Assembly: GCA_039588075.1 (NCBI GenBank)
Contig: JBDHAL010000048.1
Span: forward strand, 1 to 34,792
Length of the DNA stretch: 34,792 nucleotides
Origin: Gemmatimonadota bacterium
Lineage (GTDB): Bacteria > Gemmatimonadota > Gemmatimonadetes > Palauibacterales > KS3-K002
Reading direction: 5' to 3'
Positions 1 through 34,792 of the stretch are shown here, piece after piece. The notes beneath the pieces are model-generated. The model was not told where the DNA came from, searched no databases, and was given only the letters and a program-made list of their open reading frames with translations. Made by a program: the position numbers and the translations under genes. Numbering within the stretch: position 1 is the first letter of the stretch; the number at the start of each line of letters is the position of its first letter.

Positions 1-520
1 CGCCAAGACCGACGAGCTCACCGGCTGCCTGTCGCGACGCTACCTCATGGAGCGGCTGGAGAACGAGCTCGAGCGCGCCGCCCGCTACGAGCGACTGCTC
101 GGCGTCGTGATGTTCGATATCGACGACTTCAAGCGCCTGAACGACACGCACGGTCATACGACGGGCGACGCGGCGCTCCGCTCCATCGGCGAGGTGCTCC
201 GGCGCTCGCTGCGCACCGCCGACTTCGTCGGCCGCTACGGCGGCGACGAATTCCTGCTGGTGCTCCCGGAGACCAGCGCCAACGGCACGCACCAGCTGGC
301 CGAGCGCATCCGCAACGGCGTCAGTCGCCGCGAGTTCGAGCTACGAGGCGGCAAACTGAAGCTGACCATCAGCGGCGGCGTCGCCGGCTTCCCCGATGCC
401 GAGGTGGTGACCCCGGAAGACCTGATCGACCGGGCCGACCAGGCACTGTACCAGTCGAAGGCGGCGGGGCGGAACAAGGTGCTTTGCCATGGGGTCGATG
501 CGCCTGTCAAATCTGAGTAG
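1..520 (+). CDS. GGDEF-domain diguanylate cyclase, C-terminal fragment; the 5' end lies upstream of the window
   Basis: The frame is open from position 2: TDELTGCLSRRYLMERLENELERA... then RYGGDEFLLVLPETS, the GG(D/E)EF active-site motif. ...QALYQSKAAGRNKV is a typical GGDEF C-terminus. Stop codon at 518-520. Confidence 0.85.
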   Translation, partial: AKTDELTGCLSRRYLMERLENELERAARYERLLGVVMFDIDDFKRLNDTHGHTTGDAALRSIGEVLRRSLRTADFVGRYGGDEFLLVLPETSANGTHQLAERIRNGVSRREFELRGGKLKLTISGGVAGFPDAEVVTPEDLIDRADQALYQSKAAGRNKVLCHGVDAPVKSE

Positions 521-752
521 CTAGACATCGGGTCGAACATCGAACATCGTTCATCGAGCATCGAACGTCGATAGCCGCGGCGCTCCGCGCCTTCGACATC
601 AAACTTCCAACTTCGAACAACGGAAACATCGGCCATTGAACTGGTAGCCTCGATGTCCGATGTTCATCTATCGATGTTCGATGTTTCCGCCGTCGGGCAG
701 TATTCTCGAAGTTCGATGCTCGATGAACAATGTTCAATGTTCACTACGATAT
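521..752. repeat. Block of TCGAACATCG / CGATGTTCGA decamer repeats in both orientations, forming an imperfect palindrome between the GGDEF gene and the S58 peptidase gene
   Basis: At least 8 copies of (T)CGAACATCG or its reverse complement are visible, e.g. gtcgaacatcgaacatcgttcatcgagcatcgaacgtcg and, on the other arm, cgatgtccgatgttcatctatcgatgttcgatgtttcc. The block is AT-richer than its surroundings. Confidence 0.6.
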
Positions 753-1698
753 GAACATCAGGCACCCCCCGAACCAGACCCTCACCACGGTGCCGGGAAT
801 CTCCGTTGGCCACGCTTCCGACCACGAAGCCGCCACCGGCTGCACGGTCGTGCTCGGTCCGTTCCGCGCCGCCGTCGACGTTCGCGGCATGGCCAGCGGC
901 ACGCGCCAGTTCGATTCGCTGGCGACCAACCACGTGGCCGAGCGTGTCGACGCGCTGCTGCTGACCGGCGGCTCCGCCTACGGACTGGCCGCAGCGGACG
1001 GAGTTGCGGCGTGGCTGGAAGAGCGGGGGCGCGGGTTCGAGACCGACGTGGCCCGTGTGGCGATCGTGCCCAGCGCGGTGATCTTCGATCTGGGGACCGG
1101 GCGGGCGGACCGGCGGCCGGACCCGGAGATGGGGCGAGCCGCCTGCGAGGCGGCCGATACGGCGCCGGTGACGGAGGGGCGGGTCGGCGTGGGGACGGGG
1201 GCAACGGTTGGCAAGCTGCTGGGTGGCGACGGAGCGATGGCGGCGGGCCTGGGGAGTTACGCGACGCGGCTGGATGAGTACGCCGTGGCGGCGCTTGTGG
1301 TGGTGAACGCCTTCGGCGACGTGCTCGATGCGGCCGGCAACATCATCGCCGGCGCCCGGGACGCCGGCGGCTCGTTCGTCGATACGGCGGCCTACCTGCG
1401 GGAGCAGGGGCCGCCGCCGCGGTTCGCGGCCCGGGCGGGCACCAACACGACCCTCGCGGTGGTGGCCACTGACTACCCCCTGTTTCGAGCCGATCTGCAG
1501 GCCGTGGCCCGCCAGGCGATGAACGCCGTGGTTCGCCACACCGCTCCCGCCAACACCCAGTTCGACGGCGACCTGGTCTTCGCCTGCTCCAGCGGCGCCG
1601 ACCCCAGCGCGGTCGCGCCGGCGCACCTCCTGCGTGTCGGTCTGTGCGCCGAATGGGCGCTGGGCCGCGCCATAGAGCGTGCCGTCGGGGTCGGCTAG
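730..1698 (+). CDS. P1 (S58, DmpA/L-aminopeptidase-like) family peptidase; the start could be ATG 730 or ATG 751
   Basis: N-terminal NQTLTTVPGISVGHASD matches the family N-terminus (ITDVPGVRVGH). AGTNTTLAVVATDYPL resembles the DmpA autoprocessing/nucleophile motif (G|S/T-N-T-T). Confidence 0.75.
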   Translation: MFNVHYDMNIRHPPNQTLTTVPGISVGHASDHEAATGCTVVLGPFRAAVDVRGMASGTRQFDSLATNHVAERVDALLLTGGSAYGLAAADGVAAWLEERGRGFETDVARVAIVPSAVIFDLGTGRADRRPDPEMGRAACEAADTAPVTEGRVGVGTGATVGKLLGGDGAMAAGLGSYATRLDEYAVAALVVVNAFGDVLDAAGNIIAGARDAGGSFVDTAAYLREQGPPPRFAARAGTNTTLAVVATDYPLFRADLQAVARQAMNAVVRHTAPANTQFDGDLVFACSSGADPSAVAPAHLLRVGLCAEWALGRAIERAVGVG

Positions 1699-1775
1699 CC
1701 TAGCGATCTCCTTGTAGGGGCACCAGATTACGTGGTTGGGGTATTTTCGGGGGACCTGACATCCGGAGGAGATGC

Positions 1776-2516
1776 TTGCGGAAGGCTGAAACCCCGAGGG
1801 TTCGCGTGTTCTTCGACATAGACGGGACGCTGCTGCTCACCGATGGGGCCGGGCGCGTCGCGATCGCCGCCGCGCTGGAGGCGGTCTTCGGGACGAGCGG
1901 CCCGCTGGATGGCTATACCTTCCATGGCAAGACCGATCCGCAGATCGTGGTCGAGTTGATGGGGGCCGCCGGCCTCGACGAACGGGATGTCCGGGCGCGG
2001 CTGCCGGAGGTGTGGCCGGTCTATCTGGAGAGCCTGGAGCGCGGGCTGGAGGTTCGGCGCCGCGAGGGCCGGATCACGGTGCTGCCGGGGATCGCGGCCC
2101 TGCTGGCGGCGCTGGAGGAGAGGCGCGGGGTCTCGCTGGGCCTGTTGACCGGGAACATCGAGCCTGGCGCCAGGCTCAAGTTGGCCGCGGCCGGTGTGCC
2201 GTGGAAGTTCGACGTCGGTGGGTACGGTTCCGACTCCGAGCTACGCTCCGAGGTCGCCCGCACCGCGGTGTCGCGGTGCCGGGAGTCGGCGGGCGAGCCG
2301 GCGGAAGTTGTCGTCGTTGGAGATACGCCGGAGGACGTGGCCTGCGCCCGGGCGGTGAACGCCCGCGCCGTGGCGGTGGCGACGGGCCGGCACGGGGTGG
2401 CTGAGCTGGAGCAGGCGGGAGCGGATGCCGTGTTCGAGGATTTCAGCGACACTGAGGCGGCTCTGCACTGCATACTGTCGCTGGCGGGTGCGGCGGGGAA
2501 CGGCGGGGGGCGATGA
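1776..2516 (+). CDS. HAD-superfamily hydrolase (phosphoglycolate-phosphatase-like)
   Basis: TTG start at 1776, 6 nt after GGAGGA. Motif I is FFDIDGTLL (DxDGT). A C-terminal VVVGDTPEDV corresponds to motif IV (GD). The stop overlaps the next start (ATGA). Confidence 0.8.
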   Translation: MRKAETPRVRVFFDIDGTLLLTDGAGRVAIAAALEAVFGTSGPLDGYTFHGKTDPQIVVELMGAAGLDERDVRARLPEVWPVYLESLERGLEVRRREGRITVLPGIAALLAALEERRGVSLGLLTGNIEPGARLKLAAAGVPWKFDVGGYGSDSELRSEVARTAVSRCRESAGEPAEVVVVGDTPEDVACARAVNARAVAVATGRHGVAELEQAGADAVFEDFSDTEAALHCILSLAGAAGNGGGR

Positions 2517-3958
2517 GCTACGAGGGCAGCTTCGACGTTGTGATCGAGGGGGTCGGCGCCGAGCGCGGCGCCAAGGTGATGGCGGCCCGCGAGGGGCTCT
2601 ACATCAACAAGCAGCAGATTCCGTACTCGACTCTGTTGGGTGTGGCGCTGCGCGGCTCCATCTTGCTGGTCGTCGGGACCCAGGTGGCCCTCGCCTTGAG
2701 AGGCGAACACGAGGGCCTGGCGACCCTGGCGGCCGAGCTGAGGAATCGGGCCGACCTCGATCACCTGGCGCTCTCGGACCGCCAGGCGCTCGAGGGCGAG
2801 CGTGTCGTCTTCGCTACCCCGGTCGCCATGTCCGGCCTGGTCGAGATGGAGCGCTTCAAGGGCATGGCCCTGGCCGTCGTCACCGACTCGGCACTCCATG
2901 TCTTCGAGCGCGGCGGCCGCCACTTCCGCATCGCTTGGGACCGCGTCAACAAGGTCGACGTCACCAGGGCCAAGTTCGGTCGCCTGCTGCGAATCGGCAG
3001 CGGAGCCACGCAGCTCGAGTTCCTCTACCTGACCGACGCTCAGATCCAGACGATCCGCGGCCTGGCCTCGCGTCACTCGAGCGCCGTGCTCGGCGTCGCC
3101 GCCGAAAGCGCGCAATCGGCCGCGTCGGCGCCCGCTCCGGCTGCGGCCGCCGGCGCCGTGCCCGACGTCGGCCAGGTCGACGACCTGGCGCGCCGCTTCG
3201 TCATCCCCGAGTTCGAGGCCTCGCTCGGCGCCGTCGGCAGCGGCTCCGACCGGCCGCTCGGCGCCGCCATCGACAAGCTCCAGATGTCGTCGCTGTTGCC
3301 CGTCGGATTCCTCGAGGAACACCTTCGCGAGCTGCGCAACATCTACGACGGGTCGCTACTCAGGGCGAAGCGCGAGGCTGCCTCCGCCACGGAGCTCTAC
3401 ATTGCCGCCGACTCGCTCGAGGGCAAGAAGCTGTGGGAAGACACCCTCGAGGGTGTCGGCGTCATCGCAGACGCCTCGGTGCGCGCATTCGAGCGGCAGG
3501 CGCGCCGCGTCGCCGCGAACCGCCGCATCCCTTGGCGCAAGGCGCGCAAGCGGTTCATGCCGTCGCAGAAGGAGGCCGCCGCCCTCAAACAGAGGCTCAC
3601 CCGCGGCGTCTCGCAGATGGAAAAGACCCTGACCTCCGTGTCGCAGGCCGCCGCCCAGCTGCGGCCTGCCGGCCTGGCCGGCCACGACGAGCTCAAGATG
3701 GCCTACGACGGCTGGCAGGAGTCGCTGCGCGAGCTCGACCAGGCCTATGCCACCGGCTGGAACGGCCTGAGCCGCGAGGTGGTCGGCGTCTGGCAGGACG
3801 CTTTCCTCACCAAGCTCACCCGGCTCGGCGGCGAGCGCAGGCGGTTGCTGCCGCGACCGGTCAAGGTCGGGCTCTACTTTTTGGTGTTTATCATCGTGAT
3901 GTTCGTGGTGTACCTCTACCTCACGGACCAGTTGACGCAAATAATCCAGTTCGAGTGA
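2513..3958 (+). CDS. Hypothetical tail-anchored protein of 481 aa with a C-terminal transmembrane helix; function unknown
   Basis: Amino-acid composition is ordinary, unlike the Arg-rich alternative frames covering the same DNA. It ends with a single hydrophobic helix, LYFLVFIIVMFVVYLYLT. Its start is coupled to the HAD gene by an ATGA overlap. Confidence 0.65.
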   Translation: MSYEGSFDVVIEGVGAERGAKVMAAREGLYINKQQIPYSTLLGVALRGSILLVVGTQVALALRGEHEGLATLAAELRNRADLDHLALSDRQALEGERVVFATPVAMSGLVEMERFKGMALAVVTDSALHVFERGGRHFRIAWDRVNKVDVTRAKFGRLLRIGSGATQLEFLYLTDAQIQTIRGLASRHSSAVLGVAAESAQSAASAPAPAAAAGAVPDVGQVDDLARRFVIPEFEASLGAVGSGSDRPLGAAIDKLQMSSLLPVGFLEEHLRELRNIYDGSLLRAKREAASATELYIAADSLEGKKLWEDTLEGVGVIADASVRAFERQARRVAANRRIPWRKARKRFMPSQKEAAALKQRLTRGVSQMEKTLTSVSQAAAQLRPAGLAGHDELKMAYDGWQESLRELDQAYATGWNGLSREVVGVWQDAFLTKLTRLGGERRRLLPRPVKVGLYFLVFIIVMFVVYLYLTDQLTQIIQFE

Positions 3959-3990
3959 TCGGGTACACGAACCCAGGAGGTTGATGTCGA

Positions 3991-4672
3991 ATGGCTAGTT
4001 CACAAGGAAAGTTCTACGCCCTGCTTGGCGCGGTTCTCGTCGCCGGGGTGGCGCTGATCGGATACGTCGCCGTGAACAAGAACAGGCGAGCGGTAGCCGA
4101 TGCCGCCGAGACGGCGGCGGCGCTTCCCGCCATGCTCGCCGAGGGCGAGTTGGTCGGTGAAGACGTTGGGGTCGCCATGGGGCCGGAAGACGCGCCCGTG
4201 ATCATCCACGAGTACGCCGATTACCAGTGCCCCTACTGCGGTATGGTCGCCACCCTGACCCTGCCGCAGATCTTCGAGGAATACGTGCAGACCGGAAAGG
4301 CCCGCTTCGTCTTCTTCGATTACCCGCTCAATCCCGGCGCCTCCGAGATCGGTGCCGAGGCCGCCCGCTGTGCCATCGACCAGGACGCCTTCTGGGCGAT
4401 GCAGAAGGTGCTGTTCGGCCGCATGCAGGAGTGGGGGACCAAGCCGCGAGTACGCCGACGCCCTGGGGCTCGACGGCGGCGCGCTGCTCGAGTGCATGGA
4501 CTCGCACAAGTACCGCGATGTAGTGATGGCGAGCCAGCTGCGGGCGCGGCAGCTCGGCCTCAACAGCACGCCGACCTTCTTCATCAACGGACAGCTCGTG
4601 CCGGGGGCCAAGAGCTACGACCAGATGAAGGCGATCATCGACGAGGAGCTGGCCAAGGTTGAATCGCCGTAG
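3991..4672 (+). CDS. DsbA-like thioredoxin-fold thiol:disulfide oxidoreductase; the frame is interrupted by an apparent 1-nt frameshift near 4432-4441 (pseudogene or homopolymer error)
   Basis: N-terminal signal anchor, then DYQCPYCGMV (CPYC active site). The DsbA-like C-terminus EYADALGLDGG...NSTPTFFINGQLVPGAKSYDQMKAIIDEELAKV continues in the +1 frame (track ORF 4352..4672). The junction lies at gtgggggacc; deleting one G restores ...QEWGPSREYADALGLD. RBS AGGAGG lies 10 nt upstream of ATG 3991. Confidence 0.75.
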
Positions 4673-5123
4673 AGCTATCGCCGTACTCGCCCTGCTGGGC
4701 GTTCTCGACTCGGCCTACCTGCTGCTGGCCAAGCTCGGATACATCGGCGGCCTCGCCTGCGGGATCTCGCACGGCTGCGACACCGTCAATGCTTCCGTCT
4801 ACTCGCAGTTCCTGGGGCTGCCGGTGGCAGGTATCGGACTGCTCGGCTACCTGGTGCTGCTCGCCCTCGCGATAGTCGGCACGCAGCCGCACTACGTCGA
4901 GGATCGGCGAATCGACAAGTTGATCGCTACGCTCTCAGGTTTTGCGGTCGCCTTCACGCTATATCTGACGTACGCCGAGCTGTTCATCCTGCGGGCCGTT
5001 TGCCAGTGGTGCGTCATATCACAGATAGCGATACTGGCCATATTCGGCCTGGCGGTGTGGGGGCTTTTGCAGGCGGGGAGAAAGGATTCGACATCGGTCA
5101 GCGGTCAGTCGGGGCTCGACTAG
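4659..5123 (+). CDS. Vitamin K epoxide reductase (VKOR) family membrane protein, a DsbB-like partner for DsbA
   Basis: Loop cysteine pair CGISHGC followed by S.Y..FLGLPVAGIGLLGY. TYA motif and CQWC (CxxC) sit in a transmembrane helix. The start overlaps the DsbA stop. The last ~12 codons are encoded by palindromic repeat copy A. Confidence 0.8.
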   Translation: MNRRRAIAVLALLGVLDSAYLLLAKLGYIGGLACGISHGCDTVNASVYSQFLGLPVAGIGLLGYLVLLALAIVGTQPHYVEDRRIDKLIATLSGFAVAFTLYLTYAELFILRAVCQWCVISQIAILAIFGLAVWGLLQAGRKDSTSVSGQSGLD

Positions 5124-5264
5124 CGGCGAAAGAGGCAACTATCAACCTCCCACCGCGGCTGCGCGACATCGGACGGTTGTAGGACGTAGGACGTGGGGCG
5201 TTGGACGTCGAGCGACGCCTCTTTCGCCCGCCGTCGAGCCCCGGCTGACCGCTGTCCGATGTCC
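5089..5264. repeat. Palindromic MITE-like element, copy A, about 176 bp
   Basis: ...gacatcggtcagcggtcagtcggggctcgactagcggcgaaagaggc...gcctctttcgcccgccgtcgagccccggctgaccgctgtccgatgtcc. The left and right arms are reverse complements (stem about 45 bp). It is nearly identical to copy B at 8121-8289. Confidence 0.85.
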
Positions 5265-5292
5265 AAAAAAAAAGAGCGGGCAAGCCCGCTCT
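5265..5292 (-). terminator. Rho-independent terminator for the minus-strand sigma factor gene; the hairpin may also act bidirectionally
   Basis: aaaaaaaaagagcgggcaagcccgctctctt: on the minus strand this reads as a GC hairpin (gagcgggc...gcccgctc) followed by a T9 run, immediately downstream of the stop at 5302. Confidence 0.7.
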
Positions 5293-5301
5293 CTTCTATC
5301 A

Positions 5302-6168
5302 TCAGGAAGGCGCCCAAAATCCTTCAAGCGCCTGCCCGTCAGGCGATTGGCGTAGCTTCTCGAAGGCACGATTGCGAATCTGCCGGATCCGCTCCCGCGT
5401 CACCCCCAACAACGACCCGATCTCCTCCAGCGTCATCTCTTCGCCGTCGTCCAGCCCGTAGTAGAGGACGAGGATCTTGCGCTCGCGCTCCGTCAGGTAC
5501 TTTCGGAACATCTCCTGGAGAAAGTGCCGCCGCGCCTGGAACTCGACCTCGTCCTGGATGTCGTCGGTCTCCATGCCGGAGAACCGCTCGCCGAACGAGG
5601 CGCTGTCCCGGTCGGTCCGATCCAGCGGCGCGTCGAGGCTCAGCTCGGCCGAGGCCACGCGACGCAGCGCCCGGATCGTCTGCACCGGCTCGCCCATGCG
5701 GTCTGCGATCTCGCGATCCGTCGGCGTCCGGCCCAGCTGCTGCGTCAGCGCCGTCTCCGTACGCGACAGCTTCACCAGGTTCGAGTTCTGGTTCAGCGGG
5801 ATCCGTACCGACCGCGTCTGTTCCGCCAGCGCCTGCAGCACCGTCTGCCGGATCCACCAGACCGCGTAGGAGATGAACTTCACTCCCTTATCGGGATCGA
5901 ATTTCTTGACCGCCTTGAGCAGGCCCTCGTTTCCGATGCAGACCAGCTCGGCCAGGTTCAGGCCTCGACCCTGATACTTCTTAACGTACGAGATCACGAA
6001 TCGAAGGTTCGCCGTCACCAGCCGCTCGGCTGACTTGCGGTCGCCGGCACGTGCCTTACGGGCGATCTCTCGCTCCGTCGCGGCGTTTTCGATTAGGGGG
6101 TACTTCTCGACGTCGTGAAGGTACTGGTCGAAGGAGTCTAAGGCCTTTGAGCTGAAGAACATGCCCAC
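5302..6168 (-). CDS. RNA polymerase sigma-70 family factor (group 2/3, RpoS/RpoH-like size, 288 aa)
   Basis: Region 1.2 YLHDVEKYPLI. Region 2 ERLVTANLRFVISYVKKYQGRGLNLAELVCIGNEGLLKAVKKFDPDKGVKFISYAVWWIRQ. Region 4 MTLEEIGSLLGVTRERIRQIRNRAFEKLR. Confidence 0.9.
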   Translation of the reverse strand: MGMFFSSKALDSFDQYLHDVEKYPLIENAATEREIARKARAGDRKSAERLVTANLRFVISYVKKYQGRGLNLAELVCIGNEGLLKAVKKFDPDKGVKFISYAVWWIRQTVLQALAEQTRSVRIPLNQNSNLVKLSRTETALTQQLGRTPTDREIADRMGEPVQTIRALRRVASAELSLDAPLDRTDRDSASFGERFSGMETDDIQDEVEFQARRHFLQEMFRKYLTERERKILVLYYGLDDGEEMTLEEIGSLLGVTRERIRQIRNRAFEKLRQSPDGQALEGFWAPS

Positions 6169-6490
6169 TTCCGCTCTGACTCAGGGTTAAGTATCTAACG
6201 ACTAAAAAAGCGAGATCCGATGTACGGTCCCGCCCGAGATGTACCGATACGTCCGGGCGCCTCCCTCCGCGCCGACCAGCCCGCCCCTAGCGATACCAGT
6301 GGCGGAAACGGACACCCTCAAGACGTAGCTTTGCAAGACCGTCAAGTATAAAACGCTACCCCCGATTCGTAAAGCCCGAAGAAAGTGCGAATCGCATGGC
6401 CATGCGGACAACCGGCTCGGTTCTCGGCTCCTGTTTTGACAACATACTATTCGGTACCCCGGCCAGTTCACCGGATCCCGCCCGCTCCGA

Positions 6491-7456
6491 TCAGTCGGAG
6501 TCCCGCAAGGCTGCCAGAATGGCGGGCCCCGAAGGAGAGTCGGGCCCCAGGCAGAGGGCGTAGGGCGCCGCCGCTTCGACCTCGACGGTCTCCACGATGG
6601 CCCCGTGGTCGGCGTCGCCGGAGGCGCGTCCGAGCGGGATGAGCCGTGTACGGAAGCCGCGTTTGTGGGCGAAGAGGGGCATGCGCTCGGAAGCGACGAC
6701 GAGGCGGCCTCGGAGGTAGGGCCAGCCGGGACCGAGGCGGGCCAGGGTGACGCGGGCGGAACGCGCGGCGCCGATGGAATCGCCCAGCTCCCGTTCGATG
6801 AGGCGGCGCGTTGCGCCGCGGAGGGCGTCGGGCGACTCCCAGCGGTGGAAGCGGCCCGCCCGGGTCAGGGCGGCATAGATGGCCGAAAGGAGCAGGAAAG
6901 CTGCGCCCCAGAGTCTCGGAGTCCAGGGCAACGGGGCCAGGACGAGGACGGCGGCGATGGAGGCGGCGAAGGGCGGGGCCGTCCATGCGAGGCCTGCGAG
7001 GCCGGCCGCCGTGAGGATCTGGATGGCGGTGAGACCGTGGAGCGCCGGGACCGGTCCTGCGGTTCGCCGGGCCGTGCGGACCGCCATGACCGAGACGTGG
7101 ACCAGCGCTGCCAAGCCGAGCGCCGCCAGCGCTCCGAACCACTGGATGTCCCTGGGCCCGGCGGCCAGGACGGCCGAAGCCAGAAGCGCCGCGGCCAGCG
7201 GGCGCGCCAGGGTGTGCAGTGCCGTCCAGACCAGGTCGCCGATTCGATAGCGACCGCAGGCCAGGTCGACCAGGGCCAGGGCGATGAGGGTGCTCCAGAC
7301 CAGCGGGACGGCCAGGCCCGAGATCGGTACGGGTAGCTCGATGAGCCCCAGGTAGGCCAGGATCCCCGGCACGGCCAGCGCGGCGTACAAACTGAGGCCG
7401 ATAGCGACGGCCATCGCGGCAAGGGTCAGGGCCGTTTCCAGCAAGTCGGGGCTCAC
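6491..7456 (-). CDS. Polytopic membrane protein of unknown function; probable GTG start at 7456 with a GGAGA RBS
   Basis: About 8 Ala/Leu-rich hydrophobic segments (LTLAAMAVAIGLSLYAALAVPGILAYLGL...). Only 2 Cys, so not DsbB/VKOR-like. The long Arg-rich N-extension back to 7546 is probably not translated. Confidence 0.55.
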   Translation of the reverse strand: MSPDLLETALTLAAMAVAIGLSLYAALAVPGILAYLGLIELPVPISGLAVPLVWSTLIALALVDLACGRYRIGDLVWTALHTLARPLAAALLASAVLAAGPRDIQWFGALAALGLAALVHVSVMAVRTARRTAGPVPALHGLTAIQILTAAGLAGLAWTAPPFAASIAAVLVLAPLPWTPRLWGAAFLLLSAIYAALTRAGRFHRWESPDALRGATRRLIERELGDSIGAARSARVTLARLGPGWPYLRGRLVVASERMPLFAHKRGFRTRLIPLGRASGDADHGAIVETVEVEAAAPYALCLGPDSPSGPAILAALRDSD

Positions 7457-7466
7457 TTTGTCTCCG

Positions 7467-8066
7467 TTAGCCGCCGCCGGCCTCGAGCGCCGCCAGTATC
7501 TGCCTCCGAAGCTCCTCGTAGGAGGCGGCCCCGGTGATCGATTCACCGCCCAGCACCACCGTCGGCGTCCCCGTCGCCCCGAAACCCAGCGCCTCGCGCA
7601 GGTCGGTCTCGATCACCCGGTGCGTCTCCTGCGAGCCCATGCAGTCGGCGAACCGCTCAGGATCCATGCCCAGGTTCGCCGCATAATCGTACCACAGAGC
7701 CTCCGGCACTTCCGTGCCGGCCCATTCCGGCTGCCTAACGTAGATGTAGTCGTGAAACGACCAGAACCGGCCCGCCTGGCCCGCGCAGTGTGCGGCCTTC
7801 GCCGCCGCTACCGCGTTCTTGTGCAGCCCGGCGAGCGGAAAGTACACGTAGCGTATCCTCAGCAGCCCCGGATCCACGAACTCCGCGATGACCGCCGGCA
7901 GCGCCACCAGCGCCAGGTTGCGGCAGTAGGGACACTCGAAATCAGAGTAGATTGACATCTCGACGGGAGCGTCGGGCGAGCCGAGGATGCGGTAATCCGG
8001 ATCCTGTGCCGTTACTTCTGAACTTAGAAGTAATGCTGCTGTGAGCGTTAAGAGCTTTATGTGCAT
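7467..8066 (-). CDS. DsbA-like thioredoxin-fold oxidoreductase, paralogue 2, with a signal peptide; alternative start at 8081
   Basis: MHIKLLTLTAALLLSSEVTAQ signal peptide. SDFECPYCRNLALVALP carries a CPYC motif. The C-terminal half aligns with DsbA-like copy 1 (FWSFHDY..EW.GTEVPE..YA..LG.D...GTPTVVLGG). The track ORF's N-terminal extension runs through repeat B and is rejected. Confidence 0.75.
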   Translation of the reverse strand: MHIKLLTLTAALLLSSEVTAQDPDYRILGSPDAPVEMSIYSDFECPYCRNLALVALPAVIAEFVDPGLLRIRYVYFPLAGLHKNAVAAAKAAHCAGQAGRFWSFHDYIYVRQPEWAGTEVPEALWYDYAANLGMDPERFADCMGSQETHRVIETDLREALGFGATGTPTVVLGGESITGAASYEELRRQILAALEAGGG

Positions 8067-8120
8067 GCGGTGGTGTAGCATTCTGGCGGTTTTTGTGCAA
8101 GTGCTTGATTTGGGGGATTT

Positions 8121-8289
8121 GGACATCGGACAGCGGTCAGCCGGGGCTCGACTAGCGGCGGAGGAGGAAGCTATCAACTGCCGACTGCGGACGCGTGACA
8201 TCGGACGATCGTACGATGTAGGTCGTTGGGCGTCGAGCGACGCCTCCTTCGCCCGCCGTCGAGCCCCGGCTGACCGCTGTCCGATGTCC
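8121..8289. repeat. Palindromic MITE-like element, copy B, about 169 bp
   Basis: ggacatcggacagcggtcagccggggctcgactagcggcg...cgccgtcgagccccggctgaccgctgtccgatgtcc. Same orientation and subfamily as copy A. Confidence 0.85.
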
Positions 8290-8295
8290 AAATTC

Positions 8296-8829
8296 TCACT
8301 TCCTCGACCGGCCCCGCATCCCCCGCACCCGCTCCAGGTCATAATCCCTCACGACCGCCGGCGGCCACCCACCCGCTTCAACCTTCATGATTAACTGCGA
8401 AAGCGTTTCCCGCGCTCGAGCCGCCGCCACTTCATCAATCCATCCATTGTCCACCGCCTCATCAAACTCGTCCTGATCCAGCACGCGATGGTTCCCCTCC
8501 AGGTCGACCCAGAGATCCAGGTAGAGGTCGTACATCGTCCAGGTACTGCGATCGAGATCCGGGGGCGCTATGAGGTTTACGTAGTACCCGGTATGCGTCC
8601 CGTCGCTCAGGTGGAAGCGGCCCACATCGTACCATTCGCCGGGGAAGACGAACCATACGATCGGGGAGCCGGGCTCGTAGATCAGCCGATCGGCGATGTA
8701 GAGCTCGGAAGTCAGTGGAGTGTTCTCGTGCAGGGTGACCTTGCAATCGTCTTGGTCGACGACGAGGTCCTGAACGAAGATGTCCATCCGGTTGGGCGGT
8801 CGGTGGTAGTGGATTTCGATTTCGGGCAT
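8296..8829 (-). CDS. DUF402-family protein (FomD-like nucleotide-phosphatase fold)
   Basis: YDLYLDLWVDLEGNHRVLDQDEFDEAVDNGWI matches the conserved Y.DL.LD......D.DE core of DUF402. The assignment is made from motif memory only. Confidence 0.6.
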   Translation of the reverse strand: MPEIEIHYHRPPNRMDIFVQDLVVDQDDCKVTLHENTPLTSELYIADRLIYEPGSPIVWFVFPGEWYDVGRFHLSDGTHTGYYVNLIAPPDLDRSTWTMYDLYLDLWVDLEGNHRVLDQDEFDEAVDNGWIDEVAAARARETLSQLIMKVEAGGWPPAVVRDYDLERVRGMRGRSRK

Positions 8830-8850
8830 GAGGCGCGAGCGGCGCTCGGG

Positions 8851-10977
8851 TCAGGAGGGGTAGAACGACGAGCGCTCGGTCAGCCCCGTCGCGGGCTCGA
8901 GTCGCGCCGATACGCTGCTGGCGTAGTGGCGCAGGCGATCGGCCACGTGGTCCAGGCCGAGGTGGTCGGCGTAGCGCAGCAGGCCGCCGCGGAAGGGCGG
9001 GAAGCCGGTGCCCATGATCATGGCGACGTCGAGGTTCTCCGGTGAGCTGACGACCCGATCATCCAGCGTGCGCGCCGCCTCGTTGATCATGGCCAGGACC
9101 ATGCGCTCCTCCGCTTCGCCTGATCCGGGCGGCTCTCCTTCGGACGCCTCGCGAAGCACGGCCTCGATCTCGCTGTCCGTGCCTTCCGCTTTGCCATCGC
9201 TGTAGCGGTAGAAACCGCGGCCGCCTTTGCGGCCGCTGACGCCGGTGGCCAGGACGGTCCCGACGATGGGAGCCGGCTGAAAGCGCTCGCCGAACCCCGA
9301 AATCATTGTCTTGCTCACCTCGGCGACGACGTCGAGTCCGATCTCGTCCAGCAGCCGCGCCGGCCCTACCGGCATGCCGAAGCGGGTCATGACGCGGTCC
9401 AGCTCCTTGACGGTCATCCCTTCCTGCAGCAGGTACCCCGCTTCGGTGAGATAGGCGGCGAGCACGCGGTTGACCACGAAGCCGGGCGAGTCTTTGACGA
9501 TGATGGGCGTCTTGCCCAGGCGAACGGCGATCTCGAACGCGGTGGCTAGGGCGTCGTCCGACGTGGCCGCGCCGCGCACCACCTCGACCAGGGGCATGCG
9601 GAAGGGGGGGTTGAAGAAGTGAAGCCCGCAGAGGCGATCGGGCCTCTCCAGCTCCTCCTGCAGCTTGGAGATAGACAGCGCCGATGTGTTGGTGGCGATC
9701 ACCGCGTCGGGGCGCAGGAAATCCTCCAGCGCGCTGATCACCATCTTCTTCACGTCGAGCCGCTCTACCACCGCCTCCACCACGGCGTCCACGGTGTCGA
9801 ATCCGTCGTAGCTCACCGCCCCGCGAAGACAATCGACACGAGCCTGCAGGTCTTCCGAAGACCAGCCGGACCGCTCGCCCGCTTTCTCCAACAGCTCGCG
9901 CGCACGCTCGATCCCGGCCTCGACCCGCTCGGGGTCCACGTCGACGATCTTGACGGGCACGTTCTGGTAGGCGAACAGCTCGGCGATCCCGGCCCCCATC
10001 ACGCCGGCCCCGACGACCGCGGCGCGCCGCACCGTCGCCGCCTCACCGTCGGGCACTCGCTTGCGGGCGCCCTCGGTAAGCTGGAAGACGGCGATCAGGT
10101 TCTTGGACTCGGTCGTGACCGCCAGCCGCCCGAAGGCTTCCGCCTCCTGCTCGTACGCCTTTTCCGGCGCGACGGAGAGGCTGCTGACGACGACCTCGAC
10201 GGCGGCCGGTAGCGCCGGGTAGTGACCCCTGGTGCGGGCGAGCACGGCCCGGCGCGTCAACTTCTTGATGATCCAGCGGGCGGCCGGACCGTCCTCGAGC
10301 AGTCGCGCCACGGTGGAGCGAAGATGTCGCCGCAACGGCGTCTTCCCGCGGGCGAAACCGGCGGCGAGAGCGGCAACCTCGTCGTCGAAAGCCTCGGCGG
10401 ACAGGATGCGGTCGACAAGCCCGAGCTCGCGGGCGCGGTCGGAGTTGATCTGCCTTCCAGAGAGGATCAGGTCGAGTGCGGCCCGGAGCCCGATCAGGCG
10501 CGGCGTTCTCACGGTGCCACCCAATCCCGGGACGAAGCCCAGTCGGGTCTCGGGGAAGCCGAAACGCGTCTGTGCGTGATCGCTGGCGACCCGGTAGTCG
10601 CAGGCGAGCGCCAGCTCTAGGCCGCCGCCCACACACACACCGTTGATCGCCACCAGCGTCGGCACCGACAGCCGCTCGAGCCGCTTGAAGATGGCCTGCC
10701 CGCGGCGCGAGATCTCGCTCGCCGCCGCCGCCGACTCCAACCCGGCCAGCTGATCGATGTCGGCGCCCGCGATGAAGTTGCCGGGCTTGGCGCTTTGCAC
10801 CAGCAACGCCCGGACTTCTCCACGGCCGGCCGCCACCTCGACCGACGCCAGGTGCGACTCCAGACGGACCATGACCGGATGGGTCAGCAGGTTCACCTTC
10901 GAGTCGGGGCGATCGAAGGTGATCGTCGCTAGACCGTCCGCGATTTCGAATCGGAGGTCCGGAACCTGCTCGGTCAT
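8851..10977 (-). CDS. fadJ: Fatty-acid oxidation multifunctional protein: enoyl-CoA hydratase plus 3-hydroxyacyl-CoA dehydrogenase (FadJ/FadB type)
   Basis: Crotonase region ...NFIAGADIDQL...GGGLELALACD. NAD-binding motif VVGAGVMGAGIA. C-terminal 3HCDH region. The start is set at MTEQVPDLRF (ATG 10977, GGGAG RBS); the track's 60-aa upstream extension is rejected. Confidence 0.9.
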   Translation of the reverse strand: MTEQVPDLRFEIADGLATITFDRPDSKVNLLTHPVMVRLESHLASVEVAAGRGEVRALLVQSAKPGNFIAGADIDQLAGLESAAAASEISRRGQAIFKRLERLSVPTLVAINGVCVGGGLELALACDYRVASDHAQTRFGFPETRLGFVPGLGGTVRTPRLIGLRAALDLILSGRQINSDRARELGLVDRILSAEAFDDEVAALAAGFARGKTPLRRHLRSTVARLLEDGPAARWIIKKLTRRAVLARTRGHYPALPAAVEVVVSSLSVAPEKAYEQEAEAFGRLAVTTESKNLIAVFQLTEGARKRVPDGEAATVRRAAVVGAGVMGAGIAELFAYQNVPVKIVDVDPERVEAGIERARELLEKAGERSGWSSEDLQARVDCLRGAVSYDGFDTVDAVVEAVVERLDVKKMVISALEDFLRPDAVIATNTSALSISKLQEELERPDRLCGLHFFNPPFRMPLVEVVRGAATSDDALATAFEIAVRLGKTPIIVKDSPGFVVNRVLAAYLTEAGYLLQEGMTVKELDRVMTRFGMPVGPARLLDEIGLDVVAEVSKTMISGFGERFQPAPIVGTVLATGVSGRKGGRGFYRYSDGKAEGTDSEIEAVLREASEGEPPGSGEAEERMVLAMINEAARTLDDRVVSSPENLDVAMIMGTGFPPFRGGLLRYADHLGLDHVADRLRHYASSVSARLEPATGLTERSSFYPS

Positions 10978-11033
10978 GGCTGACTCCCTGGGAACGCGCG
11001 GCGCCCTCTGCGCGGCGCCGCGCCCCTGCACAA

Positions 11034-11780
11034 CTAGAACGTACTCCGAACCTCTGCGTTCGAGTCGTTCAACACCAATGTGTCCACGCCGCCGCCCGAC
11101 GCGTAGAGGATGTTCCAGTATAGCTCCTCGAACGGCAACGGGTAGCGCGTGTAGATCCACCAGTCACCACGCGGCACCGCGAAGTACGCCCAGCCGCCCG
11201 CGTCCGTCGTGTCCACCAGCTCCTCGCCCTGTGCTTCCGCCAGGCTGTCCACTATCTCGACGTACCTCTCGAACGCCACGTCCTCCCACGACGCCAATAC
11301 CGCGTTGAACGAGTCCGCTCGCGCCGCGTACGTGCTCTGCAGCGCCGTGAACTCGTCGAAGTACCGCGTCTTTTCCCCGTCCAGCTGCCTCACTGCGTCC
11401 TCAAGGTTCTCGAACCGCCGAAACAGTCGAAAGTACTCGTCGCTCGCCGTGTTCATCCCTTGCATCCGCTCGCTCAGATCCCGCTGCTCCGAGTACGCTT
11501 CGTTCCACGCCGCCTCCGCCGTACGCCACTGCTCCTGAGCCGCCGCCACCGAATCCCGCATCGCGATCAGATCCGCCGGCGGCTCCGGCTCCGCCTCCGA
11601 CGCCGTCGCCGCCATCGCCGCGAACAGCGAGTCTCGGTCATACCGCAGCATCTTCACCACCAGCTGCGCTCGGCCCCCATCCTCTCCGTCCGCCGCCGCC
11701 CGTAACGACAGCTGGGTCGATCTGCTGCACGCACTCACCGTCACCAACGCGCCAAGACACAGGACCCAATGCTTGTTCAT
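11034..11780 (-). CDS. Hypothetical lipoprotein
   Basis: Signal peptide with lipobox MNKHWVLCLGALVTVSAC|S. The protein is acidic and helical, and I recognise no family. Confidence 0.55.
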   Translation of the reverse strand: MNKHWVLCLGALVTVSACSRSTQLSLRAAADGEDGGRAQLVVKMLRYDRDSLFAAMAATASEAEPEPPADLIAMRDSVAAAQEQWRTAEAAWNEAYSEQRDLSERMQGMNTASDEYFRLFRRFENLEDAVRQLDGEKTRYFDEFTALQSTYAARADSFNAVLASWEDVAFERYVEIVDSLAEAQGEELVDTTDAGGWAYFAVPRGDWWIYTRYPLPFEELYWNILYASGGGVDTLVLNDSNAEVRSTF

Positions 11781-11958
11781 TGAGCTCTCCCAGATTAAAG
11801 TACCTGTCCGCCGAATCCAGAAAACCTAGGATCGACGCCCTTAGTTTTCAAGCGCCGCGATACCGTCGCCGCGAGCCGCCGCCTCCGTGCAGCCGCTCGC
11901 AACCGGCCCGGCCGGCGCCGCAGACAGTGGTGTGATAGACTACAGAATACCAAACCCG

Positions 11959-12528
11959 ATGTCCCACGCCTGGTCCGGGTCACGAGCGCTGGCGGCGATT
12001 GCGGCGGCGTCGCTGTTGGGCGGCTGCGGCTATGGGAGGATCCAGGAGCTGGACGAGGCGGTGCTGGAGGCGCGCTCGGAGATCGAGGTGCAGCTGCAGC
12101 GTCGATCGGCGCTGGTGCCGAACCTGCTGGAGACGGTGCAGAGCTACGGAGCGGTGGCCGAGGAGGTGATCGCGGGGGTGGCGGATGCCCGGGCGGGGCT
12201 TGTGGGGGCGGTGCGGTCGGGGCAGCTGCCGGGGATGGAGACGGCGAGCGCGGAGCTGTCGGGGGCGTTGGAGGAACTGCTGACGGTGGTGAGCCGGACT
12301 CCGGCCCTGGACGACGACCGCGGTTTCCGGTTGCTGCGGTCGCAGTTGGAGCAGACGGAAGAGATGATCATTCAGGCGGGCCGCAGCTACAACGAGGCGG
12401 TGCGCCGTTACAACGACTTCATAGAGCAGTTTCCTCAGATGGTAACGGCCAAGGTGATTGGGGCGGAAGCGCTCGAGTTGTTCGAGCCCTGGGATGGGCC
12501 GGCTTCACTGTCCTCGGCCGACGAGTAG
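11959..12528 (+). CDS. lemA: LemA-family protein, membrane- or lipid-anchored
   Basis: Start at MSHAWSGSRALAAIAAASLLGGCG. The LemA core SYNEAVRRYNDFIEQFPQMVTAKVIG matches the conserved RYN...FP...A motif. Confidence 0.8.
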   Translation: MSHAWSGSRALAAIAAASLLGGCGYGRIQELDEAVLEARSEIEVQLQRRSALVPNLLETVQSYGAVAEEVIAGVADARAGLVGAVRSGQLPGMETASAELSGALEELLTVVSRTPALDDDRGFRLLRSQLEQTEEMIIQAGRSYNEAVRRYNDFIEQFPQMVTAKVIGAEALELFEPWDGPASLSSADE

Positions 12529-12533
12529 GGCGT

Positions 12534-12776
12534 TCAGAGCAGGATTCTCTTCACCAATTCCAGCCCGATCAACACGATCAGCGGCGAGAGATCGATGCCC
12601 GCCGAGACCGGAAAAGCCTTCCGCACGGGCTCCAGCACCGGGTCGGTCAGCTTGTTCAGAAGGTCGATCGCCTGGTTCGACGTGGTGGGTGAAGTGAACC
12701 AGGAGAAGATCGCTCGCAGGATTATTAGGCCCTCGTAGAGGGTGATGAGTGCGACCAGCAAACCGGCGATTCCCAA
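12534..12776 (-). CDS. yggT: YggT (Ycf19) family membrane protein of about 80 aa; TTG start at 12776 after a GAGGA RBS
   Basis: LGIAGLLVALITLYEGLIILRAIFSWF...LTDPVLEPVRKAFPVSAGIDLSPLIVLIGLELV is the canonical YggT pattern (iflsW...P.l.P.R...P..gg.DlSPl). The track's Thr/Val-rich N-extension is encoded by the GACAAC repeat and is rejected. Confidence 0.7.
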   Translation of the reverse strand: MGIAGLLVALITLYEGLIILRAIFSWFTSPTTSNQAIDLLNKLTDPVLEPVRKAFPVSAGIDLSPLIVLIGLELVKRILL

Positions 12777-12860
12777 GGTTTTATCCTCGCTTGCGTCGGG
12801 GGTGGTTGGTTTTGGTCGGTGGACACTACGTCCGCGGGTTGCCGTGTGTTTCACTGTATC

Positions 12861-12980
12861 GACGACGACAACGACAACGACAACGATAAGACAACGACAG
12901 CGAGAAACGAGAAATCTCGCCGCCGGCCATGCCTTTTTCTCGTTTCTCGCTGTCGTTGTCGTTGTCGTTACCGTTGTCGT
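12861..12980. repeat. Long perfect hairpin built from GAC/AAC trinucleotide repeats, located in the divergent yggT / hemQ-Rieske intergenic region
   Basis: Left arm: gacgacgacaacgacaacgacaacgataagacaacgacagcgagaaacgagaaa. Loop: tctcgccgccggccatgcc. Right arm: tttctcgtttctcgctgtcgttgtcgttgtcgttaccgttgtcgtc. The inner 25 bp are perfectly complementary. GC content here is well below the genome average. Confidence 0.75.
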
Positions 12981-13092
12981 CAGTAGCACCAGAGAACCGC
13001 AACAAGCCGAAATCGGTTCTAACTAGATGGGAGAAAGCGCCGGTTGCCAGCAGCGGGCCGCCCTTGGGCAAGAACTAAGAGAAGGAGCAGCA

Positions 13093-14136
13093 ATGTCGGG
13101 CAAGGAAGAGAAGCGTCAGCTCGTCCGCTACCTGTTCTTCAAGCTGGACCCGGCGTGGCGCCGGCTGAATCTGGACAAGCAGATCGACCAGAAGATCGAA
13201 CTGGGCGACACGATCCGGGGCTTTCAGGCGAAGTCGCTTCTGCGGTCGTACAGCCTGATGGGTACGCGTGGCGAGGTCGATTTCATGCTGTGGCAGGCGA
13301 CGGAGGATCTGGAGACGCTGCAGGCGCTGGAGACGTCGATCTTCTCCACGCGGCTCGGGGCCTATTTTTCGACCCCGTACAGCTACCTGGCGATGACCAA
13401 GCGGTCGATCTACGACTTTCCCGATGACCCGGAGCATGACGACCGAATCGCCGTTCGGCCGCAGGATTCCCGGTACCTGTTTCTGTACCCGTTTACCAAG
13501 ACCCGCCCCTGGTACAAGCTATCGCACGAGCAGCGCCAGGAGATGATGAGCGAGCACGTGCGCGTCGGCCGCAAGTATCCCGACATCCGGATCAATACCG
13601 CCTACTCCTTCGGCCTCGACGACCAGGAGTTCATGGTCGGCTTCGAGGGCGACGACCCGGGCGCCTTCCTCGACCTGGTGATGGAGCTGCGCGAGAGCGA
13701 CGCTTCGGCCTACACGCTCGAGGACACGCCCATTTTCACCTGCATCCAGATGTCGCTCTGGGACGTCCTCGACTCGCTGGGCGGCGCCTCCGTGTCCGAG
13801 CAGGCGCGCGCCGCCGAGCGCGACGCCGACGGCTTCGTGCTCGCCGCGTCCGTGGCCGAGCTGCCGCCCGGCGCCTCGAAGCGCGTCTATAACGGCGCCG
13901 ACGCCATCGCCCTGTTCAACGTGGATGGGACGTTTTACGCCGTCAGCGACCGCTGCACCCACGGCCGCGCTTCTCTGAGCGAGGGCAGCGTGGACGCGAA
14001 GGAGTGCGTGCTCAACTGTCCGTGGCATGGAGGCAAGTTCGATATCAAGAACGGCGAACCGGCCGGCGGGCCGGTGCGGGCGGCGATCAAGACGTATCGC
14101 GTGAAGGTCGAGGGGGAGAATGTGTTGGTTGGTTGA
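13093..14136 (+). CDS. hemQ: Coproheme decarboxylase (HemQ/ChdC, chlorite-dismutase family) fused to a C-terminal Rieske [2Fe-2S] domain
   Basis: AAGGAG RBS before ATG 13093. HemQ hallmarks: VRYLFFKLDPAW, VDFMLWQATE, YLFLYPFTKTRPWYKLSHEQRQEMMSEHVRVGRKY, YSFGLDDQEFMVGFEGDDP, DLVMELRESDASAYTLEDTPIFTC. After residue ~250, Rieske box I CTHGRASL and box II CPWHGGKF (CxH...CxxH, 17-aa spacing). Confidence 0.85.
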   Translation: MSGKEEKRQLVRYLFFKLDPAWRRLNLDKQIDQKIELGDTIRGFQAKSLLRSYSLMGTRGEVDFMLWQATEDLETLQALETSIFSTRLGAYFSTPYSYLAMTKRSIYDFPDDPEHDDRIAVRPQDSRYLFLYPFTKTRPWYKLSHEQRQEMMSEHVRVGRKYPDIRINTAYSFGLDDQEFMVGFEGDDPGAFLDLVMELRESDASAYTLEDTPIFTCIQMSLWDVLDSLGGASVSEQARAAERDADGFVLAASVAELPPGASKRVYNGADAIALFNVDGTFYAVSDRCTHGRASLSEGSVDAKECVLNCPWHGGKFDIKNGEPAGGPVRAAIKTYRVKVEGENVLVG

Positions 14137-14140
14137 TTAG

Positions 14141-14230
14141 GTGAACATCGAACATTGAGAATACGCCCCGATGTTGAACGTCGGACCTCGAGGCCGGGAC
14201 GTTGAACGTCGAGGCGTGCTTCGATGTTCA
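14141..14230. repeat. Palindromic element with GAACATCGAA arms, related to the 521-752 decamer block
   Basis: gtgaacatcgaacattgag...cgatgttgaacgtcg...gacgttgaacgtcgagg...cttcgatgttcac. The outer 12-bp arms are perfect reverse complements. Confidence 0.6.
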
Positions 14231-14262
14231 CAAAAAAAGAGCGGGCAATGCCCGCTCTTTTC
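14231..14262 (-). terminator. Bidirectional intrinsic terminator, strong on the minus strand, for the M23 peptidase gene; also closes the hemQ-Rieske gene
   Basis: caaaaaaagagcgggcaatgcccgctcttttcc: a GC hairpin (agagcgggc/gcccgctct) flanked by A7 on one side and T4 on the other. The hairpin is nearly identical to the one at 5265-5292. Confidence 0.7.
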
Positions 14263-14286
14263 CTCATCGGCTGGTGTTATATATGG

Positions 14287-15264
14287 CTAATCAACAATGA
14301 CCTTAGATAACCGGTAATTATCCGGGTTCACGGCTCGCCCATTCTGCAGCACCTCGTAATGTACGTGCGGTCCCTTGGCCAGGCCGCTGCTGCCCACGAG
14401 GGCCACGGTATCGCCACGACGCACGCTGTCGCCCACCTTCACTTTGAGGTTCTTCTCGTTGTGCGCGTAGCGGGTCTTGAGCCCGTTGCCGTGGTCGACC
14501 TCCACCGTCCAGCCGAAGCCCGGGCGCCAGCCAGCATACGTCACCTGGCCGTCGGCGGTCGCCACGACCGGCGTGCCGCGGGGGGCCGAGATATCGATGC
14601 CTTCGTGGGGACGGCGAATGTTCAGGAGTGGGTGCCAGCGGCTGCGGCTGAAGGAAGAGCTGAGCCACCCGTTGGTCGGGTCGATCGACGGGTAGGTCAC
14701 CAGCTCATCGCGCCGGGTCTCCATCGCCCGAGATGCCTCGACCAGGCTCGCCTGCAACAGGTTCGACTGCCGAAGCAGGCGGTTCAGGTCGCCGGTCGCG
14801 GCGAATACCTCGCCGCCCAGCGCCGGATCCAGCTCCAGCAGTGGCTCGCTCTCGATCGAGCCGGTTCCCGGTCCGCCGATTCCCACCTGGCGAACTTCCG
14901 GATCGAGCTCGGGCAGCCCGGCTAATAGACGAAAACGACGATCCCTCTCAGAGATCGTCGTCATCGACTGCGTCAATTGGTCCACCGTCTCCTGCATTCG
15001 CGCCACATCGGCCACCAACAGCGAGTTCTCTTGCTGGAGCTCTGACGCCTTCGCCAGGTCTCCTAGCTTGAGGATCAGCGCGCCGCTGGCCACGAAGATG
15101 AATAGGAGAACGGCTGCGACCGCCCCGGCGGCGTAGCGTAGCGTACGTTGCGAAATGTGCAGCGTATGCGCAGGCCGCGAAGGGTCTGTGATTACTAGGA
15201 ACGTCAGGCGGTTTCGTTCCATCCGCGCTCGTTCAGAGTTTTCCTGGTTCAAAAGCGCGCCCAC
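14287..15264 (-). CDS. M23-family (LytM-domain) metallopeptidase with an N-terminal transmembrane anchor and coiled coil (EnvC/NlpD-like); start at 15264 or 15222
   Basis: HEGIDISAPRGTPVVATADGQV...GWTVEVDHGNGLKTRYAHNEKNL...GDTVALVGSSGLAKGPHVHYEV contains the HxxxD and HxH catalytic motifs. N-terminal transmembrane segment AAGAVAAVLLFIFVASGALIL. Confidence 0.85.
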   Translation of the reverse strand: MGALLNQENSERARMERNRLTFLVITDPSRPAHTLHISQRTLRYAAGAVAAVLLFIFVASGALILKLGDLAKASELQQENSLLVADVARMQETVDQLTQSMTTISERDRRFRLLAGLPELDPEVRQVGIGGPGTGSIESEPLLELDPALGGEVFAATGDLNRLLRQSNLLQASLVEASRAMETRRDELVTYPSIDPTNGWLSSSFSRSRWHPLLNIRRPHEGIDISAPRGTPVVATADGQVTYAGWRPGFGWTVEVDHGNGLKTRYAHNEKNLKVKVGDSVRRGDTVALVGSSGLAKGPHVHYEVLQNGRAVNPDNYRLSKVIVD

Positions 15265-15778
15265 CGGTCTCGTCCAGTGACAGTTAAATCCAGGCAGTTC
15301 AACCCGCCTGGTTTTTCAACGGCTTACCGATGGAGGAGGGGCAGGCGCCACGTTAACGCCAAGGGGCAGGACTGTCAAGCCACCGCACCAGCAGATAGAG
15401 TTTGCAAGGTCTGTTCCCACCTTACCTACAGCCCATAAGCTCATATACTACAACGACTTCGGGTTTTCTCTCCCCCTGCCAATCACCCCAAAAATCGGTA
15501 ATAATTACCCATCTTTTAGGCATTTTTGACCGCCTCTGGCCCTTCCACGCCGCGTTACTGCCGGTGATCGGTAACCGGTAATCGGTGATCGGTAACCCCT
15601 TTTCCCCCACCGGTTACACGGGATCTCCACTACCTGTACGGGTGACCGAATAGGCCAGCACGATCGGGGGTACTCTTAAGTAGTAGAAGGCTGATCGCTG
15701 AAGTTGCGCCAAGCCTCGGACACCGGCAGAATAGACCCGTCCCACCCAATCGCGCGGTCCGCCACCAGGAGAAGGCTC

Positions 15779-16456
15779 ATGCTGGGGATCTACATTTTGG
15801 CCGCCATGCTGGGCGGCGGAATGCTCGTCATCTCGGTACTGAGCGGAGTGCATCACGACGCGGACATCGACGTCCACGGAATCGATGCAGATGTCTCGGG
15901 CATGGATGTGGATGTGGGCGGCGTCGACGTGGACGTGGATGTATCGGGCGTCGATGTGGATGCCGGCGGTCTGGACGCCGATCATGACGTCCATGGCGGC
16001 TACGAAGGGGCGGGCCAGCTGGTGCTGGGATTGTTCAGGCCGCGCAACATCATCTTCTCCCTTACCGCTTTCGGTCTCACCGGCGCGCTGCTCACGCTGA
16101 CGGGGAACCCCGAGAGCGCGACGCTAGGCCTCGCGATCGGGATGGGCGCCGGCGCATGGTTGCTCACCTACGGTCTCTTCACCTGGCTGAAGCGCAGCGA
16201 AAGCGTGATGGACACGGTGGGGGAACGGGAGATCGAGGGCCGGCCGGGCCGGGTCGTCCTGGCGCTGGAGCCGGGGAAGTCCGGGCGGATATCGTGCCTG
16301 ATCGGAGACCGCGAGCAGTATCTGACGGCGCGCCTGGCGCCGGAGGTGTCGAGGCAACTGGCGTCGGGCAGCGAGGTCGTCATCCTGCGGGTCGAGGACG
16401 GGGTGGCGGAAGTCATTCCGTTCGATGTACTGGAGTTACCACCAGCAGAAAGTTGA
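15779..16456 (+). CDS. NfeD-like membrane protein (partner of SPFH/flotillin proteins) carrying a D/H-rich repeat insertion
   Basis: AGGAGA RBS before ATG 15779. Transmembrane helices plus a C-terminal beta-barrel-like region (GRPGRVVLALEPGKSGRISCLIGDREQYLTARL...EVVILRVEDGVAEVIPF). Insert: HHDADIDVHGIDADVSGMDVDVGGVDVDVDVSGVDVDAGGLDADHDVHGG. Lies immediately upstream of and overlapping the flotillin gene. Confidence 0.7.
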   Translation: MLGIYILAAMLGGGMLVISVLSGVHHDADIDVHGIDADVSGMDVDVGGVDVDVDVSGVDVDAGGLDADHDVHGGYEGAGQLVLGLFRPRNIIFSLTAFGLTGALLTLTGNPESATLGLAIGMGAGAWLLTYGLFTWLKRSESVMDTVGEREIEGRPGRVVLALEPGKSGRISCLIGDREQYLTARLAPEVSRQLASGSEVVILRVEDGVAEVIPFDVLELPPAES

Positions 16457-16466
16457 GGATAGAATC

Positions 16467-17738
16467 GTGGATGCGGACACTGGACTAGTACTTGGAATGG
16501 TGGGGCTGGGCGTGCTGATGGGGCTTATCTATACGGTCAAGTCGCTCATCGTCATCTGCCAGCCCAACGAGATGGTAGTGATCACGGGCCGCAAGCGGCT
16601 CACCGCCGACGGGCGCCGGGCGGGCTACCGGCTGCTGCACGGCGGCCGTACGCTGCGGGTGCCCATCGTCGAGCGTGTCGCGAGACTCGATCTGACGACC
16701 CTCCCCATCGAGGTCGTGGTCAAGAACGCGTATTCAAAGGGCGGCATCCCGCTCCAGGTGCACGGCATCGCCAACGTGAAGGTCAGCGCCCGTGACCCCG
16801 TGGCCCACAACGCCGTCGAGCGCATGCTCGACAAGCCGTTCGACGAGATCATGCAGATCGCCAAGGACACGCTCGAGGGTAACCTGCGTGGCGTGCTGGC
16901 GACGATGACGCCGGAGGAAGTGAACGAGGACCGGCTGAAGTTCGCCCACACTTTGATCGAAGAGGCGGACGAGGACATGAAGAAGCTGGGCCTCGAGCTC
17001 GATACGATGAAGATCCAGAACGTCATCGACGAGGTGAACTACCTGGATTCCATCGGGCGCCAGCGGACCGCCGAGATCCTCAAGAAGGCGCGGGTCGCCG
17101 AGGCCGAGCGCAGCTCGGAGGCGCAGCAGACCGAGGCCGCGGCGCGCCAGGCGGCGGAGATCGCCAAGATCGAGGCCGACAAGGCGATCGTCGAGAAGAA
17201 CAACGAGCTGCGCGTGCGAACGGCGGAGCTCGAGGCCGAAGCCCTCGCCAGGGAGCTTGAGGCGCCGGTCGCCGGTGAGAAGGCAAAGGCCATCGCCGAG
17301 CAGACTCTGCAGCAGGAGCGCATCACCCTGGAGCAGAAGCGCCTCGAGGCCGACGTCCTGTTGCCGGCCCGCGCCGAGCGCGAAGCGGCCGAACAGCTGG
17401 CCAAGGGCACGGCGGCGACGATCGTCGAGGACGGTCGCGCACGGCTGTTCGTCCTCGAAGAGACGATCAAGCTGTATCTGAACGCGGGCAGCGACGCGGA
17501 ACGGATCTTCATCCTGAACATGCTGCCCGACATCATCCACGACCTGACGAAGACGGTGGAAGGAATCGACATCGACAAGCTAACGGTGATCGACTCGGGC
17601 GACGCCGGCAGCGGCGTGGCGAATACGGCAACCCAGTTGCCGGCGGCGGTCATCAAGTTGACCGAGCAGATCGAGTCGGCGACCGGCGTGAATATCCTGA
17701 GTCGGCTTGGGTCGGGGAATGTTGAAGAGGAGAAGTAG
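16467..17738 (+). CDS. floT: Flotillin-like SPFH/Band-7 domain protein (FloT/YuaG-like) with an EA-rich coiled coil
   Basis: N-terminal transmembrane segment LVLGMVGLGVLMGLIYTV. SPFH core MVVITGRKR...LRVPIVERVARLDLTTLPIEVVVKNAYSKGGIPLQVHGIANVKV. Long Ala/Glu coiled coil (AEAERSSEAQQTEAAARQAAEIAKIEADKA...). GTG 16467 follows a GAGGAT motif; ATG 16425, which overlaps the NfeD gene, is an alternative start. Confidence 0.85.
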   Translation: MDADTGLVLGMVGLGVLMGLIYTVKSLIVICQPNEMVVITGRKRLTADGRRAGYRLLHGGRTLRVPIVERVARLDLTTLPIEVVVKNAYSKGGIPLQVHGIANVKVSARDPVAHNAVERMLDKPFDEIMQIAKDTLEGNLRGVLATMTPEEVNEDRLKFAHTLIEEADEDMKKLGLELDTMKIQNVIDEVNYLDSIGRQRTAEILKKARVAEAERSSEAQQTEAAARQAAEIAKIEADKAIVEKNNELRVRTAELEAEALARELEAPVAGEKAKAIAEQTLQQERITLEQKRLEADVLLPARAEREAAEQLAKGTAATIVEDGRARLFVLEETIKLYLNAGSDAERIFILNMLPDIIHDLTKTVEGIDIDKLTVIDSGDAGSGVANTATQLPAAVIKLTEQIESATGVNILSRLGSGNVEEEK

Positions 17739-17750
17739 GAAGGACTAGTT

Positions 17751-17919
17751 GGACATCGGTCAGCGGTCAGCCGTCGCTCGACGCCCAACGAAAGAGGCGG
17801 CTGTCAACGCCCGACTTCCGATTGTCCGACGTCCGATTTCCCCGGACGTTGGGTGTCGGGAGTCGATAGTCGCCTCTTTCGTTAAGCATCGAGCGACGGC
17901 TGACCGCTGACCGATGTCC
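17751..17919. repeat. Palindromic MITE-like element, copy C, about 169 bp
   Basis: ggacatcggtcagcggtcagccgtcgctcgacgcccaacgaaagaggcggctgtcaacgcccgac...gtcgatagtcgcctctttcgttaagcatcgagcgacggctgaccgctgaccgatgtcc. The 20-bp terminal inverted repeats are perfect. Confidence 0.85.
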
Positions 17920-17922
17920 TAT

Positions 17923-18789
17923 TCAAGATTTTTCAACCGTTCCATCGCGTGCCACACTCCCGCCGCCCGGAAAATCCAGCCGCGTCAGCGAATCCACCAA
18001 AACCGCTCCCCGGCCCGACGGATCATGATTCACCAGGCCCGGAGGCACCTGGAAAGTGGACCGAAGCACCGCCTCCGAGACTCGCCCCACTTCATCAATC
18101 GAAGCGCAGGCAACCGCTCCTATATCTAGCGGCGACCTCATGTTGAATGGTCCGTAAGTGAGCAGGTTGCCCAGTGAGTAGAAGCTGAGCGCGTCGCCGC
18201 GCCATTGCAGCGCCCGCAAGACGTGTGGTCCGTGGCCGATGACCAGGGCGGCGCCCGACTGCATGGCGGCCCGGGCGAAGGCCACCGAGTTTCCACGGTC
18301 TTCTCCCAGGAACATCTCGGTGCGATCCGGCGTCCGCTGGGCGCCGCGTCCTTCCGCACCCATGTGCATGGTGACGACGACGCGCCGGTAGCTCGCGAAG
18401 GCACGCGCCACGTGCCGGCGCACGGCGGCAAGGTCCCGCGGATCCGCTCCCGCCCGGAACGTGCTGAATCCCAAGAACGCGATCGTGTCGCCCCTCGAGG
18501 TGACGGCCAGCGTTGCCAGCGTGTCCGCGCCTGTCACGCTGATGCCCGCCTGCCTGAGGTTTTGGATCGTGGAATAAAAGCCGTCCAGCCCGGCGTCCAT
18601 GGCGTGGTTGTTCGCCACGTTGCCGACGACCGCCGCATCACCGGCGAAGCGACCCAGCGCCGCCGCCGTCCATCCGGGCTGGCGGAACGCGTAGCAGCTC
18701 GTCGAGCCCGGCCGGCATTTGTTGAAGTTTAGCGGCCCGTCTCCGATGGCGCCCTCCACGTTCAGCAGCACCACGTCGGCGTCGGCCAC
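17923..18789 (-). CDS. CapA/PGA_cap-family (metallophosphatase-like, poly-gamma-glutamate-capsule-type) protein; the N-terminal GD...ML metal motif is apparently missing or frameshifted
   Basis: ADVVLLNVEGAI, GNVANNHAMDAG, AFLGFSTF, VVVTMHMGAEG, LVIGHGPHVLRALQWRGDALSFYSLGNLL are all CapA signatures. The ORF starts at a GTG three codons after a TAG. A lipoprotein signal and Pro-rich linker (RLIIPPLCVLLVAC|PRPVPPGPPPEEPGPAP...) lie upstream in a different frame. Confidence 0.65.
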   Translation of the reverse strand: MADADVVLLNVEGAIGDGPLNFNKCRPGSTSCYAFRQPGWTAAALGRFAGDAAVVGNVANNHAMDAGLDGFYSTIQNLRQAGISVTGADTLATLAVTSRGDTIAFLGFSTFRAGADPRDLAAVRRHVARAFASYRRVVVTMHMGAEGRGAQRTPDRTEMFLGEDRGNSVAFARAAMQSGAALVIGHGPHVLRALQWRGDALSFYSLGNLLTYGPFNMRSPLDIGAVACASIDEVGRVSEAVLRSTFQVPPGLVNHDPSGRGAVLVDSLTRLDFPGGGSVARDGTVEKS

Positions 18790-19056
18790 CAGCGGGCTCA
18801 GCGGCGCCTACAACGAATCCGGGTCGGGGAAAGGCGGAACACGAAAGCCGAGCCGCGCCGTGGCTCGCCCCCGCCGGCGCAGATGCGCACGCTACGGGAA
18901 ACATCCGCCGGCTCGGTCTCCGCAGGCGCCTCCGGCTCCGGCTCGACGGGCACGGCGGGCTGGACCGGCGCGGGACCTGGTTCTTCGGGCGGCGGACCTG
19001 GAGGCACCGGGCGCGGGCAGGCAACCAGAAGAACGCACAAGGGGGGAATGATGAGC

Positions 19057-19226
19057 CGGACAGCCGACAGCCGACAGCCGTTGATCGACGCATCAACGAA
19101 AGAGGCGACTATCGACGCCCGACTACCGAGCCCCAACGCCCGTCGGACGTAGGAAGTCGGAAGTCGGAAGTCGATAGTCGCCTCTTTCGTTAAGAGTCGG
19201 TTGTCGGCTGTCGGCTGTCGGCTGTC
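19057..19226. repeat. Palindromic MITE-like element, copy D, about 170 bp, with (GACAGCC)3 terminal repeats
   Basis: ggacagccgacagccgacagccgttgatcgacgcatcaacgaaagaggcgactatcgacgcccgac...gtcgatagtcgcctctttcgttaagagtcggttgtcggctgtcggctgtcggctgtcc. Its core is shared with copy C. Confidence 0.85.
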
Positions 19227-19253
19227 CGTCTAAAAACTTCCCAGGTTAGAAGT

Positions 19254-20754
19254 TCATCCTTCAACCTTAGGAAAAAGCACCAACTGCTTGTCCACGCGAA
19301 GCTCCGCCACTTCAAGAGCTGAATAGTCGGCCAACGGCGCGACCTCGTCCTCGCGGCCGACCGCCTGCCATAACTCGCGGCTCTTGCCCGGCATGAACGG
19401 GCTGAGCAGCACGGCCAGCCGTGCCAGGGTCCGGGCCAGGCTGGCGAGCACATCGTCCAGTTCGGCGCTCTTCGAGTCGTCCTTGGCCAGCTTCCACGGC
19501 GCGCGCTCCTCGATGAACACGTTGGCTGCTCCGGCCAAAGCCAGCGCCGCGGCGATGCCTTTGTGCAGCAGGAAGCCGTCCATCGCTTCGCGATAGACGT
19601 CCAGCGCCTCGATCGCGCGCCGATCCAGCTCGGTCGTGCCGCCGCTCGGGACCTCAGCGCCGCGGTACTTGTTGATCATGGCCAGGGCGCGGTTCGCCAG
19701 GTTACCCAGGTCGTTGGCCAGTTCGGCGTTGTAGATGTCATCGAAGCGCTGCCACGTGAAGTCGGCATCGCCGTCCCAGGGCACCTCGCGCAGCAGGTAG
19801 TAGCGCAGCGGATCGGGCCCATAGCGCTCGATAGCGCTCTGTAGGGTCACCGGCGCGCCGGCCGATTTGGATAGCTTGCGGCCGCCCCAGTGAATGTAGC
19901 CGTGCGCCCAGACGGTCCTCGGCAGCTCGATCCCGGCGGCCATCAGCATCGCCGGCCAGATGATGCAGTGATGCCGCGTGATTCCCTTGCCAATCACGTG
20001 GAGCTGGGCGGGCCACCACTCGTCATAGCCGTCGTCGGGAAAGCCGGTTGCCGACAGGTAGTTGATCAGCGCGTCGTACCAGACGTACACGGCATGCCGC
20101 TCGTCGCCGGGGAAGGGAATCCCCCACTCGCGCTGCGGCCTCGAGACCGAGACGTCCTGCAGTCCTTCCTCCAGCACGTTGCGGATCTCGTTGCGGCGGA
20201 TTTCCGGCTCGATGAACTCCGGACGCTCCTCCAGCAGCTTCAGCAGCGGTTCCCGGAACGCCGAGAGCTTGAAGAAGTAATTGTCTTCCTTGGTCCAGGT
20301 GATCTCGCGATCCGGATGCTCCGGGCAGCGGACGTCGACCAGGTCCTTCTCCTGCTTGAAGCTCTCGCAACGTTCGCAGTAATAACCCTCGTACGTTCCC
20401 TCGAAGATGTAGCCCGCCTGCTTGGTGCGCTCGACCATCTCCAACACGGCCCGCGCGTGCCGCGGCTCCGTCGTGCGGATGAAGTCGTCGTGGCTGATCT
20501 CCAACCGCTCCCACGCCTCCGAGAAGAGGTCGGCCATCCTGTCGACCCAGGCCTGAGGGGTGAGCTCCGCCTCGGCCGCCGGCTGCAGGATCGTCTGCGA
20601 GTGCTCGTCCATTCCGATGACGAACTTCACCTCGTCACCGCGGAGCCGCCGGTAGCGGGCTATGACGTCGGCGCCGATCTTCTCGAACGCGTGACCCAGG
20701 TGCGGGTCACCGTTGGAATAGTCTATCGCTGTTGTGATGTAGTATCTGGACAAG
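19254..20754 (-). CDS. metG: Methionyl-tRNA synthetase, short form without the C-terminal tRNA-binding domain
   Basis: YYITTAIDYSNGDPHLGHAFE (HIGH motif) and GGRKLSKSAG (KMSKS motif). Start assigned to the TTG that encodes MSRYYITT at 20754; the track's longer N-extension would overlap ricT and is rejected. Confidence 0.9.
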
Positions 20755-20764
20755 GCCGTGGACC

Positions 20765-21721
20765 CTAGCGCTTGCGCGAGCTCCGGCGCGTCTCGGCCGT
20801 CTCGCGCTTCAACTCCTCCAGCGCGAGCGTTCTGAACTCGCCTGTCGGACTCTTCAACGTTACGCGGTTGGCGAACAGGTTGATCGCAACCACCGTTTCG
20901 TCGCCCACCGATGTAGTGACCTGGCGACCTTCCTTCGGGAAGCGCTTGCGCGCCTGCACGTAGAAGTCGTGCTCGAAACGCAGCGAGCACATCAGCCTGC
21001 CGCAGGCGCCGGAGATCTGTGACGGGTTGAGCGACAGGTTCTGGTCTTTCGCGAGCTGTAGCGTGACCGGCTTCAATTCCGGCAGCCAATTGGACGAGCA
21101 CAGCTCGCGACCGCAGCGCCCAACGCCGTCCAGCCGCTTCGCCTCATCGCGCACGCCGATCTGTTTTAGCTCGATCCGCGTACGGTATTTCTTGGCCAGG
21201 CTGCGGACCAGGACCCGGAAATCGACTCGCCTGTCCGCTGTGAAATAGATGATCAGCTTGTTGCGGTCCCACTGCCACTCGGCATCGCTGATCTTCATCT
21301 TCAGCTTGTGTTCCGCGACCATGCGGCGCACATCGCGGCGGATTTCGCCCTCTTCCCCCCGCAGGGTCCGGGCGCGCTCGACGTCGACGGGCGCGGCGCG
21401 GCGCAGCACGCGCTGGCCGGGCAGGGCGTTGGCCTCGCAGCCGTTGCAGGAGGCGCACTTGCGCCTGGCCAGGTCGCCGATGGCGCTGACCGTACCGAGG
21501 TCCTGGCCGCGATCGGCCTCCACCACGACGAACTCGAGCTGCCGTATCGGCGGCGTCACATGCGCGGCGAAGAACTCGTGCCGCTTGCCCTTGAAAAGAA
21601 CCTCGATCAGCTGCGGGGCAGGGCCCTTGCTGATGATCCCGTGCGGTGCGGCAGCGGGTGCTTCCGCTTCCGTGCCGTCCGCCGGCTGGACGTCGGCGCT
21701 CGGGTCGGCCCGGTCAATCAC
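20765..21721 (-). CDS. ricT: PSP1 C-terminal-domain protein (RicT/YaaT family)
   Basis: KLKMKISDAEWQWDRNKLIIYFTADRRVDFRVLVRSLAKKYRTRIELKQIGVRDEAKRLDGVGRCGRELCSSNWL is the PSP1 core. GTG start at 21721, overlapping the accA stop by 8 nt. Confidence 0.85.
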   Translation of the reverse strand: MIDRADPSADVQPADGTEAEAPAAAPHGIISKGPAPQLIEVLFKGKRHEFFAAHVTPPIRQLEFVVVEADRGQDLGTVSAIGDLARRKCASCNGCEANALPGQRVLRRAAPVDVERARTLRGEEGEIRRDVRRMVAEHKLKMKISDAEWQWDRNKLIIYFTADRRVDFRVLVRSLAKKYRTRIELKQIGVRDEAKRLDGVGRCGRELCSSNWLPELKPVTLQLAKDQNLSLNPSQISGACGRLMCSLRFEHDFYVQARKRFPKEGRQVTTSVGDETVVAINLFANRVTLKSPTGEFRTLALEELKRETAETRRSSRKR

Positions 21722-22676
21722 CAGCCCATTCTCCCATCGCGCGATACTTCGCGTAACGCCCCTCGAGCAGCTCTTCCACCGACCGGCTCGCCAGCTCGTC
21801 CAGGTTCTGCTCGAGCGCCGCCTTCAGAATCCGGGCGGTCCCATCCCAGTCGTCGTGGGCGCCGCCCTCCGGCTCGCCGATCACCTGGTCGATCACGCCC
21901 AGGCGGTGCAGGTCGGGCGCTGTGAGCTTGAGCGCCGCCGCGGCCTTCGAACGCGCCTCTTCCGTGTTTTCCTTCCAGAGAATCGAAGCGCATCCTTCCG
22001 GTGAGATGACCGAATAGATCGCGTACTCGAGCATGATGATGCGGTCGGCCACGCTCAGACCGAGCGCGCCGCCGCTTCCACCCTCGCCGGTGACCGCGGC
22101 GATGATCGGCGTCTCGATCAGAGACATCTCCAGCAGGTTGCGGGCGATGGCTTCCGCCTGGCCGCGCTCTTCCGCCCCGATTCCCGGGTACGCCGCCGGC
22201 GTGTCGATGATCGTGATCACCGGCCGCTTGAACTTCTCCGCCAGCCGCATCAAACGCAGCGCTTTCCGGTATCCCTCCGGATGCATCATGGCGAAGTTGC
22301 GCTTCAAGTTCTCTTTCGTGTTGCGGCCCTTCTGCTGGCCGATCACCATGACCGAACGCTCGCCGATTCCGCCCCAACCGCAGACCACCGCCGGGTCGTC
22401 TCGGAACGCGCGGTCCCCGTGCAGTTCTATGAAGTCCGTGAAGACGCGCTCGATGAGATCGAGGGCGTGCGGGCGCTGTGGATGACGCGCGATCTGCACC
22501 CGCTCCATCGCTGAGAGCGACTTGAAGGTTTCGGCACGCAGCTCTTCCAGCCGCGCCTCCAGCTTCTTGAGCTCAGCCTCCACGTTGAGCCCCCTTTCGC
22601 CGGCCAGCTCTTTCAGGTGCCCGATCTGGGCTACCACGTCCTCGATCGAGCGCTCGAATTCCTGATGAGTCGCCAT
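21714..22676 (-). CDS. accA: Acetyl-CoA carboxylase carboxyltransferase alpha subunit
   Basis: LDLIERVFTDFIELHGDRAFRDDPAVVCGWGGIGERSVMVIGQQKG...RKALRLMRLAEKFKRPVITIIDTPAAYPGIGAEERGQAEAIARNL are canonical AccA sequences. Confidence 0.92.
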   Translation of the reverse strand: MATHQEFERSIEDVVAQIGHLKELAGERGLNVEAELKKLEARLEELRAETFKSLSAMERVQIARHPQRPHALDLIERVFTDFIELHGDRAFRDDPAVVCGWGGIGERSVMVIGQQKGRNTKENLKRNFAMMHPEGYRKALRLMRLAEKFKRPVITIIDTPAAYPGIGAEERGQAEAIARNLLEMSLIETPIIAAVTGEGGSGGALGLSVADRIIMLEYAIYSVISPEGCASILWKENTEEARSKAAAALKLTAPDLHRLGVIDQVIGEPEGGAHDDWDGTARILKAALEQNLDELASRSVEELLEGRYAKYRAMGEWAGD

Positions 22677-22771
22677 AAGTCGCCGTTTGCAGCCTGTCTA
22701 CGCACAATGACCTGCGGAACTGGATAAGATAGCAAAAAGGGCCGGAATAAACAGGATGTGGCGATCCGGGG

Positions 22772-25700
22772 CTAGCCACGCACCTCGACCAGCCGGACCT
22801 TCTCTTGGCCCAGCACCGTGCGTAGCTCGGCCAGAACGTCGGGGACGGGCGCGATGCGCAGCGCCCGCGAGCGCAGTCGCGACGGTTCCGCGCCGCCGTT
22901 CCGCAGCATTACGTGGAGCGCCGCCGGCCCGGGGTGCGACCGGGCGATCTGGATGGCCTGTTCGAGCCGGTCGCCGCTCAGCTCGTCGGAGGCGTCGAGC
23001 TCGAGGCACACGGCGACCCGGCCGCTGCCGTACACTTCTCCCAGCGGAACCATGTCGTCGAGAAAGAGCGGCGGGTCCGAGTCGTCCCGCTCCCGGCCGG
23101 AGACGCTGCCGCGCAGCAGCACCGGCACTCCCGGCTCCAGGTCGCGGTGCTTGGCCCAGACGTCGCGGAAGGCGAGAGCGGTGGCCGTGCCTTGATAATC
23201 TTCGAAAACCAGGCGGCCCCACTCCGACCCATCCTTTCTCGATATGCGACGGTTGATCTCCGTCACGACGCAGGCGATCTCCACCTTCTGGTCGCGACGC
23301 TCCGCCAGGCTGCGCGTGTTGGCTCGGCCGGCATACAGATCGACCAGGTCCCGGTGCTCGTCCAGCGGGTGGCCCGAGACGAAGAAGCCCACCAACTCTT
23401 TCTCCCGGGCCAGCTTCTCCTCTTCCGTCCACTCCGCGACCTGCGGCAGCGGCGGCTCCGACGGGCCCTCCTGCGTCTCGTCGCCGCCGAACAGGCTCTG
23501 CTGGCCGGACTCGCGCTCGCGTTGGCGCAGCTGCGCCTCGCGCAGCGTCGTCTCGACGCCTTCCGCCAGCGCCGCCCGCGCTCCGAACCCGTCGATCGCG
23601 CCGGCGCCGATCAACGCTTCGATGACCCGCTTGTTATTGAGTCGCAGGTCGATACGGCTGCAGAAGTCGAACAGCGACGTGAAGGGCCCATCCTGCTTGC
23701 GCGCCGAGATGATCGAATCGATCGCGGATCGACCCACGCCACGGATCGCGCCGAGTCCGAAGCGGATGCTGCTGTCGCTCACCACGGTGAACTTGTAGCC
23801 CGACTCGTTCACGTGCGGCGCCAGCACCTCCAGTTCCAGGTGACGCGACTCGTTGATGTAGCCCACCACGTTGTCCGTGTTGCCGATCTCCGAGGTGAGC
23901 AGCGCCGCCATGAACTCGGCCGGGTAGTGCCGCTTCAGCCACGCCGTGCGGTAGGAAAGCACCGCGTAAGCTGCGGCATGCGCTTTGTTGAAGCCGTAAC
24001 GGCCGAACGTCTCCAGCAGCGACGCGATGTGCTCCGCGTCCCGCTTACGCACGCCCCGCTCCTGAGATCGCTCTATGAAACGATCCATCTCCTGGCGGAT
24101 CAGCACCGGGTCCTTCTTGCCGACGGCCTTCCGGAGTACATCGGCTTCGGCGAGACTGAACCCGGCCATCACGTTGGCGGCGCGCATCACCTGCTCCTGG
24201 TAGGTGATCACGCCGTAGGTCGCCTCGAGCACCTCCGCCAGCGTCTCGTGCGGATAGCTGACCGCTTCGCGGCCGCGCTTCCGCTTGATGTAGACGTCGG
24301 TCATCCCCGAGTCGAGTGGGCCGGGCCGGATGAGCGCGTTGACGGCGATCAGGTCGTCGAACCGGTCGCAACGCATGGCGCGCAGCTTCTCCGTGGCGAG
24401 CGACGACTCGAACTGGAACACGCCGGACGTGGCGCCGCCGGCCAACATCTCGTACACCTTCTCGTCGTCGAAGCCTATCTCGTCCCAGTCGATCTCGACC
24501 CCGTGCCGCTCCTTTATCATCTCCGCCGCGTCGCTGATCACCGTGAGCGTCCTCAGGCCGAGGAAGTCGAACTTCAGCATCCCCGCCTTCTCGAGGCTCA
24601 CCATGTCGTACTGGGTGATCACCATCTCGCCGTTTTCCGACTCCGCACCCGACCCGCGGGTCGTGGCGGTCATGACCGGCACATAGTCGGCCAGCGGGCC
24701 GGGCGCGATGACGACTCCGGCCGCGTGTACCGACGTGTGCCGCGACAGGCCTTCCAGCGTCGAGGCGTAGTCCAGCAGTTCCTTGTAGCGCGGCTCTTCC
24801 TTGTAAAGAGTCCCGAGCTCCTCGACGCGCTTCACAGCCTCCTCCACGCTAAGCGAGTAGCCGGGCGCGTTGGGGATCAGCTTGGCGACCTTGTCGGTCT
24901 CCGCCGGCGTGAAGCCCAACGTGCGACCGACGTCGCGGATCACGGCCCGCGACTGCATCGTCCCGAAGGTGACGATCTGGCCGACCGAGTCGGAGCCGTA
25001 TTTGCTCCGCACGTAGTCGATCACCTCGGCGCGCCGCTCGTAGCAGAAGTCGACGTCGATGTCCGGCATCGAGATGCGGTCGGGGTTGAGGAACCGCTCG
25101 AACAGCAGCCCGAAGCGCAGCGGGTCGATGTCAGTGATGCGAAGCGCGTAAGCGACCAGCGAACCGGCGGCGGAGCCGCGGCCGGGGCCCACCGGCACGC
25201 CGGCCTCTCTGGCGGCCCTGATGAAGTCCCAGACGATGAGGAAGTAGCCGCTGTAGCCGCAGCGGGTGATCACGTCCAGCTCGTAGTCGAGTCGCTCGCG
25301 CACGGCCTCGGGCAGGGGATCGCCGTAGCGCTCGACGGCGCCCCGCTCGGACAGCTCGCGCAGCAGTTGGTCCTCGGACCCGGAGCCCTCGGGACGCGGG
25401 AACTCTGGCAGGTAGACTTTGTCCTCGAACTCGACGTTGCAGCGTTCGGCGACCTGCATCGTGTTCGCCAGGACCTCGGGCCGGTCGCCGAACATGACCT
25501 GCATCTCCTCCAGCGACTTGAAGTAGCTCTCCTGGCCGTGGAAGCGCAGCCGTCTCGGGTCGTCCCGGTCTTTGCCGGTGCCGATGCACAGCAGGATGTC
25601 GTGGGCGTCGGCGTCCTCGCGGCGCAGGTAGTGGGCATCGTTGGTGGCCAGCACCGGCAGCCCCAGCTCCTCGGCGATTTGATACACGCCCTGCCGCACC

Positions 25701-26257
25701 TGGTCCTGGCCGGGGATCCCGTGATCCTGCACCTCCAGCCAGTAGTTGCCATCGCCGAACAGCCGCGCGTGCCACTCCGCGGTGTTCTTCGCCTTCTCGT
25801 AGTGCTCCGCCCGGAGATGGAGCGCCAGTTCGCCCGACATGCAGGCTGACAGACAGAGCAGGCCCTTCGCGTGCTCTTCGAGGAGCTTGTGGTCGATGCG
25901 GGGCCGCCGGTAAAAACCTTCCGTCTGCCCGATCGAAACCAGCTTCACGAGATTGCGGTAGCCCTCCATGTCCCGGGCCAGCAGAACCAGGTGCGCGTTG
26001 TCCTTTGGCGCGTCGGCCGGCCTCTCTTTCGACCGGTGGTCGCCGAACGCGACGTAGGCCTCGCAACCGATGATCGGCTTGATCCCGCAGGCCCGTGCCG
26101 ACTCGTAGAACCGGCGCGCCCCGTGCAGGTTACCGTGGTCGGTGATCGCCAACGCCGGCATCCCGAGCGCCTCGGCTCGACCCACCAGCGCGTCCAGTTT
26201 GTTTGCCCCGTCGAGAAGGGAAAACTCGCTATGCGTGTGGAGATGGACGAACGACAT
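22772..26257 (-). CDS. dnaE: DNA polymerase III alpha subunit
   Basis: The PHP domain starts at MSFVHLHTHSEFSLLDGA...ALAITDHGNLHGARRFYE. The palm, fingers and OB domains follow, giving about 1161 aa. ATG 26257 overlaps the stop of the upstream lipoprotein gene. The track's 290-aa Arg-rich N-extension is rejected. Confidence 0.95.
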   Translation of the reverse strand: MSFVHLHTHSEFSLLDGANKLDALVGRAEALGMPALAITDHGNLHGARRFYESARACGIKPIIGCEAYVAFGDHRSKERPADAPKDNAHLVLLARDMEGYRNLVKLVSIGQTEGFYRRPRIDHKLLEEHAKGLLCLSACMSGELALHLRAEHYEKAKNTAEWHARLFGDGNYWLEVQDHGIPGQDQVRQGVYQIAEELGLPVLATNDAHYLRREDADAHDILLCIGTGKDRDDPRRLRFHGQESYFKSLEEMQVMFGDRPEVLANTMQVAERCNVEFEDKVYLPEFPRPEGSGSEDQLLRELSERGAVERYGDPLPEAVRERLDYELDVITRCGYSGYFLIVWDFIRAAREAGVPVGPGRGSAAGSLVAYALRITDIDPLRFGLLFERFLNPDRISMPDIDVDFCYERRAEVIDYVRSKYGSDSVGQIVTFGTMQSRAVIRDVGRTLGFTPAETDKVAKLIPNAPGYSLSVEEAVKRVEELGTLYKEEPRYKELLDYASTLEGLSRHTSVHAAGVVIAPGPLADYVPVMTATTRGSGAESENGEMVITQYDMVSLEKAGMLKFDFLGLRTLTVISDAAEMIKERHGVEIDWDEIGFDDEKVYEMLAGGATSGVFQFESSLATEKLRAMRCDRFDDLIAVNALIRPGPLDSGMTDVYIKRKRGREAVSYPHETLAEVLEATYGVITYQEQVMRAANVMAGFSLAEADVLRKAVGKKDPVLIRQEMDRFIERSQERGVRKRDAEHIASLLETFGRYGFNKAHAAAYAVLSYRTAWLKRHYPAEFMAALLTSEIGNTDNVVGYINESRHLELEVLAPHVNESGYKFTVVSDSSIRFGLGAIRGVGRSAIDSIISARKQDGPFTSLFDFCSRIDLRLNNKRVIEALIGAGAIDGFGARAALAEGVETTLREAQLRQRERESGQQSLFGGDETQEGPSEPPLPQVAEWTEEEKLAREKELVGFFVSGHPLDEHRDLVDLYAGRANTRSLAERRDQKVEIACVVTEINRRISRKDGSEWGRLVFEDYQGTATALAFRDVWAKHRDLEPGVPVLLRGSVSGRERDDSDPPLFLDDMVPLGEVYGSGRVAVCLELDASDELSGDRLEQAIQIARSHPGPAALHVMLRNGGAEPSRLRSRALRIAPVPDVLAELRTVLGQEKVRLVEVRG

Positions 26258-27273
26258 CAGATGCAACGGAACGTGCTCAGCAGGACCTCCAATTGCCGCA
26301 GGTAGGGATACTTGTCCGTCCCCGGGGCATACAGCCACACGTCTATATAATAAGTACGGTCTTGCTCCGGGCAGGCGATCGCTTGGAGAATGAACGGACC
26401 GGCGGCGGGAAAGTCGGAGCGGTCGCGCCAGACGCCGCGCACCTCCAGGGCCGCCAGGCCGCCGACCATCACGCTGTCGGAGCGAATGTTGTCCTGCGTG
26501 ATATCCTGGGGCGGATCGTAGAGCGAATCGTCGATGATCTCGCGCCAGGCGAGCAAGTCCTCCGGCGTCACCGGCTCTGTGCCGCTCCGCCATGTCAGTA
26601 CGAGCGAGCGGAGCAGGTCGGTGTCGCCCATCTGGTAAGGGTTGGCGAGCCGGAAGAGCGAGTCCGCGCCGAGGTGCAGGTAGACGTTTGGCACCTGCAG
26701 GGTGAAGCCGTATTCCGCCATGGCGTCGCTCAGCGAGTCGTTCACGCCTGTGGTGTACATCCGCTCGATGACGTACGCCTCGTATTGGCCATCGAGTAAG
26801 GCGCGCAGGTCTGAAAGCAGCGCACGCACGGCGGCCGCCTGGCCGTCCGCCGGCAGCAGTAGCACGGTAACCGTCTGGCCCCGGGCCCACTTGTCGGCCG
26901 TCTGGACGATGGCCGGCGGCGTCGCGTTCGGATCGTCGGAACCGCTCACCAGGTCGGCGACGACCTCGTCTTCGCGGGTGCCGAAGACGATGAGCTGCCG
27001 CCATTGGCGCATCTGACGCCACAGCGTGTCGTCGGAGGCGACGAACGTCACATTGAACAGCCGTTCGGGCCGGGTCGTGAAGACCCTCTCCTCCAGCGTT
27101 CCCATGACCGCCGAATCGATTTCCGCCCACAGCCAGGCCTCCGCCGCGACGATGAGGCTGTGTTGGTCGCCGAACGGCTGCGGCGCTTTGCAGCCCGACG
27201 ACGACAGAAACACCATGGTTATGATTGAAATGGATGCCGGTAAGCGGAGTCGGTGGATCATCGTTCCAAACAT
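26257..27273 (-). CDS. Lipoprotein of unknown function, possibly DUF4837-like
   Basis: Signal peptide with lipobox IITMVFLSSSGC|K. The DUF4837 assignment is from memory of composition and size and is unverified. Confidence 0.55.
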   Translation of the reverse strand: MFGTMIHRLRLPASISIITMVFLSSSGCKAPQPFGDQHSLIVAAEAWLWAEIDSAVMGTLEERVFTTRPERLFNVTFVASDDTLWRQMRQWRQLIVFGTREDEVVADLVSGSDDPNATPPAIVQTADKWARGQTVTVLLLPADGQAAAVRALLSDLRALLDGQYEAYVIERMYTTGVNDSLSDAMAEYGFTLQVPNVYLHLGADSLFRLANPYQMGDTDLLRSLVLTWRSGTEPVTPEDLLAWREIIDDSLYDPPQDITQDNIRSDSVMVGGLAALEVRGVWRDRSDFPAAGPFILQAIACPEQDRTYYIDVWLYAPGTDKYPYLRQLEVLLSTFRCI

Positions 27274-27283
27274 ATCACGGCCT

Positions 27284-27985
27284 TCAGTCGTCGGACAGGT
27301 CGGTCATCCACCTGCCTTTGAGATACTCGACGCGACGCGGCTCTTCGATCTCCGCCACCCGGTTCACCAGCGACTGGATCCGCTGCGCCAGGGCGCGCAG
27401 GCTCGCCACGCTCTCCCGTTGATCCGCCGGCAACGTCCCGGCCTCCTCGGCCAGCAAGTCGGTCTCCGCCACCAGCGCCGCCAGCGGATTGTGGATCTCG
27501 TGCTTCAGCGCCACCGCCAGCTCGCTGGTCGCCGCCGCCCGCTCCGCCACCACGCGTCGCCGGTACTCCAGGCGCAGCAGCTCCGTCAGCCCGGCGATCG
27601 CCACGCCCAGCACCACGATCGCTAGGAACACCGTCGCCGCGAAAACCAGGCGGTCGCCGGCGAACGCGTTCGGCCCGTGGACCAACCGCTCAACCGCCGC
27701 GAACAGAACCAGCGCGATGAACAGCGACGCCGCGGCGCCCCGCGCCCCCCAGTAGAACGCCAGTACGATCGTTGGGATCAGCATGGCGGCCCAGAGGACT
27801 TCCATGCTTGGCCAGCCCAACGCGCCCAACAGAATCGAGTGCAGGCCCGCTGCCGCATACATCAGGCTGGACAAAACCAGGATCCCGCGCGGGCGGGTGA
27901 GTAGGGTCGAGACTTCGGTGAGTACCTGTAGACGCATGGTGGCCACAATATCGCCGGGGACCCCGGACCGAGCAACCGAAAACAA
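27284..27985 (-). CDS. Membrane protein with a HisKA (DHp) phosphoacceptor domain but no HATPase_c domain; alternative start at 27937
   Basis: Four to five transmembrane helices, then ELAVALKHEIHNPLAALVAETDLL (H-box). The ORF ends 10 nt before the next gene, leaving no room for a catalytic domain. Confidence 0.65.
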   Translation of the reverse strand: MFSVARSGVPGDIVATMRLQVLTEVSTLLTRPRGILVLSSLMYAAAGLHSILLGALGWPSMEVLWAAMLIPTIVLAFYWGARGAAASLFIALVLFAAVERLVHGPNAFAGDRLVFAATVFLAIVVLGVAIAGLTELLRLEYRRRVVAERAAATSELAVALKHEIHNPLAALVAETDLLAEEAGTLPADQRESVASLRALAQRIQSLVNRVAEIEEPRRVEYLKGRWMTDLSDD

Positions 27986-28118
27986 GTTCTTGACAACTCT
28001 CGCGACGTCTATTATTCAGCGGGCATGGGCTTCGTGTGGCCGACACACGGGCTCCGGAACCTGAACCTGGACGGTTCTTAGTCACGATCTTCGTCAGTGA
28101 TTTTTCAGGAGGGAGGAG
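27986..28118 (+). promoter_or_regulatory. Candidate promoter and 5' leader for the acidic ORF / M28 peptidase transcription unit
   Basis: cTTGACAactctcgcgacgtcTATTATtcagc is sigma-70-like, but the spacer is only about 14-15 nt. Assigned by inspection only. Confidence 0.3.
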
Positions 28119-28352
28119 ATGAGCACGAGGCAGGGTCGTCCGTTCGGTGATGACGACAAGTACGAAGCACGTATTGAGGAGGAGTACAAGGCCGACGAGT
28201 TCGAGGACGAGTACTCCGGCGAGGAAGTCGAGTTCAAGGACGAGTTCGGGGATGAAGACGAAGACGAGTGGGACGAGGAGTACGAAGACGACGAGAGCGG
28301 CGACGATAGCGAAAGTATTCCGCGCCGCCGCCGCCGCGACGAGTGGGAGTAG
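28119..28352 (+). CDS. Small, strongly acidic (D/E-rich) protein of 77 aa
   Basis: A perfect AGGAGG box (AGGAGGGAGGAG) lies 6 nt before ATG 28119. GC3-rich codons (gag/gac/tac/ttc/aag) are typical of this genome, whereas the overlapping frame is rich in agt/agg/acg. Sequence: ...EEYKADEFEDEYSGEEVEFKDEFGDEDEDEWDEEYEDDESGDDSESIPRRRRRDEWE. Confidence 0.5.
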   Translation: MSTRQGRPFGDDDKYEARIEEEYKADEFEDEYSGEEVEFKDEFGDEDEDEWDEEYEDDESGDDSESIPRRRRRDEWE

Positions 28353-29751
28353 CGGTCGTACCGTCGTCATCGCCGTTGTTTCCACTCTCTGCTTGGCCGC
28401 GATCCCCGCCCGGGCGCGCGCCCAGGCGATCGCCGCGGATCCCACCAACGACATAGTCGCCCGCGCCATCGAAGCGCCTGAGCTTGCGGCCATGGCCGCC
28501 GGCCTCATCGACACCATCGGTGGCCGGCTGTCCGGAACGCCGGCCGGCACCCGTGCCGAGGCCTGGGCCGCTCAGTGGTTGCGCGGCATCGGACTCGACT
28601 CCGTATGGTACGAGGTCGTACGCATCCCCGCCTGGCGGCGCGGGCCCGTCGAGTTGCACGTGACGACGCCGGCCGCGCTCCGCCACCACCCCATCGCCGC
28701 GATCGCCTATGGTTACTCGCCCGGGATGTCCTCCGATTCGGTGCCGCTCTTCGACATCGGTCGGGGTGACACCACTGCCATAACGGCGCTTGGCGACGCG
28801 GCCCGGGGCGCCGCCCTGCTATCCGACGTGGTCAGTCCAGAGATCGTCACCGCGGCGACCGAGGCAGGCGCTGCGGCCCTCCTGCGGATCACTTTCCAGC
28901 CCGGCCGCCTGCCACAGGCGCGGGTGGTGCCCATGCCCACCGGCGCGCCACCGGCCCCGCTGACGGTGATGGCTCTCTCCCACGAGGACGGCCTCTGGCT
29001 GCGACGCCAGCGCGCCGGCGGCCCCATCATCATGGGCATACACGTCCAGACCGAGACCCGGCCCGGCACCGTGCTCAACGTGGTAGGCGAATTGTGGGGG
29101 AGCGATCCGTCCGTCGACGGCGAGGTCTTCCTGCTGGGTGCCCACCTCGACTCTTGGGACCTAGGCGACGGCGCCATCGACAACGGCACCGGTGTGCTGG
29201 CGGTGATGACGGCGACGGCGGCCCTCGCCGCGGCGCCGGCCCGCCCGCGCCGCACCATCCGCGTCGTCCTCTTCGCCGGCGAGGAGTTGGGTCTGCTCGG
29301 CTCCAAGGAATATGTGACCGTGCACGAGGCGGAGCTGCCGAACCTCGTCGCCATGATGAACCTCGACATGGTGGGCGCGCCCCAGGGCTACGGCGCCACC
29401 GGTCACTCCGAGGCCGACACGCTCTTCGCGCGGCTGGCTCAAACGCCGGCCCTCCGCGACCTCGGCGTCACCACCGAGGTCAACCACGGCGGCGGCCCCG
29501 GCAGCGACCACCAGCTTTTCCTGCTCGCCGGAGTTCCCACCATATATGTACAGAGTTCGCTGCCGCCCGAGACGCCGCGCTGGTATCACAACGCCGGCGA
29601 CACCCTCGACAAGATCGACCTCGAGGCGGTGAAGGGGACCGCCGCCGCCGTCGCCGCCGCCGCCTGGGCGCTCGCCGACCACCCGGGCCGGCCCCTCCAG
29701 TTCCTGTCGCCCGAGGAGACCCTCGCACTCATCCAGCGTCTCGGCTGGTGA
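28252..29751 (+). CDS. M28-family zinc aminopeptidase with a signal peptide. The true start is unresolved. ATG 28252 lies inside the acidic ORF in another frame. The mature domain begins around 28354
   Basis: Signal peptide RTVVIAVVSTLCLAAIPARARAQA. Zinc-ligand motifs HLDSWDLGDGAIDNGTG, FAGEELGLLGS, MMNLDMVG, HQLFLLAGVP. No canonical start codon lies in frame between 28353 and the hydrophobic core. Confidence 0.8.
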   Translation: MKTKTSGTRSTKTTRAATIAKVFRAAAAATSGSSGRTVVIAVVSTLCLAAIPARARAQAIAADPTNDIVARAIEAPELAAMAAGLIDTIGGRLSGTPAGTRAEAWAAQWLRGIGLDSVWYEVVRIPAWRRGPVELHVTTPAALRHHPIAAIAYGYSPGMSSDSVPLFDIGRGDTTAITALGDAARGAALLSDVVSPEIVTAATEAGAAALLRITFQPGRLPQARVVPMPTGAPPAPLTVMALSHEDGLWLRRQRAGGPIIMGIHVQTETRPGTVLNVVGELWGSDPSVDGEVFLLGAHLDSWDLGDGAIDNGTGVLAVMTATAALAAAPARPRRTIRVVLFAGEELGLLGSKEYVTVHEAELPNLVAMMNLDMVGAPQGYGATGHSEADTLFARLAQTPALRDLGVTTEVNHGGGPGSDHQLFLLAGVPTIYVQSSLPPETPRWYHNAGDTLDKIDLEAVKGTAAAVAAAAWALADHPGRPLQFLSPEETLALIQRLGW

Positions 29752-29848
29752 GTTTCAGGGCTAGCAGTCGTCGCGGCCCCGGATATATTGCTGGCCCCAG
29801 CTGCGTCTTGACCGACGCGCCCCGCGCCGGTAGCGTGAAGGATGAGCC

Positions 29849-29922
<74 letters not shown>

Positions 29923-29954
29923 TTTCCCGACTGACAATCCATAGTCTATTCTCC

Positions 29955-30047
29955 GCTAAGCGTGAGGTCGGTGGGCTTCGCGCCGCACGGCGGCGCTCAG
30001 TATGAAGGCGCGCGTGGCACGCCTTCACGACGAGTCCACCCAGGCCC
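29955..30047 (+). repeat. Partial direct repeat of the tRNA-Ile 3' half (anticodon stem to acceptor end), interrupted by a 56-nt insert in the T-loop position (degenerate att site)
   Basis: gctaagcgtgaggtcggtgg[gcttcgcgccgcacggcggcgctcagtatgaaggcgcgcgtggcacgccttcacgac]gagtccacccaggccca. The insert folds into two hairpins (gcgccgc/gcggcgc and tgaaggcg/cgccttca). Confidence 0.8.
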
Positions 30048-30293
30048 ATCCTTCAGAAAGGCAACCCCGCTTGGCGTTACCAGGTTGGGCGGGGCTTCCT
30101 TTCGCTCGAGGTCGGCGGATATATCCGAGGCTGTCACGACGAGTTTGAACCGATCGAGGTCTAAGTACAACAGAGCCGCAGGGGACTCCTCGCGCCGTTG
30201 CGTGCGCGCGATCCATCGCTCGACGAGATTGAGAAAGAAACGCTCGGTTCGGCAGGTCCGTCAGCGGGACGTAGAGGCGTCCTGCTCAAGTTG

Positions 30294-31058
30294 CTACTCG
30301 ACAACCTTGCGGTGCGTGATGTCCTCCAGGGTCCCTTCGTAGTACAGCACCCGCCCCTCAGGATCCTCTACGGCCCGAGCGCTGCTCCGCACCCAGATGA
30401 GCGTTCCGTCACGCCGGCGAAATCGGACGTCGATGTCACGAGCAACACCTTGGCGGTCGATCAGGGCCTGCCACCGCCGACGCTCTTCCGGGTCCGCATA
30501 AAGGTCGGCGGCGCTGACTGCCTGCAGCTCCCGCTGGTCCACGAAGCCGAGCATGCGCACCAGCGCCGGGTTGGCGTCGAGAATCTGCCCCGAGGGAGTC
30601 ATTCGGTAGAGCCCCATGGGAACCCGGTCAAACAGGTCCCGGTAGCGGGCCTCGGCTTCTCGGGCCCTGCGGCGCGACCGGGCTCGGTCAAGGGCCAAAA
30701 GCGCCGCCGTCGGCAGCCGGCGAAAATGTTTCGGTGACTTAAGGACGTAGTCGTCCAGGCCCGCTTTCATCCCCTCCACCGCGATCTCCTCGTTCCCCGT
30801 GCCAGTGAACATGATCACGGGGCACCCGGGATATCGTTCCTTGACGGTATGCAAAACCGTCAGGCCGTCGGTCCAGCGCAGCTGGTAATCGGTGATCACC
30901 AGGTCGAAGTTGCCCCGCTTCAGTGCCCGGGCCAAGCCTTTTGCCTCGGTGACCTCCTCGGCGCGGAGGGCGCTGAACTCCCGGTCCAGTTCACGGATAA
31001 CCAGGGTGCGGTCGTCGGGGTTGTCGTCGACCAGAAGGAGATTCAGAGTGCGGCTCAT
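30294..31058 (-). CDS. Response regulator: receiver (REC) plus PAS domain, with no recognisable output domain
   Basis: LLLVDDNPDDRTLVIREL...DLVITDYQLRWTDG...LKSP are receiver-domain motifs. A PAS-like C-terminal half follows (YRDLFDRVPMGLYRMTPSGQILDAN...). Confidence 0.8.
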   Translation of the reverse strand: MSRTLNLLLVDDNPDDRTLVIRELDREFSALRAEEVTEAKGLARALKRGNFDLVITDYQLRWTDGLTVLHTVKERYPGCPVIMFTGTGNEEIAVEGMKAGLDDYVLKSPKHFRRLPTAALLALDRARSRRRAREAEARYRDLFDRVPMGLYRMTPSGQILDANPALVRMLGFVDQRELQAVSAADLYADPEERRRWQALIDRQGVARDIDVRFRRRDGTLIWVRSSARAVEDPEGRVLYYEGTLEDITHRKVVE

Positions 31059-31089
31059 CGTTCCTCAGCCTCTATGTCCCTCGCTGCTC

Positions 31090-31533
31090 TCAGACATTCG
31101 GTATCTCGTTTAGGATGAACCAGTACAGGTCGAGTGCCTTGACCATCTCTACCAAGCCAGTGGCGGTCACGGGCTTGACCAGATAGGAGTTGACTCCGAG
31201 GTCGTAGGCCTTGTCGACGTCTTTCGTCTCTTTGGAGCCGGTCAGCACGACGACCGGCAGGCGCTTCAGTCTAGGCTGTTGCCGCAGCCACTCGAGCACT
31301 TCGAAGCCCGACTTACGGGGCAGCTTCAGGTCCAGCAACATCAGCACGGGCAGTGGGGAGCGCTCTCGATCGGCATAGGGACCCTGACCGGACAGATAGG
31401 CGACCGCTTCGTCCCCATCTTCCACCACCTGAAGGGGATTGGCCAGCTTGGCCTTGCTAAAAGCCCGCTGGATCAGGAGGACGTCGTTGGAATCGTCCTC
31501 CACAAGCAAGATCGTCTCAGCCTGCGGAATCAT
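31090..31533 (-). CDS. Single-domain CheY-like response regulator
   Basis: ILLVEDDSNDVLLIQRAF...LPVLMLLDLKLPRKSGFEVLEWLR...PVVVLTGSKETKDVDKAYDLGVNSYLVKP. Its ATGA overlap with the upstream histidine kinase stop indicates coupling. Confidence 0.85.
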   Translation of the reverse strand: MIPQAETILLVEDDSNDVLLIQRAFSKAKLANPLQVVEDGDEAVAYLSGQGPYADRERSPLPVLMLLDLKLPRKSGFEVLEWLRQQPRLKRLPVVVLTGSKETKDVDKAYDLGVNSYLVKPVTATGLVEMVKALDLYWFILNEIPNV

Positions 31534-33173
31534 CTTTCCCCGTCCTCTTTGCGTACGTCTAACCAGAACTTGCTGCCCTCGCCAGGCGCGGATTCAACGC
31601 CGACGCGCCCGCCGAGGCGATCCGCCCCTTTGCGCACGATGGCCAGTCCGATCCCTGTGCCGGGGTAGGTCTCAATTCCGTGCAACCGCTCGAAGACTCG
31701 GAAGATCCGTTCATGATGGTCTGTAGCGATGCCGAGGCCATTGTCTTCCACCCAGAGGCGTATCCACCGGCCTCGCGGCTCTGCCCACACTCGCACCCGG
31801 GGCTTTACCCCTGGAGCCACAAACTTCACTGCATTGGAGAGAAGGTTCTCCACCATCCGCACCAGCGTGGCGTGGTGGCCACGGACCCGCGGCAGCCGCT
31901 TTTCCAGATCTACTTGAGCCCCGCTTTCTAGGACTTCGGCCTGGACGTGCTCCAGGGCATCGGCCAACACGGAGTCGAGAGGGACCGCCCTGACGTGTAA
32001 ATCCGCGCGGCTCAAGCGGCCGTATTCCAAAAGATCCTGGATCAAAACCTCCATGTTCTCAGCGGACGCGACGATCCGCCGGGCGTACTGTTGACCCGTC
32101 GCATCTAAATGATCACGGTAGCCCTCCAGCAGGGCGTCGGCGAAGCCCTGCATGGCCCGCAGCGGAGCGCGAAGGTCATGAGAAACGCTGTAGGTGAAAG
32201 CCTCAAGTTCGGAGTTGGCCGCTTGGAGTTCAGCGGTGCGCTGCTTGAGATCCTCATTCATCCTGCGGATCTCCAACTCCGCCCGCTTGCGCGCGCTGAT
32301 GTCTCGAAGTGTCGACCTGCTATAGAGGACATTTCCCTGGTCATCGCGTACAACGGAGACGTTGAGGCTGACATCAATCTTGCTTTCGTCCTTCGTTTTC
32401 AATTGTAGCTCGGCATCATGGACTTCGCCGGTCTCCACGACGGACCGGAATGCAATTTTGACATCGTCCATGCAATCAGGATGATAGACAAGAGATAGGG
32501 GCTGACCGACTATTTCTTCCTTGGTGTAGCCAAGGGTCGTGGCTAGTGTCCGGTTGCATTGCAGAATCCGCTTGGCCTTAGCGTCGACGGAAACGAACAG
32601 GTCAGGCGCGTCGTCATAGAGGTCTTGATATCTTTTCTCTGATTCCTTCAGCGCGGCTTCCGCCCGCTTCTGCTCAGTGACTTCCCGCACCATGGCTATA
32701 ACTCCTCCGACCATCCCATGCAGCTTGAAGGGGAAATAGCTACACACCCAGTCTCTTTCCACCTCGGGAGCTGCCAGGGTTGTGCCGTGGATGTCAATAT
32801 CGATCACGGGCTCACCCGTCTCCATTATTCGTCGCAGTAGTGGCTCCAGCGTCTGCGCAACCTCAGGGATAACTTCGCGGACTGTGCGTCCTATAGTCTC
32901 CGACACAGGCCTGCCATTTATTGCTGCCAGACACGCGTTGATGCGAAAATACCGAAGATCCGTATCGAGCAAACAAAGGCCAAGGTCAGCCTGCTCGTAG
33001 ATTTGTTCGAGCTCGGCTACCTTCGCACCCGCCGTGTGAAGCGTTGAGTCTAAGGCCCCCGACCCCCCCGTGCGCCTTCTCCCCTGCTCTGCTTTCTGCT
33101 CTTGAGGAAGCTGCCGACGCAGAGATTCCAACTCCACAATGAGTTGCTTTTTCGTCTTGTTCTGGTCCTGCAC
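31530..33173 (-). CDS. PAS/PAC-domain sensor histidine kinase, cytoplasmic
   Basis: Two PAS-like modules. H-box FTYSVSHDLRAPLRAMQGF. HATPase_c N/G boxes LLSNAVKFVAPG...VEDNGLGIA...GTGIGLAIVRK. Confidence 0.9.
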   Translation of the reverse strand: MQDQNKTKKQLIVELESLRRQLPQEQKAEQGRRRTGGSGALDSTLHTAGAKVAELEQIYEQADLGLCLLDTDLRYFRINACLAAINGRPVSETIGRTVREVIPEVAQTLEPLLRRIMETGEPVIDIDIHGTTLAAPEVERDWVCSYFPFKLHGMVGGVIAMVREVTEQKRAEAALKESEKRYQDLYDDAPDLFVSVDAKAKRILQCNRTLATTLGYTKEEIVGQPLSLVYHPDCMDDVKIAFRSVVETGEVHDAELQLKTKDESKIDVSLNVSVVRDDQGNVLYSRSTLRDISARKRAELEIRRMNEDLKQRTAELQAANSELEAFTYSVSHDLRAPLRAMQGFADALLEGYRDHLDATGQQYARRIVASAENMEVLIQDLLEYGRLSRADLHVRAVPLDSVLADALEHVQAEVLESGAQVDLEKRLPRVRGHHATLVRMVENLLSNAVKFVAPGVKPRVRVWAEPRGRWIRLWVEDNGLGIATDHHERIFRVFERLHGIETYPGTGIGLAIVRKGADRLGGRVGVESAPGEGSKFWLDVRKEDGER

Positions 33174-33925
33174 CTTACGCCTCCGACTCTCGCAGCACCA
33201 TCAGCGACGCAGATGTGAGTAGTCCAAGGTCCGGGTGCATCCTACGGTAGGTGCGAGAGGGGCGGGACCGGGCTCGGGGCGAAGCTAAGCGCAATTCCAG
33301 GGAGTATCGGCCGCCCCCAGCTGCCTTGGCCATCACAGGGGCAGCTTTCGACAAACTGCCACAACTAAGACCTCTGAACCAGGGGACCTCCACACGCGGC
33401 CCGATCTCAGCCCATCTCATTTGCCACGAATATGCCGGGACTGTTGGGGGAGGTCAAGGACACGGCTGGAGACTCGTAATCCGTTCCCAATCCGCATCAT
33501 AACAGCTAGTGAGAAGGCTCCTTCGTCAAGGCCGACGTGGCGGTCCTCATTGGCGAGGACGAGCCGACCGCTGGTACTCTGGGTGCCCTGTTGGGCCTGC
33601 TGTTGGAACGCTCATGCCGTTTCCCGTCGGTTGTCGTCGGTTCCTGCCTCCCGCTGTCCGGTGACGCCCCGCGGTTTTCTCTGCTTCCTCCGCCTACGTC
33701 GGCTCCTGCCTGAAATGGGATGCGGCAGAGTGAATGCGTTCGCTGTGCTAACGCTTACACGCTGAGAACCGGGGACCGCGAGACATTTACCTTGGCGTTA
33801 ATGGTGTCGATTGTGGTGTCGATTGATCCCGGCAAATCACGACGTTTTTCGGACGAAATGCAGGCCAATCACGCAGTCTGTCTTGGAATCACGGCAAGAT
33901 GTCGGGATTTAAGTGATATGAGCGG

Positions 33926-33970
33926 CGCCTGATAAGCGTGAGGTCGGTGGTTCGAGTCCACCCAGGCCCA
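33926..33970 (+). repeat. Perfect 45-nt direct repeat of the tRNA-Ile 3' half (attR-like)
   Basis: cgcctgataagcgtgaggtcggtggttcgagtccacccaggccca is identical to 29878-29922. Confidence 0.85.
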
Positions 33971-34792
33971 TAGCACATAAGATGAAGCCCTGTTTCCGGT
34001 TACGGAGCAGGGCTTCTCTACACATATGTTTTCAAATCGTCGCGATCGTGGTAACGGACAGCGAGGTTTGTTAGAAACATCTGTTTCAGCCGGCGGATCG
34101 AGTATTCCATTGAGTAGCCAGGGCATGACCGAGATGGCGTTCGCACATCGAGGCTGGTTGCCGGCGAGCAAAGCACACCGACGTTAACGGCTTCCAGGCC
34201 CCCACTCGTTTGCGAAACCTGTTGAGGTAACTAGGGGAGAAAGACATCCTACGAGGCCGGAGGCGTTAGAGCATCACACCGGCGCCGCCCCGATACTATG
34301 TGCTTGAAGCTTTATGTATGACATGTGTGAGCTTATGTTCGAGCGGCGGGCACCACCACTGACACCACACCTACCAAAAAGCCAGGTCTTTCTGGAAGCA
34401 CTCGGGGCGCCAGAGGGCTGAGCTGTTCTAGCCCCGCGGACAGAGGCGCAGGTGCAAGTATCAGTCTCCCGGAGGCAACCTAGAAGCGCGTATGAAGCAC
34501 AATTCCGTTATTGACGATTTCTTACGGGACATCGAGCCGAGTCCGCAGACGCAGGATTCCGTTGCCCGGCCATCGCGGTCGGTGCCGAACTGCAAAACGC
34601 AGGTCGCATCCCCGACAGTGTGGTGGACCGCCGTCCGACACCATCCCGGCGCGTTCCAGTTTCAGCCGCGAGCGGTTCACTTGTGCCGGTGGGCGATGCG
34701 CCCGCAGCGGTTCACTCTTTTCATGGTGCTCTCTCCGTGGTGTGAAAATGAAGGGGGTCCCTGAGGCTTTGTAACTCGCGGTAATAGTAGAG

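Follow-up and report, generated by a model that had tools for sequence, protein, structure and literature searches.

Does a broken reading frame in a DsbA-like gene of a Gemmatimonadota bacterium, together with two repeats that flank the genes beyond it, mark an unusual or mobile redox locus, or is this an ordinary part of the chromosome in which one gene has been damaged? We analyzed a window of 34,792 nt (the whole stretch of DNA under study) in which a dsbA1-vkor pair on the plus strand is followed, on the minus strand, by genes for a sigma-70 family protein, a DUF4126 membrane protein and a second DsbA-like protein (DsbA2). A preliminary description of this DNA had named two DsbA-like proteins, a VKOR homologue, a sigma-70 family protein and a membrane protein, and ORF and Pfam analysis supports each of these genes. 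We found the same order (DsbA1-VKOR, then on the opposite strand sigma, DUF4126, DsbA2 and DUF402) in nine other distinct Gemmatimonadota loci. We propose, with a probability of about 80%, that the region is neither special nor mobile but a block of chromosome conserved in this Gemmatimonadota clade, in which dsbA1 has been hit by a 20-nt loss.

DsbA1 and the adjoining VKOR

Two parts of dsbA1 match the Thioredoxin_4 family in different frames. The 5' part (3991..4443, plus strand; codons 1-151, frame 1) covers model positions 5-97 (E=6e-22) and encodes an N-terminal hydrophobic anchor, a CPYC motif (4228-4239) and C127, which begins a further pair of conserved cysteines. The 3' part (4444..4672, plus strand; frame 2), which is out of frame with the start, covers positions 108-165 (E=1.8e-12) and encodes C175, the cis-Pro loop (T200-P201 in the numbering of P0001, the intact protein of a sibling contig) and the C-terminal strands and helix. 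Residues 1-151 of P0001 match the 5' part at 100%, and residues 159-233 match the 3' part at 100%. With its CPYC motif, its cis-Pro loop and an additional, structural pair of cysteines, DsbA1 is by sequence a thiol oxidase of the DsbA type that is anchored in the membrane, and its catalytic domain is presumably exported. The anchor departs from the textbook N-in signature in carrying more positive charge on the C-terminal side of its hydrophobic segment than on the N-terminal side.

The product of vkor (4659..5123, plus strand; 154 aa, TTG start) matches PF07884 with E=6e-25 and 88 bits, far above the cut-off of 27.5 bits, and carries the four catalytic cysteines, C34/C40 and C115-Q-W-C118, which are invariant in five orthologues; its earlier identification as a VKOR homologue is thereby borne out. 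It is a four-helix core and, like other Gemmatimonadetes VKORs (PMC4555120), lacks a fused thioredoxin domain. More generally, the catalytic residues of DsbA1, DsbA2 and VKOR are invariant in the orthologue alignments. The deletion described below leaves vkor unaffected and an identical 154-aa VKOR is called in a sibling contig, while the last ~12 vkor codons fall within a palindromic repeat (repeat A). Followed in its true frame, dsbA1 ends at the stop 4670-4672 and overlaps vkor by 14 nt; the overlap is 4 nt in three relatives (L002, L004 and L006). The proposal that translation of the DsbA-like gene is coupled to that of a stand-alone VKOR gene was therefore right; in actinobacteria, this arrangement takes the place of DsbB. 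In the window, the ORF that starts in frame 1 ends at TGA 4660-4662 and overlaps the vkor TTG at 4659 (TTGA); the shifted frame thus keeps an overlap by chance, and coupling could therefore persist.

The 20-nt gap in dsbA1

To locate the lesion, we compared the window with sibling contig L001 (JGI 3300041086 Ga0452216_048667), which aligns to positions 1-5167 at 99.4% identity, with 11 SNPs and a single indel. This indel is a 20-nt stretch, CGCAATCCCAACCGCCAGAT, that is present in the sibling and absent from the window after 4443, so that at the junction (4443..4444, plus strand) GACCAAG is followed directly by CCGCGAG and the frame is shifted by +1. The sibling gene is intact and encodes the 233-aa P0001. 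That dsbA1 is broken in the window had been recognized correctly, and its halves do match Pfam in two frames, but the switch had been placed inside a G-run. The apparent G5 run arises because a synonymous SNP at 4437 (GGC in the sibling, GGG in the window), 7 nt upstream of the junction, turns the sibling GGGGC into GGGGG.

Dropping one G at 4433-4437 does reopen an uninterrupted ORF, of 226 aa, as had been pointed out, but its product is 7 residues short of every orthologue. It has 5 residues between W148 and Y161, where 84/84 DsbA1 orthologues have exactly 12, and it replaces R152 (conserved in 79/84) and P154 (74/84), both of which lie inside the missing stretch; moreover, the sibling has GGGGC at this site plus 20 more nt located 6 nt downstream. 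A surplus G from sequencing error or slippage, whose removal would restore the true protein, is thus hardly credible, and as the lesion is a 20-nt deletion rather than a +1 in the G-run, the idea of a slippery homopolymer is out. We give virtually no weight to programmed +1 ribosomal frameshifting or other recoding as a source of full-length DsbA1. Both halves are fully preserved, and no stop interrupts the shifted ORF before the vkor start, but a frameshift is needed by 0/84 orthologues and not by the 99.4%-identical sibling, even the shifted product would lack 7 conserved residues, and at 65% GC one expects long ORFs out of frame.

A decaying paralogue and a sequencing or assembly error had both been listed in the preliminary description, and both are still live. 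We lean towards a genuine strain-level deletion. Against two sibling contigs, 12 of 18 coding SNPs are synonymous, which is the pattern of a distinct haplotype and not of noise, and a second indel relative to a sibling, 48 nt deleted from the window, lies in an intergenic palindrome; together, these differences point to real strain divergence. The 20-nt gap is also a clean loss from unique coding sequence with 1 nt of microhomology, which in our own judgement is atypical of short-read assembler error. An assembly or consensus artefact, with the organism's dsbA1 intact and of the same length as the sibling 233-aa gene, is a serious though less probable explanation. A search for an independent contig carrying the 20-nt junction found none, so the deletion is known from a single contig of one assembly; a local error would be compatible with the position of the sole SNP in 1.2 kb, at 7 nt from the junction; the other indel is likewise a deletion, in a palindrome where assemblers struggle; and dsbA1 downstream of the gap has not decayed further (0 differences over 723 nt). 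A SNP so near the junction may mean that a single, complex mutation really took place, or that the assembly went wrong locally. If the deletion is genuine, the frame shift would remove the last third of DsbA1, including the essential cis-Pro loop, and for that reason the truncated 223-aa product should be inactive.

Opposite-strand genes and palindromic repeats

The intact dsbA2 (7467..8066, minus strand; 199 aa; Thioredoxin_4, E=6e-28) encodes a protein with a cleavable-looking signal peptide (MHIKLLTLTAALLLSSEVTAQ), CPYC, C94/C142 as a further pair of conserved cysteines, and the cis-Pro P168. It shares 30% identity with DsbA1, and the exact product is present in the collection as P0212, 'protein-disulfide isomerase'. 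The Thioredoxin_4 matches of both paralogues uphold the earlier assignment of the two as DsbA-like. The dsbA2 stop lies 10 nt ahead of the start of the DUF4126 gene (6491..7456, minus strand; 321 aa, GTG start with GGAG 6 nt upstream), whose product combines a helical membrane domain (residues ~1-200) with a PH-like domain of seven strands plus a helix (residues ~230-318). This protein had been suggested as the membrane partner of DsbA2, which would make the two a second, novel oxidase pair analogous to DsbA/DsbB or DsbA/VKOR. Of nine related loci, eight keep the two genes adjacent; they overlap by 4 nt in L004, and the 10-nt spacer with GGAG separates them in the window. However, the membrane protein has no conserved cysteine pair (C302, in the C-terminal PH-like domain, is its sole conserved cysteine, in 39/40) and it occurs without DsbA2 in one genome. 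A novel pair is therefore quite unlikely; the DUF4126-PH protein, which has a single conserved cysteine and whose tail is PH-like, is a conserved neighbor and not a DsbB/VKOR-type redox partner.

The sigma-70 family gene (5302..6162, minus strand; 286 aa) encodes Pfam regions 1.2, 2, 3 and 4 and no region 1.1. Its best NCBIfam matches are RpoD/RpoS models, all under their cut-offs, while the exact 286-aa protein is present in the collection as 'RNA polymerase primary sigma factor' or 'RpoD/SigA' (JGI, NCBI), and its identity across genomes is 93-97%, against 50-70% for the neighboring proteins. Because it is RpoD/SigA-like and this highly conserved, it is probably a primary sigma factor, so that its sigma-70 membership stands and the earlier label 'alternative' is doubtful. 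Gemmatimonadota are placed near Bacteroidota in the FCB group, and the Bacteroides primary sigma factor is of similar length. The window protein also resembles it in the primary-factor annotation of its clade homologues and in its layout of regions 1.2-4: region 1.1 has been described as absent from Bacteroidetes sigma-A (Vingadassalom et al. 2005, 2007, as cited in PMC12632263). Upstream of the gene is a conserved promoter-like site and structured leader (6203..6373, minus strand). The promoter-like site TTTACG-17-TATACT (6373..6345) is followed by a leader of ~137 nt (6339..6203) that forms a long imperfect hairpin and then a GC-rich terminator hairpin with a U-run, ending ~40 nt ahead of the sigma ATG. 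A covariance model (R1) matches this leader ahead of the sigma gene in 13 loci (11 distinct), with 85.8% of cells paired (41-49% with partners slid) and 8 pairs changed on both sides; the minus strand of the leader had no Rfam match at E<=10. Just past the sigma stop codon, we read from the sequence an intrinsic-terminator-like hairpin, gagcggg-caag-cccgctc followed by T9 (5265..5291, minus strand). It is absent from the consensus terminator-scanner list, and L004 and L007 have an equivalent hairpin and T-run. The base composition of the sigma/DUF4126/DsbA2 segment is unremarkable.

This segment is flanked by two ~180-nt near-perfect palindromes of one family: repeat A (5087..5267; RNA fold -120.8 kcal/mol, z=-10.9), at the point where vkor and the sigma gene converge, and repeat B (8117..8293; -122.5 kcal/mol, z=-12.2), between the DUF402 gene and dsbA2. 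The copies do flank the three genes, as had been noted, but they are not special, being two of four in the window, which has further copies at 17746-17924 and 19043-19242. The direct orientation of A and B, their 2.85-kb spacing and their identity (81-93% over 83-124 nt, far above chance) would fit a cassette that is mobile or was inserted recently, with direct repeats as its ends. We nevertheless consider such a cassette very improbable. Relatives at ~60% protein identity have the identical gene order, although repeats A and B are absent from most of the nine syntenic loci, where BLAST detects no copy of the family, and in L004, L006 and L007 no inverted repeat of palindromic form occupies the B site; the segment, unremarkable in composition, contains no transposase or integrase; and an unrelated gene at 17.7-19.2 kb lies between the two further copies, with others at different intergenic sites in L004/L005. 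Sibling contigs L001 and L127 both terminate inside repeat A, and L127 also has repeat B. Repeats A and B are thus copies of a dispersed palindromic intergenic element and delimit no mobile unit. With four intergenic copies in 35 kb, each a ~180-nt near-perfect hairpin, the family resembles REP/BIME, ERIC and Correia-type MITEs, which are likewise dispersed, intergenic and hairpin-forming, with sites that vary between relatives. Unlike these, its arms consist of short tandem motifs (CAGCGGT/CAGCCGG, GACAGCC). The family had no sequence match in Rfam, and neither target-site duplications nor a mobilizing enzyme was identified for it.

Proposed route of disulfide-bond formation

The closest parallels to the dsbA1-vkor pair are actinobacterial: in MdbA/VKOR of Actinomyces oris and Rv2969c/Rv2968c of M. 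tuberculosis, a membrane-tethered DsbA-type oxidase also adjoins a stand-alone VKOR. In these systems VKOR likewise has four catalytic cysteines, and the DsbA-like protein has a second pair, which is structural. There, VKOR takes the place of DsbB, re-oxidizing MdbA and passing electrons to menaquinone, and M. tuberculosis VKOR replaces DsbB in E. coli (PMC5478893). The window pair differs in its diderm host and in having CPYC instead of CPHC. Similarity to the M. tuberculosis DsbA structures (4K6X, 4IHU, 4JR4) is weak (E~3e-4), and the MdbA entry 6BO0 is matched by DsbA2 only (E=1.5e-4). For both paralogues, the closest solved relatives are C. diphtheriae 'DsbA'/TsdA (4PWO, 4PWP, 7UNN) and B. 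subtilis BdbD (3EU3), at E~1e-19 and ~1e-15 but only ~30% identity; these share the Thioredoxin_4 type, a membrane tether and CPxC without His. Unlike DsbA1, TsdA is not encoded with a VKOR, and the partner of BdbD is the DsbB-like BdbC. For VKOR, the nearest structure is the Synechococcus VKOR-thioredoxin fusion (3KP9, 4NV2, 4NV5), whose residues 20-145 align with the window protein (3KP9/4NV5; E=3e-15), with C34/C40 and C115/C118 in register with C50/C56 and C130/C133. In Synechococcus the thioredoxin-like partner is fused C-terminally, whereas here it is a separate DsbA-like gene, as in Gemmatimonadetes (PMC4555120). The overall logic is that of E. coli DsbA/DsbB, in which a quinone-linked membrane protein with two pairs of cysteines recycles a CXXC oxidase in the periplasm, although VKOR is no DsbB homologue by sequence family; the window contains no DsbB gene.

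By analogy with the actinobacterial pairs, we infer that DsbA1 would oxidize exported proteins and that VKOR would re-oxidize it via the loop cysteines C34/C40 and the CQWC center, handing the electrons on to a membrane quinone. TsdA is a back-up oxidoreductase able to replace the main one, whose loss can be compensated by a second enzyme (PMC9974433), and this is the role suggested here for DsbA2: secreted and intact, it would be the obvious candidate to cover the loss of DsbA1, and one may speculate that it uses VKOR. The DsbA-like oxidase and VKOR themselves are an ordinary disulfide-bond-forming pair, common to a whole group within the Gemmatimonadota.

The frame break in dsbA1

The first of the two DsbA-like genes, dsbA1, starts at position 3991 on the plus strand and encodes its CPYC motif at 4228-4239; both cysteines are invariant among 84 aligned orthologues. 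The preliminary description, correct for the most part, was right that its frame is broken: the Pfam Thioredoxin_4 match, which ends at 4672, is divided between frame 1 (profile positions 5-97, 79 bits) and frame 2 (positions 108-165, 48 bits). The second paralogue, dsbA2 (7467-8066, minus strand), scores 98.6 bits, and both proteins thus lie above the curated cut-off of 23.2 bits. The N-terminus of DsbA1, as read from the sequence, has a hydrophobic segment (residues ~9-27) with an atypical charge distribution and without a cleavage motif; we infer an outward orientation for the protein.

The break had been attributed to one extra G in a homopolymer of five, an explanation that did not survive comparison with a sibling contig (L001, JGI 3300041086 Ga0452216_048667, also NCBI JBDHHF010000176.1). 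This contig aligns to window positions 1-5167 at 99.4% identity with 11 SNPs and a single indel, namely 20 nt (CGCAATCCCAACCGCCAGAT) that are absent from the window after position 4443. The apparent G5 run reads GGGGC in the sibling, which is a synonymous Gly SNP. When a DsbA1 repaired by one G was used as the query, the best match was the intact 233-aa DsbA1 of the sibling, which is 7 residues longer than the repair, and the closest named relatives were Gemmatimonadota MAGs. Moreover, the invariant residues W148 and Y161 are separated by exactly 12 residues in 84/84 orthologues, and the one-G repair leaves only five between them. Together, the sibling GGGGC, the 20-nt gap and the fixed spacing rule out the extra G. 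A programmed ribosomal frameshift is likewise rejected, as all 84 aligned orthologues and the 99.4% identical sibling are full-length in a single frame. We also considered a repeat-mediated deletion; the junction microhomology is only 1 nt, and we therefore propose no deletion mechanism.

The deletion strips conserved residues, including R152 (conserved in 79/84) and P154 (74/84), and shifts the final 75 codons into another frame, among them C175 and the cis-Pro loop T200-P201. In the window, the cis-Pro loop is encoded in frame 2 only and is not joined to the CXXC motif in one polypeptide, whereas the sibling protein carries both in a single chain.

The lesion is either a young pseudogene or a local assembly fault at the junction. 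A second sibling contig (L127, 29,711 nt, same sample as L001) matches window positions 5129-18018 at 99.9% identity, with 9 SNPs and one 48-nt indel that falls within another intergenic palindrome. Of the coding SNPs separating the window from the two siblings, 12/18 are synonymous. Judging from this pattern, the window is a genuine, slightly divergent haplotype and not a noisy copy, which makes a real strain-level deletion plausible; we put its probability near 60%. The SNP nearest to the junction lies 7 nt away and is the only one in 1.2 kb, a placement that fits a real deletion and an assembly fault alike. Searches for the junction as an exact or gapped pattern gave 0 matches in metagenome contigs, where the sibling contig was not recovered either. 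Protein-guided scans of metagenome and genome contigs found best relatives at 63-66% identity and no second deletion allele, the 223-aa frame-1 product had nothing on record by exact look-up, and an exact VKOR look-up returned only the sibling contig again (JBDHHF010000176.1). Pattern, protein-guided and exact look-ups thus gave no other assembly of this population with the junction. As a practical warning, reading frames broken beside a homopolymer should not be corrected by mere inspection; here it was a sibling assembly that revealed the 20-nt deletion.

The DsbA1-VKOR gene pair

The gene downstream of dsbA1, vkor (4659-5123, plus strand), matches PF07884 at 88.4 bits (cut-off 27.5 bits) over profile positions 2-133 of 134, and its proposed identity as a VKOR homologue is therefore upheld. 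The loop cysteines C34 and C40, the loop Ser/Thr position S46, and C115 and C118 of the CXXC motif in the last core helix do not vary among 5 orthologues. The protein aligns with Synechococcus VKOR (3KP9/4NV5) over residues 20-145, and C34/C40 and C115QWC118 fall opposite C50/C56 and C130/C133. In 14/14 related loci that reach that far, dsbA1 and vkor lie side by side, with an overlap of 4 nt in three of these loci (L002, L004 and L006). The family match, the register of the catalytic cysteines and the conserved adjacency all support the reading as a DsbA/VKOR pair. With 154 aa, VKOR ends ~20 residues past the CQWC helix and has no fused C-terminal thioredoxin-like domain, in contrast to the cyanobacterial and plant subgroup of VKOR-thioredoxin fusions; Gemmatimonadetes VKORs without the fused domain have been reported before (PMC4555120).

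An MdbA/VKOR pair has been studied experimentally, and Mycobacterium tuberculosis (Mtb) VKOR can replace DsbB (PMC5478893). By analogy with these systems, DsbA1 would oxidise exported proteins, and VKOR would re-oxidise DsbA1 and pass the electrons to quinone. Based on this literature and on the overlapping gene pair conserved in 14 loci, we infer that VKOR may act in place of DsbB through quinone-dependent re-oxidation of its DsbA-like partner. The shifted dsbA1 frame stops at a TGA (4660-4662) that overlaps the TTG start of vkor at 4659. The resulting TTGA resembles the ATGA overlap of relatives. The frameshift therefore does not necessarily have a polar effect on vkor, and translational coupling from dsbA1 to vkor could outlast the lesion.

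At the other end of the gene, the last ~12 vkor codons (...DSTSVSGQSGLD and stop) fall inside a copy of a palindromic repeat, at 5087-5123, and a related palindrome also overlaps the vkor 3' end in the related locus L004. The palindromic element rewrote the variable C-terminal tail of VKOR. Directly upstream of dsbA1, in the window as in relatives, lies a gene for a 481-aa protein (2513-3958, plus strand) with a C-terminal hydrophobic helix and no match in Pfam or NCBIfam. It shares a 4-nt overlap with the HAD-hydrolase gene before it and, given this overlap and its conserved place, probably belongs to the same operon. It also holds 7 of the 11 SNPs that separate the window from L001.

Gene order and palindromic repeats

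The ~180-nt repeat occurs in four copies in the window, two of which (A, 5087-5267; B, 8117-8293) bracket the genes for the sigma factor, a DUF4126 membrane protein and DsbA2. Every copy forms a nearly perfect hairpin of ~180 nt, with folding z-scores of -10.9 to -17.8. A composite transposon or mobile cassette bounded by A and B would explain the bracketing. The segment contains these three genes only and no mobility gene, and no transposase was found among the window ORFs read. The order DsbA1-VKOR followed on the opposite strand by sigma, DUF4126, DsbA2, DUF402 and FadB-like genes is found again in nine further distinct loci, most of them without the repeats, where protein identity is roughly 50-70%. 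In several of these loci the synteny extends to the upstream genes, beginning with gyrA. The B site lacks the palindromic inverted repeat in the related loci L004, L006 and L007. The cassette is therefore rejected, and the bracketing, to which the preliminary description had attached significance, loses it. Repeats A and B are instead members of a dispersed palindromic element family (REP/MITE-like). BLAST matches to the four window copies were confined to the sibling contigs and to L004 and L005, partly at other intergenic sites, and a scan of the whole window against Rfam at gathering thresholds returned tRNA only, so that the repeats match no known family. Both sibling contigs terminate inside copy A.

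Further long intergenic palindromes occur at 535-742, 12853-12974 and 15560-15640 in the window and at 2389-2436 in L127. Short motifs repeated in tandem (GAACATC..., GACAACGAC..., GGTAATC/GGTGATC...) make up their arms. A 48-nt left arm present in L127 is missing from the window at 15630/15631. Such hairpin elements seem to occur generally in this genome. Elsewhere in the window, the 3' 46 nt of tRNA-Ile(GAT) (29849-29922) are duplicated exactly ~4 kb downstream (33926-33971), much as att sites flank an integrated element. Between the two copies the GC content is lower (0.56-0.61), and the ORF translations, as read, point to two response-regulator-like proteins and a PAS histidine kinase; none of the ORFs of at least 90 aa looked like an integrase.

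DsbA2, the DUF4126 protein and the sigma gene

DsbA2 has invariant CPYC cysteines (4 orthologues), a cis-Pro (P168) in the same chain as the CXXC motif, and a signal peptide that looks classic when read from the sequence. For both paralogues, the nearest structures are the Corynebacterium diphtheriae 'DsbA', now TsdA (4PWO, 7UNN; PMC9974433), and Bacillus subtilis BdbD; the solved Mtb DsbA entries are only weakly similar, and the MdbA entry 6BO0 matches DsbA2 only. In the complete Gemmatimonadota genome CP070823.1 (locus L002, 10319-11908), the DUF4126 gene is followed directly by the DUF402 gene, and DsbA2 is absent from the locus, the only such case among the compared loci. The window, with its broken DsbA1, shows the opposite situation. 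Together, the two cases hint at redundancy and suggest that DsbA1 and DsbA2 are individually dispensable.

The gene next to dsbA2 (6491-7456, minus strand) encodes a DUF4126 membrane protein with a fused C-terminal PH-like domain. An AlphaFold2 model (pLDDT 91.6) has a helical membrane domain and a C-terminal domain of seven strands and a helix. The membrane partner proposed earlier is not a thiol partner: among 40 homologues only C302 is conserved, in a PYALCLGP motif of the C-terminal soluble domain, and the other cysteine of the window protein is not. No DsbB-, VKOR- or DsbD-type protein was found among its Pfam or structure matches. Lacking both a conserved cysteine pair and family or fold similarity, the protein is rejected as a thiol partner of these types. 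Pfam at E<=1 returned DUF4126 alone, NCBIfam gave no match, Foldseek against the PDB found nothing significant, and the literature mentions DUF4126 twice, both times incidentally. All source-named matches among 76 homologues of the DUF4126-PH architecture are Gemmatimonadota, and the architecture seems confined to the clade studied here.

The sigma-70 gene (5302-6162, minus strand, ATG at 6162) encodes 286 aa with Pfam regions 1.2, 2, 3 and 4 and no region 1.1. Its best NCBIfam matches are RpoD/RpoS models (RpoD and RpoD_Cterm at E~1e-67), with an RpoD score of 229 bits against an equivalog cut-off of 572. The protein is 93-97% identical across the clade and is named primary/RpoD/SigA in JGI and NCBI, and Bacteroides is known to have a primary sigma factor that lacks region 1.1 (Vingadassalom et al., as cited in PMC12632263). 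Taken together, these points make the earlier label of an alternative sigma factor doubtful. The minus-strand region 6203-6373, upstream of the gene, contains a conserved promoter-like site followed by a ~137-nt structured leader that ends ~40 nt before the ATG and consists of a long hairpin, a GC-rich terminator hairpin and a U-run. At the other end of the gene, just past its stop codon, an obvious terminator hairpin (5265-5291, minus strand) was read by eye and is absent from the output of a promoter/terminator scanner. A covariance model (R1) detects the leader ahead of the sigma gene in 13 related loci, with modest covariation support; Rfam at E<=10 gave only a chance match on the opposite strand for the region 6100-6520. 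Possible identities of the leader are an attenuator-type element and a small RNA.

It is conceivable, though improbable, that DsbA2 acts together with the DUF4126-PH protein as a functional non-thiol module tied to the adjacent sigma gene. Secreted DsbA2 would then either cooperate with the multi-helix DUF4126-PH protein or be sensed by it; in this reading the latter is described as cysteine-free, and its PH-like domain would face the cytoplasm. The module would lie directly upstream of the RpoD/SigA-like gene with its structured leader and would take over upon loss of DsbA1, as in this contig. If true, it would be a new kind of two-gene module and a non-thiol link from the redox state of the envelope to the cell interior. 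The clade-restricted DUF4126-PH architecture and the structured sigma leader are by-products of our analysis that are possibly of more interest than the main finding. Overall, our findings add a well-documented example of a clade of uncultured Gemmatimonadota that uses the DsbA/VKOR solution to form disulfide bonds, and in which either DsbA paralogue can be missing from individual genomes.

Follow-up and report, generated by a model that had tools for sequence, protein, structure and literature searches.

The window, that is, the whole 34,792-nt stretch of DNA that was analysed, belongs to the Gemmatimonadota, a phylum abundant in soil and barely cultured. It carries two gene blocks, FadB-DUF402-DsbA2-DUF4126-sigma-VKOR and metG-capA-Band7, together with four copies (A–D) of a palindromic repeat. 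A is bounded by the end of the VKOR coding sequence on one side and, on the other, by the terminator belonging to the primary sigma factor gene. B lies 3–6 nt past the DUF402 stop codon and upstream of DsbA-like 2. C occupies the space from one stop codon to the other where the convergent Band_7 and capA genes end, and D separates the metG stop from the start of capA. The features, none with an assigned strand, are as follows.

5089–5264: copy A, 176 bp, terminus type 1; 173.9 bits with model R1
8121–8289: copy B, 169 bp, terminus type 1
17751–17919: copy C, 169 bp, terminus type 1, C/D-type core
19058–19227: copy D, 170 bp, terminus type 2, (GACAGCC)3, C/D-type core
5127–5146: example in A of the non-repetitive core, CGAAAGAGGCNNCTRTCRAC, which pairs with GTCGANNGNCGCCTCYTTCG
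5207–5226, 8232–8251, 17789–17808/17862–17881, 19097–19116/19170–19189: core partner sites
5179–5208: GTAGGAC heptamer array (4.3 units) inside A
5265–5300: bidirectional terminator module A9-GAGCGGGCAAGCCCGCTC, abutting A
535–742: element E, sister family of A–D-like architecture, GAACATC heptamers, terminus type 3
14141–14231: element H, 91-bp hairpin with type 3 termini GTGAACATCGAACAT...CGATGTTCAC, z −9.1

Four more elements of A–D-like architecture are present in the window and were missed by the initial annotation. The GAACATC-unit sister family comprises E and H, plus an element in lineage L246 that lies at a non-orthologous site and whose termini are 88% and 82% identical to those of E. 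H is located between the Cld-Rieske stop and a terminator, and the module adjoining it (14232–14265) is near-identical to the one that abuts A.

A–D are approximately 170-bp near-perfect palindromes with arms of degenerate 7-nt units and a short non-repetitive core. They are mutually homologous (65–88% identity) and all have the same orientation. The initial annotation had located all four copies, D being shifted by one base, and had called both pairs near-identical, which holds for A and B (87.6% identity) and fails for C and D (only 75.4%). Despite their 87.6% identity A and B have unrelated flanks, which requires copying between loci, and A is longer than B by exactly one 7-nt unit, an extra GTAGGAC that explains the length difference. 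The element ends consist of a conserved 23–32-nt terminus, GGACAKCSGWCAGCSGWCAGCCG..TCGAC. A 20–23-nt terminus is found on each of the two arms in A, B and C, and in a variant form on D and on copies in lineage L258. The 20-nt terminus GGACATCGGWCAGCGGTCAG has 6 matches at ≤3 mismatches against 0.02 expected (reached in 0 of 100 shuffles), so the proposal of shared terminal inverted repeats, replaced by (GACAGCC)3 in D, stands; D's array differs from this terminus by 5 substitutions over 23 nt, and the other arm of D mirrors it. The conserved core that had also been described is confirmed: the pattern GTCGANNGNCGCCTCYTTCG has 8 matches, 7 of them inside elements, against 0.73 expected overall, but the left core of B has diverged to CGGAGGAGGAAG.

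A property absent from the initial annotation is the 7-nt periodicity of the entire element, with a lag-7 identity of 0.49–0.61 along whole elements compared with 0.27 for the window. Tandem Repeats Finder (TRF) reports period-7 arrays of degenerate units within A, C, D and E, and element length changes in 7-nt steps.

Each of A–D folds into a single hairpin of approximately 70 pairs at −121 to −142 kcal/mol (z −11 to −19), and none of 200 shuffles folds as well, confirming the long stems proposed earlier and an arm complementarity above chance. Pairing is preserved through change. In the A–D alignment 96.6% of cells pair, compared with 88.7% in shuffles, and 15 of 58 pairs have changed on both sides, compared with 6.6 in shuffles and a level reached in 0 of 500; the covariation signal collapses once partner columns are slid. 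With two L258 copies added, in a model-fitted alignment, the double changes rise to 20 of 58 pairs, with pairing in 93.8% of cells. In A and B the inner third is non-palindromic, with 15 transversion mismatches between the arms.

The minus strands of A–D fold equally well, which weighs against the suggestion that the copies are small RNA genes transcribed on their own. The stable structure speaks for that reading. Against it, no Rfam family reaches its gathering threshold at A–D (tRNA-Ile alone passes in the window), and in E-value mode only generic long-hairpin plant-miRNA models appear, at 31–45 bits against gathering scores of 79–168. Promoter-like and terminator-like sites are not in excess at A–D (6 terminator-like sites compared with 9.1 expected), and A overlaps a coding end. 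With mixed orientation relative to flanking transcription and no strand bias as well, the earlier proposal of an sRNA or strand-specific RNA element is not sustained, and we regard separate sRNA genes as very improbable. An apparent plus-strand excess of G.U pairs in the RNAalifold structure was rejected as evidence for an RNA strand, since it is gone in the strict arm register, in which G.T and A.C mismatches number 13 and 16. Retron msd, CRISPR and telomere-resolvase sites were likewise dropped, given that no reverse transcriptase, cas or resolvase gene is nearby and that the copies are scattered one at a time through chromosomal housekeeping DNA.

All four copies start 0–27 nt from a stop codon, and the elements adjoin stop codons and the A/T tracts of terminators. 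The native VKOR stop is replaced by A, which, as had been noted, provides the last 11–12 codons (DSTSVSGQSGLD) and the stop codon. Read-through of B and D as bogus N-terminal extensions is also borne out: the DsbA-like-2 ORF (7467–8342) is over-extended through B, its Pfam domain starting only at residue 117 and its relatives being 198–225 aa long, and capA is extended in the same way. The capA gene had been described as 5'-degenerate, which is incorrect; its damage is an in-frame stop codon. The genes on either side of B and of D are co-oriented on the minus strand, and A follows a plus-strand gene.

The two gene blocks are kept in nine related Gemmatimonadota lineages, all approximately 63–68% identical in protein, and the primary sigma factor between A and B is 97% identical in relatives. 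This bears directly on the idea that A/B and C/D bracket gene cassettes, as ends of composite mobile units carrying sigma/DUF4126/DsbA2 and capA. The geometry is suggestive, given that A/B and C/D are mutually nearest and most similar, but the bracketed segments are not missing from relatives: the enclosed genes are resident and keep their order and place in nine lineages whether elements are present or not, so there is no foreign or variable inner segment, and each element is already a complete palindrome. The synteny thus refutes composite units, to which we give almost no credence.

Occupancy of the gaps does vary. In relatives the gaps of B, C and D are without A–D elements and measure 13–110 bp across lineages (gap by gap, metG-capA −10 to 82, capA-Band7 14–104 and DUF402-DsbA2 40–109 bp), which fits a MITE/REP-like non-autonomous element. 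The sigma-VKOR gap, site A, contains only the terminator in L254 (96 bp) and L260 (65 bp); in L246 and L258 other elements occupy it. Presence and absence at orthologous sites thus alternate as in a mobile element, although at approximately 65% protein identity exact empty sites are not alignable. Two full-length homologues occur, both in one other lineage (L258/L259): one at L258 11520–11684 (82.5 bits, E = 3.5e-16; 69% identity to D over 173 nt) and one at 6916–7096 (67 bits, E = 1e-12), one of the two lying in the sigma-VKOR gap of A. Conservation of the termini across approximately 63–68% protein identity implies constraint. Orthologous gaps in equally distant lineages hold different subfamilies or none, and three terminus subfamilies are distributed across these equidistant Gemmatimonadota lineages. 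An assembly artefact is ruled out by homologous, non-identical copies and by concordant independent assemblies (L258 compared with L259; L246–L253).

The position of the elements could instead reflect host selection for a 3'-end structure, acting as an mRNA hairpin (terminator aid, 3'-exonuclease block or RNase III site) or as a DNA cruciform or protein-bound array. Consistent with this, all four copies begin 0–27 nt from a stop codon, A and H directly adjoin canonical terminators, compensatory changes keep the pairing, and the same gap types are occupied in several lineages. However, no U-tract follows A–D on either strand and a terminator scan yields nothing at their ends, so that they do not qualify as intrinsic terminators, terminator-like sites are fewer than expected (6 compared with 9.1), the one shared orientation amid mixed gene directions gives no consistent sense, and wobble is unbiased (13 compared with 16). 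Four lineages do without the elements in available gaps (sigma-VKOR in L254 and L260; metG-capA and capA-Band7 in L120 and L121), which marks them as dispensable, and in such tiny intergenic gaps any insertion falls near a stop codon. We consider host selection, of the kind once proposed for REP/BIME, an unlikely primary explanation; it could hold alongside mobility.

The initial annotation had also suggested a mobile non-autonomous or REP-like element. The absence from the gaps of B, C and D in relatives agrees with this. No direct repeats flank any of six copies when the flanks are read directly, and a tendency towards T-rich left and A-rich right flanks is a mere extension of the palindrome. 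The 30 larger ORFs scanned in the window contain no transposase, RAYT or integrase domain, and model R1 found no parent insertion sequence with the same termini in approximately 226 kb of related loci. Hence 'MITE' in the strict sense is unproven: terminal inverted repeats are there and target-site duplication is not. Searches further afield gave no additional copies. The strict palindromic core pattern has 0 matches in metagenome contigs (a collection without the source window), six-frame translations give nothing at E ≤ 10 against 5.8 billion proteins, and plasmids, phages and viral contigs yield no match or chance coding matches. Two looser patterns were discarded: the core 20-mer has at least 119 chance matches in GC-rich coding DNA of genome contigs, none palindromic among the matches listed, and the degenerate terminus pattern hits at least 120 metagenome loci, those listed being generic (GACAGCN)n arrays without the core. 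A literature search found no description of Gemmatimonadota repeats.

A rival reading is growth in place without transposition, in which polymerase slippage makes heptamer arrays beside an existing small hairpin or terminator, intrastrand template switching mirrors them on the opposite flank and so lengthens and perfects the palindrome, and ectopic gene conversion among similar arrays homogenises the copies of a genome. Unrelated 7-nt-periodic hairpins do occupy corresponding gaps (L243 12690–12775; L246 13878–13975 and 9318–9505; L244 12613–12719), strain L250 retains no more of the L246 element than its small hairpin at the apex, and metagenome hairpins such as L229 consist of a terminator-like apex between inverted heptamer arrays. 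Target duplication, transposase and strand bias were not found, and bacterial intergenic DNA is known for an excess of heptameric simple repeats, which also occur in inverted pairs (PMC4692102). Growth in place alone, however, leaves unexplained why the same 20-nt non-repetitive core and the same 23-nt terminus recur at four loci that are otherwise unrelated, and again in a lineage with only 65% protein identity. For the L250 and L247 variants, deletion between short direct repeats (ATGTTCACTTC, TTCGATG) is a better reading than an ancestral state, and 170-bp gene conversion is itself unproven for loci with only short arrays in common. We judge growth in place possible but rather doubtful.

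Our preferred reading, to which we give about even chances, is that A–D are a lineage-restricted, non-autonomous MITE/REPIN-like foldback element, in behaviour a small selfish hairpin of DNA, that inserts next to stop codons and terminators and then undergoes 7-nt slippage and arm correction. An enzyme encoded elsewhere would recognise the repeated termini and copy the element between loci, most plausibly through a hairpin or single-stranded DNA intermediate like those of REPIN/RAYT or IS200/IS605-type transposases, a mode that would leave no target duplication. Insertions would survive only at the few tolerated sites of a compact genome, namely gene 3' ends and terminator flanks. Thereafter heptamers would be gained or lost by slippage and one arm corrected against the other, either by intra-palindrome template switching or by selection for the hairpin. 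Effects on the host, such as a long 3'-UTR hairpin, a changed VKOR C-terminus and spurious ORF extensions, would be by-products. Against mobility stand the lack of target duplication, of a transposase and of further copies in the collections searched. Different subfamilies in orthologous gaps could also mean ancient elements homogenised per genome, and terminus-based transposition has no need of whole-length palindromy.

Whatever its mode of spread, the dispersed, intergenic family, palindromic over its whole length and with conserved inverted termini, is real. It corrupts gene calls (a false VKOR tail and false N-terminal extensions of DsbA2 and capA) and likely breaks short-read assemblies. 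The sequences, three terminus types and model R1 provide the means to seek the responsible enzyme in complete genomes.

A–D can be assigned to no named repeat family and are previously undescribed. Bacterial MITEs and palindromic repeats such as ERIC, Correia/NEMIS, RPE and YPAL are small, non-coding and intergenic with terminal inverted repeats, often lie at gene 3' ends, may fuse to ORF ends and vary between relatives, and A–D resemble them in all these respects. They differ in that complementarity is whole-length and actively maintained, the arms are internally repetitive, and neither target-site duplication nor a parent insertion sequence with A–D termini was found. Reviews of such repeats include PMC3184786 and PMC10969869. 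IS200/IS605-derived elements have distinct imperfect subterminal hairpins at their two ends and a specific 4–5-nt left target. Hairpin recognition and single-stranded transposition of this kind would fit the missing duplication and shared orientation of A–D, but such hairpins and target are not evident and no TnpA or TnpB was found. In eukaryotic Foldback (FB) transposons, nearly the whole element consists of long inverted repeats of short tandem subrepeats; these are kilobase-sized with target duplications, and the likeness appears to be one of architecture only, with no sign of common descent.

REPINs are inverted REP doublets that form hairpins and are mobilised by RAYT tyrosine transposases (Bertels & Rainey 2011, PMC3116915), and REP ends are 20–40-bp stem-loops with a GTAG or CGTC tag (PMC3733652). 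Like REPINs, A–D are extragenic inverted doublets in which the whole unit is one hairpin with common compensatory changes, conserved ends and a less conserved spacer; families are lineage-specific and no target duplication is expected. Unlike REPINs, A–D-type ends are arrays of three 7-nt units, GGACATCGGTCAGCGGTCAGCC and (GACAGCC)3 being untagged and forming no hairpin of their own, the elements measure 165–185 bp compared with approximately 70–110 bp and are 7-nt periodic throughout, and no RAYT gene was seen, where REP/RAYT systems have a single-copy one flanked by the repeats and tens to hundreds of repeat copies in each genome.

Heptameric simple repeats are known as cyanobacterial STRR, Xanthomonas GGGAATC and Beggiatoaceae TAACTGA (PMC4692102, PMC4679880). 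A–D share with them tandem 7-nt units, intergenic location, length variation between relatives and an arrangement sometimes seen there as inverted, stem-loop-forming pairs, but those repeats are mostly direct arrays, whereas A–D are discrete, with conserved length, a unique core and defined ends. (GACAGCN)n arrays resembling terminus type 2 are very common in metagenomes; among the matches listed, 11 of 120 heptamer-array loci have an inverted partner by a strict test and approximately 20 of 120 (GACAGCN)n loci are 60–170-nt foldback hairpins. The latter, with the three terminus subfamilies in equidistant lineages, are hints of a wider class. The family thereby joins palindromic intergenic mobile repeats with the over-representation of heptameric repeats, two subjects usually treated apart. 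Tentatively, and against the likelier outcome, A–D may represent a widespread but so far undescribed class of heptamer-armed bacterial foldback elements, of which they would be the first to be defined. A heptamer-specific mechanism would generate or mobilise the class and, if true, would also account for the excess of 7-nt repeats in bacterial intergenic DNA.

Four palindromic foldback copies of about 170 bp (A to D) lie in the window, alongside further repeat elements of similar build (E to H) and a pair of terminator modules.

Repeat elements and terminator modules (window positions)
5089-5264, copy A; overlaps the VKOR stop and adjoins the terminator of the primary sigma factor gene (sigma)
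8121-8289, copy B; begins 3-6 nt past the DUF402 stop
17751-17919, copy C; occupies the gap between the stops of the convergent Band_7 and capA genes
19058-19227, copy D; at 27 nt from the metG stop
535-742, E; GAACATC-heptamer foldback, intergenic
14141-14231, H; GAACATC-heptamer foldback, intergenic
15549-15618, G; CCGGTAA/TCGGTGA heptamer array, intergenic
12853-12981, F; GACAAC-hexamer hairpin in a divergent promoter region
5262-5303 and 14227-14269, bidirectional terminator modules, a near-identical pair; A7-9 GAGCGGGCAA(T)GCCCGCTC T-rich CTCATC

The observation behind the initial annotation, that the four loci are homologous and that each folds as a stem, is confirmed. Pairwise identity is 87.6% for A/B, 75.4% for C/D and 65-73% between the two pairs. 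The common terminus GGACATCGGWCAGCGGTCAG occurs six times in the window (0.02 expected) and the common core motif eight times (0.73 expected), seven of the eight inside elements. The D terminus, (GACAGCC)3, is a version of this terminus that differs at five positions of the 23-mer, and the substitutions are mirrored on D's opposite arm. Similarity ends abruptly at GGACA...TGTCC, and the surrounding DNA is unrelated between copies. Folding gives one hairpin per copy with approximately 70 pairs (-121 to -142 kcal/mol, z -11 to -19). In A and B, the inner third is non-palindromic. In the alignment of the four copies pairing holds in 96.6% of cells, and double-sided changes are seen at 15 of the 58 pairs, compared with 6.6 in shuffles (0 of 500 reach 15); shifting the partner columns removes this signal.

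Folding of the minus strands is as good as that of the plus strands. Aligning the arms in strict register gives balanced counts of G.T and A.C mismatches (13 vs 16), which indicates a palindrome without a preferred strand. The copies may have a role for the host as RNA or DNA, possibly alongside mobility, but orientation, U-tracts and wobble bias give no sign of one; none of the four copies is followed by a U-tract, and a scan found no enrichment of promoter-like or terminator-like sites. Both terminator modules directly adjoin a foldback element (A and H, respectively). The modules may constitute a separate small repeat family or a piece of a composite unit.

The elements also have a 7-nt periodicity, a feature absent from the initial annotation. 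Arrays of period 7 were detected within A, C and D by Tandem Repeats Finder, lag-7 self-identity across whole elements is 0.49-0.61 (window, 0.27), and exactly one heptamer accounts for the length difference between A and B.

The window, with its housekeeping genes (metG, accA, dnaE, the primary sigma factor, a fadB-like gene), comes from the chromosome of an uncultured Gemmatimonadota bacterium; MAG proteins labelled Gemmatimonadota match its MetRS at 78-84% identity. The capA (PGA_cap) homologue had been described as 5'-degenerate; it instead has an in-frame stop at 18808-18810 on the minus strand (PDSL*APLS) where relatives have Leu, with homology going on upstream in the same frame. Either the gene is a pseudogene or the stop is a sequencing error. 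The 369-aa protein encoded at 13027-14136 joins a chlorite-dismutase-like domain to a Rieske [2Fe-2S] domain, a fusion kept in most relatives. The 3' end of tRNA-Ile(GAT) recurs as an exact 46-nt repeat about 4 kb downstream (29849-29922 and 33926-33971), an arrangement that resembles an att duplication at the ends of an integrated island; the DNA between has lower GC (0.56-0.61), carries genes for response regulators and a PAS histidine kinase, and contains no integrase.

Syntenic loci of nine related lineages, roughly equidistant at 63-68% protein identity (2.7 kaa), were obtained via MetRS and sigma-factor homologues. A/B and C/D had been proposed as pairs bracketing gene cassettes, with absence of these segments from sister strains as a check. 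The segments are instead present, in the order metG-capA-Band7...FadB-DUF402-DsbA2-DUF4126-sigma-VKOR-DsbA1...S58-GGDEF in all nine lineages, the one exception being L120, without DsbA2. The enclosed genes are therefore resident, which refutes the cassette reading. In L120 (CP070823.1, 20411-21500) DUF4126 directly follows DUF402; the DsbA-like-2 gene is present in the window and in the sigma-fetched lineages covering that region, and the difference is a lineage-specific loss or gain.

Gaps corresponding to the B, C and D sites measure 13-110 bp in relatives. The L258/L259 lineage has two full-length homologues that both end in the (GACAGCC)3 terminus. The S58-GGDEF gap contains one of them (82.5 bits, E 3.5e-16, 69% identity to D), and the sigma-VKOR gap, which is A's, contains the other (67 bits, E 1e-12); an element fragment lies in the DUF402-DsbA2 gap of this lineage. 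The sigma-VKOR gap has only the terminator in L254 and L260, and in L246 a GAACATC-type element whose termini match those of E, located at a different locus. Other gaps in L243, L244 and L246 contain additional hairpins or arrays with 7-nt periodicity, unrelated in sequence. Sigma-VKOR foldback elements are unstable within populations: among strains of the L246 population with identical sigma proteins, the element varies by internal deletions between short direct repeats.

Variants of the sigma-VKOR element
L246 9281-9496, the element
L247 2000-2157, 58-bp deletion between TTCGATG repeats
L250 2370-2423, both arms and the terminator lost; right-hand junction at ATGTTCACTTC repeats

Searches for further copies were unsuccessful. 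A genome-collection scan gave only chance matches among the matches listed; no copy came from translated searches or from searches of plasmids, phages and viral contigs, Rfam had no matching family, and we found no paper on repeats in Gemmatimonadota. In metagenome contigs the strict core pattern had no match, and a degenerate terminus pattern gave at least 120, which are generic (GACAGCN)n arrays, very common in such contigs. Among these listed loci (L122-L241) approximately 20 are foldback hairpins of 60-170 nt scoring 25-47 bits with the repeat model R1, and some of them have an apex resembling a terminator (L229 2553-2646 and L163 4775-4916 are examples).

Copying between loci is required to explain A to D, given that A and B share 88% identity within unrelated surroundings, that the same unique core of 20 nt is found at four loci, and that termini are conserved across lineages in which intergenic DNA is otherwise saturated with changes. 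The main rival is growth in place through heptamer slippage, palindrome-perfecting template switching and between-locus gene conversion, which accounts for unlike sequences of the same architecture in the same gaps but only poorly for the common unique core. Together with the gaps empty in relatives, the evidence for copying between loci makes a non-autonomous mobile foldback element the reading that best fits A to D. The proposal of a MITE- or REP-like element is partly supported: homologous intergenic palindromes and empty gaps favour it, whereas the copies have neither target duplications nor REP stem-loops, and the suggested check for a cognate transposase found no transposase or integrase domain in the 30 larger ORFs scanned in the window.

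The lack of a target duplication, the compensatory change within a hairpin that takes up the whole element, and the common orientation of the copies suggest a mechanism that works through a hairpin or through single-stranded DNA, with enzymes of the REPIN/RAYT or IS200/IS605 kind as the candidate class (PMC3116915); a cut-and-paste DDE-type MITE would fit these features less well. REPs and REPINs end by definition with REP stem-loops tagged GTAG or CGTC (PMC3733652), which the ends of A to D lack, and this rules out REP or REPIN identity. The copies belong to a known kind, the palindromic intergenic repeat, from which their heptamer-built arms set them apart, and a class-level link to heptameric repeats, if true, would raise their interest.

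Follow-up and report, generated by a model that had tools for sequence, protein, structure and literature searches.

The hairpin described here lies between two divergently transcribed genes on a 34,792-nt contig of a Gemmatimonadota bacterium (JBDHAL010000048.1), which was analysed at its full length and is called the window (about 35 kb) below. The genes are yggT on the minus strand and, on the plus strand, a gene encoding a HemQ-like Chlor_dismutase domain fused to a Rieske domain (hemQ-Rieske, hereafter also hemQ). Both flanking genes and the divergent intergenic site agreed with the original prediction, which had been made from the sequence of this locus. The genes and the proposed promoter are located as follows.

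12534..12776, minus strand: yggT coding sequence, TTG start at 12776 after a GAGGA ribosome-binding site (Pfam YGGT, E 1e-19; JGI call of 80 aa)
13093..14136, plus strand: coding sequence of the Chlor_dismutase (HemQ-like)+Rieske fusion (Pfam E 1e-55 and 5e-19; 755 homologues at E <= 1e-100)
12827..12853, minus strand: putative ECF-sigma-type yggT promoter with -35 TGAAAC (12853..12848), a 17-nt spacer and -10 CGTA (12830..12827), present in 18/18 orthologous spacers

The motif TGAAAC-N17-CGTA was found on the minus strand of every one of the 18 orthologous spacers, always with 17 nt of unconserved sequence between the two boxes, and it had no occurrences beyond those 18 in 228 kb searched on both strands. 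SigW-type ECF promoters of B. subtilis carry the same boxes, TGAAAC at -35 and CGTA at -10 (PMC5758882), and we take the motif to be the yggT promoter, of the ECF type. The hairpin begins 7 nt upstream of its -35 box and therefore lies outside the transcript from this promoter, which excludes a structured leader for yggT, one of the roles first proposed for it. Scanning positions 12600-13200 for a sigma-70 promoter returned none, and a manual look for a hemQ promoter downstream of the hairpin gave no clear candidate. On the other side of yggT, 5 nt separate the end of lemA from the yggT stop codon, and no strong terminator follows lemA. Only a tRNA at 29849 passed the Rfam thresholds in the whole window, and no transposase-like domain was found among its genes.

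The hairpin is an imperfect palindrome of about 130 nt in the yggT/hemQ-Rieske spacer, in which two degenerate GACAAC arrays mirror each other around a shared inner stem of non-repetitive sequence. Its parts, none of which has a strand of its own, are listed below.

12853..12984, no strand: whole palindrome including the outer ACTG/CAGT pairs (RNA and DNA folds; three identical assemblies)
12860..12914, no strand: left arm, a degenerate (CGACAA)n hexamer array followed by the inner CGACAGC-GAGAAAC-GAGAAA (Tandem Repeats Finder, autocorrelation and sequence)
12915..12935, no strand: 21-nt GC-rich central spacer, or loop, TCTCGCCGCCGGCCATGCCTT (repeat search)
12936..12981, no strand: right arm, a (TCGTTG)n array that is the reverse complement of the left arm with the unit variants in the same order (Tandem Repeats Finder and inverted-repeat pairs)

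Over their innermost 25 nt (12890-12914 and 12936-12960) the arms show 100% complementarity, and they stand 21 nt apart, so the location of the inverted repeat between the two start codons was as predicted, but the loop is 21 nt long rather than 19. The stem is interrupted by one 5-nt bulge (GATAA, 12885-12889) and one 2-nt mismatch. Folding energies were -81.3 kcal/mol for the plus-strand RNA, -87.9 kcal/mol for the minus-strand RNA and -52.8 kcal/mol for DNA, with z-scores of -10.0, -10.4 and -10.5, respectively, and 0/200 shuffles folded equally well, which bears out the claim of a very stable stem. The minimum-energy structure accounted for only about 3% of the ensemble, and inverted-repeat pairs showed that the arms also pair in registers shifted by 6 or 12 nt because they are repetitive. 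Tandem Repeats Finder reported, at period 6, 7.5 copies of CGACAA at 12860-12903 and 5.7 copies of the complement TCGTTG at 12947-12980, together with a weaker period of 3. Autocorrelation of the arms peaked at lag 6 (0.67 and 0.65, p < 0.001 against shuffles) and reached 0.54 at lag 3. The GAC/AAC trinucleotide arms of the first description are thus better described as hexamer arrays (CGACAA/TCGTTG) with a 3-nt sub-period. Perfect tandem GACAAC units number only three per arm, the overall array match being 82-84%, and the inner stem CGACAGC-GAGAAAC-GAGAAA resembles heptamers. The two arms contain identical unit variants in identical order, the non-repeat part CAGCGAGAAACGAGAAA included. GC makes up 53% of the hairpin, 65% of the window and 71% of the 21-nt central spacer; the hairpin is AT-richer than its surroundings, although "far AT-richer" overstated the difference.

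An ordinary terminator had been doubted from the start, and an intrinsic terminator was rejected here: no T-run follows either arm, the terminator scan was silent at the hairpin, and both neighbouring genes point away from it. The Rfam search proposed at that stage matched the hairpin to no family at the gathering threshold, and in E-value mode it gave generic miRNA-precursor-like matches at about half the threshold on both strands.

The hairpin is base-for-base identical in two further JGI contigs (Ga0452216_004531 and Ga0452215_337948; samples 3300041086 and 3300041080), which were located through an identical HemQ-Rieske protein (P0001) and through a JGI-annotated 81-aa ORF across the hairpin (P0121; 12826-13071, minus strand). 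Outside the hairpin, both contigs differ from the window by SNPs and several indels. Because three independent assemblies are identical over the hairpin, it is not an assembly artefact of collapsed repeats, as had been considered. That the feature could instead be protein-coding was suggested by the JGI gene call and by one plus-strand frame, rich in Thr and Val, that reads TTTTTTTT...VVVVVV. The 81-aa ORF is a low-complexity translation of both arms; it has no Pfam domain and no relatives among 5.8 billion proteins except on its own three contigs. A thr-type attenuator with a leader peptide was also rejected, for the one start available to the Thr-run frame is a GTG antisense to yggT, the frame has no start codon or ribosome-binding site outside that antisense region, and the downstream gene is Chlor_dismutase-Rieske rather than a threonine biosynthesis gene. 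Artefact and coding sequence together are extremely improbable as explanations of the feature, and annotators should avoid calling the 81-aa ORF over the hairpin, as JGI did.

No length variation of the hairpin was seen among the three assemblies, which come from at least two samples and among which rare variants would escape detection at n=3. A phase-variable (contingency) repeat, the first idea for the trinucleotide arms, is not supported for this hairpin, given the same absence of length polymorphism and its three perfect units per arm. The idea held in part, as comparable arrays and hairpins in the same lineage do change by whole units (see below); phase variation fits the class and is hypothetical for the hairpin itself. 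The perfect match between the assemblies could also reflect selection.

Orthologous spacers were compared for 17 genomes (the window genome and 16 others), which gave 18 spacers. The closest loci belong to Gemmatimonadota MAGs with 78-86% amino-acid identity, including Ca. Kutchimonas denitrificans (L012) and, at 86% identity, a sister species to which contigs L094 and L095 belong. All these relatives keep the divergent yggT/hemQ arrangement, and the hairpin was found in none of the 16 other genomes with the yggT/hemQ-Rieske pair. The nearest of them (about 85% amino-acid identity in HemQ-Rieske) lack it as well, and no intermediate stage of it was seen among them. The promoter boxes are invariant across the 18 spacers while the adjoining slot, from the yggT -35 box to the hemQ ATG, is hypervariable, ranging from 23 nt (L001) and 27 nt (L007) up to 239 nt in the window. 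In two genomes, L012 and L013, the slot holds hairpins with arms of 7-nt period (z -5.6 and -4.1) that are unrelated in sequence to the one studied here; in L094/L095 it holds an unstructured direct GGTAGTA array, and in L006 an unstructured direct array of three copies of AATAGAAC. Twelve genomes have neither hairpin nor array there. L094 and L095 are 99.56% identical overall, yet they differ by exactly 42 nt in the slot, which corresponds to 10 versus 4 GGTAGTA units. From these contents of the relatives' slots it follows that short-unit arrays gather at this place, where they gain or lose whole units and in some cases occur as mirrored pairs. Judged by sequence comparison, the hairpin is apparently not a required control element, because no orthologue has it, and the proposal of a conserved regulator site or leader is not supported, given its absence from 16/16 other genomes and a slot of 23-239 nt.

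Two functional readings have to be weighed against this variability. The first is a functional RNA hairpin, situated in a long hemQ-Rieske leader or in read-through from lemA to hemQ, where it would serve as a substrate for RNase III or as a roadblock, with expression tuned by the number of repeats. The missing sigma-70-like promoter between the hairpin and hemQ and the 23-27 nt slots of L001 and L007, which leave no room for a promoter, both suggest that hemQ may be transcribed from further upstream, in which case the hairpin would lie in the leader and might be functional. The short distance from lemA to yggT without a strong terminator is in line with this reading, as are the size of the duplex (about 50 bp, that of an RNase III substrate), the array of variable copy number at the same place in the sister species, and a precedent in the hmw 5'-UTR of H. 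influenzae (PMC12721329). It is nevertheless quite unlikely: no orthologue has kept the hairpin, in seven relatives the slot is instead home to a canonical TTGACG-N17/18-TAGAAT (or TAGTAT, TACAAT) promoter, the three assemblies show no variation in length, and similar elements occupy every type of spacer in the window.

The second reading, and a very unlikely one, has the hairpin act at the DNA level: it would either form a cruciform or present a palindromic array of sites to which a regulator binds, coupling the divergent promoters of yggT and hemQ. Its position 7 nt from the yggT -35 box and the DNA folding energy of -52.8 kcal/mol speak for such a role, and divergent transcription generates negative supercoiling, which favours cruciform extrusion. 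Against it, a 6-bp repeat does not keep step with the turns of the DNA helix, and the sequence is missing from every orthologue; one would expect a regulator site to have been kept, as the invariant promoter boxes were. A long GC-rich central spacer opposes easy extrusion, and the 21-nt spacer of this hairpin, at 71% GC, would disfavour nucleation of a cruciform.

The hairpin has company. At least seven further hairpins with periodic arms were found in the 35-kb window, at least eight counting the one in the yggT/hemQ spacer, and the following sister elements were delimited, none with an assigned strand.

533..742, no strand: hairpin with heptamer arms (TCGAACA) between GGDEF and S58 peptidase genes, identical in L096 and L097
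5087..5266, no strand: copy 1 of a palindromic family of about 170-190 nt with a 7-nt period; gives the VKOR gene its last codons and stop
8117..8293, no strand: copy 2 of the same palindromic family of about 170-190 nt (alignment)
14140..14232, no strand: GAACATC-type hairpin between the hemQ stop codon and the native terminator (-47.9 kcal/mol)
15559..15598, no strand: left arm only (CCGGTAA, 5.3 copies), the right arm being seen in L093
17751..17919, no strand: copy 3 of the family, filling the convergent Band_7/PGA_cap spacer (alignment)
19043..19242, no strand: copy 4 of the family, with terminal unit CGACAGC and inner unit GTCGGAA (alignment)

All sister hairpins peaked at lag 7 in the autocorrelation, and the yggT/hemQ hairpin alone peaked at lag 6. 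The window contained eight lag-7 segments, each within an intergenic hairpin, where shuffles lead one to expect 0.05; segments with lag 6 or lag 9 in other parts of the window fell in coding DNA. By the k-mer anti-diagonal method, the window had 14.4 long hairpins per 100 kb, other Gemmatimonadota loci had 0.6 and loci of other phyla 2.1, and hairpins with periodic arms amount to about one per 4-5 kb in this Gemmatimonadota lineage. The sister elements sit in divergent, convergent and tandem spacers, often a few nucleotides from stop codons, and because all three spacer types are occupied, these hairpins have no single functional context. Whole-unit and whole-arm changes were observed among them: L099 carries exactly three extra heptamers in the element at 14140 (a population variant), and L093 has a 48-nt right arm (ACCGATT, 5.4 copies) that is absent from the window at 15630. 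The element at 533, like the yggT/hemQ hairpin, is invariant, here between L096 and L097. Single control loci from Acidobacteria (L039), Nitrospira (L070), Planctomycetota (L065) and Omnitrophica (L075) also contained hairpins with heptamer arms, and the architecture is therefore not limited to one phylum; lag-7 segments in the control loci numbered 4.7 per 100 kb.

Two further interpretations of the sister elements were rejected. The near-identical terminators at 5275 and 14239 are not parts of the elements, as L002 has the hemQ terminator without any element. A CsrA-type reading of GGA motifs in the heptamers was dropped since the motifs are base-paired and are absent from the yggT/hemQ hairpin.

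Four of the sister elements, at 5087, 8117, 17751 and 19043, align with one another over about 170-190 nt, and 16 of the 60 stem pairs in this family show compensatory changes on both sides. Searching with nhmmer recovered the four copies and a fifth member just downstream of hemQ in another genome, at a non-orthologous site (L025, E 3e-11). The copy at 5087 interrupts two JGI contigs, L093 and L096, which stop within it, as would be expected of repeated sequence. A truly dispersed palindromic family thus exists in the window, and together with the presence or absence of the yggT/hemQ hairpin among orthologous spacers it suggests that this hairpin, too, might be a miniature non-autonomous mobile element, MITE- or REP-like, inserted beside the yggT promoter and with other copies elsewhere in the genome.

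The sequence comparisons make this unlikely. The family profile did not match positions 12853-12984 even at E <= 10, and local alignments of the hairpin to every other element in the window stayed at noise level (z < 2). A metagenome scan for the 19-mer GACAGCGAGAAACGAGAAA gave 13 matches, all of them chance occurrences in unrelated low-GC contexts, and did not return the source contigs themselves. Scans of viral contigs with the apical stem of the hairpin and with the terminus of the four-copy family gave no matches. The 35-kb window, the fetched loci, the metagenome and viral scans and the protein database yielded no second copy of the hairpin, its 81-aa ORF being without relatives in that database. 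That the hairpin is single-copy is a weak conclusion, one drawn from the 35 kb of the source genome that was searched and from a metagenome scan that missed the source contigs. Terminal inverted repeats distinct from the arrays are lacking in the hairpin sequence; its flanks, CACTGTAT and TAGCACC, contain no direct duplication that would mark a target site, the whole element being a palindrome, and no transposase gene lies nearby. Each of the unique hairpins (TCGAACA, CCGGTAA, CGACAA) would moreover need a mobilising system of its own. REP sequences are palindromes of 20-40 nt with a GTAG-type head, high copy number and an associated RAYT transposase gene; the present element measures about 130 nt and lacks such a head, and none of the window's genes encodes a transposase-like domain. 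Palindromic interspersed elements more broadly, such as REP/BIME, ERIC, the Correia elements of Neisseria, RUP and other MITEs, are imperfect palindromes of 100-200 nt that crowd near the ends of genes in intergenic DNA. The family of four copies in the window behaves like them, whereas the yggT/hemQ hairpin has low-complexity arms, no defined terminal repeats and no second copy that we could find.

We consider it somewhat more probable than otherwise that the hairpin is a young, lineage-specific inverted pair of simple sequence repeat (SSR) arrays that originated in place and has no required function. It is most likely a by-product of replication slippage and strand copying rather than a conserved gene switch. 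Replication slippage would first have grown a short-unit array in place; intrastrand template switching (fold-back copying) would then have duplicated the already diversified array in inverted orientation, and continued template switching would keep the two arms matched. The same process, or a later spread of its products, may have given the genome its other hairpins with periodic arms. We infer the inverted copying because the arms share their unit variants, the order of these variants and the non-repeat inner part, which independent expansion of two arrays does not predict. Slippage is visible in the lineage because L094 and L095 differ by 6 units, L099 by 3 heptamers and L093 by one 48-nt arm. 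The plain array in the same slot of the sister species is counted as further support for growth in place. On the other side, the four-copy family and its member in L025 show that similar hairpins can spread, so an insertion could also have placed this one. Any effect of the hairpin would be structural, lengthening or insulating the divergent control region, or transcription entering from upstream would produce a duplex of about 50 bp in the hemQ leader. The element appears to be tolerated rather than required.

Template switching, together with quasipalindrome correction, is described as creating and maintaining hairpins and homogenising the arms of inverted repeats, including near promoters (PMC8794818, PMC13100816, PMC7202029). 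The documented events are mostly short, from a few to tens of nucleotides, whereas the hairpin would require the copying of a diversified array of about 50 nt.

The hairpin joins a kind of element that has already been described, the inverted pairs of intergenic SSR arrays. It has a long intergenic stem in which both arms are tandem arrays of a 6-7-nt unit, and, as in Xanthomonas, two arrays of the same unit lie on opposite strands, close together, in non-coding DNA. Xanthomonas genomes contain 70-75 inverted pairs of GGGAATC arrays each, which are able to fold into stem-loops, differ in length from species to species and lack an assigned function (Rehm et al. 2015, PMC4692102). The likeness extends to the convergent orientation of two short-unit arrays capable of forming a stem-loop or cruciform, to abundance within a lineage, to variability between close relatives and to the lack of an established function. 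The differences are equally plain: Xanthomonas uses one G-rich unit genome-wide, with G-quadruplex potential, whereas the hairpin is built from a hexamer without G-tracts and its sequence is unique to the locus; unlike the Xanthomonas arrays, its arms share a non-repeat inner stem and its sister elements each have a different unit. The Xanthomonas repeats are also under-represented between divergent genes (Rehm et al., PMC4692102), which is where the hairpin sits.

Heptamers are given as the commonest unit of long SSRs in bacteria, an observation attributed to polymerase slippage (Mrazek 2007, as cited in PMC4679880). As far as these accounts describe them, long SSRs with units of 5-11 nt (Mrazek et al. 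2007) and the TAACTGA repeats of Beggiatoaceae (PMC4679880) resemble the hairpin in being intergenic, lineage-specific and made of short units, mostly of 7 nt, for which growth by slippage was proposed; unlike it, they are presented as direct repeats, often directly upstream of start codons, and not mirrored into long hairpins. In the hmw1A 5'-UTR of H. influenzae, an SSR-based hairpin is cut by RNase III and serves as an expression dial that repeat number can tune (PMC12721329). In both cases an SSR in front of a gene contributes an arm to a long hairpin. The hmw SSR pairs with a G-rich region that is not a repeat, and transcription, cutting by RNase III and phase variation are established there, whereas the present hairpin is known from its sequence and showed no length variation. 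A literature search for repeats or heptamers in Gemmatimonadota returned nothing relevant. The STRR heptamers of cyanobacteria are likewise intergenic direct repeats of short units with lineage-specific abundance, and they are not mirrored.

A bolder reading would treat mirrored hairpins of 6-7-nt units as a distinct class of intergenic element, actively generated by slippage and fold-back copying, sometimes spread, and co-opted as terminators without a U-tract, as insulators or as RNase III sites; the hairpin would then be the hexamer variant that tunes the yggT/hemQ control region by its unit number. We put this forward only tentatively and regard it as rather unlikely.

For the locus itself, these results mean that the hairpin is not to be taken as a conserved riboswitch, a regulator site or a proven phase switch for hemQ or yggT. 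For the lineage, the window shows short-unit repeats turning into long hairpins, with plain or mirrored arrays according to species, steps of whole units, and gain or loss of an arm. Metagenome assemblies break at such hairpins. Should the class turn out to have a function, for example as terminators without U-tracts in GC-rich genomes, operon prediction in poorly studied phyla would have to take it into account. The yggT/hemQ hairpin is of modest interest alone, and the density and diversity of such hairpins in this Gemmatimonadota lineage are the stronger lead.

Promoters in and next to the slot, the hypervariable stretch from the yggT -35 box to the hemQ ATG, were compared across the orthologous loci. 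A TGAAAC-N17-CGTA motif was found upstream of yggT in all 18 orthologous spacers (the window, L001-L015 and the sister-species contigs L094 and L095), with the length of N17 constant throughout and its sequence unconserved, and no further match beyond these spacers occurred in 228 kb. A canonical sigma-70 promoter lies about 45-50 nt 5' of hemQ in seven relatives (L002-L005, L008, L014 and L015), with TTGACG or TTGACC boxes, a spacing of 17-18 nt and TAGAAT, TAGTAT or TACAAT, while no recognisable sigma-70 promoter was detected upstream of hemQ in the window, L001, L007 or L094. In L001 and L007, the yggT -35 box is just 23-27 nt from the hemQ ATG. On the other side, lemA (+) and yggT (-) are convergent, their stop codons being 5 nt apart (12528-12534) with no terminator between them, and the two transcripts should therefore each run antisense into the other gene. 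An 81-aa 'hypothetical protein' in the JGI annotation was rejected as a real gene, as it is the translation of both arms of the target hairpin and nothing more, without homologues among 5.8 billion proteins; it is a spurious gene call.

Features between yggT and hemQ in the window
12781-12805, + strand: weak terminator-like site, past the lemA/yggT convergence
12827-12853, - strand: ECF-type (SigW-like) promoter of yggT, TGAAAC-N17-CGTA, conserved across orthologous spacers
12826-13071, - strand: JGI 81-aa 'hypothetical protein'

In the sister species, the slot is occupied by a direct GGTAGTA array (L094 9895-9964, L095 303-328). The two contigs are 99.56% identical, yet one carries 10 units and the other 4, a length gap of exactly 42 nt. 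Just 3' of hemQ, two relatives contain short GGGGATTC/GATTCGGG 8-mer arrays (L008 7045-7073, L014 1907-1932), which are similar to GGGGATT/GGGAATC, the G-quadruplex-forming repeats of Nostoc and Xanthomonas. The L008 locus (CP070812) also includes two masked stretches, N runs of about 100 nt at about 4547-4646 and about 9256-9355.

Besides the target, seven long intergenic hairpins with 7-nt-periodic arms were found, all within the first 20 kb of the window, and the unit differs from hairpin to hairpin (e.g. TCGAACA, CCGGTAA, GAACATC and CGACAGC/GTCGGAA).

Hairpins with 7-nt-periodic arms in the window
533-742
5087-5266, palindromic family
8117-8293, palindromic family
14140-14232, just downstream of hemQ
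15559-15598
17751-17919, palindromic family
19043-19242, palindromic family

The sister-species contig L094 has two related heptamer-arm hairpins (14583-14672 and 15380-15460, with units such as CAACAGT and CAACGTT) on either side of an OMP beta-barrel gene. The window genome lacks this gene and in the equivalent position carries the hairpin at 17751. Heptamer-period arms were also seen in hairpins of Omnitrophica, Acidobacteria, Nitrospira and Planctomycetota loci, and the unit of the L075 hairpin, GCGACAA, is similar to the target's CGACAA.

Heptamer-period-arm hairpins in comparison loci
L075 (Omnitrophica), 5022-5102
L039 (Acidobacteria), 8502-8733
L070 (Nitrospira), 11990-12125
L065 (Planctomycetota), 5217-5416

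Length variants between the window and other contigs fell both at hairpins of the window and within genes. A 48-nt indel at 15630/15631 corresponds to 10503-10550 of the JGI contig L093, which there holds the complete right arm of a heptamer hairpin (ACCGATT, 5.4 copies) missing from the window; either the arm has really been deleted or the assembly went wrong at this hairpin. Relative to L099, a contig from another sample, the hairpin immediately 3' of hemQ shows a 21-nt indel in its left arm (14159-14168) that amounts to exactly three heptamers, GAGCATC GAGCATC GAACATT. Within the PGA_cap gene, a 40-nt indel (18870/18871 versus L093 13791-13830) leaves the window frameshifted into ORFs of 288 and 152 aa, compared with a 356-aa product in L093; the allele in the window is perhaps a pseudogene, or the assembly is wrong at this point. 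The Thioredoxin_4/DsbA-like gene differs from that of the JGI contig L096 by a 20-nt internal indel (about 4436-4443), with products of 223 aa in the window and 233 aa in L096.

The four palindromic hairpins constitute a dispersed family of about 170-190 nt, with compensatory changes at 16 of the 60 stem pairs and no Rfam match. Another Gemmatimonadota MAG has a fifth member on the 3' side of hemQ (L025 229-378). Both L093 and L096 terminate within the copy at 5087. The VKOR gene (4659-5123) takes its final ~12 codons and its stop codon from the left arm of this element (5087-5123), and the element has therefore replaced the original 3' end of VKOR.

Follow-up and report, generated by a model that had tools for sequence, protein, structure and literature searches.

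A Rieske ferredoxin domain fused to a divergent coproheme decarboxylase in Gemmatimonadota, and its possible role as an electron donor

In the coproporphyrin-dependent haem pathway, the final step is the least settled as to its oxidant in vivo. The electron acceptor of the coproheme decarboxylase ChdC (HemQ) is unsettled in the field, being either H2O2 or FMN (PMC13564367; PMC10427985). A contig of a Gemmatimonadota bacterium (JBDHAL010000048.1, 34,792 nt, analysed as a whole and here called the window) raises this question in a new form: what is the role of a Rieske [2Fe-2S] domain that shares one polypeptide with a ChdC? A conserved, operon-embedded ChdC with a covalent electron-transfer centre offers a natural single-polypeptide test of electrons and O2 versus peroxide.

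Positions 13027–14136 of the forward strand form one unbroken open reading frame (ORF list). The start was placed at ATG 13093, because AGAAGGAG lies 5 nt upstream and the 347-aa database homologues agree. The ribosome-binding site is strong. The product was 100% identical to database cluster P0001 (protein cluster search). A 139-nt hairpin upstream was dropped as a potential regulatory element, since it was not conserved across 17 close relatives. All features are given in Table 1.

Table 1 Features of the chdC-Rieske gene, in positions of the window.
Feature	Position	Strand	Basis
chdC-Rieske fusion gene, complete	13093..14136	+	347 codons + stop; ORF list, two-domain Pfam match, cluster P0001
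Shine-Dalgarno AGAAGGAG	13080..13087	+	Direct sequence reading; 5-nt spacer to ATG 13093
Predicted ChdC/HemQ chlorite-dismutase-family domain, residues 1–235	13093..13797	+	PF06778, PDB sequence matches, Foldseek
Domain-linking loop, residues 110–123, with H115	13420..13461	+	Pairwise alignment to distal base His118 of C. diphtheriae ChdC (CdChdC)
Tyr132 codon, corresponding to catalytic Tyr135 of CdChdC (Lm Tyr147)	13486..13488	+	Alignment to 6xub/7q4f
His155 codon, proximal haem ligand (CdChdC His158)	13555..13557	+	Alignment; invariant in 96/96 fused sequences
Flexible linker GGASVSEQARAAERDADG, residues 231–248	13783..13836	+	Variable in alignments A1 and A2; residues 236–242 pLDDT <50
Predicted Rieske [2Fe-2S] ferredoxin-type domain, residues 249–347	13837..14133	+	PF00355, PF13806, BphF/CarAc/TodB matches
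First Rieske ligand motif, C288-T-H290	13954..13962	+	Aligned with CTHG of BphF/CarAc/TodB; C288 and H290 in 96/96
Second Rieske ligand motif, C309-P-W-H312	14017..14028	+	Aligned with C-x-x-H of BphF/CarAc/TodB; C309 and H312 in 96/96

Two Pfam domains were recognized in the protein: Chlor_dismutase (PF06778) at residues 39–219 (E 1.3e-55, 188 bits versus a cutoff of 25) and Rieske (PF00355) at residues 249–335 (E 5e-19, 68.5 bits versus a cutoff of 20.3). The Rieske part was matched by PF13806 as well (E 2.9e-11). These are the matches expected from the original prediction, a ChdC fused to a C-terminal Rieske domain. Orthologues of the same architecture, for which it had proposed to search, were abundant. 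Both domains were found in one protein in all 120 homologous clusters listed (60–100% identity), which stem from independent NCBI, JGI, ENA and Logan assemblies. In the 73 loci checked, the two domains shared one frame with no intervening stop, and the length of the ~20-residue linker was conserved among the fused homologues (alignments A1, A2). In Methylomirabilota, chdC and Rieske do occur as neighbouring single genes, but the chance that a sequencing or assembly artefact (a chimera, a frameshift, or an indel at 13850–13900, where the original prediction had put the linker) joined two such genes here is negligible, because independent assemblies all show the same one-protein architecture, in frame and with a linker of conserved length. 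The gene is thus predicted with confidence to encode a genuine two-domain enzyme, a ChdC with a tethered Rieske domain. The AF2 model (pTM 0.66) had no confident packing between the domains, and the linker had a pLDDT <50.

This architecture is visible in the databases yet undiscussed. JGI names already record both domains; otherwise the database name is only “chlorite dismutase family protein”. As had been supposed, the fusion appears undescribed: no mention of it was found in the searchable literature, a 2026 review included, and an earlier mention in subscription papers is possible.

The best PDB sequence matches of the N-terminal domain were the ChdCs of Streptomyces coelicolor and Corynebacterium diphtheriae. 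The AF2 model matched ChdC structures with a probability of 1.00 and a TM score of 0.74–0.86, normalised to the ChdC targets (Foldseek). The identity to the solved ChdCs was ~22–27% over the structural alignment. The domain scored 122 bits against HemQ_actino (cutoff 235) and 82 bits against PRK12276 (cutoff 253; NCBIfam). Because it falls below both HemQ equivalog cutoffs, it represents a divergent clade, distinct from the curated equivalogs of Actinobacteria and Firmicutes. The “close” match to actinobacterial HemQ in the original prediction did not hold, given the low identity, the HemQ_actino score and a distal His unconserved in the family.

For the catalytic residues, the variant chains W183Y and Y135A served to fix the CdChdC numbering. 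Tyr was found at the Tyr132 position in 95/96 fused sequences. The loop with H115 had a pLDDT of about 36 (AF2), and only 21 of the 96 fused homologues had a His at this position. A Y-x-x-x-H motif in this loop occurred often among unfused relatives and in 3/3 of the split ones (see below), but in 0/13 fused representatives. One of these 13 is cluster P0122; the unfused protein closest to it, by an NJ tree with no support values, has YVDRHRH. The absence of a conserved distal His base from the fused clade is suggestive of an altered oxidant handling. It is only suggestive because Firmicute ChdCs also have no distal His, yet use H2O2 (PMC7611857). Residues F109, P110, Q30, Q219, W223 and V156, with a conservation specific to the fused ChdCs, were considered as a docking surface and set aside as confounded by phylogeny, since Gemmatimonadota account for 96 of the 101 fused sequences.

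The genomic context was informative on the pathway. A haem gene was directly downstream in 33/56 fused loci, compared with 1/21 unfused relatives. In the Gemmatimonadales-type loci (58–75% identity band) this was the case in 24/24, with the order COX1, COX3, UbiA-family prenyltransferase, fused gene, uroD, ferrochelatase and Amino_oxidase (L110). Proteins of these loci were 85–99.7% identical to clusters, one of them NCBI-named Gemmatimonadales. A Chloroflexota locus (L017) had eight overlapping genes, chdC-Rieske being the first, followed by ferrochelatase, hemA, hemC, hemD, uroD, a HemY-family oxidase and hemL; its oxidase and ferrochelatase exceeded the NCBIfam cutoffs. A HemY-like oxidase was co-encoded in most haem operons of the fused orthologues, and neither hemF nor hemN was found in their operons with uroD, ferrochelatase and HemY-like genes. 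No reductase gene recurred beside the fused gene in the operons examined. Carriers included Ca. Kutchimonas denitrificans (L013), with a denitrifier label, and Methylomirabilota (L019), a low-oxygen lineage. Near the fused gene no haem genes were found in the window, nor in 17/17 close relatives; the haem role of the window gene rests on orthology, because the gene is solitary in both.

This solitary position, the scores under both HemQ equivalog cutoffs and a database name that goes no further than the family would also fit another chlorite-dismutase-family activity, for example a chlorite dismutase (Cld), a peroxidase or an oxygenase of another substrate, for which the Rieske domain would serve as reductase component. 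We consider this very unlikely. Conservation extends to the catalytic Tyr specific to ChdCs and to the proximal His, and the top sequence and structure matches are ChdCs, not Clds. Orthologues sit in tight operons beside uroD, ferrochelatase and a HemY-like oxidase, operons from which hemF and hemN are missing, and one orthologue is fused to AhbA/B. At the candidate position of the Cld distal Arg there is an invariant Gln (Gln178); in the same direction, though indirectly, the R173Q variant of Nitrospira defluvii Cld scored above the wild type by whole-sequence comparison (53.2 versus 51.0 bits), as would fit a Gln in this column. The assignment of the N-terminal domain as a coproheme decarboxylase is thus supported at the sequence level, and is strengthened by the conservation of Tyr132 and His155 and by the haem-operon linkage of the orthologues.

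The original prediction had read a complete Rieske ligand set, CTHG-x17-CPWH, and this was borne out: C288, H290, C309 and H312 aligned, column for column, with the ligands of the ferredoxins BphF, CarAc and TodB. These were also the best solved relatives of the domain (BphF 2E4P, E 2.3e-21; CarAc 1VCK; TodB 3DQY; range to 1.2e-17), while the b6f Rieske protein was only a weak match (E 3e-7). The ligand loops read CTHGRA ... CPWHGG, with no second Cys in either, unlike the CTHLGC ... CPCHGS of high-potential Rieske proteins. Because the disulfide-forming Cys are absent from both loops and the b6f match is weak, the domain probably belongs to the low-potential ferredoxin class, and it resembles electron-shuttle ferredoxins. 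It scored under the HcaC, AndAb and NirD equivalog cutoffs (for NirD, TIGR02378, 46.6 bits versus 74.65; NCBIfam). No C-terminal catalytic domain with a mononuclear iron site, as in a Rieske non-haem-iron oxygenase alpha subunit, was detected (Pfam/NCBIfam), and the protein ends 12 residues past the Rieske match (335/347). Stand-alone Rieske ferredoxins resembling the domain came from Dormibacterota, Nitrospirota, Planctomycetota and others (L027–L080), none of them near a ChdC.

Small Rieske ferredoxin genes beside unfused hemQ, for which the original prediction had proposed to look, do exist. Three loci from Methylomirabilota/Rokubacteria have a chdC of 231 aa and, 10–25 nt after it, a second gene for a Rieske ferredoxin of ~100 aa, which has a ribosome-binding site of its own. 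In a rough NJ tree, which had no support values and gives tentative indications only, the split Methylomirabilota Rieske fell outside the fused-Rieske clade. This suggests that the Rieske partner of the split chdC was recruited independently. A split-gene version of separate origin would lend support to the pairing of ChdC and Rieske.

In cluster P0122 the ChdC-Rieske is further fused to the siroheme decarboxylase AhbA/AhbB, both above the equivalog cutoffs. The Ahb (siroheme) route leads to coproheme without the H2O2-producing CgoX step. P0122, with its missing Y-x-x-x-H motif, thus sits with a route free of CgoX-made H2O2, and was counted for altered oxidant handling. The triple fusion suggests an aerobic finishing of siroheme-derived coproheme by the ChdC-Rieske module. 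A siroheme-route origin of coproheme in Gemmatimonadota, a possibility raised by P0122, was retained only for the lineage of P0122 itself. It was dropped for Gemmatimonadota because what the Gemmatimonadales-type loci have instead is uroD, cpfC and a gene resembling hemY; AhbA/B homologues were found in none of the fetched loci except L081.

Our preferred reading, to which we give about an even chance, is that of a two-domain enzyme in which the Rieske domain feeds electrons to the coproheme iron and O2 replaces H2O2. The ChdC domain would be the terminal enzyme of the coproporphyrin-dependent pathway, binding Fe-coproporphyrin III via His155, with Tyr132 as the radical site in turning propionates 2 and 4 into vinyls. 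The ~20-residue linker would tether a low-potential electron-shuttle Rieske centre, which would draw single electrons from some NAD(P)H-dependent reductase and pass them to the coproheme iron of its own or a neighbouring subunit of the expected pentamer. O2 would then be activated reductively as in haem oxygenase and P450, from Fe3+ via Fe2+-O2 and ferric hydroperoxide to Compound I, so that free H2O2 would be unneeded. Compound I would oxidise Tyr132, and decarboxylation would proceed as in known ChdCs.

The redox coupling of Rieske centre and haem, the direction of electron flow, the use of O2 and the role of a “built-in redox partner” are what we infer here. An electron-donor character is proposed because the closest solved relatives are reductase-fed shuttles of three-component oxygenases and because the disulfide Cys are absent. 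A functional coupling of the two halves is likewise proposed because the split chdC and Rieske genes adjoin in the three Methylomirabilota/Rokubacteria loci. Against the O2 mechanism stands the lack of a recurring reductase gene beside the fused gene in the operons examined. Peroxide is also available in principle, because the HemY-like oxidase co-encoded in most operons would produce H2O2. The lack of confident interdomain packing in the AF2 model, the solitary position of the gene in the window and its close relatives, and the scores under the HemQ equivalog cutoffs count against the preferred reading as well.

The electrons could also flow the other way, with the Rieske domain as a sink that takes the decarboxylation electrons to a downstream acceptor. 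Haem would then be made without O2 or H2O2, in the manner of FMN in vitro or of the auxiliary Fe-S cluster of AhbD. ChdC can take FMN instead of H2O2 and may work anaerobically (PMC13564367; PMC5746218), the auxiliary [4Fe-4S] cluster of AhbD is involved in electron transfer according to a passage in PMC13564367 that cites other work, and some of the carriers are labelled as denitrifiers or belong to low-oxygen lineages. We regard this role as decidedly unlikely, as in the known ChdC mechanism Compound I and the Tyr radical arise only with a strong two-electron oxidant (PMC10427985), and a low-potential Rieske centre of the dioxygenase-ferredoxin type cannot generate such an oxidant. The haem-copper oxidase genes adjoining the Gemmatimonadales-type gene further indicate an aerobic setting.

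Alternatively, the Rieske domain could stand outside the catalytic cycle. As a sensor or gate, it would couple the final haem step to the status of iron, Fe-S or O2/redox. It could otherwise be a reductant with a protective or rescue function, quenching off-pathway ferryl species and radicals, or one that reduces the product haem for hand-over. The type of the domain, an electron-shuttle ferredoxin and not a known sensor Fe-S fold, argues against this. The fusion also coincides with a missing putative distal base, pointing to a change in catalysis itself, and a Rieske gene beside chdC that was apparently recruited independently is more in keeping with a stoichiometric redox partner than with a sensor. 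On the other side, enigmatic [2Fe-2S] clusters are widespread in ferrochelatases, those of Gemmatimonadetes included (PMC8529089; PMC10427985), excess peroxide lets ChdC degrade its own product, and the accessory domain of Haloferax volcanii PitA was proposed to protect or accept haem (both PMC5746218). No dedicated reductase being encoded nearby would fit as well. Overall, we find a role outside the cycle unlikely.

Taken further, electron donation by the Rieske domain leads to a wider proposal, which is possible but which we would rather doubt than accept. ChdC-Rieske would decarboxylate coproheme with O2 and NAD(P)H and independently of peroxide, activating O2 on its substrate haem like a P450 or haem oxygenase and taking coproheme from the coproporphyrin or the siroheme (Ahb) route. 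It would form a third mechanistic class beside the H2O2-dependent ChdC and the radical-SAM AhbD. Such a peroxide-free haem synthase, if true, would be useful in engineered haem production.

Several known systems share parts of this arrangement. In haem oxygenase and the self-sufficient P450s, which are fused to their redox partners, the haem iron activates O2 with externally supplied single electrons. Haem oxygenase does so on its own substrate haem with electrons from ferredoxin or a reductase, and an H2O2 shunt is possible. As in ChdC, haem is there both substrate and cofactor; the folds of P450 and haem oxygenase are unrelated to that of ChdC and the outcomes differ, so that the likeness is a mechanistic analogy only. 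BphF, CarAc and TodB are likewise ~100 aa long, share the CxH...CxxH ligands and have no disulfide pair, but are free-standing shuttles from a flavoprotein reductase to a non-haem-iron oxygenase, whereas a linker joins the fused domain to a haem enzyme. AhbD also turns coproheme into haem b, with the same net outcome, and handles electrons by Fe-S clusters (PMC13564367). It differs in its unrelated radical-SAM/SPASM fold, its independence from oxygen and its use of a 5'-deoxyadenosyl radical instead of a haem-derived oxidant.

ChdC is covalently joined to a functional module also in Cutibacterium acnes CpfC-ChdC (HemH-HemQ), a fusion informative on function (PMC8529089; PMC13564367). Its partner is the preceding enzyme, ferrochelatase, suggesting channelling, whereas here it is a redox carrier, with ferrochelatase encoded by its own gene downstream. 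H. volcanii PitA combines a ChdC domain with an accessory ABM-like domain and serves aerobic haem synthesis in an organism making coproheme by the Ahb route (PMC5746218). It thereby parallels the P0122 triple fusion, but its accessory domain has a haem-binding ABM fold, with a proposed function in haem storage or protection, and is not an Fe-S carrier.

The actinobacterial ChdCs (C. diphtheriae 6XUC/6XUB, S. coelicolor 9MIQ) resemble the fusion in the subunit with two ferredoxin-like folds, the proximal His and the catalytic Tyr. The pathway context is also alike, with ferrochelatase, uroD and a HemY-type oxidase adjoining, as in the fused orthologues. The fusion family differs in having no conserved counterpart of distal His118, in scoring under the HemQ_actino cutoff, in Phe180 replacing CdChdC Trp183 in the window protein, and in the added C-terminal Rieske domain, which is found in no characterised ChdC. 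With these loci the coproporphyrin pathway, usually called Gram-positive, would extend to abundant environmental diderm phyla, namely Gemmatimonadota, Chloroflexota-like lineages and Methylomirabilota. The window protein naturally has a Val at the position altered in the G169V/L variant structures of S. coelicolor ChdC.

The fused gene lies at 13093–14136, as the original prediction had placed it: the ORF is uninterrupted, AGAAGGAG precedes the ATG, and the 347 aa product is identical to the database cluster P0001. The window has a G + C content of ~65%, and the named relatives nearest to it are Gemmatimonadota MAGs. Both predicted domains were recognized by Pfam, with weaker matches to Rieske_2 and Rieske_4. 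The best solved relatives were the coproheme decarboxylases of S. coelicolor and C. diphtheriae for the N-terminal part, and BphF, CarAc and TodB, Rieske ferredoxins of dioxygenase systems, for the C-terminal part. The Rieske ligand set is complete, C288-x-H290 and C309-x-x-H312 aligning column for column with the ligand motifs of these three ferredoxins. Among 96 aligned fused proteins, all four ligands and the proximal His155 were invariant, and Tyr132 was found in 95. The observation of a HemQ-Rieske fusion is confirmed, and its interpretation is supported, with a built-in redox partner as the fairly likely role of the Rieske domain.

Coordinates of the main features
Feature	Location	Strand	Remarks
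ORF enclosing the fused gene	13027–14136	+	uninterrupted
Start ATG of the fused gene	13093	+	AGAAGGAG upstream, 5-nt spacer
Chlor_dismutase (PF06778)	residues 39–219		Pfam E 1.3e-55
Rieske (PF00355)	residues 249–335		Pfam E 5e-19
Heptamer tandem repeat CCGGTAA	15561–15597		intergenic, 5.3 copies
27-nt tandem repeat	15903–15962		2.2 copies; encodes a D/V-rich run within the 250-aa ORF 15704–16456
tRNA-Ile (GAT)	29849–29922
Split chdC, locus L018	1811–2497
Split Rieske gene, locus L018	2507–2824

The search for orthologues proposed with the original prediction showed the same architecture in every cluster listed. All 120 homologous clusters listed (60–100% identity; NCBI, JGI, ENA and Logan assemblies) had both domains in a single protein, and in the 73 loci examined the domains shared one frame, with no stop between them. 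This rules out an artefact or frameshift joining two genes.

Residue numbering was calibrated on two variant chains of C. diphtheriae ChdC (CdChdC), Y135A and W183Y. Tyr132 aligned with the catalytic Tyr135, His155 with the proximal His158 and Phe180 with Trp183. ChdC structures were the best matches of the AlphaFold2 model (mean pLDDT 81.7). The “close” match to actinobacterial-type HemQ did not hold, the identity being ~22–27% over the structural alignment and both NCBIfam haem-synthase equivalogs scoring below cutoff (122 vs 235 and 82 vs 253 bits). The protein is best described as a divergent ChdC, and the low scores and identity account for the merely generic names given by annotation pipelines, “chlorite dismutase family” or “Rieske domain-containing” protein. 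Val156 (window 13558–13560), next after the proximal His, was Val in 95% of the fused proteins; in unfused relatives it was mostly Ile. Its counterpart in wild-type S. coelicolor ChdC is Gly169, and the best match among PDB sequences was the engineered G169V variant (9MHQ). Catalytic Tyr, proximal His or both were missing from P0163, P0174, P0198, P0202, P0233, P0245 and a Pyrinomonadaceae protein (L023 10001–10672), the latter with Cys and Asn in their place. These relatives are probably non-catalytic or repurposed paralogues.

No tetrapyrrole genes were found in the window, where the neighbors were LemA, YggT, an M23 peptidase, a Band_7 protein and others, nor around the fused gene in 17 of 17 close relatives (≥75% identity). 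In L017 (GTDB label Phototrophicaceae, Chloroflexota), the fused gene comes first in a series of genes that overlap, followed by ferrochelatase, hemA, hemC, hemD, uroD, a HemY-family oxidase and hemL, with oxidase and ferrochelatase above NCBIfam cutoffs. The operons in L082 and L083 start likewise. In L082, hemA (glutamyl-tRNA reductase) and hemC (porphobilinogen deaminase) form a single continuous ORF without a stop between them (4474–6138), a possible HemA-HemC fusion. A further 80 loci came from a metagenome scan. Where the ChdC domain shared 58–75% identity with the window protein (24 loci), the genes directly downstream were always uroD and, after it, ferrochelatase and a HemY-like oxidase; the proteins of these loci were 85–99.7% identical to clusters including P0116 (NCBI label Gemmatimonadales). 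The representative L110 had the order COX1, COX3, UbiA-family prenyltransferase, fused gene, URO-D, Ferrochelatase, Amino_oxidase. Overall, a haem gene lay immediately downstream in 33 of 56 fused loci, versus 1 of 21 unfused relatives. The coproporphyrin-dependent pathway is marked by UroD, HemY-type oxidase, ferrochelatase and ChdC in the absence of HemF/HemN (PMC10427985). The gene context of the distant orthologues very probably places the fused protein in this pathway of haem synthesis. The L110 cluster (3278–7529) is directly downstream of the cytochrome c oxidase I and III and UbiA-family (haem O synthase-like) genes, and in such Gemmatimonadales-type clusters haem synthesis may be coupled to haem-copper oxidase biogenesis.

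Unfused hemQ beside a small Rieske ferredoxin, a further check proposed with the prediction, was found in three Methylomirabilota/Rokubacteria loci. There, a 231-aa ChdC gene ends 10–25 nt before a ~100-aa Rieske ferredoxin gene with its own ribosome-binding site. This split arrangement independently supports a joint function of the two halves. In one of these loci, L018, a B12-binding radical-SAM protein gene (83–1801; Radical_SAM_N2, B12-binding, Radical_SAM) stops 10 nt short of chdC, and a MoaA gene follows the Rieske gene. Near free-standing Rieske ferredoxins of similar sequence from other phyla, a ChdC gene was never found. In rough neighbor-joining trees without support values, read as indications only, the fused Rieske domains all fell in one clade and the split-gene Rieske proteins among free-standing ferredoxins; in the ChdC tree, the Rieske-linked forms stood at three places. 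These placements suggest one old fusion and at least one independent Rieske recruitment.

The 736-aa P0122 (L081 1867–4077), present on four Logan contigs, extends ChdC-Rieske by two siroheme decarboxylase modules of AhbA and AhbB type, each scoring above its NCBIfam equivalog cutoff. These modules link ChdC-Rieske to coproheme from the siroheme route, and P0122 would imply an aerobic finish to that route. A precedent is H. volcanii PitA, which joins an ABM-like to a ChdC domain and acts with Ahb enzymes in making haem aerobically (PMC5746218). Upstream of the P0122 gene were a DUF1802 and an aldo-keto reductase gene. Our query of 1.84 billion 50%-identity representatives gave 8230 matches (E ≤ 1e-3). 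Since only P0121, P0122, P0123 and P0125 among the best 150 were full-length fused representatives, the fused family is narrow in sequence space, yet it is populous, above all in Gemmatimonadota. The same library held unreported ChdC-family architectures: P0258 (397 aa; Chlor_dismutase and DUF1802, the domain also neighboring P0122), P0128 (330 aa; N-terminal PCP_red, the protochlorophyllide-reductase 57-kD C-terminal domain, and Chlor_dismutase) and P0209 (474 aa; Peptidase_M48 and Chlor_dismutase).

Judged by its best solved relatives, the Rieske domain belongs with the ferredoxins that carry single electrons from flavoprotein reductases to terminal oxygenases; the disulfide cysteines typical of high-potential Rieske proteins are absent. 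CdChdC His118, the actinobacterial distal base, promotes H2O2-driven Compound I formation (PMC10427985; PMC7611857). It aligned pairwise with His115 of the window protein, in a loop with pLDDT ~36 (AlphaFold2), and only 21 of 96 fused sequences had His there; judging by the alignment, this base is not a feature of the fused family. A Y-x-x-x-H loop motif, frequent among unfused relatives and shared by all three split-gene ChdCs, was absent in 13 of 13 fused representatives; P0122 lacked it and its nearest unfused neighbor had it. The shuttle-type Rieske domain, the non-conserved distal base and the missing motif together best support a model in which the tethered Rieske centre would pass electrons to the coproheme iron, and O2 would be activated there reductively, replacing H2O2. 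The analogy is haem oxygenase, whose substrate haem doubles as cofactor. We hold this model tentatively, at somewhat under an even chance. Counting against it are the lack of a recurrent reductase gene near the fused gene in the operons examined, the H2O2-producing HemY-like oxidase co-encoded in most operons, the Firmicute ChdCs, which have no distal His yet use peroxide (PMC7611857), and the AlphaFold2 model (pTM 0.66), which gives no interdomain geometry. The Rieske domain could instead be an electron sink, or have a sensor or protective role; that it is a functional redox partner of the ChdC seems fairly likely. A non-ChdC activity of the divergent N-terminal domain is improbable beside the haem operons, and the fused protein is very likely a haem-pathway ChdC.

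A ChdC/HemQ-Rieske fusion was not mentioned in the full-text literature searched, which covered subscription papers incompletely and included reviews of the superfamily (2020) and of structures (2023) as well as the history of haem biosynthesis in Chem Rev (August 2026); the only ChdC fusions discussed were C. acnes CpfC-ChdC and PitA. Databases already contain the architecture, as shown by the name that JGI assigns automatically ([quoted passage not shown]). As a natural fusion, the protein offers a direct way to test which oxidant ChdC uses, a long-standing question.

Between yggT (−) and the fused gene, a long imperfect inverted repeat with (CGACAA)n and (TCGTTG)n hexamer arrays (12854–12992) folded as DNA at −51.8 kcal/mol (z = −10.7). 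The hairpin was not conserved in 17 close relatives, and the 81-aa gene that the public annotation places over it (L001 7698–7943) is probably spurious. The 250-aa ORF preceding the Band_7 (flotillin-like) gene had no Pfam match. After the tRNA-Ile, the G + C content drops to 0.56–0.61 from ~0.65 (30294–34792); this region encodes a response-regulator/PAS protein, a second response regulator and a PAS/HisKA/HATPase sensor kinase, and may be a horizontally acquired signaling cluster adjoining the tRNA.

Follow-up and report, generated by a model that had tools for sequence, protein, structure and literature searches.

A stretch of 34,792 nucleotides from a Gemmatimonadota bacterium (hereafter the window; coordinates refer to it and all features lie on its forward strand) contains a strongly acidic 77-aa open reading frame that runs directly into the signal-peptide core of an M28 metallopeptidase read in another frame. 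This raises the question whether the two are parts of one product, joined by a frame switch or split by an indel, or separate genes, and from where the peptidase would be started. Comparison with orthologous loci makes it probable that the acidic ORF is a separate conserved gene, and that the collision in the window arose by a deletion of about 60 nt and not by a frame switch.

The acidic gene and the peptidase in the window

The acidic small-protein gene was located at 28119..28352 from the sequence and the ORF list, with ATG at 28119 and TAG at 28350-28352. Its product carries the N-terminal motif GRPFGDDDKYEAR and ends in RRRRRDEWE immediately before the TAG; the arginines are encoded by a (CGC)5 run read at 28323..28337, which the original prediction had taken as the site of a frame switch. 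With 15 D and 21 E, acidic residues make up 47% of the protein, and the computed net charge and pI are about -25 and at most 4.05, respectively. GC content by codon position is 0.70/0.32/0.78 in the acidic frame, which looks like coding sequence, compared to 0.28/0.78/0.73 for the same stretch in the peptidase frame. The D/E codon choice (GAC 12 : GAT 3; GAG 15 : GAA 6) agrees with that of dnaE and the peptidase, so that the genome-typical codon usage claimed originally was confirmed. The acidic gene is also called on the JGI contig L001. AlphaFold2 gave a mean pLDDT of 58.9 for the 77-aa protein, with one three-residue helical turn as the only secondary structure, and the protein is thus predicted to be disordered.

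The Shine-Dalgarno (SD) region of the acidic gene, AGGAGGGAGGAG (28107..28118), contains AGGAGG at 28107-28112, six bases 5′ of the ATG at 28119, followed by GAGGAG, and forms an anti-SD duplex of -10.8 to -11.4 kcal/mol. Among start-like positions of the window with at least 60 open codons this duplex ranks fourth by energy; the ribosome-binding site is thus among the best in the window, but not strictly the best as had been claimed. Among the orthologous loci, CAGGAGGAGGGA as SD is nearly universal. Further upstream, a promoter-like box was found at 27990..28021, consisting of TTGACA (27990-27995), 14 nucleotides and TATTATTCAGCG (28010-28021), 103 nt 5′ of the acidic ATG. A scan of the window with the sigma-70 consensus did not call this box. 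A box of the form CTTGACAA-N13-TATTATT(T/C)(G/A)GCG was present in 24 of 30 loci, 59–118 nt 5′ of the acidic start, and this conservation suggests that it acts as a promoter.

The mature M28 metallopeptidase (carboxypeptidase Q / Iap-like; 28429..29751) lies in an intact frame of 1.4 kb and matches Pfam PF04389 (Peptidase_M28) with 126.3 bits (cut-off 21.3, E = 1.6e-36). Its orthologues are 55–74% identical, and the window protein retains all invariant columns. The remaining part of the signal peptide (28357..28428) comprises an R, the core TVVIAVVSTLCLAAIPA and the c-region RARAQA, that is, a Sec-type hydrophobic core of 10–20 residues with an AxA-type c-region; Kyte-Doolittle values over 15-residue windows reach 2.6 in the core, and the region aligns with the cores of orthologues, e.g., PRVAAVLFLSLCLTGF in L112 (orthologous loci and contigs are numbered with L). 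No start codon with a short positive n-region stands directly before the core in the window peptidase. The abutment of the acidic ORF on this core, as described in the original prediction, was borne out by the sequence and the ORF list. The core codons had been placed two nucleotides past the acidic stop; the adjacency holds, but the Ser codons AGT (28348-50) and AGC (28351-53) in fact overlap the TAG.

From GTG 28147 onwards the peptidase frame contains no stop, and the only canonical starts before the core are this GTG, ATG 28150, TTG 28174 and ATG 28252. No ATG, GTG or TTG occurs in this frame within 28253-28392, in agreement with the earlier statement that no in-frame start lies between the acidic stop and the core; the next one, TTG 28393, is inside the core. 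The ATG at 28252..28254, within the acidic gene, would provide a 36-aa n-region of net charge +8 and would be the only canonical start to preserve the signal peptide. It had been offered as a possible peptidase start in the original prediction, but only a weak SD precedes it (AAGGA at a distance of 11 nt, -5.1 kcal/mol). The starts in public annotations, TTG 28393 (JGI) and ATG 28492 (NCBI, P0001), both strip the signal peptide. Met at 28492 is common in orthologues, and since it is replaced by Leu or Trp in several of them, it is not the start of the peptidase family.

A conserved gene family, a hairpin and a probable deletion

In approximately 30 orthologous Gemmatimonadota loci the acidic ORF was found to be a separate gene with its own stop, never fused to the peptidase. 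This strongly supports the reading of a separate small protein, one of those offered originally. The absence of a conserved acidic ORF together with conventional peptidase starts in orthologues had been named as the outcome that would speak against the prediction; conventional starts were indeed found, yet the acidic ORF upstream is conserved. The promoter-like box, the SD, the N-terminal motif, the C-terminal RRRRx(D/E)W(E/D) and the stop are common to these loci. The ORF is located 5′ of the peptidase in each of the five close genome loci; the same applies to every metagenome and look-up locus with sufficient DNA on that side except for L083, where only a remnant is present. In L084 it is separate from the peptidase and carries a premature TAA. 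A few close relatives were left out of the junction comparison: the closest, L082, is a 515-nt contig of 1.4x coverage that diverges after RRRRDD, and L114 and L115 (at least 90% identical) start inside the peptidase and do not cover the junction.

A profile search of 1.84e9 representative predicted proteins gave 20 relatives of 70–99 aa each, with none fused to a peptidase. In the family alignment the N- and C-terminal motifs and the stop are conserved, the Arg run being part of the C-terminal motif, and position-specific conservation is also seen far from the C-terminus (R18, W51 and an SAR motif). Searches of 21 family members against Pfam and NCBIfam gave no match below E = 0.02 in either library, and the best Pfam match of the window protein had E = 0.25. 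The acidic proteins make up a small family that has not been characterised before; its members are hyper-acidic, predicted to be disordered and 70–99 aa long, and they are restricted to one clade of Gemmatimonadota. An apparent in-frame acidic leader in the peptidases P0049 and P0030 was rejected as a gene-caller artefact; the call in L084 used a far-upstream, off-frame TTG.

In every orthologue, a hairpin of the form GAGGGCC-loop-GGCCCTC followed by a T-tract was found 27–42 nt 3′ of the acidic stop, within the first codons of the peptidase, where it is read as 'RGPxGPSxxF'. The pattern GAGGGCC-N1-8-GGCCCTC occurs once in each of 29 orthologous loci. Individual stems are 9–14 bp long with energies of -15 to -26 kcal/mol, and the tail after the hairpin is T-rich (of 23 loci, 20 have five or more T within 8 nt, and all 23 have four or more). 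In the alignment, the stem comprises 13 bp with 87.6% of cells paired. The covariation score was 0.207 compared to 0.134 in shuffled alignments, and none of 500 shuffles reached it; covariation is located at the stem base, with one pair alternating between AU (13 sequences) and CG (7). As the stem core is invariant, most pairs are uninformative on structure. The orthologous loci thus have the stem-loop and U-rich tract of an intrinsic terminator, and the hairpin may function as a terminator or attenuator. Alternatively, it could be a palindromic protein-binding site. A simple terminator scan passed the copy of L004 and failed to call that of L090, the latter counting against the explanation preferred here. 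An Rfam search of 27850-28550 gave no match at E up to 1.

Two other roles for this element were rejected. As a protein sorting motif, 'RGPxGPS' would be followed by residues that vary (C/R/Y/I, R/L/V/H, F/L), and the T-run and stem are kept at DNA level with a covarying stem base. As a generic repeat or REP element it would not be expected as a single copy per orthologous locus, with none in the 34.8-kb window or in 84 other loci.

The peptidase start codon lies 1–6 codons 5′ of the hairpin in 22 of 28 loci, and in L089 and L090 it is preceded by AAGGAGG. L103 and L109 have an ATGA stop/start overlap in a different relative frame, and the peptidase ATG of L004 is placed 14 nt within the acidic gene. 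No canonical start precedes the core or hairpin in the window, L002, L086 and L108. L083 has kept the peptidase next to its remnant of the acidic ORF, and its sequence indicates that the +1 frame of the acidic coding sequence can act as an n-region.

Compared to all orthologues, about 60 nt are absent from the window at the junction 28360..28361, namely the spacer, the peptidase start codon, the GAGGGCC hairpin and the T-tract. A MAFFT alignment placed a single gap of about 69 columns there. The distance from the acidic stop to the anchor is 148 nt in the window, which is the shortest, compared to 194–244 nt elsewhere, and the differences of 48, 60 and 63 nt are each multiples of three. Neither the GAGGGCC-N1-8-GGCCCTC pattern nor, near 28352, any terminator-like site was detected in the window. 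Contig L001 has the same junction and is identical over 28119-28493, and it differs from the window elsewhere by three mismatches and a 25-nt indel. The suggestion that an indel had split one gene does not hold, since the two were never a single gene, but an indel in the form of this deletion would account for the collision. A window-specific RNA hairpin at 28341..28388, in which GAGUGGGAGUAGCGG pairs with CCGUUGUUUCCACUC (15 bp including G-U), encloses the TAG; RNAfold gave -30.7 kcal/mol for 28330-28400 (z = -2.2, 5 of 200 shuffles equally good), which is weak evidence.

The order of elements in the clade is fixed, namely promoter-like box, strong SD, acidic gene, a spacer of 27–42 nt, peptidase start, GC-rich hairpin with T-tract, core and M28 peptidase. 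A hairpin within about the first ten peptidase codons would make the acidic gene a strongly expressed unit, and only read-through transcripts would reach the peptidase, whose start may be partly buried in structure. The window would carry a derived allele, in which the loss of about 60 nt, with a length divisible by three, took the spacer, the peptidase start and the hairpin and thereby set the acidic stop directly against the hydrophobic core. Its peptidase would either start at ATG 28252, with a Lys/Thr/Arg-rich n-region, or no longer be made as a secreted enzyme. The poor SD of ATG 28252 and its position inside a heavily translated region count against this account.

Frame switching and other explanations

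A programmed +1 (or -2) frameshift near the CGC run or the stop, giving a peptidase anchored in the membrane with a cytoplasmic acidic tail, is barely credible. In the window, as in 27 of 29 orthologous loci, the acidic ORF is read at +2 with respect to the peptidase, changes in spacer length favour multiples of three (9 of at least 11, P ~0.001), and the absence of a canonical start ahead of the core or hairpin in four loci (the window, L002, L086 and L108) would fit such a mechanism. The openness of the +1 frame follows from the GAN codon composition alone. Against the +1 shift proposed in the CGC run stands the fact that CGC becomes GCC at +1 or -2, with which the P-site tRNA cannot re-pair, and the codons before the acidic stop (GAG, GAA, GAC and GAU) likewise become AGU, AAU, ACU and AUU without re-pairing. 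In most orthologues an ATG, GTG or TTG is available to the peptidase itself, in two cases behind an AAGGAGG; the spacer of L102 contains a TAG in the peptidase frame, and L103 and L109, with their ATGA overlaps, are in another phase. No fusion product was found among the 20 profile matches in the 1.84e9 representatives, all being 70–99 aa. The original frame-switch proposal is thus not supported. The strong bias of the spacer lengths towards multiples of three also counts against the explanation preferred here, which does not account for it.

That the junction is a sequencing or assembly artefact, with a spacer and hairpin, or else a single uninterrupted gene, in the true genome, is very improbable. 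Short-read sequencing struggles with GC-rich perfect palindromes, and the contigs of relatives with at least 90% identity are interrupted close to the junction (L001 stops at 28518, and L114 begins only at about 28534), while the low-coverage contig of the closest relative, L082, diverges just after its Arg run. However, L001 differs elsewhere and still has the same sequence over 28119-28493, although contigs that share the junction may stem from overlapping read sets, so that a shared assembly artefact at the palindrome is possible; furthermore, the length of the missing segment is divisible by three, and neither reading frame is disrupted.

It is possible, if somewhat doubtful, that the deletion disabled the 5′ end of the window peptidase, which would then be untranslated or made without a signal from TTG 28393 or ATG 28492. 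The frame has no canonical start with a usable SD before the core, both public calls are at these two positions, and Met 28492 is common in orthologues. On the other hand, the 1.4-kb frame is intact with all family-invariant residues present, several orthologues have Leu or Trp in place of this Met, and L083 suggests that the acidic +1 frame is usable as an n-region.

The acidic ORF may also be mainly a regulatory leader controlling the terminator or the peptidase start, by ribosome destabilisation as in mgtL or by translational arrest as in SecM and TnaC, and not a trans-acting protein, which we regard as unlikely. Poly-acidic and DE/P-rich sequences lead to premature termination of translation, as exploited by mgtL for Mg2+ sensing, and ribosomes are stalled by poly-basic runs (PMC11162784). 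The ORF combines LDPDDF, a D/E/P-rich motif at its N-terminal end, with an extended poly-acidic part and a poly-basic run, RRRR, immediately 5′ of the stop, a terminator-like hairpin follows at a constrained distance, and the product is predicted to be disordered. However, 70–99 aa is long for a leader, R18, W51 and the SAR motif would sit outside the ribosome tunnel at termination, and with 27–42 nt between stop and hairpin the latter is beyond reach of the terminating ribosome. Minimum-energy folds by RNAfold gave no competing anti-terminator pairing, and in L083 the peptidase persists although the ORF is reduced to a remnant.

A related and quite improbable idea is that the acidic ORF, its Arg-rich/Trp C-terminal motif and the invariant GAGGGCC hairpin act together as a single regulatory device. 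The ORF, with its N-terminal DPDD and its poly-acidic and poly-basic parts, would be extremely difficult to translate, and its translation could report Mg2+, polyamine or ribosome status and set read-through into the secreted peptidase; in another version, the Arg-rich tail might bind the hairpin RNA in the manner of lambda N-boxB and autoregulate termination. If so, the three-base periodicity of the spacer would reflect translation that continues past the acidic stop into the peptidase frame by re-initiation, with no canonical start needed, and the lack of such a start in the window, L002, L086 and L108 would be explained as well.

Comparison with known systems and implications

The preferred explanation, a separate acidic gene followed by a terminator-like hairpin, comes close to operon-internal Rho-independent terminators and attenuators, by which adjacent genes are expressed at unequal levels. 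The orthologous loci share with these a GC-rich stem of 9–14 bp, a loop of 3–5 nt and a tail that is T-rich in the sense strand alone, as well as a covarying stem base and a location 3′ of the stop of an upstream gene with strong expression. Unlike these, the hairpin lies inside about the first ten codons of the downstream peptidase, whose start is 1–6 codons before or within the stem; the stem core is invariant in sequence over about 30 loci, termination is predicted from sequence, and the window has lost the hairpin. Translationally coupled overlapping genes are resembled by the ATGA overlaps of L103 and L109 and the 14-nt position of the L004 start inside the acidic gene, whereas in the window 101 nt (28252-28352) would be shared by the two genes, the SD is weak, and the overlap arose from a deletion and is not the norm of the family. 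With programmed +1 frameshifting (prfB/RF2, antizyme) the locus shares an upstream ORF with a stop, a downstream ORF at +1 and a conserved phase, but it lacks a slippery or re-pairing codon as well as a stimulator by the stop, and independent peptidase starts, the L102 stop in the +1 frame and the lack of fusion products among the predicted proteins set it apart.

The DNA-mimic proteins Ocr and ArdA are small, folded proteins of very low pI, D/E-rich with interspersed aromatics. The acidic proteins are alike in size, pI, D/E content and interspersed aromatics, but they have no family match, are predicted to be disordered and carry a C-terminal Arg-rich motif without counterpart. The leaders mgtL, SecM and TnaC, which act through effects of the nascent chain, are similar in their D/E/P-rich poly-acidic sequence, conserved C-terminal motif at the stop and terminator-like hairpin (PMC11162784). 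In contrast to these, the acidic ORF is far longer than mgtL, no anti-terminator was found in minimum-energy folds, and the regulated gene would be a secreted peptidase and not a transporter or secretion component.

These results do not overturn current understanding, and the frame-switch idea that gave the locus its interest is unsupported. About one third of the orthologous peptidases, including both public calls in the window, are annotated with truncated N-termini that lack the signal peptide. The acidic proteins constitute a new clade-restricted family (at 50% identity, about 20 clusters in 1.84 billion proteins) that had no family assignment before; its genomic partner is fixed and carries a conserved RNA hairpin within the first codons. 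The arrangement of acidic gene, hairpin and peptidase is a candidate expression-ratio or attenuation device. The allele of the window represents a natural experiment, in which the hairpin and the start codon have been deleted and the Lys/Thr/Arg-rich +1 frame of the acidic gene could replace the n-region of the peptidase.

The acidic gene upstream of the M28 peptidase

In the window, which has a GC content of 65%, the acidic ORF was found to extend from ATG 28119 to TAG 28350–28352 on the forward strand (77 codons, read from the sequence and the ORF list), with AGGAGG (28107–28112, same strand) six bases 5′ of the ATG. Asp and Glu together account for 36 of the 77 residues of its product, whose net charge is about −25, and both the GC content by codon position (0.70/0.32/0.78) and the choice of Asp and Glu codons agreed with those of real genes in the window. 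The original prediction of an acidic ORF with a strong Shine–Dalgarno sequence (SD) colliding with the start of an M28 peptidase gene was borne out by coordinates, composition, codon usage and a start-codon scan. Its ribosome-binding site was indeed strong, the SD ranking within the top four of the window's start-like positions, but it was not the single best as claimed, and the peptidase codons said to begin two nucleotides past the acidic stop proved instead to include two Ser codons overlapping the TAG.

A protein search with the peptidase revealed about 60 close orthologues (55–74% identical), all from Gemmatimonadota metagenomes. The loci compared comprised 5 from genome contigs, 25 from metagenome contigs identified via alignment of the peptidase N-terminus, and several from exact look-ups of contigs encoding orthologues. 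An ORF of the same type was present directly 5′ of the peptidase on the same strand in all loci with enough upstream DNA, except for L083, where it is reduced to a remnant of about 30 codons. These ORFs (58–99 aa) were similar to M.AMRDPSLDPDDFYSARDE at the N-terminus, acidic in the middle part with scattered F, Y and W, and ended in R(R/K)xRRx(D/E)W(E/D) followed by the stop. That orthologous loci carry their own acidic ORF and stop, with L083 as sole exception, indicates that the acidic ORF has been conserved as a gene of its own, one of the readings originally proposed. A profile search of a word-indexed database yielded 21 family members, and 20 matches, all of 70–99 aa and none with a peptidase domain attached, were obtained by scanning all 1.84 billion cluster representatives with HMMER. 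The family had no match in Pfam or NCBIfam, and the protein is predicted to be disordered by AlphaFold2 run on the family alignment (pLDDT 59, with virtually no secondary structure). A more distant M28 gene from another Gemmatimonadetes genome (L007, 40% identity) showed an ordinary lipoprotein-type start and no acidic ORF upstream.

In locus L084 (2802–3032), the acidic ORF contained a premature TAA and a TGG to TGA change in the C-terminal motif (..DDLDDS* TFGRRRRED*E*), reflecting either recent tail decay or sequence errors. The closest relative of the window acidic gene (79% identical at the DNA level over 505 nt) was found in L082, a contig of 515 nt with 1.4x coverage, which has the promoter-like box described below and an ATG equivalent to 28252, departs into unrelated sequence right after the RRRR codons and is possibly chimeric.

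A box CTTGACAA-N13-TATTATTTGGCG was detected upstream of the acidic ORF in 24 of 30 loci, i.e., in the window (27990–28021) and 23 others such as L003, L089 and L113. Its second half reads TATTATT(T/C)(G/A)GCG, and the box lies 59–118 nt 5′ of the acidic ATG. TTGACA and TATTAT are separated by only 14 nt, a geometry unusual for sigma-70 if the box is the promoter, and a consensus promoter scan did not call it. In nearly all loci CAGGAGGAGGGA was found 5′ of the acidic ATG. The divergent upstream neighbour (27284–27985, reverse strand) encodes a membrane protein with a HisKA (phospho-acceptor) domain, of 217–233 aa in the window, L001, L110 and L112, in which no ATPase domain was detected; this gene, DUF4837 and dnaE are kept together beside the acidic gene. 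A tRNA-Ile (GAT) gene is located about 100 nt past the peptidase stop (29849–29922), and beyond it a hairpin resembling a terminator, CCCCGCTTGGCG...GGGCGGGG, carries a T-rich tail (30065–30094).

The hairpin between the two genes in orthologous loci

In many orthologous peptidases the N-terminus reads MRGPxGPSxxF; in the DNA, this corresponds to the inverted repeat GAGGGCC(C)-N3-5-(G)GGCCCTC and a T-rich tail behind it, for example TTGTCGTTTT. The stems comprise 9–14 bp, and their energies range from −15 to −26 kcal/mol. In an alignment of 23 distinct copies, 87.6% of the cells of a 13-bp stem were paired, and the covariation score was 0.207 compared to 0.134 in shuffles, none of 500 reaching the observed value. 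One stem pair alternates between A-U (13 sequences) and C-G (7). In the core, seven pairs show either no variation or variation on a single side, so that the covariation support comes from the stem base. At least five T within the 8 nt after the stem were present in 20 of the 23 copies; this T-run is constant while the encoded tail amino acids vary, suggesting that it is the nucleic acid that is constrained. A consensus terminator scan called the copy in L004 terminator-like and did not call that in L090. Exactly one copy of the pattern was found in each of 29 orthologous loci; the 34.8-kb window and 84 unrelated loci had none.

The hairpin begins 27–42 nt past the acidic stop, and an ATG, GTG or TTG lies two codons 5′ of it in 13 of 28 loci and three to six codons 5′ in nine more. 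L089 and L090 showed AAGGAGG seven bases 5′ of the peptidase ATG, L103 and L109 an ATGA stop/start overlap of the two genes, and L004 a peptidase ATG within the last acidic-gene codons (GAT GAT TGG GAA TGA), while L002, L086 and L108 had no canonical peptidase start before the hairpin. We infer that the hairpin is an intrinsic-terminator-like element located right where the peptidase coding sequence begins. Spacers between acidic stop and hairpin measured 27, 30, 33, 36, 39 or 42 nt (L002–L113), apart from the two loci with the ATGA overlap, where they were 34 nt long; on a rough tree, 9 of the at least 11 length changes needed were multiples of three (binomial P about 0.001). Since the spacer should be non-coding in most loci, this three-base phase bias falls outside the main model.

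About a third of the public calls for orthologous peptidases skip the GTG or TTG just before the hairpin and thereby remove the signal peptide. P0007, P0019, P0027, P0029 and about 14 other orthologues (416–435 aa) were called from a position at or near the internal Met of MAAGLIDTIGGR. P0157 and P0159 (MHC4091586.1, MHC4610705.1), from the 90% cluster of the window peptidase, are labelled as Planctomycetota MAGs, probably a binning or labelling conflict; all orthologues otherwise carry a Gemmatimonadota label.

The junction and the peptidase start in the window

From the acidic stop to the codons for GLIDTIGGR, the distance was 148 nt in the window compared to 194–244 nt in all other loci, and the differences from the nearest relatives (48, 60, and 63 nt) were all multiples of three. 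A MAFFT alignment with six orthologues placed a single gap in the window at 28360/28361, eight bases past the acidic stop, spanning spacer, start codon, hairpin and T-tract; the residues past it (GRTVVIAVVSTLCLAA) are aligned there with PRVAAVLFLSLCLTGF, from the L112 core region. Contig L001, from a JGI sample, was identical to the window over 28119–28493; elsewhere the two differed at three mismatched positions and by an indel of 25 nt. The junction is therefore not confined to a single assembly. The main explanation as a whole, in which the window allele is a deletion variant, is considered likely. A window-specific hairpin at 28341–28388 (15 bp with G-U pairs, enclosing the TAG) had a z-score of only −2.2. 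Contigs of near-identical relatives from other samples end or start within some 170 nt on the downstream side of the junction (L001 ending at window 28518, L114 starting at about 28534, and L115), which may reflect strain heterogeneity. The 25-nt segment absent from L001 (24207–24231) lies in the dnaE reading frame. As its length is not divisible by three, one of the two assemblies probably contains an error or a disrupted allele.

The peptidase (Pfam PF04389, E = 1.6e-36) has a frame open from 28147 that reads ...SSGRTVVIAVVSTLCLAAIPARARAQA across and past the TAG, with no ATG, GTG or TTG at 28253–28392. GTG 28147, ATG 28150 and ATG 28252 keep the hydrophobic core; it is not kept from TTG 28393 (JGI call) or ATG 28492 (NCBI call, P0001), and the non-canonical ATC 28369 is a further candidate start. 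With initiation at ATG 28252, the core and then AQA would be preceded by an n-region of 36 residues (MKTKTSGTRSTKTTRAATIAKVFRAAAAATSGSSGR, net +8), which is possible since GAN codons encode Lys, Thr, Arg, and Met in the +1 frame. In L083 (507–650), the hairpin is absent and the peptidase n-region (MMMMTTKTRTSERSK) is encoded by what is left of the GAT/GAC/GAA codons, read off-frame, which is a precedent for such use. However, ATG 28252 has a weak SD (AAGGA 11 nt upstream, −5.1 kcal/mol) and sits in a stretch heavily translated in another frame, and we propose this start only tentatively, at somewhat less than even chances; that the window peptidase has lost its secretory N-terminus is considered slightly less probable.

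Frame switching, leader function and implications

The original prediction that a +1 shift in the CGC run joins RRRRR to the core was contradicted at several points. A +1 or −2 shift at the CGC repeats gives GCC without re-pairing, and the codon before the acidic stop cannot re-pair either. Orthologous peptidases have their own start codons, L102 carries a TAG in the peptidase frame inside the spacer, the gene pair is in a different phase in L103 and L109, and no acidic–peptidase fusion appeared in the databases (20 matches among 1.84 billion representatives). An apparent in-frame acidic leader in P0049 arose from a gene caller's choice of a far-upstream TTG; the acidic ORF there (L084) is separate. 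The +1 frame is open across the acidic gene because of its composition. Three defining features of programmed frameshifting were tested and none was found in the arrangement, which is thus not a member of that class. A regulatory leader would fit the combination of an N-terminal D/E/P-rich motif, a poly-acidic and a poly-basic run in the acidic ORF, all known to trouble ribosomes (PMC11162784), but the reading is made improbable by the length of the ORF, by conservation of particular positions remote from the C-terminus and by the stop-to-hairpin distance.

As a separate gene, the acidic ORF would be strongly expressed and set apart by an internal terminator from a weakly expressed peptidase, with short-range translational coupling of the two in some lineages. 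The acidic protein falls in no described family and would represent a new, narrowly distributed family of small proteins, and a terminator-like hairpin inside the signal-peptide coding start would be an unusual, conserved placement.
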